From Lingula anatina (taxonomy: Eukaryota; Animalia; Brachiopoda), in contig CM120640.1 of NCBI GenBank assembly GCA_051362555.1, forward strand, positions 868,001 to 932,000: DNA of 64,000 bases, written 5' to 3'. Made by a program: the position numbers and the translations under genes. Numbering within the stretch: position 1 is the first letter of the stretch; each line of letters opens with the position of its first letter. The notes below the pieces were generated by a model that was not told the DNA's origin, ran no database searches, and was given only the letters and a program-made list of their open reading frames with translations. This document shows positions 1-64,000 of the stretch, in pieces.

Positions 1-1039
1 AAAATTTATTTCTCAATACGACAATGTGCACAACGTAATAGCCAAGATATCACACCTTTTCTGACACCCTACCATTAGAGCCTGCGTCATCAAAACAAAC
101 GGCAGCCATGCTGGAGGGAGACAGGAATCGTCTGCTGCGCATGAACAAGCCATGTCTGTAGTTCAGTTTTCGTTTTCTGTATTTTTTTTCATATTTAACC
201 GAGCAAAATGATGAATTACTGCAGGGTATTTGATCGAGAGAAGGTAACTTACTTTACAAGCGTTCACAGACTGCCTGCAGTGGTAAAAACCCATGGTGAA
301 GGAACTAAAACCATAAACGGAGGAGAGACGGCGAGGTGGCTTTGAATCAAGACTCTTCGGAAAAGTAAAGGATAAAACTAATTTATTTTATTGCAAAGAA
401 TGAAGAGCCAACTGTGCAGATTTACCATAAAAGAAAAAACAGTAGAACACCAAAGACCTAGGTGTGTACGTTTGATATATTTAAAGTAGTGCCCAAAAAG
501 TGTGGATGGAGAGTGTGTTAATTTGTTAAAACGTGTGGAAATACCCAGGCAGGGTTTCGACTTTTATAATGAAGACTCACCTATTGCCTTGGGTGTAATT
601 TGTTATCAGTTACGGTGCTCTCTAGATTTTATCGGCTGTCACCTACCTCTTTTATACCTGGTTAGCATTATTCCCAATTAGTGTCAAGGCTATATTTGTA
701 CTGTACACAGCTGAGCTGGGCCAATTAAATCAATTACCTGTATGAAGTGTATTTGGAAGTTAGTGGCTTAATTTTCGATTTGGTGTGGTGATAAGAGTAA
801 TTTTATTTTGCAAGTAAATTCTACCTCAGGTGTAATTGACATATAACTTTAATAACCTCATGAAATAATTTTGCACTTTCCTCTGTAAAAATGTTAAATT
901 CTGCTCCTTTCAACTGTAATGTTGCAAGTTATAATATGAATAAAAATCACTATTGTTATCTTTCTATTAATTTATGTATTTATGTAGGAAATTGATCAGG
1001 CATTTCCCACCAAGCCACACTGATAGGGTGCAAGTTAAT

Positions 1040-1072
<33 letters not shown>

Positions 1073-1357
1073 GGAAGCTTTTGATGACACACAAGGTAGA
1101 AGCAGCAAAAAATATTCCTAGATCTCTGTGACCAGCTGAGGAGACAGGATCTGAACATCAGGAGAGTGAAATCCAGTGCATGACAGGAGTTATTTAATTG
1201 AAGCGACACTCAGAACTCAGCATTTCATGTTCACTTTTATTCATACAAAATGTGCACTTTTCCTATATGTTTAAGCAAATGGTTGCAGAAATCAATTCAT
1301 GAACTGAATTATTATTTTACATTGGACATCATAAATACATGATTGTGAAAAATGCCT

Positions 1358-2780
1358 TGCTTCTGTGAATGACTGAATAATAATAAAATCCTAACAATGT
1401 TGCTTATATGAATGGTTGCATTCATGGTGAATATTAAACTCTCTCAAACAACAGTCTCATTACATGTGTCTAATGAACCAAAATGAAGTACAAGAATGCT
1501 GAAATAATTTAAAAAGTTGATGATGGTATAGAGCAAATGTTCTGCATACTTTACTTCTGTACTGTATAAACAATAGCATCTGAAAATCCCCAATATAGTT
1601 AGGCTTTACATTAAAAAAAGAGAACAACAAATACCTGATATTGCAGTTTTAAAGTAAATTTAAAATACATGAATTTTGTTCACTGAATACCTAGCAAAAT
1701 ATTCTCAATGCAAATGGTATATAAAATTTTATAAAATCAGTTTGATACAATACTTTTTATGACAGTAGATGTATTTTGAAAACTTATTTACAACACAACT
1801 CACCAGCTTTATTTTGATACAAAGGACACGTCTTTTTCATCATTGACATAGTTTCTATTGCTACATTGATATCAAGTGTATAGTCCCATGGCAAATTCCC
1901 ATTCTCTAACACCCCATTTCCATAGATTAGATCGACCTACTTTAGATCGACCTAACTCTCTGGGGGTTCATGCTAAATAGCTGTCAGCCGGGCAGACACG
2001 AAAGTTAATTACCCCCTTATAGCTTGTAGTAGGCGGGACGGACATTTAAGTCGGATTATCTGAAAGTAATCTAGTGAGACTCCCCACGGGGATAGATAGA
2101 TCTAAAATCTATGGGAATAGAGCCTAAGGCTCTGTTCTCACAACTTTTAGATCGATCTATCACCGCGGGGAGTCTCACTAGATTACTGTCAGATAATCCG
2201 CCTTAAGTGTCCGTCCCCGCCTACTACAAGCTATAAGGGGTAATTAACTTTCGTGTCCGCCCGGCTGACAGCTCTTTAGCGTGAACCCCCAGGGAGTTAG
2301 GTCGATCCAATGTAGGTCGATCTAATCTATGAGAATGGGGTGTAAGTCCCACTTAAACTGAGGTTTGAGGATATTTGTAGTGCCTAACAAATGCTTCTGT
2401 GAATGACTGAACTAATAATAAAATGCTAACAATGCTGCTTATATGAATGAACAACAGTCTTGTTACATGTACTTTCTAATGAACCAAAATGAAGTACAAG
2501 AATGCTGAAATAATTTCTGACAGCTTCACGATGTAAAGATAAGTCATAACTAACAGCAATATTTCATGTCATAAGACAATCATACATTCTTCCTTGAATC
2601 CACAAGGGTTTATCCTAATGATCAGCTCAAATTTTTTATATCTATCCTTTATGAAAACAGTTGCTTCTATTTATGGTTAAACTTATGATTACACATTAAA
2701 CTCTCTCAAACTATAACTGTTATTACCCAATGAACAAGAAAAATGAAGTACAAGATAACTGAACTATCTTCTGACAACAC
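1358..2780. repeat. Three degenerate dispersed copies of a ~100-160 bp AT-rich sequence
   Basis: TGCTTCTGTGAATGACTGAA...AATGAACCAAAATGAAGTACAAGAATGCTGAAATAATTT occurs at ~1358-1510 and ~2392-2517; a more diverged copy (ATTAAACTCTCTCAAAC...AAAATGAAGTACAAGATAACTGAA) lies at ~2695-2780. Confidence 0.65.
1910..2342. mobile_element. Foldback made of two ~215-bp PIF/Harbinger (Tourist-like) MITE copies in inverted orientation
   Basis: 1910-2124 is the near-exact reverse complement of 2128-2342. TAA occurs at 1907-1909, at the centre (2125-2127) and at 2343-2345. Each half has its own imperfect terminal inverted repeats (CACCCCATTTCCATAGA / TCTATGGGAATAGAGCC). A TAA target duplication is typical of PIF/Harbinger. 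Confidence 0.75.
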
Positions 2781-3017
2781 GATGTTGGGTAAGTAGCATT
2801 TAGTAGGATTTCACGTTTTTAGACTGTCTTGAGTTCATATCGGTCGATCCCGCTGATCAGCTGAAGCCTCAGCTTGTATATATCCTTTTCCCTTTGGTGT
2901 CCTTGATCGTGATATGAAGTTTACTTTATTTTATTTGGTTTACCTATATTTACGCTACCATTCCCCGTCGTTCATTCCCTCCAGCATGGCCGCGGGACTA
3001 GTGTTACGGAGCAAATA

Positions 3018-3424
3018 TGACGTCACTGTAATCGGTTAATATCTCCAAATTTTTACCTGAGACTTCTGGTTTTCTAAAAGCCACCTAGCGGCAGACCGGT
3101 TGGAACATTTGCATGACAAACCACTTTGACTGACTTTTTAAACTTTTGAACTGATAGTATTTAAAATGCATCGAATCCATTCAAAAATGTTTTAAAACAA
3201 TTATTCACCATTTTTTGCTGTGATTATTAGAGTTTTTTTTATCAACAAATCTGCGGCGCTAAAAACGGAAGAACGTCATGAAAAGCGTAAACAAAATTCA
3301 AAATCCAATATGGCGGCATATCCAAATTGGAGGAACACCGCTGTATGATCAGTGATTTTTTGTGTTCTACATTTTCAAAGTTTACTGAGATAGTCATATT
3401 ATCTTTATTTAAGTGACATTGCAG
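3018..3424 (+). promoter_or_regulatory. Putative CIP2A promoter and non-coding first exon
   Basis: CRE TGACGTCA 3018-3025; CTCF-like CCGCTAGGTGGC on - at ~3080-3091; ETS-like CGGAAG ~3266; YY1-like AATATGGCGGC 3307-3317; strong donor CAG|GTAAGG at 3424/3425; acceptor AG just upstream of the ATG at 5018. Confidence 0.55.
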
Positions 3425-5017
3425 GTAAGGATATTTTGAGTTTGTCCTGTAATTGTTATCAAGGACCTTTATTTGCTAGATTACCCGATGACTTTGAAAT
3501 GTTTTCGTTGCATCATCCTTACGTGAACTCATGGATTTAATTTTAAGCTTAAATCAATGTACATGGCAATATTGGTATTATCAAGTTATAGACAATCACA
3601 TAAACAACTACATATAATGATATTTATATAAGAATGGCAAATGAATTATATATACAATGAGATATTTAAAAGTAGATGTTGCATACTATTGTAATGAACC
3701 TTTTACATATACCTATGACGTATGTCCTAAACTTATATAATTTTGTACGCTTAATTCAAGCGTGGGCTCGAAATAGGACATTGCATTTTCCTCTAACTTA
3801 GTGGATAACGCAATCCAAAGATTCCACGGTTCGTGTCAGATTTACGTAAGGTCGCTCAAAGAAAACCCAAGTCCACATAATGACCAGTTAAATGATTTAT
3901 TCATTGACGCTCGGTAACTACATATTCTAAATGAAGTCTCCAACTCTTAACTCGTCAGCTCCGTACTCCGTCGCTTCCAATCTCCTCCTCCGCTGCTTCC
4001 TTCTACATGACTCCTGTATCTCTCTCAAGGTATTGCTTATATCCTTATTCCTTATCTACATGTATGGTCCATGACGCAAACTTTAACTACCTTTAATTGT
4101 ATAATTAATTTCTTTACCTCGGCGTCATACATAGGGACCACCTCATTACTCAAGAGCTATTAGACTACAAGACATTACGTCATACGACTTCGTATGATAT
4201 TTATGTCGGACCCGACATATTCCTTCCATTTTTTCCAAAAAAACCCCATTTTTTTTTAATTACTCATGTTGGAGACGTTAACGTAAAAGTAAATGGAATG
4301 TATAAATTGGGGAGATGCCGCATGAGTTTTTTTCCATTTCGTTTGACTTTGTTGGGGTCAGCTATTTACATAGGACATTGTGGAGATGCCACATGATGTA
4401 CTAGGTTCGGGTATAATCTAGACGCTAGGGGCTCTAATCCACCATTGAAAGATTCTAGGTTCGGTACGCGATTCCTGACTTGGGTTATGCCCGGAGAGAA
4501 GAGTAACGCAACACCACTGTTTAGTTACAAAAATCAAAACTCGTTTATTGCCAGGTCGCAGCCTGATTTTATACCTGACTTTGCGTGACAGACTTGTATC
4601 TTTATTGAAACTTTACTATATGTTCCATTTCGTTTGACTTAGACTCGTAGGACTTAGATTTTTGACACTTTTTCAGTATCCTTCAACCCCCACCCTATCA
4701 TATAACCCTTTGCTTTTCAAAATCTTTTAAAAATTGTGGTGACTTTGAGCTGTCTCTGCTATTCAAATTGTTTTCATCCCATTTTCCAGAGTTTTAAAAT
4801 TAGTTCTTAAATTTTCAAAATAGTTTTATAGCAGTGACACTGATCAAAGTTACCACATAAATTAAGATACTGCAAAAGCACCAAAATTTTAAGGAAATTA
4901 GATTGATATTGGTATGGAACTGTAAACAGTTTCAAGGATGCATTAAGAAATTATTGTGATAAGATTATCTTTACTTTCCATGCTGGCATATATTCTAGAT
5001 TTCAGGTAAAAGACAAA

Positions 5018-8000
5018 ATGGAAGCCACTGCGTGTGTGAAGGCAGTTGTGGCAGCTGCAAACTGCTACAGAAACAATAAAAATGAGGGGAATCTCACCCA
5101 GCTCCAGAGGCATTTAGATGTAAGACATGCAATTTTGTCTATTTTGATAAGGAATTTCTTTGAACATTCATGTAATCATGTCTTTGATTTTAAGGTGAAG
5201 TACTTCCTTCCATATGTGATTTAACAGTTTTTATTAACAGAATAGAAAGTTGACTTTCCTTTATACTTTTAACATAGATAAATGTTTGGCTGTTGTGATT
5301 TACTAGTAAGAAACTCTCATAAAGTTATAGTGATTAGGATTTGGTATGATTAAATTAACATTAATGTTCTTAATCTATCTTTTAACAAGGTGCTCATCAG
5401 TATTACTGGGAAGGGATCATCCCTGAAGTTCTTTGACCCGAAGCAGCTCCTCCCTACAGAATGTCTCAGTTGTCTGGTGGACGTCCTCTCTGACCCTCAG
5501 ACCAAACCCTCCTTGGCTCTCAAGACAATGGTGCTACTCAGCAACTTAGGTAAGTCATAGACTGGCATGGAGATTGCACTTATGATATGGATGTAAGTAA
5601 CTTAATGTCATGGAGATTGCACTGATGATATGGATGTAGATCTTAGTATTCAACTGATTGTGTCCATTTTTGAGCCAGGCACTGTGTTAAACTTGTTTAC
5701 TTATATTATGTATTACATTTGTTTATATATCCACTATATCAACAGTGAATAGATCTTATGGTTTTCTCATAAACTGCACCTACAACAGAACTCATGAGTC
5801 CATGTGATATCTTAGCCAGTCGTTAAATATTTTTACTTAGTAAATCTTTTTAACATTGCAGCAAATGACAGTGAAATCCGTCACATGTTACATTCTGTGT
5901 TTCACCTGACGTCGTCATTAGCAACGTTCTTACGCTTGAGCGGGGCCACACCTGCAGACAGATGCTCAGTGCAGGTGAGAGCAGTGAAAGTGATACTTTG
6001 TTTTTGTTGAAAATTACTGCTTGTTTTGTCTTGTCAACTGTCTTGTTAGACATCTTGTCATGACTCAAGAATTGATTTTTAAATTTTTAATATTTGTAAA
6101 TATTTGCTTTACCAGTTGTAAACTTGATGTTGAATCAACATTTAAAATAGACTGGAACATTGTACAACATTGTCTAATGCAGGTTTTGTGAGATGAATAA
6201 GGAAGTTTGATAGAAGAGTAATATTGTCAAGGCCATTGGCTAGATGTCCAGTTGCATAGAATGTAATTGTCATATTTTTATCATGTTTCTATTTTGTTAT
6301 TTCTATTGTTTTCTTTCTATTGTGTTTCTATTGTGTTACATCTTTTGTGTCATTTCAGTGCATGGAACTTCTCCAAAGAATTACCTACAACAGCAAAATA
6401 TCTTACCAGGAAACATATGTTGAAGATTTGATCAATTTTGTTGTCAAGCACATGTAAGTAATGAATATACAATTAACATGCATTTATTTGAAATTAATAG
6501 ATATATTTATACATGGATAAGCATTGACTGTATAGTTTAAGGTAAATGAATAATTAAAACATTTTATTTATAAATGTGCAAAGTGTATGTATTATATATT
6601 ATTTTAATAATTAAAATGAAATGATGACAACTGAATATCATTTACATTTTACATTTATCTATTGTCCAGTCAAGGCAAAGAGACTGACATGACCCAAGCA
6701 TGCCTGGGGTTGTTTGCTAACATGTGCAGGCATAACTTCTCCATACAGACGCATGTGAAGAACTTGGTAAGATATTAACATGGTGTTATTATGTGTAAAC
6801 CTAGAGTTGACCTACCTCCTATCTTGGGGAAAAGATTTATGGCTGCATTTGTCCTAATGGTTGTTTAGAATGAGTAGGTCACAATGGCTACTACGCACTA
6901 ACTCCATGGGGACTATCATTATCTCTCGTTTCCTATGATGTATATAATCACCAAATTTTCTTTATTATACTCAATGCCTGGGGGGGGGGGGGGAGTTAGT
7001 CTGTTAACTTCATTGCATTCAACCAGAGTCTCTGTGGTATAAGTGTGCACTAGCTATTGCAACCCAACTCATTCTGAAGTACGTTTAGTATAAACATACG
7101 TATCTTGAAATTTGATTTCATTGTTGTGAGGTGTTAATATATTCTTTAGCTGAATAGAAGAGTTGTTTTTGTAAAGATTAAATCCATTATTATATATTAT
7201 TATCAGGACAACATCAAAGTGATCTACAAGACCCTAATCTCCTACTTGTCCCATAAGAATCTGACTATGGTGGTGTTTGCCCTCTCTGTACTGGCCAGTC
7301 TCTGTATGCATGAAGATCTGGGAGAAAAGGTAGAAAATAAGAGAATAACATTGTGGCATTAACTTAATTGTGTTAGGAGAAATATATCTATTCAAATCAG
7401 TTACAAATACTTGATTGAAACGATTGTCTGAGGACTAAGAAAATTAAAAGCCATTTTTATTTTATCCTTGTACTTAGCTGGGAAACCTGTATACTGCATC
7501 TCCATCTTTGTTTTAAGAATAAAAAGTGCACTAATTTTCTACAAATTTCCAAATAAAGGAACATCTGCTATGTAATGTAAACTGGGATCTTATCATGTAT
7601 TTTAGCTTTTCAACTCAAAGAACATTCACCAGACATTCCAGCTGATCTTCAATATCATAGTGAATGGAGAGAGCAGCCTCACTCAGCAGTATGCTGTGGA
7701 TCTGTTCATTGATCTCATCAGAAACCCTAGGATACAACACTCACTAGCAATGTAGGTGGCAGCACTTAAAACACATGATGAAAACCTGGGGAAGATAGAT
7801 TTTATATTTACCAGGTTTTTACTCTCAATAATTAAAGTTTAATAAGTAAATAAATAAATAAATGAATAAATAGATAAAACTGCCAGACATTCATACTGGC
7901 AGTTATGAAAACTTTGCCAGGCCAAATGTGTTTTTCCTTAACTGACTAAATTCATAAGGAAAGCTCTTAAAATTGTTGCTGGTCTCATGGAGTGACTGAA

Positions 8001-11000
8001 CACTACTTTCTATCAGTCCATGCAAATTTTATTGGCCATGACTTGTAGGTCTAACAGTTTCAGAATAACTGTAAATTGAGATTAGATTTTTCACAAACTG
8101 TTTTGAGAAAATAGACATTATGTAGGAAAGAGCCAAGTTTCTAAAAATTTGAATGTACTAGTTAGCAGTAATTATTGTTTGATGCCCAGCAGCAACTGCA
8201 GCAGTTTGTTAAACTCTTAGACTATCTGTAGTTCTGAAACTTATGATAATATATTGATACTGATATTGTGTTAAATGTAAGTGAGCTATTGTAGGTGAAT
8301 TACCCTGAGGCTGTGAAGAAACCAGGTGAGACACTGAGGCACTGGCATCAGCCATCAGTGCACCTTTTCCACTTGATTGTCTGGTCAGATATGTTTGGTA
8401 TGTCTTCCAGGTATGACTATCTAGGAGAGTGTATCAAGCAGGTTTTAGGACTGTTGTCTTCTGCCGAAGCAGAGTGCGTAGCAAAGGTTGGTTGTGAAAC
8501 ATTTGGATGTGTTTTTGCCTAATGCACACAAGATTAGAATGGTAGAAATTTAAAAATATAAAGTCATTCTGTAATATGGGAATTATGTTGAAATATTTTC
8601 ACTTTCACTTATTCTTTTTATCTTAATTTCACCATTATGAGAATCCTTTATTGTCATTATGTTTTGACTTTCAGATTTTAGAGCTTCTCCTGGCGTTTAC
8701 CTCTGTACAAGGTGTGAGAGGGAAGATCTGTCTGGCAGTCATGGACTCCCCCTATTTGAAAGTCATGTCCCCTAAAACCAGCACCCCGGCTCAGAAGAGG
8801 TCTTCCCAGACCAACAAGACGCAGGCGTTCTTTGCGTTGGTGCACTGGGGAAGTCAGTCAGTGGACGTCGCAGACAACACTCCTATGCTGGCACTGGAGT
8901 TACTGAAAGAAATCTATGAGGTACTGTCTGTTGTGTTGGTATGTTCTGCAGTAACAGTTTTGATAGAAGCATGATTCAACTGCAGGGTACTGCTGTCGAA
9001 GTTGCGAGCACTTGTTCTTTGTAAGGACCTCTTAATGACGTAAACATTTGCATCAAGTGGGTGTGAATGTGATAAGTATCAGTTTTGTGATATCTGTCAT
9101 CTAAAAAAAATATATATTAATTAAAAATGCGTTGAAAAAGTTTTGTTTGAATACATGTTGTAAATGTTTTGTTTTGTCATATTTCCAGGAGATGATAGAT
9201 TCCAATCTTCTCACCAAGCTGTCACCCAGACTTGACGTCTCATTGCCAATGGTTACAGAGGTTCTGATGTCACAGGTAGACAGCAGCGTGAACCTCAAAA
9301 AGAGGTGCAAGAAAATTGTAAAGGCCATCGAATTATTGAGTGATATCCTTTAGTTTGCTGATTTTGACAAAAGTTTGTCTATCAATTCAAAGTGAGTTCT
9401 TGTAGGGCATGTTCTTTTAACTTGTTAACTTTATCCTTATATATTGTGAGTTGAGTAAGATGAAAAGTAGTATGATATAATTATGTTTAAAGAAATAATT
9501 TTGTTTAAAGAATTGATTTCCTTGACTGTGATCACTGCTGTGTGGAGATGCTAACATGAAGGCCCATGTGGCCGACTCAGTGGACACCAAGACATGTCTG
9601 GACTTACTGGACTACCAGTTTAACCACAACAGGATAGCCATCAACTTCAGCAGGAAGGCTACAGACCTGGATGACTGGAAGTAAGTGGAAATTATACCAA
9701 ACTTTGTTTGTAGGAAGCCAAATTATAAGTCTGAGTAGGAAAAATAAACTTGGCCTAGTGTATTAAGTTGCTATTCAGATGGGACATCCATTTGAGACAG
9801 CCACTGGCAAGTGGTAGCATGAACCATGTAAACATATCTTCAGTATATCTTTAAGATCTATATCTCTCTGTCTAGTTTGTAGATGAGTTAAAAATATTAA
9901 GCAGCCATTTCAAAATCTTTTCTTCCTCACCCCACAGTGAGTCTGGTACAGATGTGGTACTGTGTACCCTGGACTTCATGCTAAGAGCCAAGCGCTACGT
10001 CACCAACATGGAGCAGGCCTTTACAAGAATTCTACAAGACTCTAAGGTTGTTCCTTTCCTGGCTGCTGGGTTAACGTCGGACGTGAGGACCAGGGTCCAG
10101 ACGTCGCTCAGGCTGGTCAGCGCAGGGGCTATAGTAGAGGATTTCCCAAGTTTAATGTAAGAAATTCTGTATTTATGTGCATGTGTGTGTGTGTATGTAT
10201 TTATACATTTTATCTATATTTATAAGTTTTCTGTGTGCTGCTCTTACACTTAAAACTGCCCTGTTGTGATAGTGTGACAGTTGAATAATAGAATCAAATT
10301 TATTTTGTTTCTTTCAGATTGGGAGATGCCATTGCAGCAATCAATTCAGGAAGGAAAGCCAAGCCTGAAAAATCCCAAGGGGACACATTACCTAACTCAC
10401 ACCACTCACAATCAGGTAGAAGACATCACGTTACACAGTAAACATACATGTATGGTTCGAAAATTCTAGAAATAAATTTTTCTTGCTCTTTATTATTATG
10501 TTGCATTCTTAATGGCAGTCTTCTCCACTAATGGTGTTAAGTGATTGAAAAAATTGCTTAGGGAATGTCATAATTTTGCTTGTCAGTAAGTATAACTTTT
10601 TGTGGGGTCAGTTTGTATTTCATTCCTGTCTATTGCGTTCCTAGACGGTATTCTACAAGACAAGGAGAACCTGCCAAGCCTGAGGGAGTCCTGTAAACCT
10701 CCACCCAAGAAGAAGCCGTCCAGGTCCACTTCAGCCATGGATGCCTCCATACAGACCCTCATTGACAAGATGCAGAGCGGAATGGAGGTAGGCATTACAG
10801 ACGTGATTTTTTTTTTTTTTTTTTTACTCCTATTTAAATCTGAAATTTGATTTTTCTTGGTTTTATGACCATAAGTGGTCCTAACACCCCCAGTCATAAA
10901 CCAACCAAGACATTTCTGCCTACTTTGTTGTCTTATAACTCGAAATCAGGTATGATATTGGAAGCATGAAAAGTTAAAAGTTAGGTCCCTAGTTTAGTAA

Positions 11001-13733
11001 AAGTTAGAATACTGTACTGCTTACATGTATAAATTCTCTCCCACCAGAACATTTAGTTGATAACTGTCTATTTTTTTGGCTTGTTTCAGTTAAAGGACAT
11101 TAGAGGCTCAGAAATCATAGATTTATATGAACACAAACTTCAGTCCCTACAGGTGAGGCATATGAATGTTTTTGTTTTTAAACAAATTACATTTAACGAT
11201 GAATTGATTTGGACAAAGCTGGATAGTCAGATTCTAGGCAATTATCAAAGGAACTTGTTTCTGGCAATTTAAAAGGAAATGTAAATTTCTTTTTCTCTTA
11301 CAGGTTTTTCAAAAAAGTATGTGCCATTGTAAAAAGTCACAATTAATTTCTGAATTATTTTTGATATTGACCAAACTATAAAGTTATGCCTTTGTTTGCC
11401 CTTTTTACAGACCAAGGAAAACCACCTTCAAGATTTGCTGGAAGCGAAGGCGTTGGCTTTATCTCAGGCAGACAGACTTATCTCTCAATACAGGTGTAGA
11501 CGTGCACAGTCAGAGGCAGAGGTACAACAACACTTTAGTACCCCATTTGCTTTCTAACCATTTTGAGTTTGTGTTTACCCACTATCTGTAAATTTGAGGC
11601 TGAAGGATGAAAGGGGGGATATCTACATGGATGATATTAGTAGATTTGAAATAACAATAAAAAGATGGTTTAAAAAAGAATTTCTTTTTGCTCCATGCGA
11701 GTATGTTTTCATTACCTTCATCTAGGAAGGTACATTTTTGGTTATGTTAGTTCATCTCTCCATAAGCAACATTATATAAAAAGCTATGGATGGATTTTGA
11801 TGAAGTTTTCATGATAGATCAGAAATAGGCTTAAAAATGATTAGATTTTGGTGATGATCCATTGGTTAATTAATGGTAATTATTAGTTACTCATTTTTTT
11901 TTTTGTGGATGTCTGAACTCTCTGTAAAATGTTCCAGTTTATGTCAAAGTAGAAATATATACTATTTGTATTGTTTCTTGTTGTAGGCTCACAAGTTGAG
12001 GTCCCTACTCCAAGGATCTGAGAAGAAGAGTGAAGAGTACAGGGAGCAGCTGAATGAAATGATGTTAGACAGGGAGAGACTTCAGGAGGAACTGGAGGGG
12101 ACTGTGCAAGAAAACACCAGGTTAAACACAATAGCAGAAGAACACAAAGAACTCTCTCAGCAGTTCGCAGAACAGGCTCAGAGGTATTGACTTCTGTGGT
12201 TATAAGATGAAATAATATATAGATTAAGACTTCTGTTTTGCATTTACAAAAGAGCAGTTACTGTATTTTGTTTATAACGGTTGTGGGTCATGGATAACAT
12301 TCCCTAATACATGATCTTATTTTCTACAAAATAAAACAACAAAAAAATGAATAAAATTTCAAAAAATGAATTAATTAAAATGAATAAGGAGCTTATAAAT
12401 ACTGCAGCAGTAAGGTATTACACCTGTTGTTTTCAGATTGGAGAATACTCAGAGGTCGCTGTCCACACTGAAGCAGGAACACCAGACCATGTCTGAGATG
12501 CATGAGATGCTGAGACGGCACAACGAGACGCTGAAACAACAACATGATGTGTAAGGAAAAGTCTTCAGGACTTGCACTAAAATTCTGTACCACTTAGTCA
12601 ATGAGTGCGTCAGTATGATATTTATTGTTGCCATAAAGTGTGCATGGGTATATAGCTATACAGTTTTAATTTGTGAATCAGACCACAAACAGGAACAGTT
12701 TAATGATACTTGTGTAGACATAAGAGAAAACAGTTTCATGGGGAGATTGCGTTTCATTTCCTTTTTCTGCATTCATTTTTCCAGAGCATCAGAACAGCTT
12801 GTTGAGCTTGAAGAAGAGAGAAAAAATCTTTCTAAACAACTCAAGGAGAAAGACAGTGCAGTAACAGGTAGGGTGTGTTTATTATACAGTTGTTCTTAGA
12901 GGCTGAAATTATTAAGTTCTGCTTATGTGTCATTTTAACAGGTGCCATTTAAATTAAATGGTAGGATTTGCCCTCTGCTACCAATGAGTAAATTTCTGAG
13001 GTAATTTTAAATAAATTTTCTCATTAACACCTGGCTTGTTGCACAGCATTCATGTTTGTAATATATAATTTTTTTTTTATTTTAGAATTGACCAAAAATA
13101 ATAAGAAACGTGAAGAACTACTTAAAAACTTGGAGAAAGAAAAGAAAGATTTAGAACAAGCAATTGATAAACTCCGAACTGAGCTGGCAAAGACAGAACA
13201 AGTGAAGAAAGAACTTCAGCATCAGGTATACCACAAATCACTTGTCCCAGTAAATTAACCACATTTATCAGATTTTGTATCTACATACTTTGTAGTAGGA
13301 TTTAAAATAAATGTAACATTGATGAGTTGAGAATAACTTTGTTACTACGGTTCCAATAAGCAGCTTTTTGTGTGGGTGTGTGGGTGGGTGGGTGGGGGTA
13401 AGCAAAGCAAGTCCTTTAACAGCTGAAGAAAATTTCTATATCATTTGTGTACTTCATCTTAAGAGAAAGCCATGGTCCTGGGACATTCACTTGATAAGTT
13501 CCTACTGTTTGTTTATTGTTCATTTGTGATGAGATAAAGTCATGGTCACTTCCATTTACATGACCACTTATTTCCAGGTGAGTTCTCTAGAAGTTGTCTG
13601 CCACCAGCACGAGGCAGACCTGAGAGAGAAAGAGGCGATTATCAAGGATCAGACGGCCGAGATTGAGAAACACAACCAGATTGCCGCTCTGATACACAAC
13701 CTCAGCAAAGGAAATATTCCAGAGATGAAATGA
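5018..13733 (+). CDS. CIP2A: Protein CIP2A (cancerous inhibitor of PP2A / KIAA1524) orthologue: ARM-repeat N-terminus plus C-terminal coiled coil
   Basis: Exons read by eye: 5018-5119, 5390-5549, 5862-5974, 6359-6453, 6670-6766, 7207-7329, 7606-7751, 8411-8486, 8675-8920, 9189-9342, 9536-9680, 9938-10156, 10318-10415, 10645-10787, 11090-11152, 11411-11521, 11987-12183, 12437-12550, 12785-12867, 13086-13225, 13578-13733. Translation matches remembered human CIP2A motifs: [107 protein letters not shown] at ~14222. Confidence 0.95.
9343..9535 (+). other. U12-type (minor spliceosome) AT-AC intron in CIP2A
   Basis: 5' site ATATCCTTT at 9343, branch point TTCCTTGAC 9518-9526, 3' end ATCAC at 9531-9535. 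Removing it restores the frame [15 protein letters not shown]. Confidence 0.92.
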
Positions 13734-14831
13734 CATTTCTCTAATCATAAGTCCAGTAATCAGTCACCTTTGTTTTTAACATGGCCACCATTACATGCTT
13801 GATGGACATTTTATGTCAAAGATTTGTTAAAAACTTGATCTGAGTAGCATTAATATATAACATTGCAGTCAGTCTTCCAATGTTGTATTTCATGATAAGC
13901 CATTATTTCTCATCATCAGATTTATATTTCATTATTGATATTGAAAACATGAGCTGTGTTTTCTGAAGATCTGGTTTCCCTGCAAGGTGTATAAGAACAT
14001 TGGAATGTGTATTATCAATTTCAGACTTTTAAGATGCCTGTATGAATGTGTTCATGTAAGAAATAGTAAGTATTAATAGTCAGCAACACACATGCTCTGT
14101 TCATATTTTATTGTATAAATTGTCTGTGTCTGCACCCATTCTGAAAACAATTGGAATGTTCTGAAGCTTATGATACCACATATATTAGGTATAACATTTT
14201 AAGAGAATGTTCAGTCTGATAAATAAACTGGTGAACAGAAATGGGTCTTTACTAATTCTTGTTATTTCTCAACAAAAAAGATACACTTTTCTATGTCACA
14301 CAGCCAAAGCTACACCTTCACTGCTGATCTTTAATAATTGCACTAGTTCTGCGTTTGTATCTTATCAATGAGCACTTATTGGTATAACTGTCAAAGTACC
14401 TGCCTTCTGTAATTGTTCCCAAAATTATTTCTTTTCGTCACAATAAGTTCTTTATTAGCACTTAAAAATATAATCTTTACATCTAATGAAATGATCACAT
14501 GGCATCTTGGAAGCACTTCAGGAGTATCATTCAAATATCACATTTGTTTGCCTCTGCTTTAAATATTACATGTTTAAATTGGCAAGTGATCACAGCTAGG
14601 CATTTCTATTTCTCTATAATGAATATCTTCCTTGTCTATGAAAAGACTGCTTCAGCCCATCACTTGGAAATTTTTGACTGCTGAATTTGACACGCAATAT
14701 TCATTGCTGTGTGAAACTTAAAACATTTAGTAATATGTATAGTAGTATGAGCATTCAGTAATAATCTGGAAGACCAATTCATGGGAACACATGCATTAGT
14801 TCTCTTCTTAGAATACAAGTCACAGATGTCT

Positions 14832-17800
14832 CTACATATGGGACAACCTCTGTGGTCTCCTTCTGCCTTCAGGTCCTTTTGTTCTAGAGAATTTACCCAA
14901 GGGACTGGAATGTACGGTCTGGAAGAAAAGCACCAAGTGCTCATCACAATCGTAATCTGCACATTTATTTTCTTTTAAAGAGTGGGGGACTTGACTTTCT
15001 TATTTTTAGATGAGTCATCATTTAATATGATGACATGGTCACAAAGTTAACAATATTTACAATAATGAAAATATAGTAGTTCAATGATTCATTTGTTTTG
15101 ATGAAACATTTGATTAAGTAAAAAGTTAAGTGCTAGTACGTAAACCTAAAATTCAAAATTAAATTTGAATAAAAAAATGTTACCTCTTCAAATGAGACCC
15201 CTTTCTCTTCCTGTTCTGTGCTGTCAAAGGTGTTCTCAAATGAGGCCCCTTTCTCTTCCTGTTCCATGCTCTCAGAGGTGTTCTCAAAGGACACTGTTTT
15301 TTCCAGAGTGTTGGTGTTTTCCATTTGTCTGAGCCGTGGCTTTGGAGCTATCCTAGGCTTCTGAGGTAATGGAGGTTTGGGCCTAGGATTAACATATTTA
15401 TGTTCCATATAATTTGTTAGTACTTCCTAGATCCTATTTAATGTCCTTCCAAATTTTAAGAAGGAATTGTGTTATTCTTAAGTAACTTTTGTGTGGTAGT
15501 CATGATACTGCAACTGTATAATACTAAATATTGATATATCCAATAACCAAGGGTTGAAATGTACTTAAAACTTACCTGGATTAAAAGTAATCTTCAGTTC
15601 AAAAGTATTTAGGCTTATTGATAAAAATCATTTGTTGGGCAAAAACTCATAATATTAAAAACCCAAGGAAACGGTGATGTCATTCATGTCTATTATGACA
15701 TCAGAATTATTCACAAGAACAATGCAACACTCTATTGTTGGCAAAGTTACTGAATTCATACACTACATTGAACTGGTTTTACAACATACATGGTGATTTT
15801 TTTTTTCAATTATCAAATCAAATTAAGAAAAATGACAAAACATCATTCCCAGATTATTGCTTACTTTGATATCGCAGGTTTGATTATTTTTGACTGAGCT
15901 GCAACTGGGTGTCCCTTCTGGTCCTTCTGGTCCTGTCTTTGAAAGAAGAGTCTTGCTTTAGAGGGTGAGGTGGACACGCTGTCACTGTCACTCCAGTCAC
16001 TGCTGTCACTATCTGTCCCCACTAGAACAGGACAATGAGACTGAACTTTAACAGTTTTTAATTATTTATTATCTTTTGTCAGACATGAGGTTTTTCTGCA
16101 AAATTCCAGGATTTTTATGACTCAGTTCTGATGGGGTCTAAGGCTTCCCCTGACTCTAGCTGATTATTAGTGTTTTGTCCCACAATTAATAGTTTTTTTT
16201 TCTAAAAATATCTTTTTTTTACCCATGATGTACCTTAATTCAAAAAGGACCTGAAATGTTTTCTTGAGAAATTTTACTCTTTCACTCTCACAAGTATTGT
16301 TAAAAGTTTTAACAATAGTGTTCAAAATATATTAAGCACAATTATGATATTTTTGCAACACCTAATAGGCTGTGATGTGTTTTAGGTGGTCTGATAAATC
16401 ATATTGTAAGCCAGAAAGCACACAAATCTACATACATTAGCAACTAGCAGTTGAAAAAACATAAATCTCACCCATCAAAGGTGTATCAAATGAGACAACT
16501 CTACTTGGCACTTGGGAAGACCCAGTATTGGACTTGGGTCCAAACGACCCCACCTCTGGAAGCTCCAGTTGCAATCCACCACCCAGGCCAGCTGCAGACT
16601 GTGGCAGAGTTTTAGTGTATTTTACTGGTTTATTTGTTACCCTTATTGCCAAATTTTCTCTTTGATCTTTGGTGCCAAAGGCACTTCCTGGAGGCTTAAA
16701 TGGATGACCTTTCAATACATCAGTGGCATGGAATGACTGGAATAAGAAATAATTGTGGTTAATTGCAATGACACAAATTGGCAAAGAAGTTTAAAACTGA
16801 TAACAGTCTTTCAGTGAATTGAAAGAACAATAGTAACATACTAGTAACATCATACTAATCTTTCAACTATGTGCATTTCTATCAATTACAAGTTCCATAA
16901 ATATCCACAAAATGCTCATACTTACACGTGTTGAATAAGCCAGGGTGTGTGAAATTTCATGGGGATCAAAGGAATCTTGTCCATTTTGTCTTTGTGATTT
17001 CAGAGTTCGTAACTGAAAAATAAATTTAAGTCCCTTCAACAGGCTTTCTTTTACCTACAGTGAGACAAGCTACAGATCCTATATATAATAATCACCAAAA
17101 AATTGGAGCCTTTGACAAACTCCAGATAGCCTAAATTTAGTTCATGTACACCTTACAATATATTCTGTACTTGTAGCATTTTTATTTTTATCTATCACAT
17201 CTTTTAAAAACTGAGCTTTAAGAAATCATTAAGAAATTCACATATTAATTTTCTCACCTCATTTTCCAACTGTAAGACTTTAAACTCTGCCTCTTTGGTT
17301 CTCTCATCAGCAATTCTCAGCAGCTCCATATGAACTGACCCAGACACCATCTCTTTCCTGGAACACCAACAGCTCTTCATAGACAGGAAAATACTGTTTA
17401 CTCACACATTTTCATTTACATTTAATTACATCATGTCACAGTGTCAGATACTACTATCACTTTACTTTTATCTACAGTGTAATGTACTGTTACTGCAAGA
17501 GCTACTAGGATATTTCAGTAGTGTGACTGGCAAATACTTTTTTACTCACTCTGTTTCATTGACATAACATCCCATTCCATTCCATTACTAGTAGAGAGAC
17601 AGATATCTACAGTGTAATTCACTGCTACTGGCAAGAGCTGGATACAAACCTAGGAATTTCCTATACCCGGTAATCAAACAAGGGAATTAAAGATTATATA
17701 TGCATGGTATTCAATGAAGTGGACTGACAAATTTATTGTACAGGTTTATGACTGACCTTTCTCTATTGGCCTCTGATAGTCTCTCTAACAGTCTTTGAGT

Positions 17801-20800
17801 TTCCTGCTTTGCTTGTAACAGTTCCTCTTGCAAGACTAAAAAATATTGAAGATGTTTAAACTTCACTTTTTTCAACTTAAAAATTAAATATTTTTGTTTT
17901 CATTAAATAAAATTCAAACGTAACAGTAATACGGATAAATTAACTGAAAATTAAAATGATTTGAGTCACATTCTTCTATTAAATATCTAAAGACCCTTCA
18001 AGGTTTGAAATTTTTCATCCATATGGAAGGTGAAAAAAAAGAAGAATCCAAGCTCACTTTCTACTTTGGTCTGTGCCTCTGCTGCCTTGCTCTCAGATAA
18101 CTTGGCTTCTAACATGTAATCCACACCACTGAAAACATGTCATATCTGAGTTCACTTTAAGTGTTCACCTTAGAATATCCATCAGATGATAACATTTGTT
18201 TAATTAAAAACATTTCAGGTAGGGCTTAGAACGATAAAAACTGTACAAATTTCATTTCCAATACTGTATAACCTAAATAAATATAATTTACCTCTTAAAA
18301 TAATTTGTCTTTGCAAGCTGATCCTCTAGCTTAAGGATCTAAAAGAAAAAACAATTCACCCAGCTCATTTTTACTGCCTTAAAAGAAATTCAACATTAGT
18401 TTGTGATATGTCATATAATGAACTTCATCACCAAGCTGTTAAACATATATTTTATTAATAATTAAAAACATCAACTATCCTGATGTGTGAAAAAATATTC
18501 TGACATCTCAATCTCAAAATGTTTCAGTTTATTAAGGAAAGACATCAATCATGTACTACAAGTAAATAAAATATCTACCATATTTCTGCTTCCCTCCAGA
18601 CTCTCCTCCATCTCTTCGCTTTTCATCTTATATTTGGCACTTATCTGCTGCTCACTTCTTATTTCAGCCTAAAGTACATATAGAGAAAACATTTTGTGAG
18701 ATTTAAATATCTGTAAAATGATTTAATATGATTACAGCAACCACATTTCATTACTATTATTATCATCATTACTAGTACAAAAAATACCTGCCTAAAGGAT
18801 GGTTATTAAAAAGACAATCTGATTACAATTTTGCATCAAAATTTTATGAAGAGAAGAAACTTCATTTCATTATAGTAATAAATTGTTGACAAGTTTTAAC
18901 TCTGTAGCAATATTGTGGTGTGTTACTGGGAAAAGGTCTCCTTTCAGCAGTATTACTGGTAGTTAGATTATTATGCTACCACAAAAATAAATGAATTGAT
19001 TAATTAACTAGAGGATCAGAGAGGCGATACCGCCTCTGGATATTGTACCACCAGCTGGAGTAAGCGCATTCATATGGACACCCCCCCCCAAAAAAAAAAA
19101 AAAATTGGACACCACCACCAGTCTTGTGCTTGACAAGCTCTATAAAATGCAATAAACAAGAGTTCTCAAAATATGAAAAAAAAAAAACGAAAAACATAAC
19201 AGTTAAAATGGTCCAATCAAGGAGATGTCCAAATTAACCTGTATTTTCCTAACACTGATCACTCCTGTGAAATGCATTATCAGTAATGCATATACCAGAA
19301 TGCTGACAAAAGAGAAAACCTAGGGACAACACTGGGCAGATCTCTGCTAGTTTTGAAAATATGAAGGGCAAGAAAATATGCAGAGTTCAGTTTGAAGTAA
19401 AAAAGTAGGTCAAAGGTCAATTTCAAGGTCACAGTATATGACTTCCTATAATATAAGTTCAATAGTAGCTATGGGCATTTCTTTGCCAATGTTGGAGATA
19501 TGAAGGCCAAGAAACATGCAAAGTGCAGTTCATCATAAATAGTAGGTCAAAGGTCAATTTCAAGATCACAGTAAGACTGCCAGTATATGACTTCCTATTC
19601 AAGTTCAATAGTAACTTTGGACCTATCTTTGCCAGTTTTTGAGATATAAGGGATAGAAAATTTGCAAAGTTCAGTTCATGTTGAAAAGTAGGTCAAAGGT
19701 CAATTTCAAGGTCACAATAAGAATGCCAGTATATGACTTCCTATTCAAGTTCAACAGTTACTAAAGGGTGTATCTCTGCCAGGTTTGGAGATATAAGGGC
19801 TGGAAAATTTGCAAAGTTCAGTTCATGGTGAAAAGTAGGTCAAAGGTCAATTTAAAGGTCACAGTTAGATTACCAGTATATAACTTCCTATTAAAGTTCA
19901 ATAGTAACTATGGGTGTATCTCTGCCAGTTTTGGAGATATAAGGGCTAGAAAATTTGCAAAGTTCAGTTCATGGTGAAAAGTAGGTCAAAGGTCAATTTA
20001 AAGGTCACAGTTAGATTACTTGTATATAACTTCCTATTCAAGTTCAATAGTAACTATGGGCGTATCTCTGCCAGTTTTGGAATATTTAACATTTTCCCCA
20101 CTGAATATTGTGATGTTGTAATTTTTGATATAGCGCAATGCCTAAACCATATCAAAAACAAAAAAATGGACACCACCTCCAGTATTGCACTTGACAAGTT
20201 CCACAAAATGCGATGAACAAAAGGTCTCTGGCATTTACCATTCCAGAATAAAAGCAAGTTTTCAGTTTCGGTATCTAATGGCTGCTTCTCCCATGAAAAT
20301 GCACCGATTGACCCCAAACTCCCAAAGATGAAAGGAGTCCCCAATTGTAACCCCTCACTATAACAGGAGAGCTTAGATCTGTGTAGTTTCCAAAAAATAA
20401 CACAAACAAATATTTTTTTGCAGAAAATTCCCATATTCAGAAAATTTTGGCTTGTTTGACCTTGAAAAAAAGGTCAAAAGTCAAATCAAAGGGCATATTT
20501 GGAATCTCCACATATGACTTTCGGTCAGACTTCTGTAGTAATTTTTCCCATAATTCCTTTGGTTTGGGAGATATTTAGCCTTGAATTTTCAAAAATTTTG
20601 ACAAGGGTGCGTTTCAACAAGTGTCACGCCCAGGCCAATGCACCGACAGAGACAAAAAAACCAGGGTGTTCAAGTTGAGATTATATATGACCTAAATCCA
20701 AGAGATGGGGACACAGGTCCTAGCGGTCTAGGAGGAGAAGCGGTAACGGTGACTTGTTTCCGGCGCCCGACTGCGGAGCCGCAGGAGCCGGCGGAGCTGC

Positions 20801-23800
20801 AGGAGCCGGCGGAGCTGTACGAGACGGGTCGGGACTAAAACCATGAGTACCGCCAGCGTATACGCTGGCGGTACTAATAAAAAAAGATTTATTTGTTTTA
20901 AACAGTATCTGAGACATTCACCTACAGGGGCAGATGGAGGCCATCTTCTGGGTCTTCTGGAAGACAGTCAGGATTTTTGAAGTTTACATCAACGGGCATC
21001 TAATTTTTTCTGTCTGAAGACAGTCAAAAATGGAGAATGGATCAACAAAGATAATTTGGAAGACTGTCAGAAAATATCTCTGGATCTGCCCCTGAGGTCC
21101 TAGCTACCTTTTCTTCAAACTGTCACATTTACCTTCAAATCAAAAATAGTGTTTTCCAGTTTAGCTGCCTTCCCCGTCTGCACCATGACCTCCTGCCTCA
21201 GACCAACCACCTCCCTCTCTATTATCTTTACCAGGTTTTCCAGGGTCATCCTTTGGCTTATTTCCTCTCTTAACTTGTTCCCAACCTTCAATGTCACACA
21301 AAAGAGTACATATTTTAAGACATCTGTCAATTATACATTATGACACATATGAATTCAAAGCTTCAGCATAGCTGCTTTAAAATTGTTTTAAATTATTCCA
21401 AATAAAAACTAGAGGATCAGAGAGGCGATACCGCCTCCGAATATTGTACCACCAGCTGGAGCAAGCGCATTCGTATAGACCCCCACATACACAAAATAAG
21501 GGGTGCAGCCACCAGTCTTGTGCTTGACAAGCTGTAAAAATGCAATCAACAAGAATTTTCAAAATATGCAAAAAATATATATAACTAAAAATGGTGCAAT
21601 CAAAGTTAAGTTCATTGTAAGGTAGGTCAAAGGTCAATTTCAAGGTCACAGTAAATTGCCAGTATATGACTTCCTATCCAACTTCAATAGTAACTATGGA
21701 CCTATCTCTGCCAGTTTTGGAGATAAAAGGGAAGCAAAATTTGCAAAGTTCAGTTCATGGTGAAAAGTAGGTCAAAGGTCAATTTCAAGGTCACAGTAAG
21801 ATTGCCAGTATATGACTTCCTATTCAACTTCAATAGTAACTATGGACCTATCTCTGCCAGTTTTGGAGATAAAAGGGAAACAAAATTTGCAAAGTTCAGT
21901 TCATGGTGAAAAGTAGGTCAAAGGTCAATTTCAAGGTCACATTTAGATTGCCAGTATATGACTTCCTATTCAACTTCAATAGTAACTATGGACCTATCTC
22001 TGCCAGTTTTGGAGATAAAAGGGAAGCAAAATTTGCAAAGTTCAGTTCATGGTGAAAAGAAGGTCAAAGGTCAATTTCAAGGACACAGTAAAATTGCCAG
22101 TATATGACTTCCTATGCAAGTTCAATAGTAACTATGGACCTATCTCTGCCAGTTTTGGAGATAAAAGGGAAGCAAATTTTGCAAAGTTCAGTTCAAGGTG
22201 AAAAGTAGGTCAAAGGTCAATTTCAAGGTCACAGTAAAATTGCCAGTATATGACTTCCTATTCAAGTTCAATAGTAACTATGGACCTATCTCTGCCAGTT
22301 TTGGAGATAAAAGGGAAGCAAAATTTGCAAAGTTCAGTTCATGGTGATAAGTAGGTCAAAGGTCAATTTCAAGGTCACAGTAAGATTGCCAGTATATGAC
22401 TTCCTATTCAACTTCAATAGTAACTATGGACCTATCTCTGCCAGTTTTGGAGATAAAAGGGAAGCAAAATTTGCAAAGTTCAGTTCATGGTGAAAAGTAG
22501 GTCAAAGGTCAATTTCAAGGTCACATTTAGATTGCCAGTATATGACTTCCTATTCAACTTCAATAGTAACTATGGACCTATCTCTGCCAGTTTTGGAGAT
22601 AAAAGGGAAGCAAAATTTGCAAAGTTCAGTTCATGGTGAAAAGAAGGTCAAAGGTCAATTTCAAGGTCACAGTAAAATTGCCAGTATATGACTTCCTATG
22701 CAAGTTCAATAGTAACTATGGACCTATCTCTGCCAGTTTTGGAGATAAAAGGGAAGCAAATTTTGCAAAGTTCAGTTCAAGGTGAAAAGTAGGTCAAAGG
22801 TCAATTTCAAGGTCACAGTAAAATTGCCAGTATATGACTTCCTATTCAAGTTCAATAGTAACTATGGACCTATCTCTGCCAGTTTTGGAGATAAAAGGGA
22901 AGCAAAATTTGCAAAGTTCAGTTCATGGTGATAAGTAGGTCAAAGGTCAATTTCAAGGTCACAGTAAGATCGCCAGTATATGACTTCCTATTCAACTTCA
23001 ATAGTAACTATGGACCTATCTCTGCCAGTTTTGGAGATAAAAGGGAAGCAAAATTTGCAAAGTTCAGTTCATGGTGAAAAGTAGGTCAAAGGTCAATGTC
23101 AAGGTCACAGTAAGATTGCCAGTATATGACTTCCTATTCAACTTCAATAGTAACTATGGACCTATCTCTGCCAGTTTTGGAGATATAAGGGACTAAATGT
23201 TATAATTTTGGAGTTACCATAATGTGCCATAAATTTCCTACAGAAAAAATTAATTAAAATAAAGAAAAGGTCATTTTGGTCAAAGTTCTTGAAATGGGAG
23301 GTTCTCTGAAGTTGCAGAAGTTAAAATTTGCAGGAGTTCAAAATTTATTATCCATTACCGTACTGCACATTTTTACGGAAGCCGACTGGTGCCATATGTT
23401 GAAAAAAAAAATTATCTCGAAATTTCGAGATAGCATTTTTTTTGTTCAAATTTCAAAATACTATCTCGAAATTTCGAGATAAATTTTTTTGCTCAAATAT
23501 CAAAATGCTATCTCGAAATTTCGAGATAATTTTTTTTTTGTTCAAATTTCAAAATGCTATCTCGAAATTTCGAGATAAAAATTTTTTTTGTTCAAATTTC
23601 AAAATAGTATCTCGAAATTTCGAGATAATTTTTTTTTCTACATATGGCACCAGTCGGCTTCCGTACATTTTCCTTTCACCACCAATATGTACTTTCTGAT
23701 ACAGCGTAACTCGAAAACCGTATGGAATACAAAAAAACCGAGACCACCTCCAGTGTTGGGCTTTACATGCTCTACAAAATGCAAAAAAGAATGGGTCTCT

Positions 23801-26796
23801 AGCATTAACGGTTCCCGAATTAGAGACAGTTTTCAGTTTCGGTATCTTATGGCCGCTACTCCTGTGAAAATGCACCGATTGACCCCAAATTCACGGAGAT
23901 GAAAGATGACCTGAAGGGTAACACTTTCCAATAATATTATTGGTTAAGTCTGTGTGGCGTCTGAATAACAGGGCAAAAAAAATTTTTTTCGTAAAAAATT
24001 TCATTTTTTTGAAAATTTTGACCCATTTGACCTTGAAGTAAAGGTCAAAGGTCAAATCCGAGGGTATATTTGAAATCTACACATATGACTTTTGGAAAGC
24101 CGTCTATAGAAATTTTTCCCGTAACTCCTTCTGTAGGGTAGATAATTAGCATTTAATTTTGCCATTTTTAGACAAGGGTGCATTGCAATGAGTGCCACAC
24201 CCAGACCCCAATACCGACAAAGCCCAAATTTTACGTGGAACGAGTTGAGATTATAGGTGACCTAAATCCATGAGATGGGTACGGGGGCCCTTACCGTCTA
24301 GGAGGAGAAGCGGTAACGGTAACATGGCGGCGGAGCCGGCGGAACGGACCGGACGGGACCGAAACCATGTGTACCGCCAGCGCTAACGCTGGTGGTAAAT
24401 TTTTTTGTTCAAATTTCAAAATAGTATCTCGAAATTTCGAGATAATTTTTTTTTCTACATATGGCACCAGTGGGCTTCCGTACATTTTCCTTTCACCACC
24501 AATATGTACTTTTTGATACAGCGTAACTCGAAAACCGTATGGAATACAAAAAAACCGAGACCACCTACAGTGTTGGGCTTTACATGCTCTACAAAATGCA
24601 AAAAAGAATGGGTCTCTAGCATTAACGGTTCCCGAATTAGAGACAGTTTTCAGTTTCGGTATCTTATGGCCGCTTCTCCTGTGAAAATGCACCGATTGAC
24701 CCCAAATTCACGGAGATGAAAGATGACCTGAAGGGTAACACTTTCCAATAATATTATTGGTTAAGTCTGTGTGGTGTCTGAATAACAGGGCAAAAAATTT
24801 TTTTTTCGTAAAAAATTTCATTTTTTTGAAAATTTTGGCCCATTTGACCTTGAAGTAAAGGTCAAAGGTCAAATCCGAGGGTATATTTGAAATCTACACA
24901 TATGACTTTTGGAAAGCCGTCTGTAGAAATTTTTCCCGTAACTCCTTCCGTAGGGTAGATAATTAGCATTTAATTTTGCCATTTTTGGACAAGGGTGCAT
25001 TGCAATGAGTGCCACACCCAGACCCCAATACCGACAAAGCCCAAATTTTACGTGGAACGAGTTGAGATTATAGGTGACCTAAATCCATGAGATGGGTATG
25101 GGGGGCCTTACCGTCTAGGAGGAGAAGCGGTAACGGTAGCCGTCCGGCGGAGCCGGCGGAGCCGGCGGAACGATCCGGACGAGACCGAAACCATGTGTAC
25201 CGCCAGCGCTAACGCTGGTGGTACAATTACTTAGGTATTATTTGATAATCTGCAACATTTACAGAATTTACTATGCAAGTCAAAATAAAACATATGCAGG
25301 CATGAAAACAAAGGGTCTTTAAAGATGTCTTTAAGGACTCTGTGTATACATTTACCTGAACATCTACAGGTAGAGCAAATACTCCACACTTACAACACTC
25401 TTCATACACAATGTTTGTCTGAGTGCAGTTTTCTTCCAAAGAATGTTTCACCTCTAATTTTGTTTGAGTAGCTTTGTCAGTTTTCTTAATATCCCTAAAC
25501 TGCACTTCTTCCACAGCCTGGGAAGAGCAGGGTATCAGACCGTCAGAGGAGACAGTGCTGCCATCTGGTGTAAAGCCCTCCACTTTGTGAATACACCCTG
25601 CTTCAAGACTTGCAAACTCAACAGAAGGGCCATTCTCTGATGAAGTGACCCCACAGTCCCCAGAAGAAGTCATGTCCTTGGTTGATGGTACATGTAACAT
25701 GCTTTGACCAGTGTCTACCTGAGGTGGCTCACCCTCACTGACCAACTGACCATTAAACAGGTGATTGTTTTCATTTGGTGTTAGCGCATCACTTCTGGTC
25801 AGTGTCACAGTCTGAGCAGAATCCCCCTGCACACATCTGCTGTCTTCTGTTTTTCCACTATTGGCAATACATTGCTCTACAGTACATGGGACACCACTTT
25901 CAATTACAGATGAAGACTTTTCAAAAATCTCAACAGGTTGTAAAGTTTCTTCTTCTGTAAATGAGTCATCAACTGAAGCCCTACCAGAGTTCTCTTCGTC
26001 TCTGAATGAGTTTTCTTCAACATCTCCTTTTGGATCTTTTCTGTCATCTTTTTCATCATAACCAATGCTGTTCATACTTGTGAACTGTCCACTGTTCTCT
26101 TCATGTAGAATGGAGGACACTCTGCCACCTGTTCCCTGGTGATATCCCTCCTTGGTTTGATTGGAGTCTTCAGGCTGCTCCTGGACCAGATCCTCAGCAG
26201 GACTCTCTACAAGATTTTAATCAGAATACTTAATTTGAATTTTGATTTTTAATTTACATCCCTAGTGTTTATTACCATATTATAGTAATATTACCACACA
26301 CATTGTCCTGACAGGCATTATTTCTACAAGGCTCAAATACTGATTTTATATTATCAAATTAACAAAGTACATTTACCAGTATGTAAGAATATAATTACTC
26401 AATGGCATTGCTGATATAACAAGGGTGGATCTAGAGATATTTTCTGACAGTCTTCCAAATTATCTTTGTTGATCCATCCTCCATTTTGACCATCTTCCAA
26501 CAGAAAACATACGATACACATCAATGTAAACTTGAAAATCTGACCGTCTTCTGGAAGACCCAGAAGACGGCCTAAATCCACCCCTGTTAATAGTATTCAG
26601 AAGCACCCTTATTGAACTAACCAGTTGGTAAGAAAACCCCAGAAGAATCCTGTAACTGATCTTTAGCCTGCTGCTTTGCTTGGTACTCCCAGTAAGACCT
26701 CTCTGCTGCCTCTGCAGTCTTCAGCCACTGTCTTCTCTCCACATACTTCAACATGCAGCTCACGGCCTCCCCCTCAGACCAACTTGGTGAAGTCAT
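14832..26796 (-). CDS. Uncharacterised multi-exon protein: acidic disordered N-terminal region, central coiled coil, Pro/basic C-terminus
   Basis: GT-AG exons with consistent phases: 26796-26622 (MTSPSWSEGEAVSCMLKYVERRQWLKTAEAAERSYWEY), 26206-25356, 21285-21133, 18668-18579, 18338-18292, 18128-18058, 17835-17757, 17357-17258, 17012-16926, 16736-16472, 16021-15865, a possible 16-nt exon near 15576-15591, 15426-15184, 14918-14832. Heptad-rich middle exons; AATAAA on - at ~14451-14456. The last exons are less certain and the family is not recognised. Confidence 0.7.
19008..20878 (-). mobile_element. Non-autonomous Helentron/HINE (DINE-1-like) element A with about five 146-bp tandem repeats
   Basis: Left end CTAG plus stem-loop GAGGCG-ATAC-CGCCTC plus subterminal repeat ATTGTACCACCAGC; right end hairpin GTACCGCCAGCG-TATA-CGCTGGCGGTAC; GGAGCCGGC-type microsatellite ~20775-20815; array 19407-20080; A/T-run flanks with no TSD. 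Confidence 0.8.
20925..21094. mobile_element. ~170-bp MITE (CAGGGG termini), copy 1
   Basis: TIR CAGGGGCAGAT...ATCTGCCCCTG; a homologous inverted copy lies at 26420-26586. No clean TSD. Confidence 0.65.
21625..23190. repeat. 146-bp satellite array with a 4-unit higher-order repeat
   Basis: GTCAAAGGTC recurs at 21771, 21917, 22063, 22209, 22355, 22501, 22647, 22793, 22939 and 23085; diagnostic variants recur at 584-bp spacing. Confidence 0.95.
23374..23665. mobile_element. MITE with 26-bp TIR and 6-bp TSD (IS3EU-like termini), nested in Helentron B
   Basis: TACGGAAGCCGACTGGTGCCATATGT...ACATATGGCACCAGTCGGCTTCCGTA; CATTTT on both sides (23368-23373, 23666-23671); interior of five ~48-50 bp units each containing the palindrome TATCTCGAAATTTCGAGATA. 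Confidence 0.8.
26420..26586. mobile_element. ~170-bp MITE, copy 2 (inverted relative to 20925-21094)
   Basis: Shares the reverse complement of GGATCAACAAAGATAATTTGGAAGACTGTCAGAAAATATCTC; termini CAAGGGTGGAT...ATCCACCCCTG. Confidence 0.65.
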
Positions 26797-28233
26797 GTCC
26801 TAAACACTGCACACAACTTGAATGAAGTTTTGTCAGCTGAGGTCATCCCCCTTGGCCTGTTGTGTTAAGCAATCAGGATACTATAGCACGTAAATTATAA
26901 TTTCAGAAGGTTGAATACTACCAGTAACTACATGCACACGTGCACTGTACATACCCCCACTGGTTTAAAAATTTATTATTTAATACGTTGCATATACCTT
27001 AGTTCAGCCCAGAAATGAAGGCAAGGGGCATGTGCGTTACCTTTTGATATAACAAGAAATGTGCTTGTAGCACTGTCCGTGAAGCAGAAAACGCACACAA
27101 TGCGTAAACACTTTATAAATACCGTAATAAGTACAGTCGTACTGTCTCAGCGAAGTTCCAAAAACATGGGCTAATGTTTCACATATAAACGAAGGCTGTC
27201 AGCTCAGTTGAGATAGGCTTACATAATCACAATTTCGTCTGAATAATTTCTTTTAACCTACTTCTTCTTTGGCATCGTCCGCTTCAAATCATGTGATGAT
27301 TTGCTTCCTGGTTTCTTTTTATTTCCTCCGCGATTGAAGAGTTCCAATGTAAGGCATCGGCTGGGGGAAGGTGTAGGCCTACATGTATCTCTGTAGATAT
27401 CATATATGTCATTGCGACATAAAAGAATAAGCAATAGTTAAGCTGCTTATCCAGTTAGATAACAGGCAACCAGTGCATGATGGTTTTCACATCAACTTTG
27501 CTTTTTATTTTCAATTTTCATTTATTTATTTTTACTGCACAAAATATTATTTTCCCAGCTAAATATCGTTGTGACCCATTCAAGCTATACTGCATGGTAT
27601 AGTTTCTAGTTTCTGAAATGCTGGCTTAATTACAGTCTGAGTCAGTCTCACGTGTTTGAAAATAAAGCTGTGAAAAACCGAAAAATTATTTGCCATTGTC
27701 CCAGTTAAATTACCCTGAATGTCATTTCTTTGTATGATTAAAATGAGGCACTTTTTTTCTCGAAAAATGAAGATTTTATCTGCAATGATGTGAATTTACA
27801 GTCATGCTGTATTTTGGTCAAATCCACAATGCACAAATTATATATTTATCATTTTATTGACCATAGCTGCATAGTGTATACCTGCAAAATGCATTTCGTC
27901 AACCCAAATCCTCAAACAACACAAATTTCTCATGGTTTGTTCTAGAGAAAAGCACTTAAAATTTTTACCCTTGCACACTAAAAGCATTTTGAAAGACATT
28001 TCCCACTCAGTGACAGTTAAAGTGAAACACCTGTTGTTACAAGTACCTTTTTAATGCATTGTATTGTGGAAATAAAATAGAACTATCATAGAACAAAAGA
28101 GGAACACTTGTGCTTTAATTTTTATTGCACTGGAGGATTAATCCAGAACATTGTTTGGTAGCAGAGCTAGGTTGAACTTTTTTAAAGAACAACAGAAGTT
28201 TTAAAAGGCACAGCAGTAGACAGACAGTCTAAA

Positions 28234-29889
28234 TTGACCATGAGTTTGAAAACAAAGAAGATGCTAGCCAGAACAGCCTTTGTTGCCGCAGCCAGTGAGT
28301 TTGAAAACTGGATAGAAAATATGCCTCAAAAGACAGAAAAAACTATAATCAGGCAGAAATTCAGAGAAATAACATTGGTTTTTGAACAGTATGTAATAAG
28401 CTGTGATGAACTACTTTACCAGCTGGACAGGTGGGGAGAAGTAGATAAAATTGCAGCCACTACTGCTGAATTAGAAGCGACAGAGGAGCGTTACAGAGAT
28501 CTGGAAAAGATCATGAATGACCTCATGTTAACCAGGTCAACCCCTAGTCCTAAGCAGACGCCTAAGGTCAGTAAGAACTTGAGTAAAGAAGAATCAGCTA
28601 TAAAAGAAGAAATTCATCGACTGACAGTTGAATTAGAAGAAACTTTTGCTGCAGTAAAGCAGGAGATAGAAGACATAGAGCATGAAATAAGCCCTATTAA
28701 CCCTTTACCTCCCAGAACAATACCCAGAACAATTAAACAGCAAATAGAGGGAATGGAGCATGAGGTTAACCCTGTTAACCCTATGCCGACCAGAACAGAA
28801 AAATGTCAGAATCAGATAGAAAAGGATCAGATTGATAAAGTCATTAACCCTTTGCCAAGTGTAGAGCCAAAGGGAGCCCAAGCCGAAGCACAGCCTGTGC
28901 ATGTTATGCATGAAACAGACCCAGAAATTGAGTTAGAGATGGAACAGAAGAAAAGAGTACCACAAAAGCAGTATCAGCCTGTGTCATCTACGCCATTCAG
29001 ACAGGACATGTCTTCAGTGAGACCAGTCAAAAGTGAGCTGAGACCTACAGCCCCAATTTTCCAACCCAGAAATATCCAGGACTCGAGCACAGTGGAGTCG
29101 GTCAGTTTTGATTCGTCAAGGCTTCTAGAAAGGGTACATATTCCAAAGTTTAATGGCGATAAGAAAACGTACGAGGGCTGGAAAGCAGCATTCCTTTCAT
29201 GTGTGGACCGCACTACCTGCACTCCAGAGTACAAGCTCCTACGATTACACAACAGCCTTCAAGGTGAAGCATTAAAAGTTGTCGAGAACTTGGGTTATTC
29301 AGCTACAGCCTATAACGTAGCAATGGACAGATTAGAAAGAAAGTATGGTGGAAAACGAAGACAAATCACCTTGAGATTAGAAGAATTGGACAGATTCAGA
29401 CAAGTCCGAGACAACCACCCTAGAGACATAGAACTGTTAGCTGAGCTGGTGGACTCAATAGTAGTGAACATAATGGAAGCTGGACAGAAGAGTGAGCTAG
29501 GAGGTGGTTCCCTCTATATCAACATCCAACGCAAGCTAGATGAAGCATTATTGACCAAGTACTACCGATGGGTGAATGAAAAACGATGTGAGGAGAGTGT
29601 GCTGAGTCTACAAGAATTCATAAATCAGGAAGCAGAGTTCCAAATGACCGCATCTGAGACAATTAAAGGTCTCTCTACATTAAAACAGAAAACTACCGAC
29701 AAAGAGAAGAGAGGGACAACTCTCTTACTGTCCGAAAGAGAATCGACCCCCAAAAGAGAAAAGAAAAAGATGTTGAAGTGTGTGCACTGTGGTGGTGTAC
29801 ATGGCCTATGGGCGTGTAATAGCTTCCGACAAGTGGATGTCAAATCAAGGTGGGATATCGCAATGAAGAACAAGCTGTGTTTCAGATGT
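28234..29889 (+). pseudogene. gag of the outer BEL/Pao element (5' part, cut by the nested insertion)
   Basis: IPKFNGD..YEGWKAAF (DUF1759-type gag) and CVHCGGVHGLWAC knuckle; KLCFRC continues after the insertion as LGVGHFGNNC..CGINNCRSYHHRLLH at 36343 onward. Confidence 0.9.
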
Positions 29890-32800
29890 TGTTGCGGGTG
29901 TCAGTCCAATTTTATTCAATTGTCAACGATATATAACATCAACTGGTAACAAATGGTACTGTTTATTGTCTAACATCAACTTATGTCAACTTACATCAAC
30001 TTTCATAAACTTTCAACTGGAAACAACTGGTAACAACTTTCATCTGAATCAACGTGAAACTCGTTGCGAGAATCTGACTTGTCTAACAAACACGTGCCCG
30101 CAAAAACTAAATACTATCAACACCGATACTACAATTAAGGTCAAGACACTACTAAAAATAGCTACTTGTCAGTTACATGGCTCCCTTAAATTGTGAATCC
30201 CACAATTTACTTAAACTATAATTAAATATCAAAACTCTAACACAAATCCAAAACTTAACATCCATTACCATACAACAGTCATACATATATCAAAACAATT
30301 TTGTGAACTTAACTTTACCTTCTCTATTAAACAACTTTAAAACTCAATAACCATTACCATATGTATATAAGCATTATGCATCAAAGTTTATGAGCAATTT
30401 CTGAACATAACACAACATTGTAAGCATATCTATCTCTCTCACACATATGTCAACCTGCCATTCACATGAAAACAAACCCTTTCCTTTTAAACAAAATGTG
30501 AAAAACAGTCTTAATTTTAAAGATTCTATACATTTAACAGTCCATAACACTGAAATTAATCCAGTCCAGTGTTTATACAATGCACCAGTCTAAACATAAA
30601 AAGTTCACTCAAGTCAACCGATGGCTCCTTGACGGGGATTCCCCTTAAAATTACAGTTGCACACTATAATGATTGTTCAGTTATTGCGCTTCCTCTAACA
30701 AGCACAGTTTATGTATTGGTCGCATCAATATAGAATTCCTAGTCTTAATCTGAACTGTGCGAACAAGTCCATCCTTTCCTGGGTAAGTATTTATCACTCT
30801 AGCAATTGGCCACACATTTCTAGGAACATCTTCATCAATCACTAACACAATATCACCAATATTCAAATTTCGCTTTGGCTCCAACCACTTTTGACGACTT
30901 TGCAAGGTAGGTAAGTATTCTTTTATCCACCTGCACCAGAAAATGTTTGCCAAATACTGAACCTGCCTCCATCTGCGTTTGCTATATGTGTCTGTCTTGT
31001 CAAAATCACCTGGTGGGAGCACAGACCCAGAACGTAACAATAACAAGTGGTTTGGGGTCAACGCTTCCAAATCATTGGGATCACTGGACACCGGTGTCAA
31101 CGGACGCCCATTCACAATTGCTTCCACAATACACATTAAAGTGACAAGATTCTCATCATCTAAAACCTGTTCTGTCACAACACCTCTTAATACCTTTCTA
31201 ACAGTTCTGATGGATCTTTCCCATACACCACCCATATGTGAAGCACTAGGTGGGTTAAAATGCCAATCTATGTGGTTCTGGTGTAAATAATCATGTATCT
31301 TACTCTGATTCCATTCTGTGACAGCTGCCTTCAATTCACGCTCTGCACCAACAAAGTTAGTTCCATTGTCTGAAAATATTTTCTTGGGTTTTCCACGTCT
31401 ACTGATGAAACGTTGCAGGGCATTAATAAATGATGAAGTATCTAGTGATTGTGCTATTTCAATATGCACTGCTCTTGATGCTAAACATGAAAATAAACAC
31501 CCATACCTCTTAACCTCTGACCTTCCACGTTTAATCAAAAATGGACCAAAATAGTCCACACCCACATAAGTAAAACATGGTTCATTGGGTGTTACTCTAG
31601 CTGCTGGCAAATCAGCCATTCTTTGCTGACATGGTAACGCATTGTTTCGCTTACATTTGACACACTTGCTGATCACTCTGCGAATGGATTTCCTCGCTCC
31701 TATAATCCAATACTTCTGTCTCAATTCAGAAAGCACATATTCCCGTCCACTATGTCCTAAGGCTTTGTGTTGCTCGTCAATAATCAAATCTACAACATGG
31801 TGCTGAGGTAAAATCACTGGATTTTTTATCCCTTCTGAAATAGCTGAATTGTTCAATCTACCACCAACTACTAACACACCTGAAGAATGCATCACTGGTG
31901 CAAGCCTAAACAACTTACTTGCACGTTTAACACCACTCTGACTGTTCGCAGCTCGATTAATTTCTGAGAGCTCTTTCCCAAAGTGTTGCCCTTGGATATA
32001 CCTCAAGATTTCTAACTCTGCCTTTTCTGTTTCTTCCACTGAAAGTGGACCTGTGGGTACATTCACCTTTTCTTTTCTATGTCTTGCTATTAACCACTGT
32101 TTGAAGCGTAGTATCACAGCAACATCTTTCTTCAGCTTTTTCCATGAAGATCGGCGTTTTAGAATCTTATCTATCACTGATTCTTGTACTGACTCACTTC
32201 TTTGTGCTAGACATGTCTTGGGTCTCTTTAACTCTTTATCTTCATCTGACACTCCCTTAATATCTGGAGTTTCTGGCCAGTGGCACTCACTCTGCTTAAG
32301 AAATTCTGGTCCTTCAATCCATCTGATACTGTTAACCATTTCATGGGCAGTGAGTCCCCTTGTGCAATCGTCAGCTGGGTTCCTCTTTGAATCAATGTAG
32401 TGCCACTGTGACGGAATTGAACCTTCTCTGATGACAGAGACTCTGTTTTCAACGTATGTTTGAAATCGCTTATCTTCACTTCGAATGTAACTCAAAGTAC
32501 ACGTGCTGTCTGTCCAAAACATTGAACTGTCCACAGGAAAAGTGAGTTCCTGTCGTATCATGTAATCTAATCTGACTGCCATAGTAGCTGCTGTAAGCTC
32601 AAGGCGCGGAATCGTAAGCTGCTTGATCGGTGCCAACCGAGCCTTTGACATCAACAATGAAGTATGAATCTGACCTGAGATGTCTTGTACACGGAGGTAA
32701 CTTACAACACCATATGCCATGGTAGAGGCATCAGAAAAATGGTGTAACTGAATGCTGGCAATGTTCTCAGGCTGTACTGGCTGTACACATCTTGGTATTT

Positions 32801-35800
32801 TCATTTCTTTCATCTTGGGCAAGCTGTTCTTCCAACTTGACCACTCTACCTGGGTTTTATAAGGCACAGTTTCATCCCAACCTATCTTATCACGTGTTAA
32901 ATCTTGTAACATCTTCTTGGCACTGATAGTGAAGGGAGAAATAAAGCCCAGGGGATCATAAATAGAACTGATGACACTTAAAAGGCCTCTCTTGGTCAAT
33001 GGTTTCTTCTCAAGATCCATTTTATATGTGAAGCTGTCCACTTCAATGTCCCAGCAAACACCAAGAGCACGTTCTGTTGGCAAGGCCTGTAAATTCAAAT
33101 CAAGATTCTTAATAGGCTTGGCTTTGTCTTTGTCTGGTATCTTGGATAACACTTCTCTGCTGTTGCTAATCCACTTCGTCAGGTGGAAACCTCCCGTTTG
33201 CAGCAGACTCTGTAATTGACTGACCATGGTGATTGCCTCTGTTTCACTCATTACTGACTTTAAACAGTCATCTACATAGAAATTCTGTAAAACAGTATTG
33301 ACTACTTCTGTGTCGTAATGACCTTTGTTGTCTTCTGCTGTACGTTGCAATGCAAAATTACAGCAACTGGGACTCCATTTGCCACCGAACAAATGTACTG
33401 TCATTCGATAAACTTTCTGTTCTCCTTCCAGATCCCCTTTAGGCCACCATAGAAAACGAAGAGAATCTCTCTGCACTTCTGGTACCTTCACTTGATGATA
33501 CATGGCTTCTATGTCAGACATGATGGCTATAGGGTGCTGTCTAAAGCGTAACAATACACCTAATAAAGAATTCACAATGTCTGGCCCCTGTAAAACTTGA
33601 CTATTCAATGAGACACCCTGTTGGCTAGCTTTACAGTCAAATACTACCCTTACTTTGTCTGGTTTTTTGAGGTTCACAACATTATGGTGGGGTAGGTACC
33701 ATACACTGCCGTCTTCTTTGTCAACTTCATCAGGGCTGACTTGTTCTGCATAACCTTTGTCAATTAAGTCCTCCATGAATTCTGTGTACGCTTGATGTAA
33801 GTTAGGATCATGTGACAATTTTCGCTTTAAGCTGTCTAGGCGTTGCTCTGCCATCTGCTTGTTTGGCGGAAAATGAGGCTGCCTGTCTTTAAATGGTATC
33901 GGTAAACTGTAATGCTCGTCATGTTGAATCTTATCTTCCCATAAAGCGAGGACCCGCTTGTCTTCAACTGATAAACCCTTTTTATCAGATATCAATGTTC
34001 CATGGCCTTCTATTTTCCAAAACTGTTCCAATTGCTCATTCAGCTCACGATCTGCCTGAATAAATGTTGCCGTGGCAACATGTCTACGCTTGCCACCAAG
34101 CGGTCCATTTAATGTCCAGCCCAACACAGTTTTTGTCGCATATGGCTCATTTGGACTTTGACCTCTCTTCACATCAATAGGCATAAGCACCTCTGGATTG
34201 TCTTGTCCAATTATTATGCTCACCTTGGCATTCATGTGATCTATTTCAGGAAAATTCACATCTTGTAAGTGACTCCACTTTCTGATGTCCTCTGCACGAC
34301 CCATGTTTTCCATGTTTACAGGTAATGATGGTCTTGTATACACAACTGGCAAATCAATCACATTTTTGTCTTCTAAATCAGAAATCTGTAAACTGATCAC
34401 TACAGTCTCTGAGACACTTTGTTCCTTTTCTAAGGTCGTAAGCTTTAACACTGTATTTTCACCCTGTGCACCAATAGACTGCTTCAACTCTTCTGAGCAA
34501 AAAGTACTGGTGGATCCCGAGTCTAGCAACGCATAGGTGTGCACAAACTGTGATTTTCCTGGAACTTTCACTTTCACTGGTACTATTGGCAAGGCGATTC
34601 GCATACCACTTTCCTTTCTGGTCCCATGAGCTCCATACGAAACTTCATTTACAGCACTGAGAGAAGTGTTTAGCCCTGTCTGAATGTGAGATAAATCTTC
34701 ATGAACTGGTTCCCTTGTAACAGTTGGCTTCACCTGGTGCAAGAATTTAGTGTGTTTTTGATTGCACCCTTGCACTGAGCACGTACGTTGTAATCTACAC
34801 ATCTCGGAGAAATGTCCTGGCTTTAAACAGTTGTAACACAGTTTGTTGTCATTGGCAAATTTGAGTCTCTCAGGCAATTTCATGGCTTTGAATTCTGTAC
34901 ACCCAAATAATGAATGACTGCTGCCACACTTAATGCATGGTGACTGAATAGATTTTCTTGTGTCACCATAAGGCTGTGAACTGGTGTCACCATTAGGCTG
35001 TGAACTGGTAGCTGTAATACTGTAACTCCATCGGTTGTTGGGTCGCCTCTGTGAATCACTGCGACTGTCACTCCTTTTCACATGTGCTAGGCCACCATAC
35101 ACTGGATCATTTGCTATTTCTGCATTTTCAACAACAAATGCAGTGACATCTTTAATATCTGGGCACCTTTCTTCCTTTCTTATCTTACGTACTTCTTGTT
35201 TCCATTTGTGCTGCAAATAACCAGGGAGACGTTCAATGATTTTGACCAGTGAGCTTTGTGTGCTCAACTCTGAGGAATTTCCCATTGCTTCGAGCGTTTC
35301 AGCACATGTTCTTAACTCGTCGGCATAATCCCTCAATTTTGTAACATCATTTGCCTTTATGGCTGGGCCTGTCGTGATTTTCTTAACCCATGTCTCTGTA
35401 ATAGTGTAGGCTGAACCAAATCTTTCCTTAAGCAATGCTTTAGCCTTTTTATATCCATCTTCAGGGTTCATTACAGCACAACACTGAATTACACCATGAG
35501 CTTTTCCACTGGTATAATGAAGCAAACGAATTAATCTTGCGCCGCTGTCCACAGTTTCTTTCTCCACACTATTTTCAAAAGTTTTGATAAAATTCCAATA
35601 CTGAAGAGGATCTCCGTCAAATTTGTCTATTTCAACTTTAGGAATTTGTATAGAGTTCACTAAATGATGAATCACATCATGACTACTCTGGTTTTGAGTC
35701 AAGTTGGTGGAATTTACCTGAATGTCCAGTTTCGTAGATGAAATTGGGGCACTGGTCTCCATCTCAGCTTCAGCATACGCAGTTTCCTCTGCTAACAATT

Positions 35801-36337
35801 TTGCTCTTTCAGTGTCCAACTTGAGTTTCTCCCTTTGTTGTTTCAATTTCAATTCCTGTTCGTCCAAATGTTTCTTCACTTCAAAAGATGCCAATTCTGC
35901 CTCAATGGCCATCCGTTTTGCCTTCGCTTTCAAGCGAGCTTCAGTTGAGCTCGTGCTCAAACTGCTAAATAAGCTGGCCGTTTCTATGTCTTCTATTTTT
36001 TGTTGCACGTCCATTTTGACCTTTGACCTTTAGATCTCTCGAGTTTCACTGTTGCGGGTGTCAGTCCAATTTTATTCAATTGTCAACGATATATAACATC
36101 AACTGGTAACAAATGGTACTGTTTATTGTCTAACATCAACTTATGTCAACTTACATCAACTTTCATAAACTTTCAACTGGAAACAACTGGTAACAACTTT
36201 CATCTGAATCAACGTGAAACTCGTTGCGAGAATCTGACTTGTCTAACAAACACGTGCCCGCAAAAACTAAATACTATCAACACCGATACTACAATTAAGG
36301 TCAAGACACTACTAAAAATAGCTACTTGTCAGTTACA
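29890..36337 (-). mobile_element. BEL/Pao LTR retrotransposon (inner, intact, antisense to host element)
   Basis: 288-bp LTRs 29890-30177 and 36050-36337, identical by eye; TSD GATGT (29885-29889, 36338-36342); single uninterrupted 1777-aa ORF. Confidence 0.97.
30681..36014 (-). CDS. Gag-Pol polyprotein of the inner BEL/Pao element
   Basis: Three Cys/His knuckles (CIKC..H..C; CYNC..H..C; CSVQGC..H..LH), protease ALLDSGS, RT WYLPHH/RVVFD/FYVDD, RNase H HHFSDAS..TIPRLEL..FWTDS, integrase GVDYFGP..SDNGTNF..GGVWE, C-terminal RWRQVQ..FW.RW.KEYL. Confidence 0.97.
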   Translation of the reverse strand: MDVQQKIEDIETASLFSSLSTSSTEARLKAKAKRMAIEAELASFEVKKHLDEQELKLKQQREKLKLDTERAKLLAEETAYAEAEMETSAPISSTKLDIQVNSTNLTQNQSSHDVIHHLVNSIQIPKVEIDKFDGDPLQYWNFIKTFENSVEKETVDSGARLIRLLHYTSGKAHGVIQCCAVMNPEDGYKKAKALLKERFGSAYTITETWVKKITTGPAIKANDVTKLRDYADELRTCAETLEAMGNSSELSTQSSLVKIIERLPGYLQHKWKQEVRKIRKEERCPDIKDVTAFVVENAEIANDPVYGGLAHVKRSDSRSDSQRRPNNRWSYSITATSSQPNGDTSSQPYGDTRKSIQSPCIKCGSSHSLFGCTEFKAMKLPERLKFANDNKLCYNCLKPGHFSEMCRLQRTCSVQGCNQKHTKFLHQVKPTVTREPVHEDLSHIQTGLNTSLSAVNEVSYGAHGTRKESGMRIALPIVPVKVKVPGKSQFVHTYALLDSGSTSTFCSEELKQSIGAQGENTVLKLTTLEKEQSVSETVVISLQISDLEDKNVIDLPVVYTRPSLPVNMENMGRAEDIRKWSHLQDVNFPEIDHMNAKVSIIIGQDNPEVLMPIDVKRGQSPNEPYATKTVLGWTLNGPLGGKRRHVATATFIQADRELNEQLEQFWKIEGHGTLISDKKGLSVEDKRVLALWEDKIQHDEHYSLPIPFKDRQPHFPPNKQMAEQRLDSLKRKLSHDPNLHQAYTEFMEDLIDKGYAEQVSPDEVDKEDGSVWYLPHHNVVNLKKPDKVRVVFDCKASQQGVSLNSQVLQGPDIVNSLLGVLLRFRQHPIAIMSDIEAMYHQVKVPEVQRDSLRFLWWPKGDLEGEQKVYRMTVHLFGGKWSPSCCNFALQRTAEDNKGHYDTEVVNTVLQNFYVDDCLKSVMSETEAITMVSQLQSLLQTGGFHLTKWISNSREVLSKIPDKDKAKPIKNLDLNLQALPTERALGVCWDIEVDSFTYKMDLEKKPLTKRGLLSVISSIYDPLGFISPFTISAKKMLQDLTRDKIGWDETVPYKTQVEWSSWKNSLPKMKEMKIPRCVQPVQPENIASIQLHHFSDASTMAYGVVSYLRVQDISGQIHTSLLMSKARLAPIKQLTIPRLELTAATMAVRLDYMIRQELTFPVDSSMFWTDSTCTLSYIRSEDKRFQTYVENRVSVIREGSIPSQWHYIDSKRNPADDCTRGLTAHEMVNSIRWIEGPEFLKQSECHWPETPDIKGVSDEDKELKRPKTCLAQRSESVQESVIDKILKRRSSWKKLKKDVAVILRFKQWLIARHRKEKVNVPTGPLSVEETEKAELEILRYIQGQHFGKELSEINRAANSQSGVKRASKLFRLAPVMHSSGVLVVGGRLNNSAISEGIKNPVILPQHHVVDLIIDEQHKALGHSGREYVLSELRQKYWIIGARKSIRRVISKCVKCKRNNALPCQQRMADLPAARVTPNEPCFTYVGVDYFGPFLIKRGRSEVKRYGCLFSCLASRAVHIEIAQSLDTSSFINALQRFISRRGKPKKIFSDNGTNFVGAERELKAAVTEWNQSKIHDYLHQNHIDWHFNPPSASHMGGVWERSIRTVRKVLRGVVTEQVLDDENLVTLMCIVEAIVNGRPLTPVSSDPNDLEALTPNHLLLLRSGSVLPPGDFDKTDTYSKRRWRQVQYLANIFWCRWIKEYLPTLQSRQKWLEPKRNLNIGDIVLVIDEDVPRNVWPIARVINTYPGKDGLVRTVQIKTRNSILMRPIHKLCLLEEAQ

Positions 36338-36342
36338 GATGT

Positions 36343-39300
36343 CTTGGTGTTGGACATTTTGGAAACAACTGCCCTCGATCCAGAATTTGTGGAATCAACA
36401 ATTGCCGATCTTATCACCACAGACTACTTCATGCAGATTCTCAACAGGAGAAAAATGACCAGACCAGATCCCAAACAAAGAACCACGAACAAAGGAACCA
36501 AGAAACTTCACCAAAGTCCCCTCAGGAGAGAACCCTTACCTCTGTATCAAAGGAACAAAGAACCGAACCAGAGACGTTAGCTATGAGAACGGTAGCAGTT
36601 ATCCTGAAGAATAATGACAGGAGCATCAAGGTGAATGCGTTATTGGATGAAGCCAGCACCAGATCCTATCTAAAAAGTAATGTTGCTGCCGAATTGAGGC
36701 TGTCAGGAGAATATGAGGAAATTAATGTTACCACTCTGAATGGGAGAGAAAACAAGCTGAAGACGACGTGTGTGGAATTCACGATTTGTTCCGTTGATGG
36801 AAGAATAGAACGATCAGCAGCAGCATGTACCATTGAACAAGTGACGGGAGATTTACAAGTGGTGAACTGGAACCAGTACAAAAGACAGTGGCCTCATTTG
36901 CAGAACTTGAACTTCCCAGAGATAGGACCACGGCCAAAAGTGGATCTACTGATAGGTTTAGACCAAGTTGACCTAATGTTTTCAGAAGAAGACGTCAGAG
37001 GTGAGCCAGGGGAACCAATTGCCCGCAAAACTCCACTAGGGTGGACCTGTATTGCAGCCGCACAGAAGAACACTAGCAGACCGAACACTGGTTTTACTTT
37101 ATATGTAAACCAACAAGTACAAGAACAAGAAGGTTTAGATCACCTCCCTCGACGCTACTGGGACATTGAAGAGTTTGGTATATCAGCACCACACGTGAAA
37201 CCAGATGAGAAGCGTTAAAAATGGCAGAGTCTTCAATCATCAAGGAAGATGGACGGTACTCCATTGGGATTCCATGGAAGCAGAACCGTGCACAACTGGG
37301 GGATAACTATACCATGGCCAAGAAAAGGCTACAGAACACCGAAAAGAGATTGAACAAGGACCCAGAACTAAAGAAGGCGTATCAAAATATCCTCAGTGGT
37401 TATGAAGAAAAACAATACATAAGAAAAGTCACAGATGAAGATGAACAGCAAAATAAACAAAGATGGTTCCTGCCTCATTTCCCAGTATTACGACCTGATA
37501 AACCCACCACAAAAACCAGAATTGTATTTGATGCATCCGCAAAGAACCAAGACCTATGCCTCAATGATGTAATACATCCTGGGCCAAAATTACAAAATGA
37601 ACTATTTTCAGTTTTGCTTAGATTTCGACAGAATCCAGTGGGGATTATTTGCGACATTTCAGAGATGTATTTACAAATTAAACTTAAAGAAGAGGACAGC
37701 GCTTTCCATAGATTCCTATGGCGAACAGATCAAGAACAAGAACCTGACATCTATGAGTGGACAAGAATTGTATTTGGAATAAACGCATCACCATTTCTTG
37801 CACAATTTGTATCTAGGACCAATGCCCAGAACTATGAACAAGAATTGCCGTTAGCTGCGGACACGGTCATTAACAGTACCTACATGGACGACAGTATAGA
37901 TTCTGTAACAGATATACAGACAGGGATTGAATTAGTCAGCCAGTTAAGAACCCTGTGGCAGAGAGCTGGTATGCATCCCAGAAAGTGGTTGTCAAATGAA
38001 CCAGAAGTATTACAGCATGTTCCAGCAGAAGATTGTGTGGCTGAAGTTGATTTGGATGTGGGAACACTGCCATCAGTGAAGACGTTAGGACTTTTGTGGT
38101 CAGCAAAAGAGGACATATTTTGTTATCAAGTAAATCAAGAAGATGAACAAGAGAACATTAAGCTCACCAAACGGATGTTTTTGAGCAAAACTGCTGCACT
38201 CTTTGACCCACTGGGCTTTCTACAGCCTTATACAATCAGAGCCAAAGTCTTATTCCAAGAGGTGTGGATTTCAGGTGTTGATTGGGACGAAGAACTCTTG
38301 CTACAACAGCAGAAGAAGGCCAAGGAGTGGTTCAGGGAACTCAAAGAATTGTCACGTATTGAGATACCTCGATGTCTCCGAGAAAAGAAGGAACTTTCTG
38401 ATTCATCACTGCACACGTTTACAGATGCCTCCAAAGATGCATATGGAGCTGCAGTATATATCAGACATGTGTATGAAGATGATACAGTATCAAGTCAACT
38501 GGTAGCTTCAAAAACCAAAGTGGCACCTCTGAAAGCAGTCAGCATTCCGAGGCTGGAACTCATGGCAGCAGTGATTGGATTTCGCCTCAGTGAAGAAATC
38601 GGAAACTGCATGAACATCGACCAGGCAGATCGCCATTTTTGGACCGACAGCATGGATGTGCTGTATTGGATTCATGGACAGAGCAAGCTGTTCAAACCTT
38701 TCATCGCTCACAGAGTTGGGGAGATCTAGCAGAAAACTGCTCCAACACAGTGGCGTCACGTAACTAGTAAAATGAACCCAGCAGACCTGCTGACACGCGG
38801 ACTCAGCGTTGTTGCACTGACGAATGAAGAAAAGTGGTGGAAGGGTCCACGATTCTTGTCAGAGAAGCCACAGAGCTGGCCTTAAAAATTTGTGGTAAAG
38901 ACTGATGAAAGAGAGGCCAGAAGTGAACACAGAACACAAAAATCATCGAGTGCCACATATATTACGCATGTCGAGGCTGAAGGTGACAGACTGTCATCAA
39001 AATGTTATTCCAGCTGGACCAGACTACTCCGAGTAACGGCTTGGGTCTTGAGATTTGTTGAAAATTGTAGACTACCAAAGTTGCTGCAGCATAGAAATGC
39101 ATTGGAACCTGATGAATTAGCCACAGCAGAGATATTTCACATCAGAAACGCCCAGAAAGAAGAATTCCGGGATGAGATCTTGGCATTGAAGCAAAACAGA
39201 GAGATAAAGAGCAATTCAAAGATACTTGCTTTGCTCCCATTCTTGGATGAAGATGGGCTAGTTTGATCAAATGGACGTTTGAGGTGGTCAAGTAGTGTCC

Positions 39301-40454
39301 CTTGGGAGATGCGACACCCAGTAATTCTTCCACGAAATCAGTGGACAACAAAACTCATAGTAAAGCACCATCATGTTCAAGCTCTCCATGGTGGAACAAA
39401 CTTCGTTCTAGCACAGATGTCCAAAAGATATTGGATAATTTCAGCCCGTGAAGTAATCCGATCCATTGAACAAGATTGCAGCTTTTGTAAGCGAAGAAAA
39501 GCAACTCCAGCAGAACAAGTAATGGCACCTTTACCCAAGATGAGAACTAGGGTGACTCTACGTGCTTTTAACCAGACATCAGTAGACTTCGCGGGACCGT
39601 TTATAGTAAAACAGGGACGAGGAAAGGCCAGGATCAAGAGATACTTGTGTTTATTTACCTGCCTTGGAACACGTGCTGTTCACCTTGAAGTTGCCTTTGG
39701 TCTTGATTCAGATTCGTTTCTGAATGCTCTCTTCCGCATGACGTCACGGAGGGGAGTGCCGGAGGTTATGTACTCGGATAATGGAACAAACTTTGTTGGG
39801 GCAAACAAAGAACTCCAAGAATTATTAGACCTGCAACCAGAGAAAATCAAGGAGAAGACTTCTTCTAAAGGAATACGCTGGCACTTCAATCCTCCAGCAG
39901 CACCACATTTTAATGGGGTTCATGAAGTGATGGTTCGTGCAGCGAAAAGAGCCATTAATGCAACCCTTGGGAATGCCGAAGTAAATGATGAAGAACTTGT
40001 TAGTGCTGTTGTGGGTGCTGAAGGACTTATTAACAGTCGACCGCTGACTTATCAGTCATCAAGTTTTCAAGATTTAGAACCGCTGACGCCTAATCATTTC
40101 TTACATGGGCAGATTGGTGGACAATTTGCTCCAGAAGAAATAGATGAAATTGCATTCAATCCAAGGAAACGTTGGCGTCGGGTACAGGAAGTAGTCCACA
40201 GCTTCTGGAAACGGTGGCTCAAAGAATGGTTACCCAGTTTAAATGCACGGAAAAAGTGGCATAAACAGAAGAAGAATTTGGAAAACGGACAAGTTGTTCT
40301 GGTCATGTGCAACGACACTCCACGCGGAAAATGGCCACTAGGGAGAATTTCACAGGTGTACCCAGGAGCTGATGGATGTGTTCGTGTTGCAGATGTGACT
40401 GTGGATGGAAAGACGTATAAGAGACCTGTTGTGAACTTGTGTCCATTGGATTAA
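36343..40454 (+). pseudogene. Remainder of outer BEL/Pao gag-pol (PR, RT, RNase H, IN) with a frameshift and nonsense codons
   Basis: ALLDEAS, WFLPHF, TYMDD, HTFTDAS, SVDFAGP, SDNGTNF. Frameshift near 37216-37221; in-frame stops at 38727-38729, ~38883-38885 and 39264-39266. Confidence 0.92.
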
Positions 40455-41149
40455 AAACTTTGTTTTTTAAACTAGATTTTAGCCACGTAGACATTGGAAG
40501 AGACTTTGATTACTGATATCACACTAATGACTTTAGAGTTTTTAAATCAAGAAACTTAGAAATTGGACTTGATGGAGAAAGTCAAAGTGACGCAAAAGAC
40601 TTTGAAATCTTTGACTTTGACGAGCATGTGCTATTTGTTTAATAGTTTTATGTTATTATTTATATATAGCTGTAGTTTTTGATATATATTATTATATCAA
40701 GGAGGGGAGAAATGTTCTAGAGAAAAGCACTTAAAATTTTTACCCTTGCACACTAAAAGCATTTTGAAAGACATTTCCCACTCAGTGACAGTTAAAGTGA
40801 AACACCTGTTGTTACAAGTACCTTTTTAATGCATTGTATTGTGGAAATAAAATAGAACTATCATAGAACAAAAGAGGAACACTTGTGCTTTAATTTTTAT
40901 TGCACTGGAGGATTAATCCAGAACATGGTTGGTCTTGGTTTTAGGTTTCCCCATATTGCACACCATCTTGAGTTGATGGGCTACAGAAGGGTCGACCTAC
41001 CGGTAGATGCTTTAAGACCTGATACAAATAGGCCTTCTCGCAAAAATGAGATCATGTTTTATACCATTTTAGTTATCTTTTCTCTCTCTCAATTAAAGTG
41101 GTCACGTGTGCCTCAGATGCCGTAAGCGTGCGCACGCTCCCGTTGACAG

Positions 41150-41257
41150 TAAAAAGTCCTGTCTTGCGTTATCAGCTACAGCGAGTGCGTTTGACACTTT
41201 GTTGGACATACACCAGTGCGGTGCATCTTTTCCCACCGTGTGGTTTCACCAGATAAG
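41150..41257 (+). promoter_or_regulatory. Putative core promoter and non-coding exon 1 of peptide gene A
   Basis: GCGAGTGCGTTTGACACTTTGTTGGACA..GGTGCATCTTTT..GTGGTTT..CCAGATAAG|GTAAATAT, donor at 41258. Homologous to the minus-strand first exons ending at 55002, 58002 and 60994. Confidence 0.65.
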
Positions 41258-42531
41258 GTAAATATCCTAGGCAGAAAAAGAGATGTAAGCTTTTTGTATG
41301 TATAGCTTTAATATAGGCCTACTTTTTCATAAATGGCAATGTATTGTTCAGTAACAGGAACACATTCATACATGGATGTCATACACATTCAGGCTAAAAG
41401 CGTGTAACATGTCTAGGAGCTAAATGCGTTGAAAAAATGAGACAAAACAGGCCCTTAGAAATGTGTTTAGAAGTTAAACACTGTTTTTATAATGTATGAA
41501 AGCAACTTGAGGGGATGATATACATGTACATTTGCTTCTTTTGCAACATGTCGATGTTTTGTAAAGAAAAGTATAACGCTTGGACAGGGATAAACTTTTT
41601 CGGACATTTTCTGTGGAACAAACGTTACATACGTTTTAGCCGTGACAGAAAGCTCCCCTGTGTTACAGTTCATATATTTATAAAGACATCCTTACGTCAG
41701 CGTGTGTTTGTGTTTTAGTTTGACCTTATTGAAATGGCATGTAATATTGTGATGGATTTTTATGAACAATTTTAGTAATTATGTACCTTGCAAACGTCCT
41801 CTCATTAAGCCTTGGCAGTAATTCTTATGATGGTACAGTGTAAGCCAGCTTAGAGCTGTGCAATGAAAGATAAATTCTTAGTGGACAGTAGAGAAAAATG
41901 TATAGAATTAGTCAGCTAAATGTATGTGGATATCTACATGTAGTTGTGCCTTTATTCGCCGGACCCACACACCAAAAGCATATTTAGGCAGATATTTCTC
42001 TGAAAAAAAAAATAATGCGTCACGCTTTAATAGCGCCTGACGTGATCACATGTTAAGCCTTTCAATGTTGTTATTTTACTGCTTGAAATAAATTTTAAAA
42101 ATGTTCCTGTATTTTTGATGTTGTAATTATACCACTTGAATAAAAATTGTTTCTGTCCTTTTGATGTTGTGAATTTTACCGCTTGAATTAAAACATTGTT
42201 TCTGTCCTTCCATACGTTGTTTTTAATGACTCCAGATGACAACCCTGCCATTTTAACTTTTGCAAAATAGCATTCATTATTTATGTACGTGATGGAGATG
42301 CAGCATTCAATGCTGGTAGCTTTGAAAACAAACTAGTCATATACTTTATATGACTTTGTCTTTTTATTTTGGTTAAAAAAATAAATGTTGCATACGTGAT
42401 ATAAGCCAGTTATTCAGCGCCGGTGGTGTTAGTACAACATAGTAAAAAAAATACAAAAGAAAATTGTGGTAAATTAAAATGGTAACAATTTAAAAAAAAT
42501 CCAGGATAAAGTTATAGGACGGGAATACAGC

Positions 42532-42566
<35 letters not shown>

Positions 42567-42812
42567 TCTTTGTCAGCATAAAGACCAACGAAGAAGTGTT
42601 AGAACTGCCTAGAGTACAACGCTCACTGACGAAAACACTCAGAAAAAGACAAATTAAATTTCAGGGCCATACCATCAGAAAAGACGGAATAGAAAAACTT
42701 GTACTCTGCGGGAAAATTGACGCCATTTGTTTTTTCTCTCTTTTTATTTTGTTCTGTTGAGCTTAATTCCGAATACAACTGCACTATACGTTTCTGTATT
42801 TCAGGGACGGCA

Positions 42813-43007
42813 ATGCAGATATTTACCCGTCCTGGCTGGGGGGCCGTAGTGTTTACAGTATTCCTACTGTGCACCTTCGCTGTTGGAGGCTACTCGTGCA
42901 TCTTTAATCCGCTGACCTCCAGATGCCTTGCAAGCACTTGTCGAACTGGATACCAGTGTCTTTTAACTGGGGGATATGTGTGTGGCTGTGTTGAAATAAC
43001 TGGCTGA
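42813..43007 (+). CDS. Small secreted cysteine-rich peptide A (64 aa)
   Basis: MQIFTRPGWGAVVFTVFLLCTFAVGG-YSCIFNPLTSRCLASTCRTGYQCLLTGGYVCGCVEITG; hydrophobic signal peptide, 6 Cys; acceptor TATTTCAG ending at 42804; AATAAA ~43083. Confidence 0.85.
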   Translation: MQIFTRPGWGAVVFTVFLLCTFAVGGYSCIFNPLTSRCLASTCRTGYQCLLTGGYVCGCVEITG

Positions 43008-43469
43008 CTGAATACCAGAATCTATTTCTGTTGACTTGACAATCTTTCGAACTATGGAGGGTGCTTCAGTGTATGAAGTTGCAATAAAATTAAATTGGCA
43101 CCACGTTCTTTGTGTTTGTATGTGTGTGAATATGTGTGTTTGTTGAAATGACAACAGTTTTCACTAATCCTTGATACTTTCAATAAAAACAAATTCAACT
43201 TCTAAAAATAAATTATTTTTGGCCCTAACTGTAGGCCTGATAATGAAGATAATATTCTATTGGTAACTGCATGCTGTACATATCTTAGGATAAGGAAGCT
43301 GACACATCGTTACTGGAAAACATAATATATTTTCTGCGTGATACCTATATTCGTGTTTGATTAAGAAGAAAGTTAAGTCATTCTATAACTGTGGTTTCGG
43401 CTGTGGCTGACGGTTATAAAGTTGTCAGCTGCCAAGTTCATCCTAGACATGCTCAATGGGTGACATGTC

Positions 43470-44908
43470 TGGTTTAAACGCTGGCCACGGAAGAGTCTGG
43501 ATCTGTTCCTGTATAGTGCAAAGGATCTATGGGACAATATCGCTCTTGTCACACAGTATAAAGGGTCCAGACGTGCCGTTGATACAGAGGACTCCACACT
43601 CCCTAACAAGTTGAATGAGTTTTATTCTCGTTTTGATAGGACCAACCACACTCAGGTCCACACACCAACCCTAGGGGAGCGCGTGCCGCCATTTAGCCTA
43701 CTATTCAATCATGGCAAGTCAAGTGTTATTTCTCGGCTTTAAACACCAGGAAAGCTCCAGGCCCTGACGGTATAACATCACGACTTTTAAAGGAATGCGC
43801 AGCCCAGCTTTCAGATGTGTTCGCGGAAATATTCAACTGGTCAATTGAAATGTGCAGAGTGCCTGAAATATGGAGGACAGCAACCATCATACCTGTGCCA
43901 AAAAGTAAAACTGTAGAGAATTTAAATGATCTCCGTCCTGTTGCTTTGACACCGGTGCCTATGAAGATATTCGAAAAACTTGTTTTGTCTTTTATTAAAA
44001 CTTAAGTACCAAATAGCTTTGATCCACTCCAATTTGCCTACCGCAGTAACAGAAGTGTAGACGATGCTCTTTCTATGTGTTTACACAAAGTTCTCGAACA
44101 TCTCGATTGTAAAAATGCCTATGTTAGAATTTTATTTGTTGACTATAGCTCAGCATTTAATACTATTGTACCAAGCAAATTGTATTTTAAACTTTTGGAT
44201 GATCTTAATTTTCCACCAGCACTCTGCGATTGGATTTTAGATTTTCTTTTAAACAGAAAACAGTCAGTAAAAGTCGGTTTTAACTTCTCGGACACTATAG
44301 TTTTAAACACTTGCACACCCCAGGGCTGCGTCTCATCACCTTGTTTATATACGTTATTCACCCACGACTGTGTGGCGAGGGAGGAAAATACATTTTTAAG
44401 GAAGTTTGCCGATGACACAACTTTAGTCGGCTTGATACACCATAATGATGAGATGTCATACAGGCAGTCGGTTACAAGTTTAGTAAATTGGTGCACAGAC
44501 AATGACTTGATATTAAATGTGAGCAAAACAAAAGAAATGGTCATAGACTTCAGAAGAAATCAGATAAGTAAAAATCCCTTGGAAGTTAACGGTAAAGCGG
44601 TCGAACAGGTTTCTAATTATAAATTACTAGGGGTTCAGCTGAATAATAGGTTAACCTGGGGCGATAACATCACGAAGCTATTGAAAAAGGCACGTCAACG
44701 AATGTATTTTTTTACGGAAATTGAAAGCTTTTACCAGAAATGTGTTTATTTTAACGAACTTTTACAGGTGTGATTTAGAGAGTATTTTAACTTATTCAGT
44801 AACTGTTTGGTATGGACATGCAACTGTGGAGGAGAGGAACAAGTTGGAAAAGATCGTCGAAACTGCAGGGATTGTAATTGGAACAGATCTAACTCCCGTC
44901 AATACTTT
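43470..44908 (+). mobile_element. Rex1/Babar-like LINE, 5'-truncated and degenerate (5' part)
   Basis: LPNKLNEFYSRFD, KAPGPDG, NDLRPVALTPVPMKIFEKLV, DPLQFAYRSNRSVDDA, YVRILFVDYSSAFNTI, KFADDTT, LNVSKTKEMVIDFRR; stops and frameshifts; resumes at 50905. The 5' boundary is approximate. Confidence 0.88.
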
Positions 44909-45104
44909 TTTTTTTTTTTTTTTTTATTCACGAAAATTAATACAAGACATGTACAACACAATAAGAGACAAATACACCTTCCACACACCATTCACACACT
45001 ACAAACGAAGTTCTTACAAATGTTGATTAAAATTACATGTAGAATTTTTTTTTTAAATAAAAGAATCTTATTAGGCCTAGTCTACAACAAATGTTCTTTT
45101 TTAT

Positions 45105-48100
45105 TCATATCAATATTTTTTCTATACTGTCCCATTTTTTCCTTAGATTATCTGCCTTTTGAGGACCCAGTAGGTATAAAGATTGAAAATCTATTATCTT
45201 TTGCTTTTCCAAATACTTTTTGCAGGCATTCCAAAGAGGTGTACTTTTATTTTGTCTACATAAAGTGAAATATTTCTTTATATAGAGAAGTAGTAGATTA
45301 ATACCTAAGAGAGGGCTGTCGTCCAGGATTCCAAATATAAACAAGCACGGTTGATGTTTTAATTCAACAGAGTACTGTGTACGTAGGTTCTGAATGAGAC
45401 AAGTCCAAATAGCTTGAACATATGTACAGTCCCAGAAAATATGCAATAAAGTTTCTTTTGGGTCATTACAGAAAGTGCATCGCTCATGTTCTAACATATT
45501 GTATTTAAAAAGCATCGAGTTCGTAAAATAAATTCTATGTAAAATTCTAAATTGCAATGTGAGAAGTTTATGATCATTGGTTTCTCGAAAGGGCAATGCA
45601 TGAACTAGCTTCCACTTTTCACTTGGAAAATCAATGTTCAGCTTTTCCATCCACTTATTATGGATGTTAAGAGGTATTGCTTCCTTATCCGAAATAAATT
45701 TCGGGTAAAAGAGTTTCGTTAATTTGTTTTTCGATTTTAATAATACGAGATTTTTATTTGTTATTGCTGCAAGATTCTTTTGACACCCTCTTATAACAGT
45801 TTTCCAGGCAGAAGGTAAAGCGCTGATGACGGCTTGATAGTCAAGGAAATTACAATCTATATTATATTCATCACAAAAAACGTCTAGACTTTTTACTGAA
45901 CCAGTATTATCAATCAGGTCATTAACGTAAAGCACTCCTTTTCGAAACCAAGGTTTATAGAAGATTATCTTTTTATTAATCTTAATATGATCATTTCCCC
46001 ATAAAGGTTGTGCTAGGATATCATCCGGAGAAGTAGTAGAAAATTCTTGCACAGAAGCCCATATTCCCAAAATCTCTTTCCAGAAAGTATTTAGTATATT
46101 AATATTGCGTATAGACTGTAGGCCCTTCGAGGGAAGTAGCAATACGTCAATTCCCCCGATTTCCGCAATCTCATCCATCAAAAGAGTTTTCCACGAAGAA
46201 TAATTATGTGGATTTACCAATTTCTTTAGCCATATCAATTTAAGAGCTTTACAGAAGGATTTCACCTCGGGGACCTTTAATCCACCGTTTTCATAAGAAT
46301 TAATCATAACATTTCTCTTAACTTTATCTATTTTACTGTTCCAAATAAAGCGATAAAAAACTCGCTCCAAATCTTAAAAAAAAAGATCAGCAGGCATAGG
46401 AAGGACAGTTAATATTTGGATGATGGTAGGGAGTGCCAAGGATTTTAAAATAGTTACTTTACCTAGGAGTGAAATGTGACGGAACGACCAATCATTTAAC
46501 AACGATTTGATGGAATGTAATTTTTCTTTAAAATTTTCTTCATAAATGTCATCCTTTGCTAGGTTATACCAAATACCCAGTAGTTTAAATTTCCCACTAT
46601 GATTCCAAAATATACTTTTAGAGGTTTGATACTCCTCACCACAGCAGCGCTTTGCTCCAATCCAAACAGCCTGGCTTTTTTCAAAGTTTATTTTCAATCC
46701 TGAACATTGAGAGAACAATTCTAGCATATCCAGAGCTGCATTCAATGACTCTCTATCATCTGCTAGATGAAGCGTAGAGTCATCTGCGTATTGTGTAATG
46801 ACGTATTCTGAGTTATTCAGTAAGATCCCTTTTATGTTTGGATCAAATTTGACCGCCGCGCTGAGCAATTCTATGCAGATAATAAATATGTAAGGGGACA
46901 GAGGATCACCCTGTCTAACACCCCGACTGACATTAAAGAATTCTGTTAGATGTCCATTATTTTCCACTGCAGTGGAAACATTGGAGTAAAGGGTTTTGAA
47001 CCAGTTTTGAATATCTTCAGTAAAATTAAAAAATTTAAGACACTGCAAAATATATGCCCACTCTACAGAATCAAAAGCTTTTTCGAAATCTAGCATTAAT
47101 AAAATTCCTGAAATGTCATCTTTTTCTGTTTTATGGATGATATCTTGAATAGTTCTGGAACATTCGCCTATATACCGACCTTTAACAAATCCAGCCTGTG
47201 TAAAAGAGATTATATCGTCAATGTGTAATTGGATTCTGGCTGCTATGCAAGCAGAAGCAAGTTTGTAATCAACATTCAGCAAAGTAATTGGACGCCAATT
47301 CTTAAGGAATACTTTCTCCTTCCCCTCTTTTGGTATACACTTGATTATACCTTGGCGTTGAGATGTAGACATTGACTGTACCTCAAAGGATTTATTCAGT
47401 GACCTAAGCAGAGGCTCTTTAAGATCAGTCCAAAAGAATTTATAGAATTCTACCGTATAGCCATCTAAACCAGGAGATTTTCCATTCTTCATTTTCTTAA
47501 GTACTTTGAGACATTCTGTTTGGGACAGAGAGCCATTCATAGTAATCTTTTTTTCTTCTGGAAGTTTTTTAATAAATGGATTTTCGTCATTGAAAAAGGT
47601 ATAACTATGGACGTTATCCATTAGAGTGTCTTTTGATTGGTATAAATCGCTATAGTAGCTTTTTTGTTCTTTTAAGATATCGTGAATATTTGTTATTTCT
47701 TTTCCGTCCTTCCTCCTCAATTTAGATATCGATTTCTCACAATAATTCCTTTTTTCTAAATTAAGAAAATATTTTGAACTTTTTTCTCCTTCTACTTTCC
47801 ATTTTGCTTTTGCCCTTAAAATAATCCCCTCAATTTTTTTGTCACGTATACTTTTCAATTCATCTTCTTTTCCCCGAATTGCCAACCGAATAGTCTCATC
47901 ATCTCTGTTGTTTAGAGAGTCATATAATTTGTTCAATTCTTCACTTATTATTTTTTCTTCTTTTTCTGCTTCTCTCTTTTTATAGGATGCGTATTTAATC
48001 GTTTCACCTCTAATACTAAATTTTAAGGTTTCCCATAGTAAACAATCGTCAATATTAAATTCGGCCATTTCCACGTTTTCATTATCGTCTGTCCTGTACT

Positions 48101-48911
48101 GCTTTATCACTTCTTTTATGGTTTTTTTAATTAAGTTTACATAATTCCAATCGCCTAACAGACTGTTGTTGAATTTCCACGTCCCCCTTCCTCTTTCAAT
48201 TTGAATAAAATTAATCTCCATGTTTACTGGAGAGTGGTCTGATTTATAAGCAAAATCCATGCCAGCAGCAACAGCTATGTCTTGTAAATCAGAAGAAATC
48301 AAAAAATAGTCAAGTCTGCTTTTTTTCTTATTTGGTCCAAACCACGTAAATTTTCTACATTCCGCATTCATTTCTCGCCAGACATCAATTAAATCCAAAC
48401 TGTCCATTATGCGGACAATTTCTCGGTTTGCCTTTGTGTTGTTGTTGTGTAGGTAATTATCGGTGTCAGTTATGTAATCAAGTGGTACGTTCCAGTCCCC
48501 CCCAAGTATTATTGAGGTATTTCCAATTACTTCAATTTTATTTTGGATCTCCTTAAAGAAAGACGGATCGTCATTGTTTGGTCCATAAATAGCGCCTAGC
48601 GTGAGTCTCGTGCCCTGAATTTCAATGTCTAGTAATAGGTAACTACCTCTAGGATCTTTAATCTCTTTGTGGATTTTAAAGTCAAAGGAAGATTTGAATA
48701 AGATGCCAACACCTCTTTTGCAACTAGTTAGTGAACAAAAAACCGCGTCCCCACCCCATTCATTTTTCCACAAGCTTTCGTTTTTCTTCTCACTGTGAGT
48801 ATCAATCAATATAGCGATGTCATATTTGGACCTGCATTTATGAAAAATATCTCTCCTTTTCACCATATTGCTACTGAGTCCTCGACAATTCAGACTTACT
48901 ATTTTAACCAT
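45105..48911 (-). CDS. L1/Tx1 ORF2 (APE endonuclease, RT, CCHC), with one in-frame TAA at 46374-46376
   Basis: SLNCRGL, GAIYGPN, GGDWN, SRLDYFL, SDHSPV, GKSPGLDG, NWRPITLLNVDYK, DFEKAFD, GVRQGDPLSP, QYADD, CTFC..ETLLHIFWDC. The two track ORFs (48911-46374, 46370-45105) are in the same frame. Confidence 0.93.
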
Positions 48912-49605
48912 TACTTAGAATCTAATAATAAATATTTAACCAATAAAAAGGACGATACTTCCGCAAGTAGTCTAGGCATTATCAACACGTAATTATAAAC
49001 ACATACATTCACCCATTCACACAAATCGACACCACAGACAAACATTAAAGGTACAACACTGAGTGGTAAACACATATATCAGGAGGCCTCCTCTTCGGAC
49101 AGCTGTTGCCTATCCTGCGAATGATAGCATGACTACATACAGTACAAACAGGAAAACCCCTCTGTCTCTGCAAAAAACAATGTTCATGTAATTATCCAAT
49201 ATTTACACAATCTCATTTTCGTATGTGTAGATTTTTTTTTTTTAAGAATTGGCGTAATGAGTTCAGGCTGCAGTAAAGCCATCCGTTACTCTTTTACATA
49301 CATCCACTAAGTTTCATATATATCAGGTCTTTCAGAGAGGTAAACAGTAAACACATAGTAATCTAGAGAAATGACATATAGTTTCTATACCAGTGGCACA
49401 GTCGTACCTCCAGACTGTAACAGTATTCAAGGGGGTACGTAAACTACTAAACAATATATCACATACCAGTATCAAGAGAGAATTCATATAGTTTCCACTA
49501 GATCCAATCTCCTCCTTAAGTAATAAAGCATATTTGTATAGAAGGAGAATGGAATGTAACTCATCATATATTGGTTTTTAATCAAAATATATTTGGTTTA
49601 ATGTT

Positions 49606-50541
49606 TTATTTTCTTATTTTAACTTTCTTGTCAATGTCATCGTCAATAGAAAATCTCATTCTCTGGCCAGTGTGTTTCACTTTACCGTACACGCTCCCAT
49701 TATAAAACCACGACTGTTCAATTTGCTCGTTTTCCTTTAGGCGCTGCAGTAATTGAGCGTTTAGCTTGGTAATATCGTCAGCCAGCCGAACACCTTTGTC
49801 ATGCCTTTTCAAGGTAGATCTACTCCGCATTATACGTACCTTGATTTCCGTGTTTTTAACATGCATTAGAATTGGCCGGGGAGACCCTTGCCGACCGGGA
49901 ATTCTGTGCACCGCCGTGATGTCATCAGCCGTTATCTGTACTTCTCCCTGTTCCTTAAGCACCTTGCACACAACATCCCGAGTGTTTTCATGTTCCTTCT
50001 CTATCACCCCGTAGATTTTTATGTTATTTTTCCGGGAATATTGTTCATTATAGTTCGCCATTTTGATAGCATTGTTTGACGCATAGTTTGCTTGCTCCAC
50101 TGTTTCCGTGAGCTTTCTGAGAGACTTTTCTTTTCCCGCTAGCTGTTCTCGGAGAGCGTCATTTTCCAATTCCAGTGAATCGATTCTTTCCCTTAGCTCT
50201 CCAATATCTAATTTATGCTTGTCTTCTAATTTTTCAAGATTTGTCCCGATTTCGTCTTTGAAATTAAGTAAAAGTTTAGTGACAGTTTCCGTGACCATTT
50301 CTTGCACAATATCTTTTAGATCATTTGTTTTTACAGTATTTTTGATTTCAGATTCTATTTCGTCTAGCTTTATCAAAATCAAAGATGTTTCTTCTGTACT
50401 TGTGTTAGAAACCTCACTATGGGATCTTTTTGCTGGCTGACTGGTGGATTTCTTGTCAGCTGTGGTTTTCATTCGGTCTGTCATAGAGCTCTTTGAATCT
50501 TTGATCGTATCAAAGTATTTTGATTTATTATTTGAGCTCAT
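49606..50541 (-). CDS. L1/Tx1 ORF1 (coiled coil plus RRM-like region), likely start MSSNNK at 50541
   Basis: Coiled coil followed by NEQYSRKNNIKIYGV..AVHRIP..PRPILM..LADDIT, typical of transposase_22-like LINE ORF1 proteins. Confidence 0.88.
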   Translation of the reverse strand: MSSNNKSKYFDTIKDSKSSMTDRMKTTADKKSTSQPAKRSHSEVSNTSTEETSLILIKLDEIESEIKNTVKTNDLKDIVQEMVTETVTKLLLNFKDEIGTNLEKLEDKHKLDIGELRERIDSLELENDALREQLAGKEKSLRKLTETVEQANYASNNAIKMANYNEQYSRKNNIKIYGVIEKEHENTRDVVCKVLKEQGEVQITADDITAVHRIPGRQGSPRPILMHVKNTEIKVRIMRSRSTLKRHDKGVRLADDITKLNAQLLQRLKENEQIEQSWFYNGSVYGKVKHTGQRMRFSIDDDIDKKVKIRK

Positions 50542-50904
50542 TGTGATATATATATAGAGAGATATGTGTTTTCGAGGCAATAAGGCTGACTTGAAACTAT
50601 TGTTTATCCGGTGAGCAGTACTCACCGATGCACCTGTATTGAAGCGCACTTGTCACGATCTATTGTCAGTTGTATAGTTATGGTATACGTTATGATCAAT
50701 GTCAAAATAAAGCTTGTTGACAAAAACCAAGTCAGCTAAACAGCTTCCATTCGCAGGAGACAGTTAGTATTCACACATTTATGTATCCATAGCTGTAATA
50801 TTTCTTACCGATTGTTTGAATTTGTAAGAAATTCTAGGAGCTCTCTTACGGTCGTTGTCTCCTCCTTGGCCTCGTTCTCGCTTCCAGTCCCCCGTCAATA
50901 CTTT

Positions 50905-51190
50905 ATATATCTAGACAGGACTAAAAGAAAACATTATCAATAATGACAGACAGTTCCCATCCAGCCCATACCCTTTTAAATTTTTACCTAGCAATTCGAG
51001 ACTCTTAGCTTTTAAGGGTAGTAAGCGATTTTCAAATAGCTTTTATCCTTCGGCAGTAACTATTTTTAACTCTAACATGTAATTTTAATTTTCATTCTTT
51101 ATATTTCAATGGCGCTACTACAGGGCAAAAGATTCCCGATTTTATACATTTGTATTTTATTGGCTTAATAAATTATTATTGTTATTATTG
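50905..51190 (+). mobile_element. 3' end of the Rex1/Babar-like LINE
   Basis: Continuation YLDRTKRK..MTDSSHPAH..RFSNSFYPSAV, then AATAAA and a (TAT)n-like tail at ~51167-51190. Confidence 0.75.
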
Positions 51191-52613
51191 CTGTAGGCCC
51201 AGCTGTGCCATCCTGGCAGTATGGGGACGGGTGTTGACTGAAGGACTGAGAAGGTGTTCTGTCACTGAAAAACTTCAGACACCATACTGACTAACATGTG
51301 CATTTTCGGTCAGTTTGAAGCACTGTGGTAAAAAAAAACTTACATTTCTTTTCTTTTTAGGCCAGTATATGTGTATGTTACATGTACGTGCATGTATACA
51401 TGTAACAGGAGGGGATGACATACAGTTGCTTTTACTGCAGCGTGTCCATGTTTTATGAAGACAAATATAACGCTTGGACAAGAATAAACTTTTTTCAGAC
51501 ATTTTTCTGTGGAACAAACGTTAGATACGTTTTAGCCATGACAGAAAGCTCCCCTGTGTGACAGTTCATATATTTATAAAGACATCCTTACGTCAGCGTG
51601 TGTTTTTGTTTTAGTTTGACCTTATTGAAATGGCATGTAATATTGTGATGGGTTTTTATGCACAATTTTTAGTAATGATGTACCTTAAAGACCATGCAAA
51701 CGTCCTCTTATTAAGCCTTGGCAGTAATTCTTATAATTGTAAGCCAGCTTAGGTACTGTTTAGCGACAAGCTGTGCATGGAAAGATAAATTTTCAGTGGA
51801 CAGTTCAGAAAAGTTTGTAGAATTAGCCAGCTAAATGTATGTGGAAATCTTGTTGTGCCTTTATTCTGCCCCCTGTTCCCTGGACCCACACCCCAAAAGC
51901 AATTTTAAGCAGAAATGTCTCTGGAAAAAGAAAAAACAGACAGTATGCGTAAACCTTTAAGAGCGAATGGCGCGATCAAATGTTTAGCCTTTTGATGTTG
52001 ATATTTTACAGTTTGAAATAAAAAAGTTTCTGTCTTTTTGATGTTGTAAATTTTATCGCTTGAATCAAAACATTGTTTTTGTCGTTCCATACGTTGTTTT
52101 AATGACTTCGGATGACAACCCTGACATTTTCATTTTTGTAAGATATCATTCATTATTTATGGACGTGATGGAGGTGCATAATTCAATGCTGGTAGCTTTG
52201 ACAACAAACTAGTAATAAATAACACTCTGTGTTTTTATTTTGGTAAAAAAAGAATTGTCACATACGTGATATAAGTCAGCTATTAAGCGCAGGTGGTGTT
52301 AGCACTATATGATAAAAAAAATTAAATGGAACCGAAACGGGACATTTTCAACAAAATCCAGGATAAAGTTATAGGACAAGAATACAGCTGTTTTTTTTAA
52401 AGCAATGAAGAAGAACTAAATTACTAAGAAAAAGACAAATCAAATTTCTGGGCCATACGGACAGAAAAGACGGAATAGAAAAACTTGTACTATACAGGAA
52501 AATTGACGCCATTTTCTTTTTTCTTTCTGTTTATTTTGTTCTGTTGAGTTTAATTCTGTATACTTTAGCTTACAATCAGCTGCACTATAGCTTTCTGTAT
52601 TTCAGAGACGGTC

Positions 52614-52826
52614 ATGCAGATATTTACCCGACCTGGCTGGGGCGCAGTAGTATTTATAGTATTCCTACTGTGCACCTTCGCTGTTGGCTGCGACTCTTGC
52701 AGATATAATCCGCTGACCTATAGCTGCTTTCCAAGAACCTGTCCACTTGGATACCTGTGTCGTTTAACCTGGGGTTCTTATTCTAAAGGCCAGTGGAAAT
52801 ATCTGTGTGGTTGCCGTAAAAACTAA
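52614..52826 (+). CDS. Small secreted cysteine-rich peptide B (70 aa, cationic)
   Basis: MQIFTRPGWGAVVFIVFLLCTFAVGCDSCRYNPLTYSCFPRTCPLGYLCRLTWGSYSKGQWKYLCGCRKN; paralogue of A with homologous intron (51420-52605) and 3' flank. Confidence 0.85.
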   Translation: MQIFTRPGWGAVVFIVFLLCTFAVGCDSCRYNPLTYSCFPRTCPLGYLCRLTWGSYSKGQWKYLCGCRKN

Positions 52827-53530
52827 GTATCTGGCTGACTGAATACCAGAATCTCAGCTTCTATATGTATAACATTGAAGCTATTAAAATAACATTTCTG
52901 TTGGCTTGACATTCTTTGCGATTATACGTTGTGCTACAGTGTTGCTATAAAACAAAATTGGCATGGTATTCTTTTCTTTCTTTTTTTCCTCTTTTTGTGT
53001 GTTTGTCGAAAGAACAACGTTTCATTAAACCGCGATAATTTTAATCTTAAAAGAAGTAACATCCGTTCCTTACTGTAAGCCTAATAATGACGATGCAATT
53101 AAATAAGTAACTGCATGCTGTACATGTCTCAGATTATTTAGCACTTATAAAGAAGTTGGAAAAAATTTAAATGGGAATCTTCAATCTGATACTTATATTC
53201 GTGTTTTATTAAGCGGGAAATTAAGTCATTGTATGGGGGACAATTAAAGGCCGACCCAACTACCAGACTCCGCACCGAAGGATCCTGAATTCACCGGCAG
53301 ATCGGACCACACTACCAGTCATCAAGGTGTGCGTCAGTATGAGCTTCGATGTATCATACGCGACACAGCTCTTGCCGAGTACGCGACATGATAGTTATGA
53401 TTCTCAGTGGGGTTGGAATGTATTACATCACCACTCAAAATTTGTTCCGGGGTATAACACTGTGAAATGCGCACTGAGGCACACCTTGAAAACGGGTAGT
53501 GTGGTCCAATCTACTTGTGAACCAGCTCAG

Positions 53531-53642
53531 CTGTGCCCTGAATACCCCACGGCGTAATTACGGGCAGGAGCCAGTTGCTTCCAAAGCTGTAATTACTTCT
53601 CGGCGCTGCCAGTAATTACGCCGCGGGGTATTCAGGGCACAG
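53531..53642. repeat. 112-bp inverted repeat / small MITE-like hairpin
   Basis: CTGTGCCCTGAATACCCCACGGCGTAATTAC ... GTAATTACGCCGCGGGGTATTCAGGGCACAG (~31-bp arms, one mismatch); no TSD seen. Confidence 0.7.
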
Positions 53643-54360
53643 ACCGTGATCACAAGATACCGCATATAGATTTTTAGATTTTTAGAAAATAGATTTTTCA
53701 TTTGAACGGTCCCTTAGTAAGTCACAACCTGTGGTTAGAACATTAACATCTCATCCCCAGAAATGCACTGCATGACGTCACGCTTAGTCCACTGCGCATG
53801 CGTGCACTTTTAATGAGTTGCTAGATTGCCATAGGAAAATGAATGGGTTCGCGATTCGTGTGTAATTCGTGATAATTGACAAACTAACGGCCTGATGCCG
53901 ATAGACAGCAACGCTGTGCTATGCTTCAAGGCCACCTGACCAAATATCGCTAGCGTTTTTAAAAAAATAAATCTGTTGTACACACGTACTAAGAAGTTTG
54001 CCGTGTATTGCCTAGCCTACCCTCAGCAAAACGTACATATTTTCAGAAATAGTGATTTTAGACGGTAGATTCACTCAGAAACAAAGGCAAACTAATTCGT
54101 TGCCGATAGCACCAGCAGATAGCAGCACCATACAGAGTCTGATTAAAAACTTTCATGGCAATTGAAGAACTTTTACCACTGTACATCATCATTGCTCTTC
54201 GTCCCGCGTGGGACATAAGGCCACTTACCACTGTACAATGGAATATAAAAAAAGCACTTGGCACAAATGTGAAAGAAGATGGCTCCTGATGATTTGCAGA
54301 GTCATTCACTCGGAATAGTTAGAAAAAGAAAAAGAGGTTCAGTGACAAGTTTTAGGACCG

Positions 54361-54576
54361 TTAATAATAATCATAAATACATTCGCAGTTATATGTCGCC
54401 TTCCCGGTGGCGTAGGAAATCGAGGCAATCTGACACTGTTTACCCCCGGTACACGAGCCGACATATTTGTTGGTCTGCGGGTCCAAGGAACAGGCCTCAG
54501 CCAAGGTGCACAACATGCTGAGCTGGTACACCGTTAGCAGAAGTATTGTCAGAGCGAATAGAAAGGACCTTGGCAT
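54361..54576 (-). CDS. Small secreted cysteine-rich peptide C (71 aa; Cys2 replaced by Tyr)
   Basis: MPRSFLFALTILLLTVYQLSMLCTLAEA-CSLDPQTNKYVGSCTGGKQCQIASISYATGKATYNCECIYDYY; acceptor TTTCACAG before 54584; non-coding exon 1 ends at 55002 (AAG|GTAAAT). Confidence 0.85.
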   Translation of the reverse strand: MPRSFLFALTILLLTVYQLSMLCTLAEACSLDPQTNKYVGSCTGGKQCQIASISYATGKATYNCECIYDYY

Positions 54577-56208
54577 GGTTGTTTCTGTGAAATATGAAGG
54601 TTGAACATGTTAACAGGCCAAGGTTATTTCGGGGTTCTCTAAGCGGTACAGATTAGACATGAATAAGAAAATAAAAGATTGTTTTTTAAAAATAACTTTT
54701 TTACTTTTTTTACCCTTCAGAACACTCTGCTAATTTATTCATACTGTTTTGACATCATTTCAATCAACTTTATTTCAAAAGGCAAGGAATCGTACATCTT
54801 GGAATATTGGAATTTCTATATGACTTGGATCCTTAGAATCTGTTTTCATCTGAATCTTTTGAAACATAAACCACCCAGTGGTCTATCATAATGGTCTATC
54901 ATTTATGTCATTATTCTCCCACCTTTACATGTATCATATGTACGAACACCCCCCCCCCCACCCCCATCTCCGACAACAAATTAGTAAAATTGCATATTTA
55001 CCTTGGCTGGCAAAACCACTCGGAATAGTTAGAAAAAGATGCACCTCGCTGGACCTGTGTCTAACAAAACTATTAAACTGACTCGCTTCATCCCAGGGAG
55101 TGGGTTTTTTAATTATCAACAATATTGGTGTGCGCATGCTCAAAACTTGTCGTGGCACAGGTGGCCTCTATTCAAATGATGACAATAAATTAACTGACAC
55201 TTTTTATTTCTTTCACGCCTTAAAAGATACACTTTTGCTAACTGTCGTTCAACCACTTTTTATTTCTTTCATATCTAAATCGATACAATTTTGCAAATTG
55301 TCATTTAACCATCATTTCAAAACTGGCTCTTTTGTTTGAATATGGCACACGTCGCTGTTAAACCAGCAGATAGTATGATTTTTTTTATACCTAAAATGCA
55401 GAAAAACTGACACGCGTACGAATAATTCTCTTCAAATCCTTTGCCATTTTATTTATCTGCAAAAGTATATGAGGCAAGGCTCAACTCCGACTTCAATGAG
55501 TCATAACCAGTCGTTAAAACATTAACATTTTAAGTCATTATGGCTTTTTTTTAGAAAATATTATTATATGTGGATAAAATGAAATTGTAGTGTTTGAATT
55601 GTCTGTGGTTTAATAGAAAGAGACACATCAACCGGTGTTAAAAATTCGTCATCTTCATCGTCTTCACACAGGTTATACTTTGCTTAGTTTTAGAGAAGAA
55701 ACAATAAAAAACAAAATTACTATTTTGAACCCAAATATACTACCGATAAATTTGTCACCGAGCATATAATCTGGACATTTCTGTAGCCAATCTTATTCCA
55801 CACCTTTTCAATACGTTTCCCAAAAGTTGCTCAAACTACACTTATCTAGGTATCCAAACTATTCATTTACTGAGTATATATCATGCCTCATAATTGAGGA
55901 AATGATTAAAAAGTACTGAACACTATGTTAATGCTTGTGCATTTTATTAACGTGAAACCTGATACACTGATTGCAGTTCTCGTGAGAACTGAAAGCCCCG
56001 GGTTCGGGATCATCCTTATGTCTCTCAATCAATCAATCCAGTATTTCATGTCATGGTTCTGCTTATTTGCTCTAAGTATATGTGAAAACTCACGGATAAA
56101 TAATTCAGTTTGCATCATATGTGACAGGGTTATATCGGATTATAGAGGGTTCCGCCATAAGACTTCTGCCGTGGACGTCCCCGGGGTCAGTGACAACTTT
56201 CAGGACCG

Positions 56209-56430
56209 TTAATAATGATAATAATTATACATACACTCGCAGGCATATGTCCACCTCCCGTTGGAGTAGGTAGCCGATCCCATGTCACACTGTTTACCCC
56301 CGTCACACGAACCGACACATTTGTTGGTCTGCGAATCCATGGAACAGGCCTCAGCCACAGTGCACAACATGCTGAGCTGGTACACCGTCAGCATAAGGAT
56401 TGTCAGGGCGAATAGAGAGGACTTTTGCAT
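56209..56430 (-). CDS. Small secreted cysteine-rich peptide D (73 aa)
   Basis: MQKSSLFALTILMLTVYQLSMLCTVAEA-CSMDSQTNKCVGSCDGGKQCDMGSATYSNGRWTYACECMYNYYHY; exon 1 ends at 58002. Confidence 0.88.
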   Translation of the reverse strand: MQKSSLFALTILMLTVYQLSMLCTVAEACSMDSQTNKCVGSCDGGKQCDMGSATYSNGRWTYACECMYNYYHY

Positions 56431-56959
56431 GTTTTTTTCTGTGAAATATGAAGGTTGAATAAGTTAACAGTACAAGTTTTGTGCTTTTTTAAGCGGTACA
56501 TGTTAGCTATGAATAAGAAAATAGCGATGAATATTGTTCTTTAGAAATAACTATTTTTTTTTACCCTTTAGAACACTATTTTGTTTATACCGTTTCGATA
56601 GCATTTCAGTCAACTTTATTTCAGAAGGTCCTGTTTCAGATAAAAACAATGAATCCTATATCTTGGAATATTGGAATTTGGCTATCACTTGGATTGTTGG
56701 AATTTGTTTTCATCTGAATATTTCGAAATAGAAACCACCCAGTTATAGTCCAAGATGATTATCCCAACCACACAGAACACAAACCAACCGAGAGGACAAA
56801 CCAGCGAAATCAAATGCAATTCCCATTGAGTAATTAATAGAAAGACATTTTCAGACAAGGTTTGGTGAATCCTTACACAATAATGATCTACTGCAAGGTG
56901 CCTTCATGACACAATTTATGATAAGAAGTGCAGTATGGCCGCTTACATCAGTAAAAATA

Positions 56960-57720
56960 AAGAGCCGATTTCTATGGTCTTAAAAAACCTCTAAATTATC
57001 CACTGTCCTTGGCAAAGGTCAAATGGAGAGGCTTGTCCATGCCTTCAGAACTTTACATCTTGACTACGGAAACAGTTTACTGGTCTTCCTACCAACCAAA
57101 TTGAAAAACTGGAATCTGCCCAAAATGCTGCAGCACGACTACTTACCAAAACCCCTCTCAGATCAAACATTTCACCAATTTTATTCGAACTACATTGGCT
57201 TCCCGTGCGACAGAGATTTGTTTTTAAATTACTGCTGTTAGTTTTTAAATTCACCAGAGTTGGATGCCCTTCATATTATAACTCTATGCTACATCTAGGT
57301 TCAGCCAATCTCACCTGGTTCACCAGATCCACCTCCACTCTTTGTTTTACCAGGAACGATAACAAAAAAGAAATAAAAAACCTAAACCACAGGGCATTTT
57401 CAATCGCAGCACCCATTTTATGGAATGACCTACCCTCACACATTTGGGCTATTGGTAGTGTTGAATTAAAAAAAATACTTGAAAACATTCTTATTTGCTC
57501 AGTATTTCAATTAAAATTTAATACTTGAAAGTATCTATTTTATTGTTCAGACTATTACTATTTTAACCAGAATTAATCATTTTAATTGTTTTATTTACAT
57601 TAGCTTAGATTTATTTATATAATTACTTGTAATTCTGATAATTTTATTTGTAAACAGCACTAAGATGGTAGTGTAGTGCGGCGTTTAAGAAATAATAATA
57701 ATAATAACAATATAATAATT
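56960..57720 (+). mobile_element. Degenerate 3' fragment of an L2/CR1-group LINE in the intron of peptide gene D
   Basis: ERLVHAF..LDYGNSLL, AQNAAARLL, LHWLPVRQRFVFKLLLLVFK, RAFSIAAPILWNDLP; (AAT)n tail ~57691-57718. Confidence 0.82.
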
Positions 57721-58556
57721 CTGATGGAAATTCATCTGTATATTATTATTACGTGGCTAACCCATAACATACTGATAATGACAAGAGATCGCTCTCTATG
57801 TTAGAACAATCCATCTATCTATTTCTGTTTTTATCCGATTCATTTTTATATTTTCTTCTTTCCAAAAATATCGAATTGAGAAATTCAGCAAATTTAAGTG
57901 TTTATACCCCTTACTTTATGTGTCGTTACTCCCCCTCCTGTAAATGTATGTACGGGTAACTCCCCCTCTCCGATAACCAATCAATAAAACTGCATATTTA
58001 CCTTAGCTGGTAAAACCACACGGAGCAGGTAGAAGAAGATACGCCTAGCTGGACCTCTGTCTAACAAAACTGTTAAACTCACTCGCTTTATCGCAGGGAG
58101 TAGGTTTTCAATAATCAGCAATATTGGTGTGCGCATGCCCACAATTTGTCATAGCACACGTGGCCTCTATTCTAATAATGAGAATAAATTAACTGACACT
58201 TTTAATTTCTTTCACGCCTTAAAAGATACACCTTTGTTAGCTGTCATTCAACCACTTTTTATTTCTTTCATGCCTGAATCGATACAATTTTGCAAACTGT
58301 CATTAAACCATCATTTCAAAATTGGCTCTTTTGTTTGAATATGCCACACGTCGCAGTTAAACCAGCAGATAGTATGAAATCTTTTTTCTTTATCTGCAAA
58401 ATTACATTAAAAATATGAAAGCCATCTGATTTTTTAGGTATCGATACTACTAGGTATTTCCGGAGGGGGGATTATAAACGTTCACATCACTTCCCCTTGT
58501 CGTGTGGAAGTTAAGATATTTCAAAAGAAGACAATATATCTAAGAGGTATTCAAAT

Positions 58557-58682
58557 GATGGTGACTCGTGTATCTTTAATCAGCTGGCCTCAAGATTCCT
58601 TGAAAATAGGCTACTTGTGGAACTGGAGAGTAGTGAATTTTTATTGGGAGATGTGTGTGGCTGTCGAGAAATATCTGACTGA
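58557..58682 (+). pseudogene. Pseudogene fragment of an A-type cysteine-rich peptide (no signal exon, frameshifts, stops)
   Basis: GACTCGTGTATCTTTAATCAGCTGGCCTCAAGATTCCTTG..ACTTGTGGAACTGGA..GTGTGTGGCTGTCGAGAAATATCTGACTGA aligns to the mature-region DNA of gene A; the 3' flank 58765-59085 matches 43025-43385. Confidence 0.8.
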
Positions 58683-59815
58683 CTGTATTCCAGACCCTGG
58701 ATGCTGAATCGCAACATCTAATCTAACATCTAATATGCATAACTTTTAAGCTAATTAATATCTTCTTTCTGTTGACTTTACAATCTTTGCGACTATGGAG
58801 GGCTGCGCAGTGTATGAAGCAATGAAAAAATAAATTGACATCACGTTCGTTTGTGCGCGCGTGTGTGTGTGTGTGTTAAAATAACAATTTTTTCACCAAC
58901 GCTTGATAATTTTAATTTTAAAAAAATTAACTTCTTAAAATGACTTATTTTCGGCCCTAACTATAGACCTGATAATGAAGATAATATTCTATTGGTAACT
59001 GCATGCAGTGCGTGTCTTAGATTTACTGCGGGATACCTATATTCGTGTCTAATTAATCGGGAAAATTACATCATTGTATGGGGGCATTTAGGTATATGAG
59101 GCAAGGCCCAACTCCGGCCATATTGATTCATAACCAGTCGTTAAACATTTTTAGTCATTATGGCTTTTTTTTTAGATAATATTATATTATATGGATAAAA
59201 TGATATTGTAAGCGGGTTTCGGGTTGCAGAATTGTCTGTGGTTTGATGGAAAGAGGCACATCAACTGGTGTTAAAAGTTCGTCATCTTCATCGTGTTATA
59301 CTTTGCTTAGTTTTAGAGAAGAAACAATAAAAACAAAATTACTATTTTGAACCCAAATATACTACCAATAAAATTGTCACCGAGCACATAATCTGGGTCT
59401 ATCTGTAGCCAATCTTATTCCACACCTATTCAATACGTTTCTCAAAAGTTGCTCAAACTGCACTAATCTAGGTGACCAAACTATTCATTAAGTGAGTCTA
59501 TATCATGCCTCATAAATGAGCAAATAATTAAAAATACTGAACACAATGTTAATGTGTACCATTTATTAGCGTGAAACCTGATACACTGATTGCAGTTCTC
59601 GTAAGAACTGAAAGCCCCGGGTTCAGGATAAGTTTAATGTCTCTCATTCAGCCAGAATTTGATGGTTCTCTTTAAGTATATGTGAAAAACTCAGGGGTAA
59701 ATAATAAAATAATACAGTTTACATCATATGTGACTGGTTTATATCGTAGAGTGTTCAGCCATAAGACTTCTGCCGTGGACGTCTCCGGGTTCAGCGACAA
59801 GTTTCAAGACCGTTA

Positions 59816-60031
59816 CTAATAATGATAAATACAGTCGCAGTTATATTGATACTTGGTCCAGGTGATTAAGGTAACCGAGACAACCTTACACTGTTTACCG
59901 TCGGTACACGAACCGTCACACTCGTTGGTCATCGGGTCAAAGGCACAGGCCTCAGCCTCAGTGCACAACATGCTGAGCTGGTACACCGTCAACAGAAGGA
60001 TTGTCAGGGCGAATAGAGAGGACCTTGGCAT
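59816..60031 (-). CDS. Small secreted cysteine-rich peptide E (71 aa)
   Basis: MPRSSLFALTILLLTVYQLSMLCTEAEA-CAFDPMTNECDGSCTDGKQCKVVSVTLITWTKYQYNCDCIYHY; likely true ATG at 60031 after acceptor TTTTACAG; exon 1 ends at 60994. Confidence 0.88.
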   Translation of the reverse strand: MPRSSLFALTILLLTVYQLSMLCTEAEACAFDPMTNECDGSCTDGKQCKVVSVTLITWTKYQYNCDCIYHY

Positions 60032-60509
60032 GGTTGTTTCTGTAAAAGATGAAGGTTGAACATGTTTACAGGACAAGGACATTTCGGGCTTTTTTTAAGC
60101 GGTACAGATTAGATATGAATAAGACAATCAAATATTGTTCTTTAGAAATAACAATTTTATTTTTACCCTTCAGATAACCCTGCTATTGTATTTATACCGT
60201 TTTTATTATTTATAACGTCCTGTTTGAGATGAAAACAATGAATCCTACATCTTGAAATATCGGAATTTAGTTGTAACCTGGATTCTTGGAATTTGTTCCA
60301 TATAACATGAGCCAACCTGCCGCTTCAAAGATTTTTGCACATGTAATGTGGACATTCATGATCCCGTGGTTACCCCACAGTATACTGATACTGACAAGAC
60401 ATCGCTCTCTATGTGAAAACAACCCATCTACCTATTTCTGTTTAAATCCAATTAATGTCTATATTTTCTTCTCTTCATAAAATCAAAATCAGAAATTCAG
60501 CAAATATAA

Positions 60510-60714
60510 AGGGATAACAACCGTTCGTAAAATACCTATTTCTTTCACTGTAAATACATTGTAAATAACTCACGGAAATGCAAGGAATTCGATTTTACCC
60601 CCCAAACGGCGGTTAAAACAATTGGTTTGGAATTTGTGCTTGCCTTTGGAATTTGTCCTCCATGGATGGCTACGATATATAATCTCGTAACAGATCATTA
60701 CAAAAAATCTTTAG

Positions 60715-60764
<50 letters not shown>

Positions 60765-60884
60765 AGGAACTAATTTTGAATGTGGGAATGGATTCATTTA
60801 CCATTGCTAAGTATGGAATAACTGCCTTTACCCCAGGAAAATTTTTGGAAAATTTTTGGGCCAAAATGAACAGTTGTTATCTCT
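60510..60884. mobile_element. Kolobok-like non-autonomous DNA transposon in the intron of peptide gene E
   Basis: Termini AGGGATAACAACCGTTC / GAACAGTTGTTATCTCT at a TTAA-like site; absent at the equivalent position of paralogue D (CAAATTTAAGTG, ~57889). Superfamily assignment is tentative. Confidence 0.6.
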
Positions 60885-61659
60885 TAAAGTGTTTATTCTC
60901 TTTACATAGCATGTCGTAATTCTCCCACTTGTACATATCTGTACGAGTAACACCCCTCTCTCCGACAACCAATCAGTAAAACTGAATATTTACCTTAGCT
61001 GGCAAAACCAATCGTAACAGGTAGAAGAAGATGCACCTCGCTGGACGTCTGTCTAACAAAACTGTTAAACTGACTCGCTCTATCGAAGGGAGTGGGTTTA
61101 AAATAATCAACAATAGTGGTGTACGCATGCTCACAACTTGTCATAGCACACGTGACCTCTATCTTAATAATGAGAAACAATTAACTGGCACTTTTTATGC
61201 TTTCACACCTTAATCGATACAATTTTGCAAACTGTCATTAAACCATCATTTCAAAACTGGCTCTTTTGTATGAATATGGCACACGTCGCAGTTAAACCAG
61301 CAGATAGTAAGAACTTTTAAAACCTAAAATGCAGAAAAACTGACACGCGTACTAATGGTTCTCTCCAAATCCACTGTCTTTTTCTTTATCTGCAAAACTA
61401 CATTGAAAATGTGAAATCCATCTGATTTTTTAGCCACGAGGTATTTCCGGGGGAAATTATAAACATTAACATCACTTCCCCTTGTCGGAGGGGGGGGGGG
61501 GGATAGACATTTCAAAAGAAGAAAATATATCAAATAGGTATTCAAACTTTGCAACGTGTAATTAATGAGCAGAAAAATTAGCATTATGAAGATAAAAAAA
61601 AATATTGCGTAGAGATCCCTGTTACGTTAAACCCATCGAAAATAGAATTTTTACTAGCC

Positions 61660-62230
61660 GAGTCATAGTTCTTAAGCTTCTGAAAAGAGCGGGTATTCCT
61701 ACCAATGGCCTTGTAAGCTTTAACACATCAGTTATCAGACCTACATTGGAATATGCGTGTCAGGTGTGGCACCCAGGTCTCACACAACAACAAGTTGATA
61801 AAATTGAATCCATCCAGATTAGAGCATGTAAGATTATATTCGCAGAGCTGCCCTACGATGGGGCACTTGAAACATGTAAACTTATCACTCTTGCTTGTAG
61901 AAGAGATGAACTATCTTAAACATTATTGCATAACATGCACTCTGAAGGACACAAAATCCACCATTTGCTACCAGAGATAAATGAAAGTTCCTACACTTTG
62001 CGCCGGGTTTATAAGTACAGTGTGCCAAAATTGAGGACTGTACGATCGTCAAAAACTTTTATCCCATGGGCTTTACCAAATGTTAAGAACTGAGGTTTTT
62101 ATGAACTTTTAATGTGTATTGAATCATTTTAACACTTACAAGTATATTTTAAGATTGTGCATCTCACCACTATTTATTTTTATTGTAAAATCCAACTTTT
62201 TAAGTTGCAAATAGATACATATTACATATT
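61660..62230 (+). mobile_element. Degenerate 3' fragment of an L2/Daphne/Crack-like LINE
   Basis: LKRAGIP..SVIRPTLEYACQVWHPGLT..IESIQIRACKII, then PKLRTVRSSKTFIPW. Confidence 0.75.
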
Positions 62231-62299
62231 ATCCTTTTAACCGAACCAAAAGCGAGGCCCTTCAGGAGGCCGAGTGTCGGCTTCACATCCGAAGTCCGT

Positions 62300-62303
<4 letters not shown>

Positions 62304-62353
<50 letters not shown>
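62304..62353. repeat. (TA)n microsatellite
   Basis: About 25 TA units. Confidence 0.95.
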
Positions 62354-62357
<4 letters not shown>

Positions 62358-62610
62358 GCAAAACGCCTAGCTGAATCATAGTTGTAAACCGTACCAAATG
62401 GGGTCTATCACCCTCAAAAACACCCATTTTTCGTCGTCCTTGAGTCAGAGTCAGTATTGCTGATATGGGTTATATATGAAATCAAGAACGAGCTGGCAGT
62501 ACTGATATCTAGTACCTGGTTTAATGTTGGAATACGCTACGATACAATGCATGCCTTATCCACTACACAGGGTTCATTAATGCCAGTAATACGCATAGTT
62601 AGCTACTCTA

Positions 62611-64000
62611 TTACTTTTTATCTAAGATGTATTTTCCAATCTCACTAAACATGGATTTTGAGCGTCTTAAAGTATCTTCATTTTCAAATTCTGGTGGGCT
62701 TGGTCCTGTCCAATGAACTGCGTATGCGTCAGTTCGCCAGTCGAATGTTGCGTTGTTAAGGTGATGTATGTTGACGTTTTTATAACCAGGTTTGAACACT
62801 GGATGACATTTGACTTCAAAACACATAATTTGTAAATGCTTATTCACAAAAAGAGTTTCAGGGTGTCTCTCATATGCTTTGTAAGGCATGAGACAAGCAT
62901 TATAATGCCAATCCCCAGTGTCTTCATAACGCCTCATTGTATCTAAAAAATAATGCAGAAATCTCGCGTTCTTTTTTGCAAGGAGAGTACCCATGTTTAA
63001 TGTATCTGGAAAAGGAGGATGCCAATCCGTCCAATCGTAATTGGCAACCACGTCATAGGCACGTAAATCGTCGATGGGCTTCACCCAGACGGCATCCCAG
63101 TCTGTGTATATTCCGCCATATCTCAGTAATATGTCAACCCGAAAAACGTCACTGATATGTGAATAATCATTGACCGGATTTCCAAATATAGTTTCCGGCC
63201 AATCTCGAAAAACAAAGTGCACCCTTGGATCCCCTTTTAATTTGTCCCAATTTGAGCCTTTGGGTTCCTCGTTTCCATGAAAATATACATCGTCCACCTT
63301 CAGAACATTTAATGTGCTTTTCACACTTAAATATGTTAAAAAGGGCATTTCTGTACCTCCCATCCACACGTAATGAGCAATGTTAGGTATCAGTGTCTCG
63401 TACGACGGAACAGGAAAGGGGATCTCTTCTGTACCATAAAATAGTCGCCTGCACAAAGCCCCAAATTCGTCCTTTCGTTCCCAGATTTGATGAGGATAAA
63501 GTGTATGATCTATGTGCAGGCAATAGGGATGGTTGGATTCACGGTGAGTTATATGTGTTATACAATTAATAGACATTGCAGGAAGTTTACTATCTGTTTT
63601 ATTTAATAAATCGGCAATAAAATTTTCACTTGATAAGCCTTTTGTAACCGCATTCCTGTCTGCCCATATAGAACCTTGAACAATAGCTGTCGTTAAAGTC
63701 GCTTGAGATATCACCATGTCTTTTAAATATAGGTAAAGACGCTGTGTTTTCCTTATATGAAAGTGAGGATCTGATATAATGACGTTTTCGTTGAGGTATA
63801 CTCCGCCATGGTCACTCAAGACGTCTAATATTTTATCTAATTTTTTGGAGTCGTTTGTTTGGCATCCTGCCATATCTGGTTCTTTCTTTAAAACTAAAAT
63901 TGGCACCTCTTCTTTAAGGTCGTTAATCCACTGGTTGTAGCGGTGTTTGTCAACCTGAGGCAGCGTTTCAAAATGGATGACAATTTTGTCCGCTCGGTGA
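62611..64000 (-). CDS. GT32 alpha-1,4-glycosyltransferase-like protein (A4GNT/A4GALT family), 5' end outside the window
   Basis: IPNIAHYVW, YLSVKS, HISDVFRVDILLRYGGIYTDWDA (DxD motif), LNMGTLLAKKNARFL. The frame stays open from 63906 to the window edge (HRADKIVIHFE...). Confidence 0.88.
   Translation of the reverse strand, partial: HRADKIVIHFETLPQVDKHRYNQWINDLKEEVPILVLKKEPDMAGCQTNDSKKLDKILDVLSDHGGVYLNENVIISDPHFHIRKTQRLYLYLKDMVISQATLTTAIVQGSIWADRNAVTKGLSSENFIADLLNKTDSKLPAMSINCITHITHRESNHPYCLHIDHTLYPHQIWERKDEFGALCRRLFYGTEEIPFPVPSYETLIPNIAHYVWMGGTEMPFLTYLSVKSTLNVLKVDDVYFHGNEEPKGSNWDKLKGDPRVHFVFRDWPETIFGNPVNDYSHISDVFRVDILLRYGGIYTDWDAVWVKPIDDLRAYDVVANYDWTDWHPPFPDTLNMGTLLAKKNARFLHYFLDTMRRYEDTGDWHYNACLMPYKAYERHPETLFVNKHLQIMCFEVKCHPVFKPGYKNVNIHHLNNATFDWRTDAYAVHWTGPSPPEFENEDTLRRSKSMFSEIGKYILDKK

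Follow-up and report, generated by a model that had tools for sequence, protein, structure and literature searches.

The 64-kb window, that is, the whole stretch of DNA analysed, contains five open reading frames, A to E, each encoding a hydrophobic leader followed by a peptide of 36-45 residues counted from Cys1; the original prediction had placed the mature length at 38-45 residues, which is corrected here. Its coordinates for the five frames are correct, each reading from ATG to stop, and the three loop-4 sequences that it quoted match the DNA exactly. A six-cysteine framework had been assigned to all five frames. This holds for A, B, D and E and fails for C, where in this assembly Tyr stands in the second cysteine slot and the total is five. 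A scan of all six frames of the window finds the framework 4 times, always inside the cluster, and across 100 block-shuffled windows it occurs 0 times. The span from Cys1 to Cys6 is 31-39 residues across the members, A being the shortest, and the natural length of loop 4 (the fourth of the cysteine spacings) ranges from 7 to 16.

On the plus strand, the putative non-coding exon 1 of A (41185-41257, start approximate) can be aligned, donor included, to the first exons of C, D and E. It is followed by an intron (41258-42804), whose donor, AAG/GTAAAT, and acceptor were read from the sequence, and by the coding exon (42813-43007; 64 aa, spacing 8-4-5-7-1, net charge +1, 31 residues from Cys1 to Cys6). 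Retroelements with RVT_1, Exo_endo_phos and zf-RVT matches occupy 43697-50652 between A and B. They consist of a broken RT fragment on the plus strand (43697-44773) and a minus-strand element, which we take to be L1/Tx1-like (ORF1-like part 49606-50652, endonuclease-RT 46374-48914, zf-RVT part 45105-46373). The coding exon of B (52614-52826, plus strand; 70 aa, spacing 8-4-5-15-1, net charge +7) has one extra cysteine at residue 26 and an aromatic, cationic loop 4. It is preceded by the last ~1.2 kb of the family intron (51392-52605, plus strand), which ends at an AG acceptor and has 76% identity by BLAST to 41492-42542 of the A intron. Nothing resembling exon 1 of A was found within 43401-52400, and the family donor motif occurs on the plus strand at A only, with none near B. 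B is possibly a copy without a promoter of its own.

The three other genes lie on the minus strand. C has a coding exon at 54361-54576 (71 aa, net charge 0) covered by RNA reads at low depth, a 417-bp intron (54585-55001) with GT..AG ends, and a non-coding exon 1 at 55002-55081, whose approximate start is placed at an initiator-like TCAGT. In D, the coding exon (56209-56430; 73 aa, spacing 8-3-5-15-1, C-V-G-S-C, net charge -1) is joined through an intron at 56439-58001 to a non-coding exon 1 at 58002-58085, start approximate. E has the same arrangement, with a coding exon at 59816-60031 (71 aa, spacing 8-3-5-16-1, C-D-G-S-C, net charge -2), an intron at 60040-60993 and a non-coding exon 1 at 60994-61073, start approximate. 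As judged by alignment, exon 1 with its donor is common to A, C, D and E. The alignments also bear out that leaders, introns and flanks are conserved within a subfamily. A pseudogene had been reported at 58557-58682; a decayed family copy is indeed present on the plus strand (58564-59020, 78-80% identity to 42892-43288). What remains of it is the 3' half of an A-like coding exon, which carries indels and reaches to ~58694, together with the 3' UTR; its supposed start codon and leader are absent.

RNA reads were compared over 54150-56800 (2651 bases, with the C and D coding exons) in 4 of 9 runs. Splicing from exon 1 to the coding exon, as anticipated, was found in reads of the C/D/E subfamily that come from close relatives of these genes. 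At C, 3 reads with 2 starts in run X7 cross the joint 54584-55002, skipping 417 bases. D-like transcripts are present in X4 and X7; in X4, 25 reads continue from a D-like start codon into exon-1-like sequence. Additionally, 4 reads in X7 join a 29-base piece resembling exon 1 of E to a coding exon, and the first 19 bases of this piece map only at 60996. Reads in X4 and X7 that lie on C with many other differences are probably D/E-like and were therefore not counted for C itself. Coding-exon depth differs strongly among runs, from none in X1 and about one read pair in X2 to up to 37 in X4. It can be seen that transcripts of the C/D/E subfamily are spliced and strongly sample-dependent. A read pile at 54150-54238 was rejected as a repeat, having loose ends at both sides. 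That a tandemly duplicated family of expressed genes exists here is practically certain, and its members are likely two-exon genes for small, likely secreted peptides. Each of A to E is short with a single coding exon, and is thus of the kind that gene annotation misses; the exact sequences of all five are absent from 15 billion proteins.

Signal peptides were judged by hydropathy alone (Kyte-Doolittle, 11-residue means), the best means of the five leaders being 2.6-3.2. A-E-A stands directly before Cys1 in C, D and E. Cleavage of a leader of ~26-28 residues is predicted at Cys1 or immediately upstream of it, leaving no propeptide. Divergence was compared in four pairs, A/B and three C/D/E pairs, the latter not independent of one another. 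The pN of the mature part is 0.31, 0.24, 0.30 and 0.33, compared to 0.05-0.09 for the signal and a non-coding divergence of 0.11-0.15. In all 4 pairs the mature part has diverged more than the signal at amino-acid-changing sites (p 0.016 to 0.00013), in agreement with what had been proposed. Mature dN/dS is 1.14, 1.84, 2.34 and 1.79, values that against synonymous sites alone are not significantly above 1 (p 0.07-0.51). In A/B, synonymous sites have diverged more (0.26) than the non-coding baseline (0.125; p 0.013), and this pair therefore shows relaxation only. The mature part changes its amino acids faster than both the signal and the flanking non-coding DNA, and the best reading is a six-cysteine peptide family under diversifying selection.

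Searches of Pfam, NCBIfam, PDB and the Atlas gave no confident match, which agrees with the claim that the family is not a described one. Pfam returned no family at E<=10 for any of the five mature peptides, and none of the CKGF families (PDGF/VEGF, TGF-beta, DAN, glycoprotein hormones, NGF) for the precursors either; the best NCBIfam E was 0.17 (3 of 5 precursors searched), the family profile reached a best E of 0.27 against PDB sequences, and the best Atlas score was 0.80. The Atlas neighbours at 0.75-0.80 are scorpion short toxins, termicin and nodule Cys-rich peptides, at scores within reach of shuffled proteins. Several hits among PDB sequences were set aside as chance-level or partial: CP12, nanobody loops, a C3H1 zinc finger (18 positions, E 0.0011) and centipede RhTx (E 0.035). 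A profile of the 5 precursors run against proteins of 35-128 aa yielded no animal relative (0 of 5 candidates at E<=0.1), and JGI metagenome contigs yielded none among 131 and 107 candidate stretches. Small animal peptides are sparsely represented in these collections, so the lack of hits is weak evidence that animal relatives do not exist. Two of 1.84 billion representatives matched the profile at E<=0.001, and both are multi-repeat proteins from ENA assemblies; P0002 (E 2e-4) was dropped because its cysteine repeat is different. In the openly accessible literature, three leader motifs found no match. No description of the six-cysteine family or of a prokaryotic growth-factor knot was found either, GFCK papers being judged by title or abstract start, and the archaeal domain survey PMC13607799 contains neither 'cystine' nor 'knot'. 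The peptides are best read as miniature growth-factor knots built on six cysteines alone, a family with no earlier description.

The original prediction had noted that the spacing fits neither CS-alpha-beta nor EGF folds. In CS-alpha-beta peptides, CxxxC lies in an alpha-helix tied to a CxC in a strand, and this helix is absent from the mature part of both models described below. In EGF-like modules the sixth cysteine stands about 8 residues after CxC; in the family CxC closes the cysteine pattern, with 2-8 residues left before the end of the chain. Both mismatches stand, and the likely fold had been overlooked. The signature of the growth-factor cystine knot is given, in the accessible text of PMC12203953, as CXGXC...CXC. 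It is exact in D and E; C keeps x-G-x-C and CxC without the first cysteine of CxGxC, and A and B are without the CxGxC signature, having C-x4-C and no ring glycine. The predicted ring counts 8 residues in C, D and E and 9 in A and B. Known growth-factor knot members are listed with ring sizes of 8, 10 and 14 residues, so a 9-residue ring is conceivable.

AlphaFold models of the E precursor and the B mature peptide, built from 5-sequence alignments, have a pLDDT of 76.7 overall (84-85 in the mature core) and 84.9, respectively, with a pTM of 0.44-0.49. Both show four strands arranged as two hairpins, with no helix in the mature part. Each model was used in a structure search covering 48,161 chains. 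Of the 26 matches listed for B, 23, including the top 20, are chains of the cystine-knot growth-factor superfamily, among them NBL1 (Z 4.0, with 43 residues aligned at rmsd 4.3), glycoprotein hormone alpha (Z 3.5), PDGF-B (Z 3.3), VEGF (Z 3.0) and TGF-beta2 (Z 2.9), with 41-43 of 44 residues aligned to knot chains and an rmsd of about 3.3-4.7 A. For E, 15 of the 22 matches listed, including the top 11, are cystine-knot growth factors. All Z values are 2-4, and by the search tool's own warning Z <8 may mean a mere common arrangement. The ends of the aligned ranges, assumed to be ungapped, place Cys1 and Cys6 of the B model where we take the knot of VEGF, PDGF-B, hormone alpha and TGF-beta2 to have its first and its last cysteine. 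Foldseek gave nothing at E<=0.001 for either model (best E 1.6); when 66 of its hits were aligned again, Z 2 was reached by 3, of which two are the GPA2/GPB5 knot. A homodimer prediction for mature D gave no call either way (0.01 against a mark of 0.32), and sigmaS-GVIIIA (9EBE) is absent among the structure matches listed. By a published account available in part, AlphaFold may mis-pair cysteines in such peptides. These models make a growth-factor cystine knot the probable fold of the mature peptide. Whole-length alignment to knot chains, at Z 2-4, suggests the pairing I-IV, II-V and III-VI, with Cys1-4 predicted to thread the ring formed by C-x-G-x-C and C-x-C. In such a knot loop 1 would be a short hairpin, loop 4 a long one and the heel five residues in length, and loop 4 may form a binding face together with the aromatic C-terminal tail.

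A module of the same spacing is repeated in 103 prokaryotic, mostly methanogen-like, proteins (Methanomicrobiales and other secreted-type proteins; L001, L002, P0001, P0013-P0114). Like the family, these repeats have a spacing of 7/8-3-5/6-15 to 18-1, CxGxC in 363 of 366 modules and a Gly in the heel; unlike it, they stand in numbers of 1-10 within longer proteins, the largest of 1778 aa. A profile from the prokaryotic modules alone scores C, D and E at 29-31 bits, and the two repeat proteins searched carry no Pfam or NCBIfam name. The label lineage-specific thus stands for the peptides as far as searched, and not for the cysteine module. It is conceivable, although improbable, that animals and the surface proteins of prokaryotes (methanogens, some Bacillota, Altiarchaeales) have inherited the stand-alone six-cysteine knot of 31-39 residues from a common ancient module, that this module predates metazoan cystine-knot growth factors, and that it was turned here into fast-evolving target-binding mini-ligands. 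The available part of PMC4079206 places the origin of the metazoan growth factors in early animals.

Taken together, the data lean slightly towards a growth-factor-knot family whose hypervariable finger loop binds changing foreign proteins, most likely in defence. Duplication and selection on the binding face would produce a set of specificities. That the peptides bind specific protein targets in an arms race is rather probable; defence against microbes or parasites as the arena is a plausible but somewhat less than even choice. Membrane-active antimicrobial peptides of the defensin type (CS-alpha-beta or beta-hairpin) would agree with the C-x3-C and C-x-C spacing of D and E, with the charge and loop 4 of B, and with the Atlas neighbours. 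Yet these Atlas scores are no better than shuffled proteins reach, the defining helix is missing in both models, and 4 of the 5 copies have a charge of +1 or lower, the sole cationic copy being B, without its own exon 1. A, C, D and E combine their low net charges with 3-7 aromatics, unlike membrane-lytic peptides, and this type of activity is very unlikely. It is also unlikely that the fold call is wrong and that the peptides are permuted EGF-like or reduced three-finger/Argos-like modules. Foldseek gave weak hits to EGF-family chains (E 3.5-8.9, 21-23 columns) and to uPAR, the three-finger toxin MT7 and Argos (E 1.6-8.1), Argos reaching Z 2.4-2.5, but these hits are partial or ranked below 20 growth-factor knots, and the CxGxC glycine is highly conserved in the prokaryotic modules of the same spacing.

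Peptides of the same fold could instead serve reproduction or chemical communication. Gamete-recognition and pheromone peptides diverge fast too, growth-factor knots are receptor ligands, and the sample-restricted expression and neutral to acidic charge would suit such roles; turnover of tandem copies, here with a pseudogene and a copy that possibly lacks a promoter, is seen more typically in defence families, and this arena is a doubtful one. Toxins for venom or chemical defence, acting on prey or predator receptors or channels in parallel to sigma-conotoxins, have in their favour the conotoxin pattern of a conserved signal with a hypervariable mature part, and the closest small GFCK peptide found in print, sigmaS-GVIIIA, a venom 5-HT3 antagonist according to the accessible part of PMC12203953. 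The family has six cysteines against ten, no propeptide, no toxin family match and a modest read depth in 4 of 9 runs, though the gland may be unsampled, and a toxin role seems more doubtful still. Small defence and venom peptides mostly have inhibitor-knot, CS-alpha-beta or defensin folds. If the knot reading is true, the family would be a second, simpler case of a small growth-factor-knot peptide after sigmaS-GVIIIA. With three disulfides, about 40 residues and no propeptide, it would be easily made, would test the minimum for tying a growth-factor knot and could serve binder design as a scaffold that tolerates variation. Where the growth-factor knot came from becomes a testable question in view of the prokaryotic repeats of the same spacing.

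The short heel of the family resembles that of PDGF/VEGF. In the text available of PMC3328748 and PMC4079206, the CKGF superfamily (PDGF/VEGF, glycoprotein hormones, GPA2/GPB5, NBL1, gremlin, TGF-beta/GDNF, norrin) likewise has six knot cysteines, a ring glycine and two hairpin fingers. Its matched chains have 86-140 residues or more compared to 36-45 in the family, which diversifies rapidly instead of being conserved and has no extra or interchain cysteine, except possibly in B, where the spare residue could serve a dimer link only if the leader is cut before it. MgCRP-I of Mytilus, as described in the part of PMC4558851 available, is also a lineage-restricted, duplicated family of secreted six-cysteine peptides with a conserved leader, a positively selected mature part, low expression and a function not known; when made, its peptides had neither antimicrobial nor toxic activity. 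It differs in a C-C-CC-C-C array, a pro-region ending at a KR/RR dibasic cut and four exons, whereas the present family has no CC pair, no dibasic site before Cys1 and one coding exon. Closest is sigmaS-GVIIIA, whose 2025 structure was reported as the first growth-factor knot in an invertebrate venom peptide. By the accessible part of its report (PMC12203953), it belongs to framework VIII (S-superfamily), with ten cysteines in five disulfides, modified residues and a venom origin, and was compared here by its published description. Its knot (Cys6-25, 11-36, 15-38) spans 33 residues, more than the 31 of A, with loop lengths of 4-3-9-10-1 versus 8-3/4-5-7/15/16-1 in the family. Both are secreted peptides of ~40 residues on a GFCK with CXGXC and CXC, and loop 4 may be the equivalent of the sigmaS-GVIIIA loop between knot Cys IV and V, which is variable and predicted to contact the receptor.

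The peptide family is a real feature of this DNA. All five intact reading frames of the original prediction are present: A (42813-43007) and B (52614-52826) on the + strand, and C (54361-54576), D (56209-56430) and E (59816-60031) on the - strand. The six-cysteine framework proposed for all five is carried by A, B, D and E, with spacings from Cys1 to Cys6 of 8-4-5-7-1, 8-4-5-15-1, 8-3-5-15-1 and 8-3-5-16-1, but C has five cysteines only. Counted from Cys1, B to E (42, 43, 45 and 43 residues) lie within the expected 38-45, but A, with 36, is shorter. Net charges from A to E are +1, +7, 0, -1 and -2. The framework occurs four times in the window, always inside the cluster, and never in 100 shuffled windows. 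By tBLASTn, the window held no further copy besides a fragment at 58566-58676; described earlier as a pseudogene with signal and mature part, it proved to be an A-like fragment that carries indels and lacks a leader.

The window is animal DNA of 37% GC carrying introns, retroelements and a CIP2A gene. The CIP2A-like gene is multi-exon (8675-13734, +), with a match to Pfam CIP2A_N (E 1.7e-7) in the exon at 8675-8920. At 16437-16790 and 25227-26216 lie frames that look like exons of a minus-strand gene; Pfam gave no match for them. Tandem arrays of a unit of about 146 bp occupy 19333-20085 and 21601-23192, with inter-copy identity of at most 98%. Two nested LTR retroelements, presumably of BEL/Pao type, lie at 28186-40454, with a 1782-aa ORF on the - strand (30681-36029) within a + element; the inner repeats (29890-30177, 36050-36337; 288 bp) are 100% identical and the outer ones (27938-28155, 40713-40930; 218 bp) 99.5%.

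The coding sequence of each peptide gene lies in a single exon, whose AG acceptor is 8 bases upstream of the ATG. In DNA alignment, A, C, D and E prove to have homologous first exons, which are non-coding and end in AAG/GTAAAT; this ties the A/B and C/D/E subfamilies together at the DNA level. The introns between the two exons span 41258-42804 (A, +), 54585-55001 (C, -), 56439-58001 (D, -) and 60040-60993 (E, -). B retains about 1.2 kb of the family intron, but exon 1 is absent upstream, where retroelements stand in its place (43401-52400); a scan of the window's + strand found the donor motif solely at A. B may therefore be silent, have a new promoter or borrow A's exon 1. Since its acceptor is present, B is a candidate alternative last exon of A's transcript, which could be spliced over 11.3 kb (41257 to 52606, +). 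A near full-length element, which we take to be L1/Tx1-like, lies at 45105-50652 (-); its ORF2 is split at about 46373-46374 beside a homopolymer, so the element is possibly young or the split an assembly slip. All five leaders are hydrophobic (top 11-residue mean 2.6-3.2), and those of C/D/E have A-E-A directly before Cys1. No dibasic site precedes Cys1 in A-E, so a propeptide is predicted to be absent, in agreement with the original prediction.

Reads of four (X1, X2, X4, X7) out of nine RNA runs retrieved by species label, aligned to 54150-56800, the region of C and D, showed that expression of the C/D/E type is sample-dependent: depth was zero across both coding exons in X1, about one read pair over C in X2, 1-4 in X7, and up to 37 over D in X4. 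The expected splicing of exon 1 to the coding exon was seen for this type. In X7, a junction at 54584-55002 (3 reads, 2 starts) removes 417 bases with GT..AG ends, and others link the acceptor at 56438-56440 with exon-1 sequence; in X4, 25 reads extend from a D-like start codon into exon-1-like sequence. X4 is stranded, its first mates mapping to +, which matches minus-strand RNA in most libraries. Most reads are just 90-95% identical to the window (68/97 in X4), and this divergence rules out D itself as the source of the X4 transcripts. Among the differences from D listed (at least 29), the mature part and the 3' UTR account for 13 each and the signal for 3; 8 of the 13 mature ones, each counted singly, change an amino acid, and cysteine codons are untouched. 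As 15 of the 29 listed match E's base and 13 match C's, the aligned sequences indicate another copy or a strongly diverged allele. The C-like pair in X2, thin evidence as a single pair, has the second cysteine codon of the other copies against Tyr in the assembled C; the Tyr may thus be an allele of the sequenced individual or an assembly error. A short dispersed repeat at 54184-54227 drew reads from all four runs, loose at both ends.

Selection was assessed by pairwise counts over A/B, C/D, C/E and D/E. The dN/dS of the signal was 0.19, 0.41, 0.19 and 1.43 (the last resting on one silent change), and that of the mature non-cysteine codons 1.14, 1.84, 2.34 and 1.79. The mature excess claimed earlier stands for pN, which is higher than in the signal in all four pairs (mature 0.24-0.33; p 0.016-0.00013); against synonymous sites alone, however, mature dN/dS significantly above 1 was found in none (p 0.07-0.51). 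Mature pN also exceeds the divergence of homologous non-coding DNA (0.11-0.15; p 0.0066 to 3e-7), a baseline that gene conversion in the flanks could depress. In C/D/E, whose three pairs are non-independent through common branches, synonymous divergence matches this baseline (p 0.5-0.6), which supports positive selection on the mature part. In A/B it does not (0.26 versus 0.125, p 0.013), and the evidence therefore reaches relaxation only.

The family was rightly called unrecognised: none was found in Pfam, PDB sequences, the ESM Atlas, JGI metagenomes or protein collections of 5.8 and 15 billion, nor in NCBIfam for the 3/5 precursors searched. As modelled by AlphaFold2, the E precursor (pLDDT 76.7, core 84-85) and mature B (84.9) both have four strands as two hairpins and no helix beyond the leader. 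Foldseek gave no significant match for either model. In full structural alignment against 48,161 chains, cystine-knot growth-factor-superfamily chains made up 23 of the 26 matches listed for B, including the first 20, and 15 of the 22 listed for E, including the first 11. Among those listed, the best were NBL1 for B (Z 4.0, rmsd 4.3, 43 aligned) and a match of Z 3.6 for E (rmsd 4.2, 48 aligned). These scores are low and beneath the threshold of trust set by the tool; what counts is the near-uniform make-up of the lists and the whole-length coverage. The list for B also held glycoprotein hormone alpha, GPA2/GPB5, PDGF, gremlin, VEGF, norrin, the vWF C-terminal knot, TGF-beta2, activin, GDNF and noggin. 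Aligned ranges end at 24-107 in VEGF, 14-101 in PDGF-B, 8-87 in hormone alpha and 13-112 in mini-TGF-beta2; since these meet what we take to be the first and last knot cysteines (26/104, 16/99, 10/84 and 15/111), Cys1 and Cys6 of the models are placed on them. D and E carry CXGXC and CXC, the signature of the cystine knot of growth factors (GFCK) given in parts of PMC12203953; A and B, with C-x4-C instead of CXGXC, have a variant ring. The peptides thus likely belong to this fold class, with predicted disulfides, and appear to lie outside all its known sequence families.

Modules with the same cysteine spacing occur in prokaryotes. The best match among 1.84 billion representatives was a prokaryote-type protein, P0001, whose repeats have this spacing (summed E 3.3e-6 for 5 stretches). 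Two Methanomicrobiales genomes encode relatives of it, 693 and 723 aa long; both combine a leader with five repeats of this kind, and neither has a name in Pfam or NCBIfam. When a joint profile was run on 6951 candidates of 84-2000 aa, 103 proteins matched; a few are named (Methanoregula, Methanosaeta, Altiarchaeales, Bacillota), the majority being unnamed metagenome proteins. Together with P0001 they hold 366 modules, 363 with CxGxC, and 64 of the 76 proteins of at least 500 aa have a hydrophobic N-terminus. A profile of the prokaryotic modules alone scored A to E at 10, 18, 31, 29 and 31 bits, although about 30 bits is non-significant against billions of sequences and these proteins were retrieved using the animal peptides as queries. 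Of 1000 shuffles with the cysteines fixed, 0-1 matched those scores, and of 1000 with cysteines and glycines fixed, 0-5 did; over 1552 window frames, C, E, D and B took the top ranks and A the 13th. The resemblance may reflect either common ancestry or convergence towards a minimal knot. Two Methanomicrobiales loci (L001, 1813-3894; L002, 1726-3897) encode proteins with two unnamed Cys-repeat types, an N-terminal one beginning C-P-x-G-C-x-C and a six-Cys knot-like one; the same two genes follow at both, for a small membrane protein and a protein of about 247 aa, labelled by eye as presumably methyltransferase-like. In the titles and abstracts searched, and in parts of PMC12203953, PMC3328748, PMC4079206, PMC4558851, PMC3592873, PMC13352647 and PMC13607799, neither the family nor a prokaryotic GFCK is described.

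The peptides come from duplicated two-exon genes whose mature region changes fast, the C/D/E type being spliced and sample-dependent in expression, and are predicted to be secreted with a knot displaying two hairpins. Loop 4, between Cys4 and Cys5, which is the longest and most variable, together with the aromatic tail is the putative binding face, as is proposed for the matching loop of the cone-snail toxin sigmaS-GVIIIA in parts of PMC12203953. Apart from the cationic B, the other four copies have a near-neutral or acidic charge, which speaks for binding to particular proteins rather than for lysis of membranes. Lytic antimicrobial action is improbable. Birth-and-death plus selection suggest an arms race, tentatively one against microbes or parasites as the leading candidate. 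Reproduction as its arena instead is rather unlikely, and a toxin role slightly more doubtful still.

In membership tests the peptides fell outside CS-alpha-beta defensins and EGF, in agreement with the original prediction. They likewise fell outside conotoxins and the Mytilus six-Cys family MgCRP-I but, judged for MgCRP-I by parts of PMC4558851, appear to evolve as both of these do.
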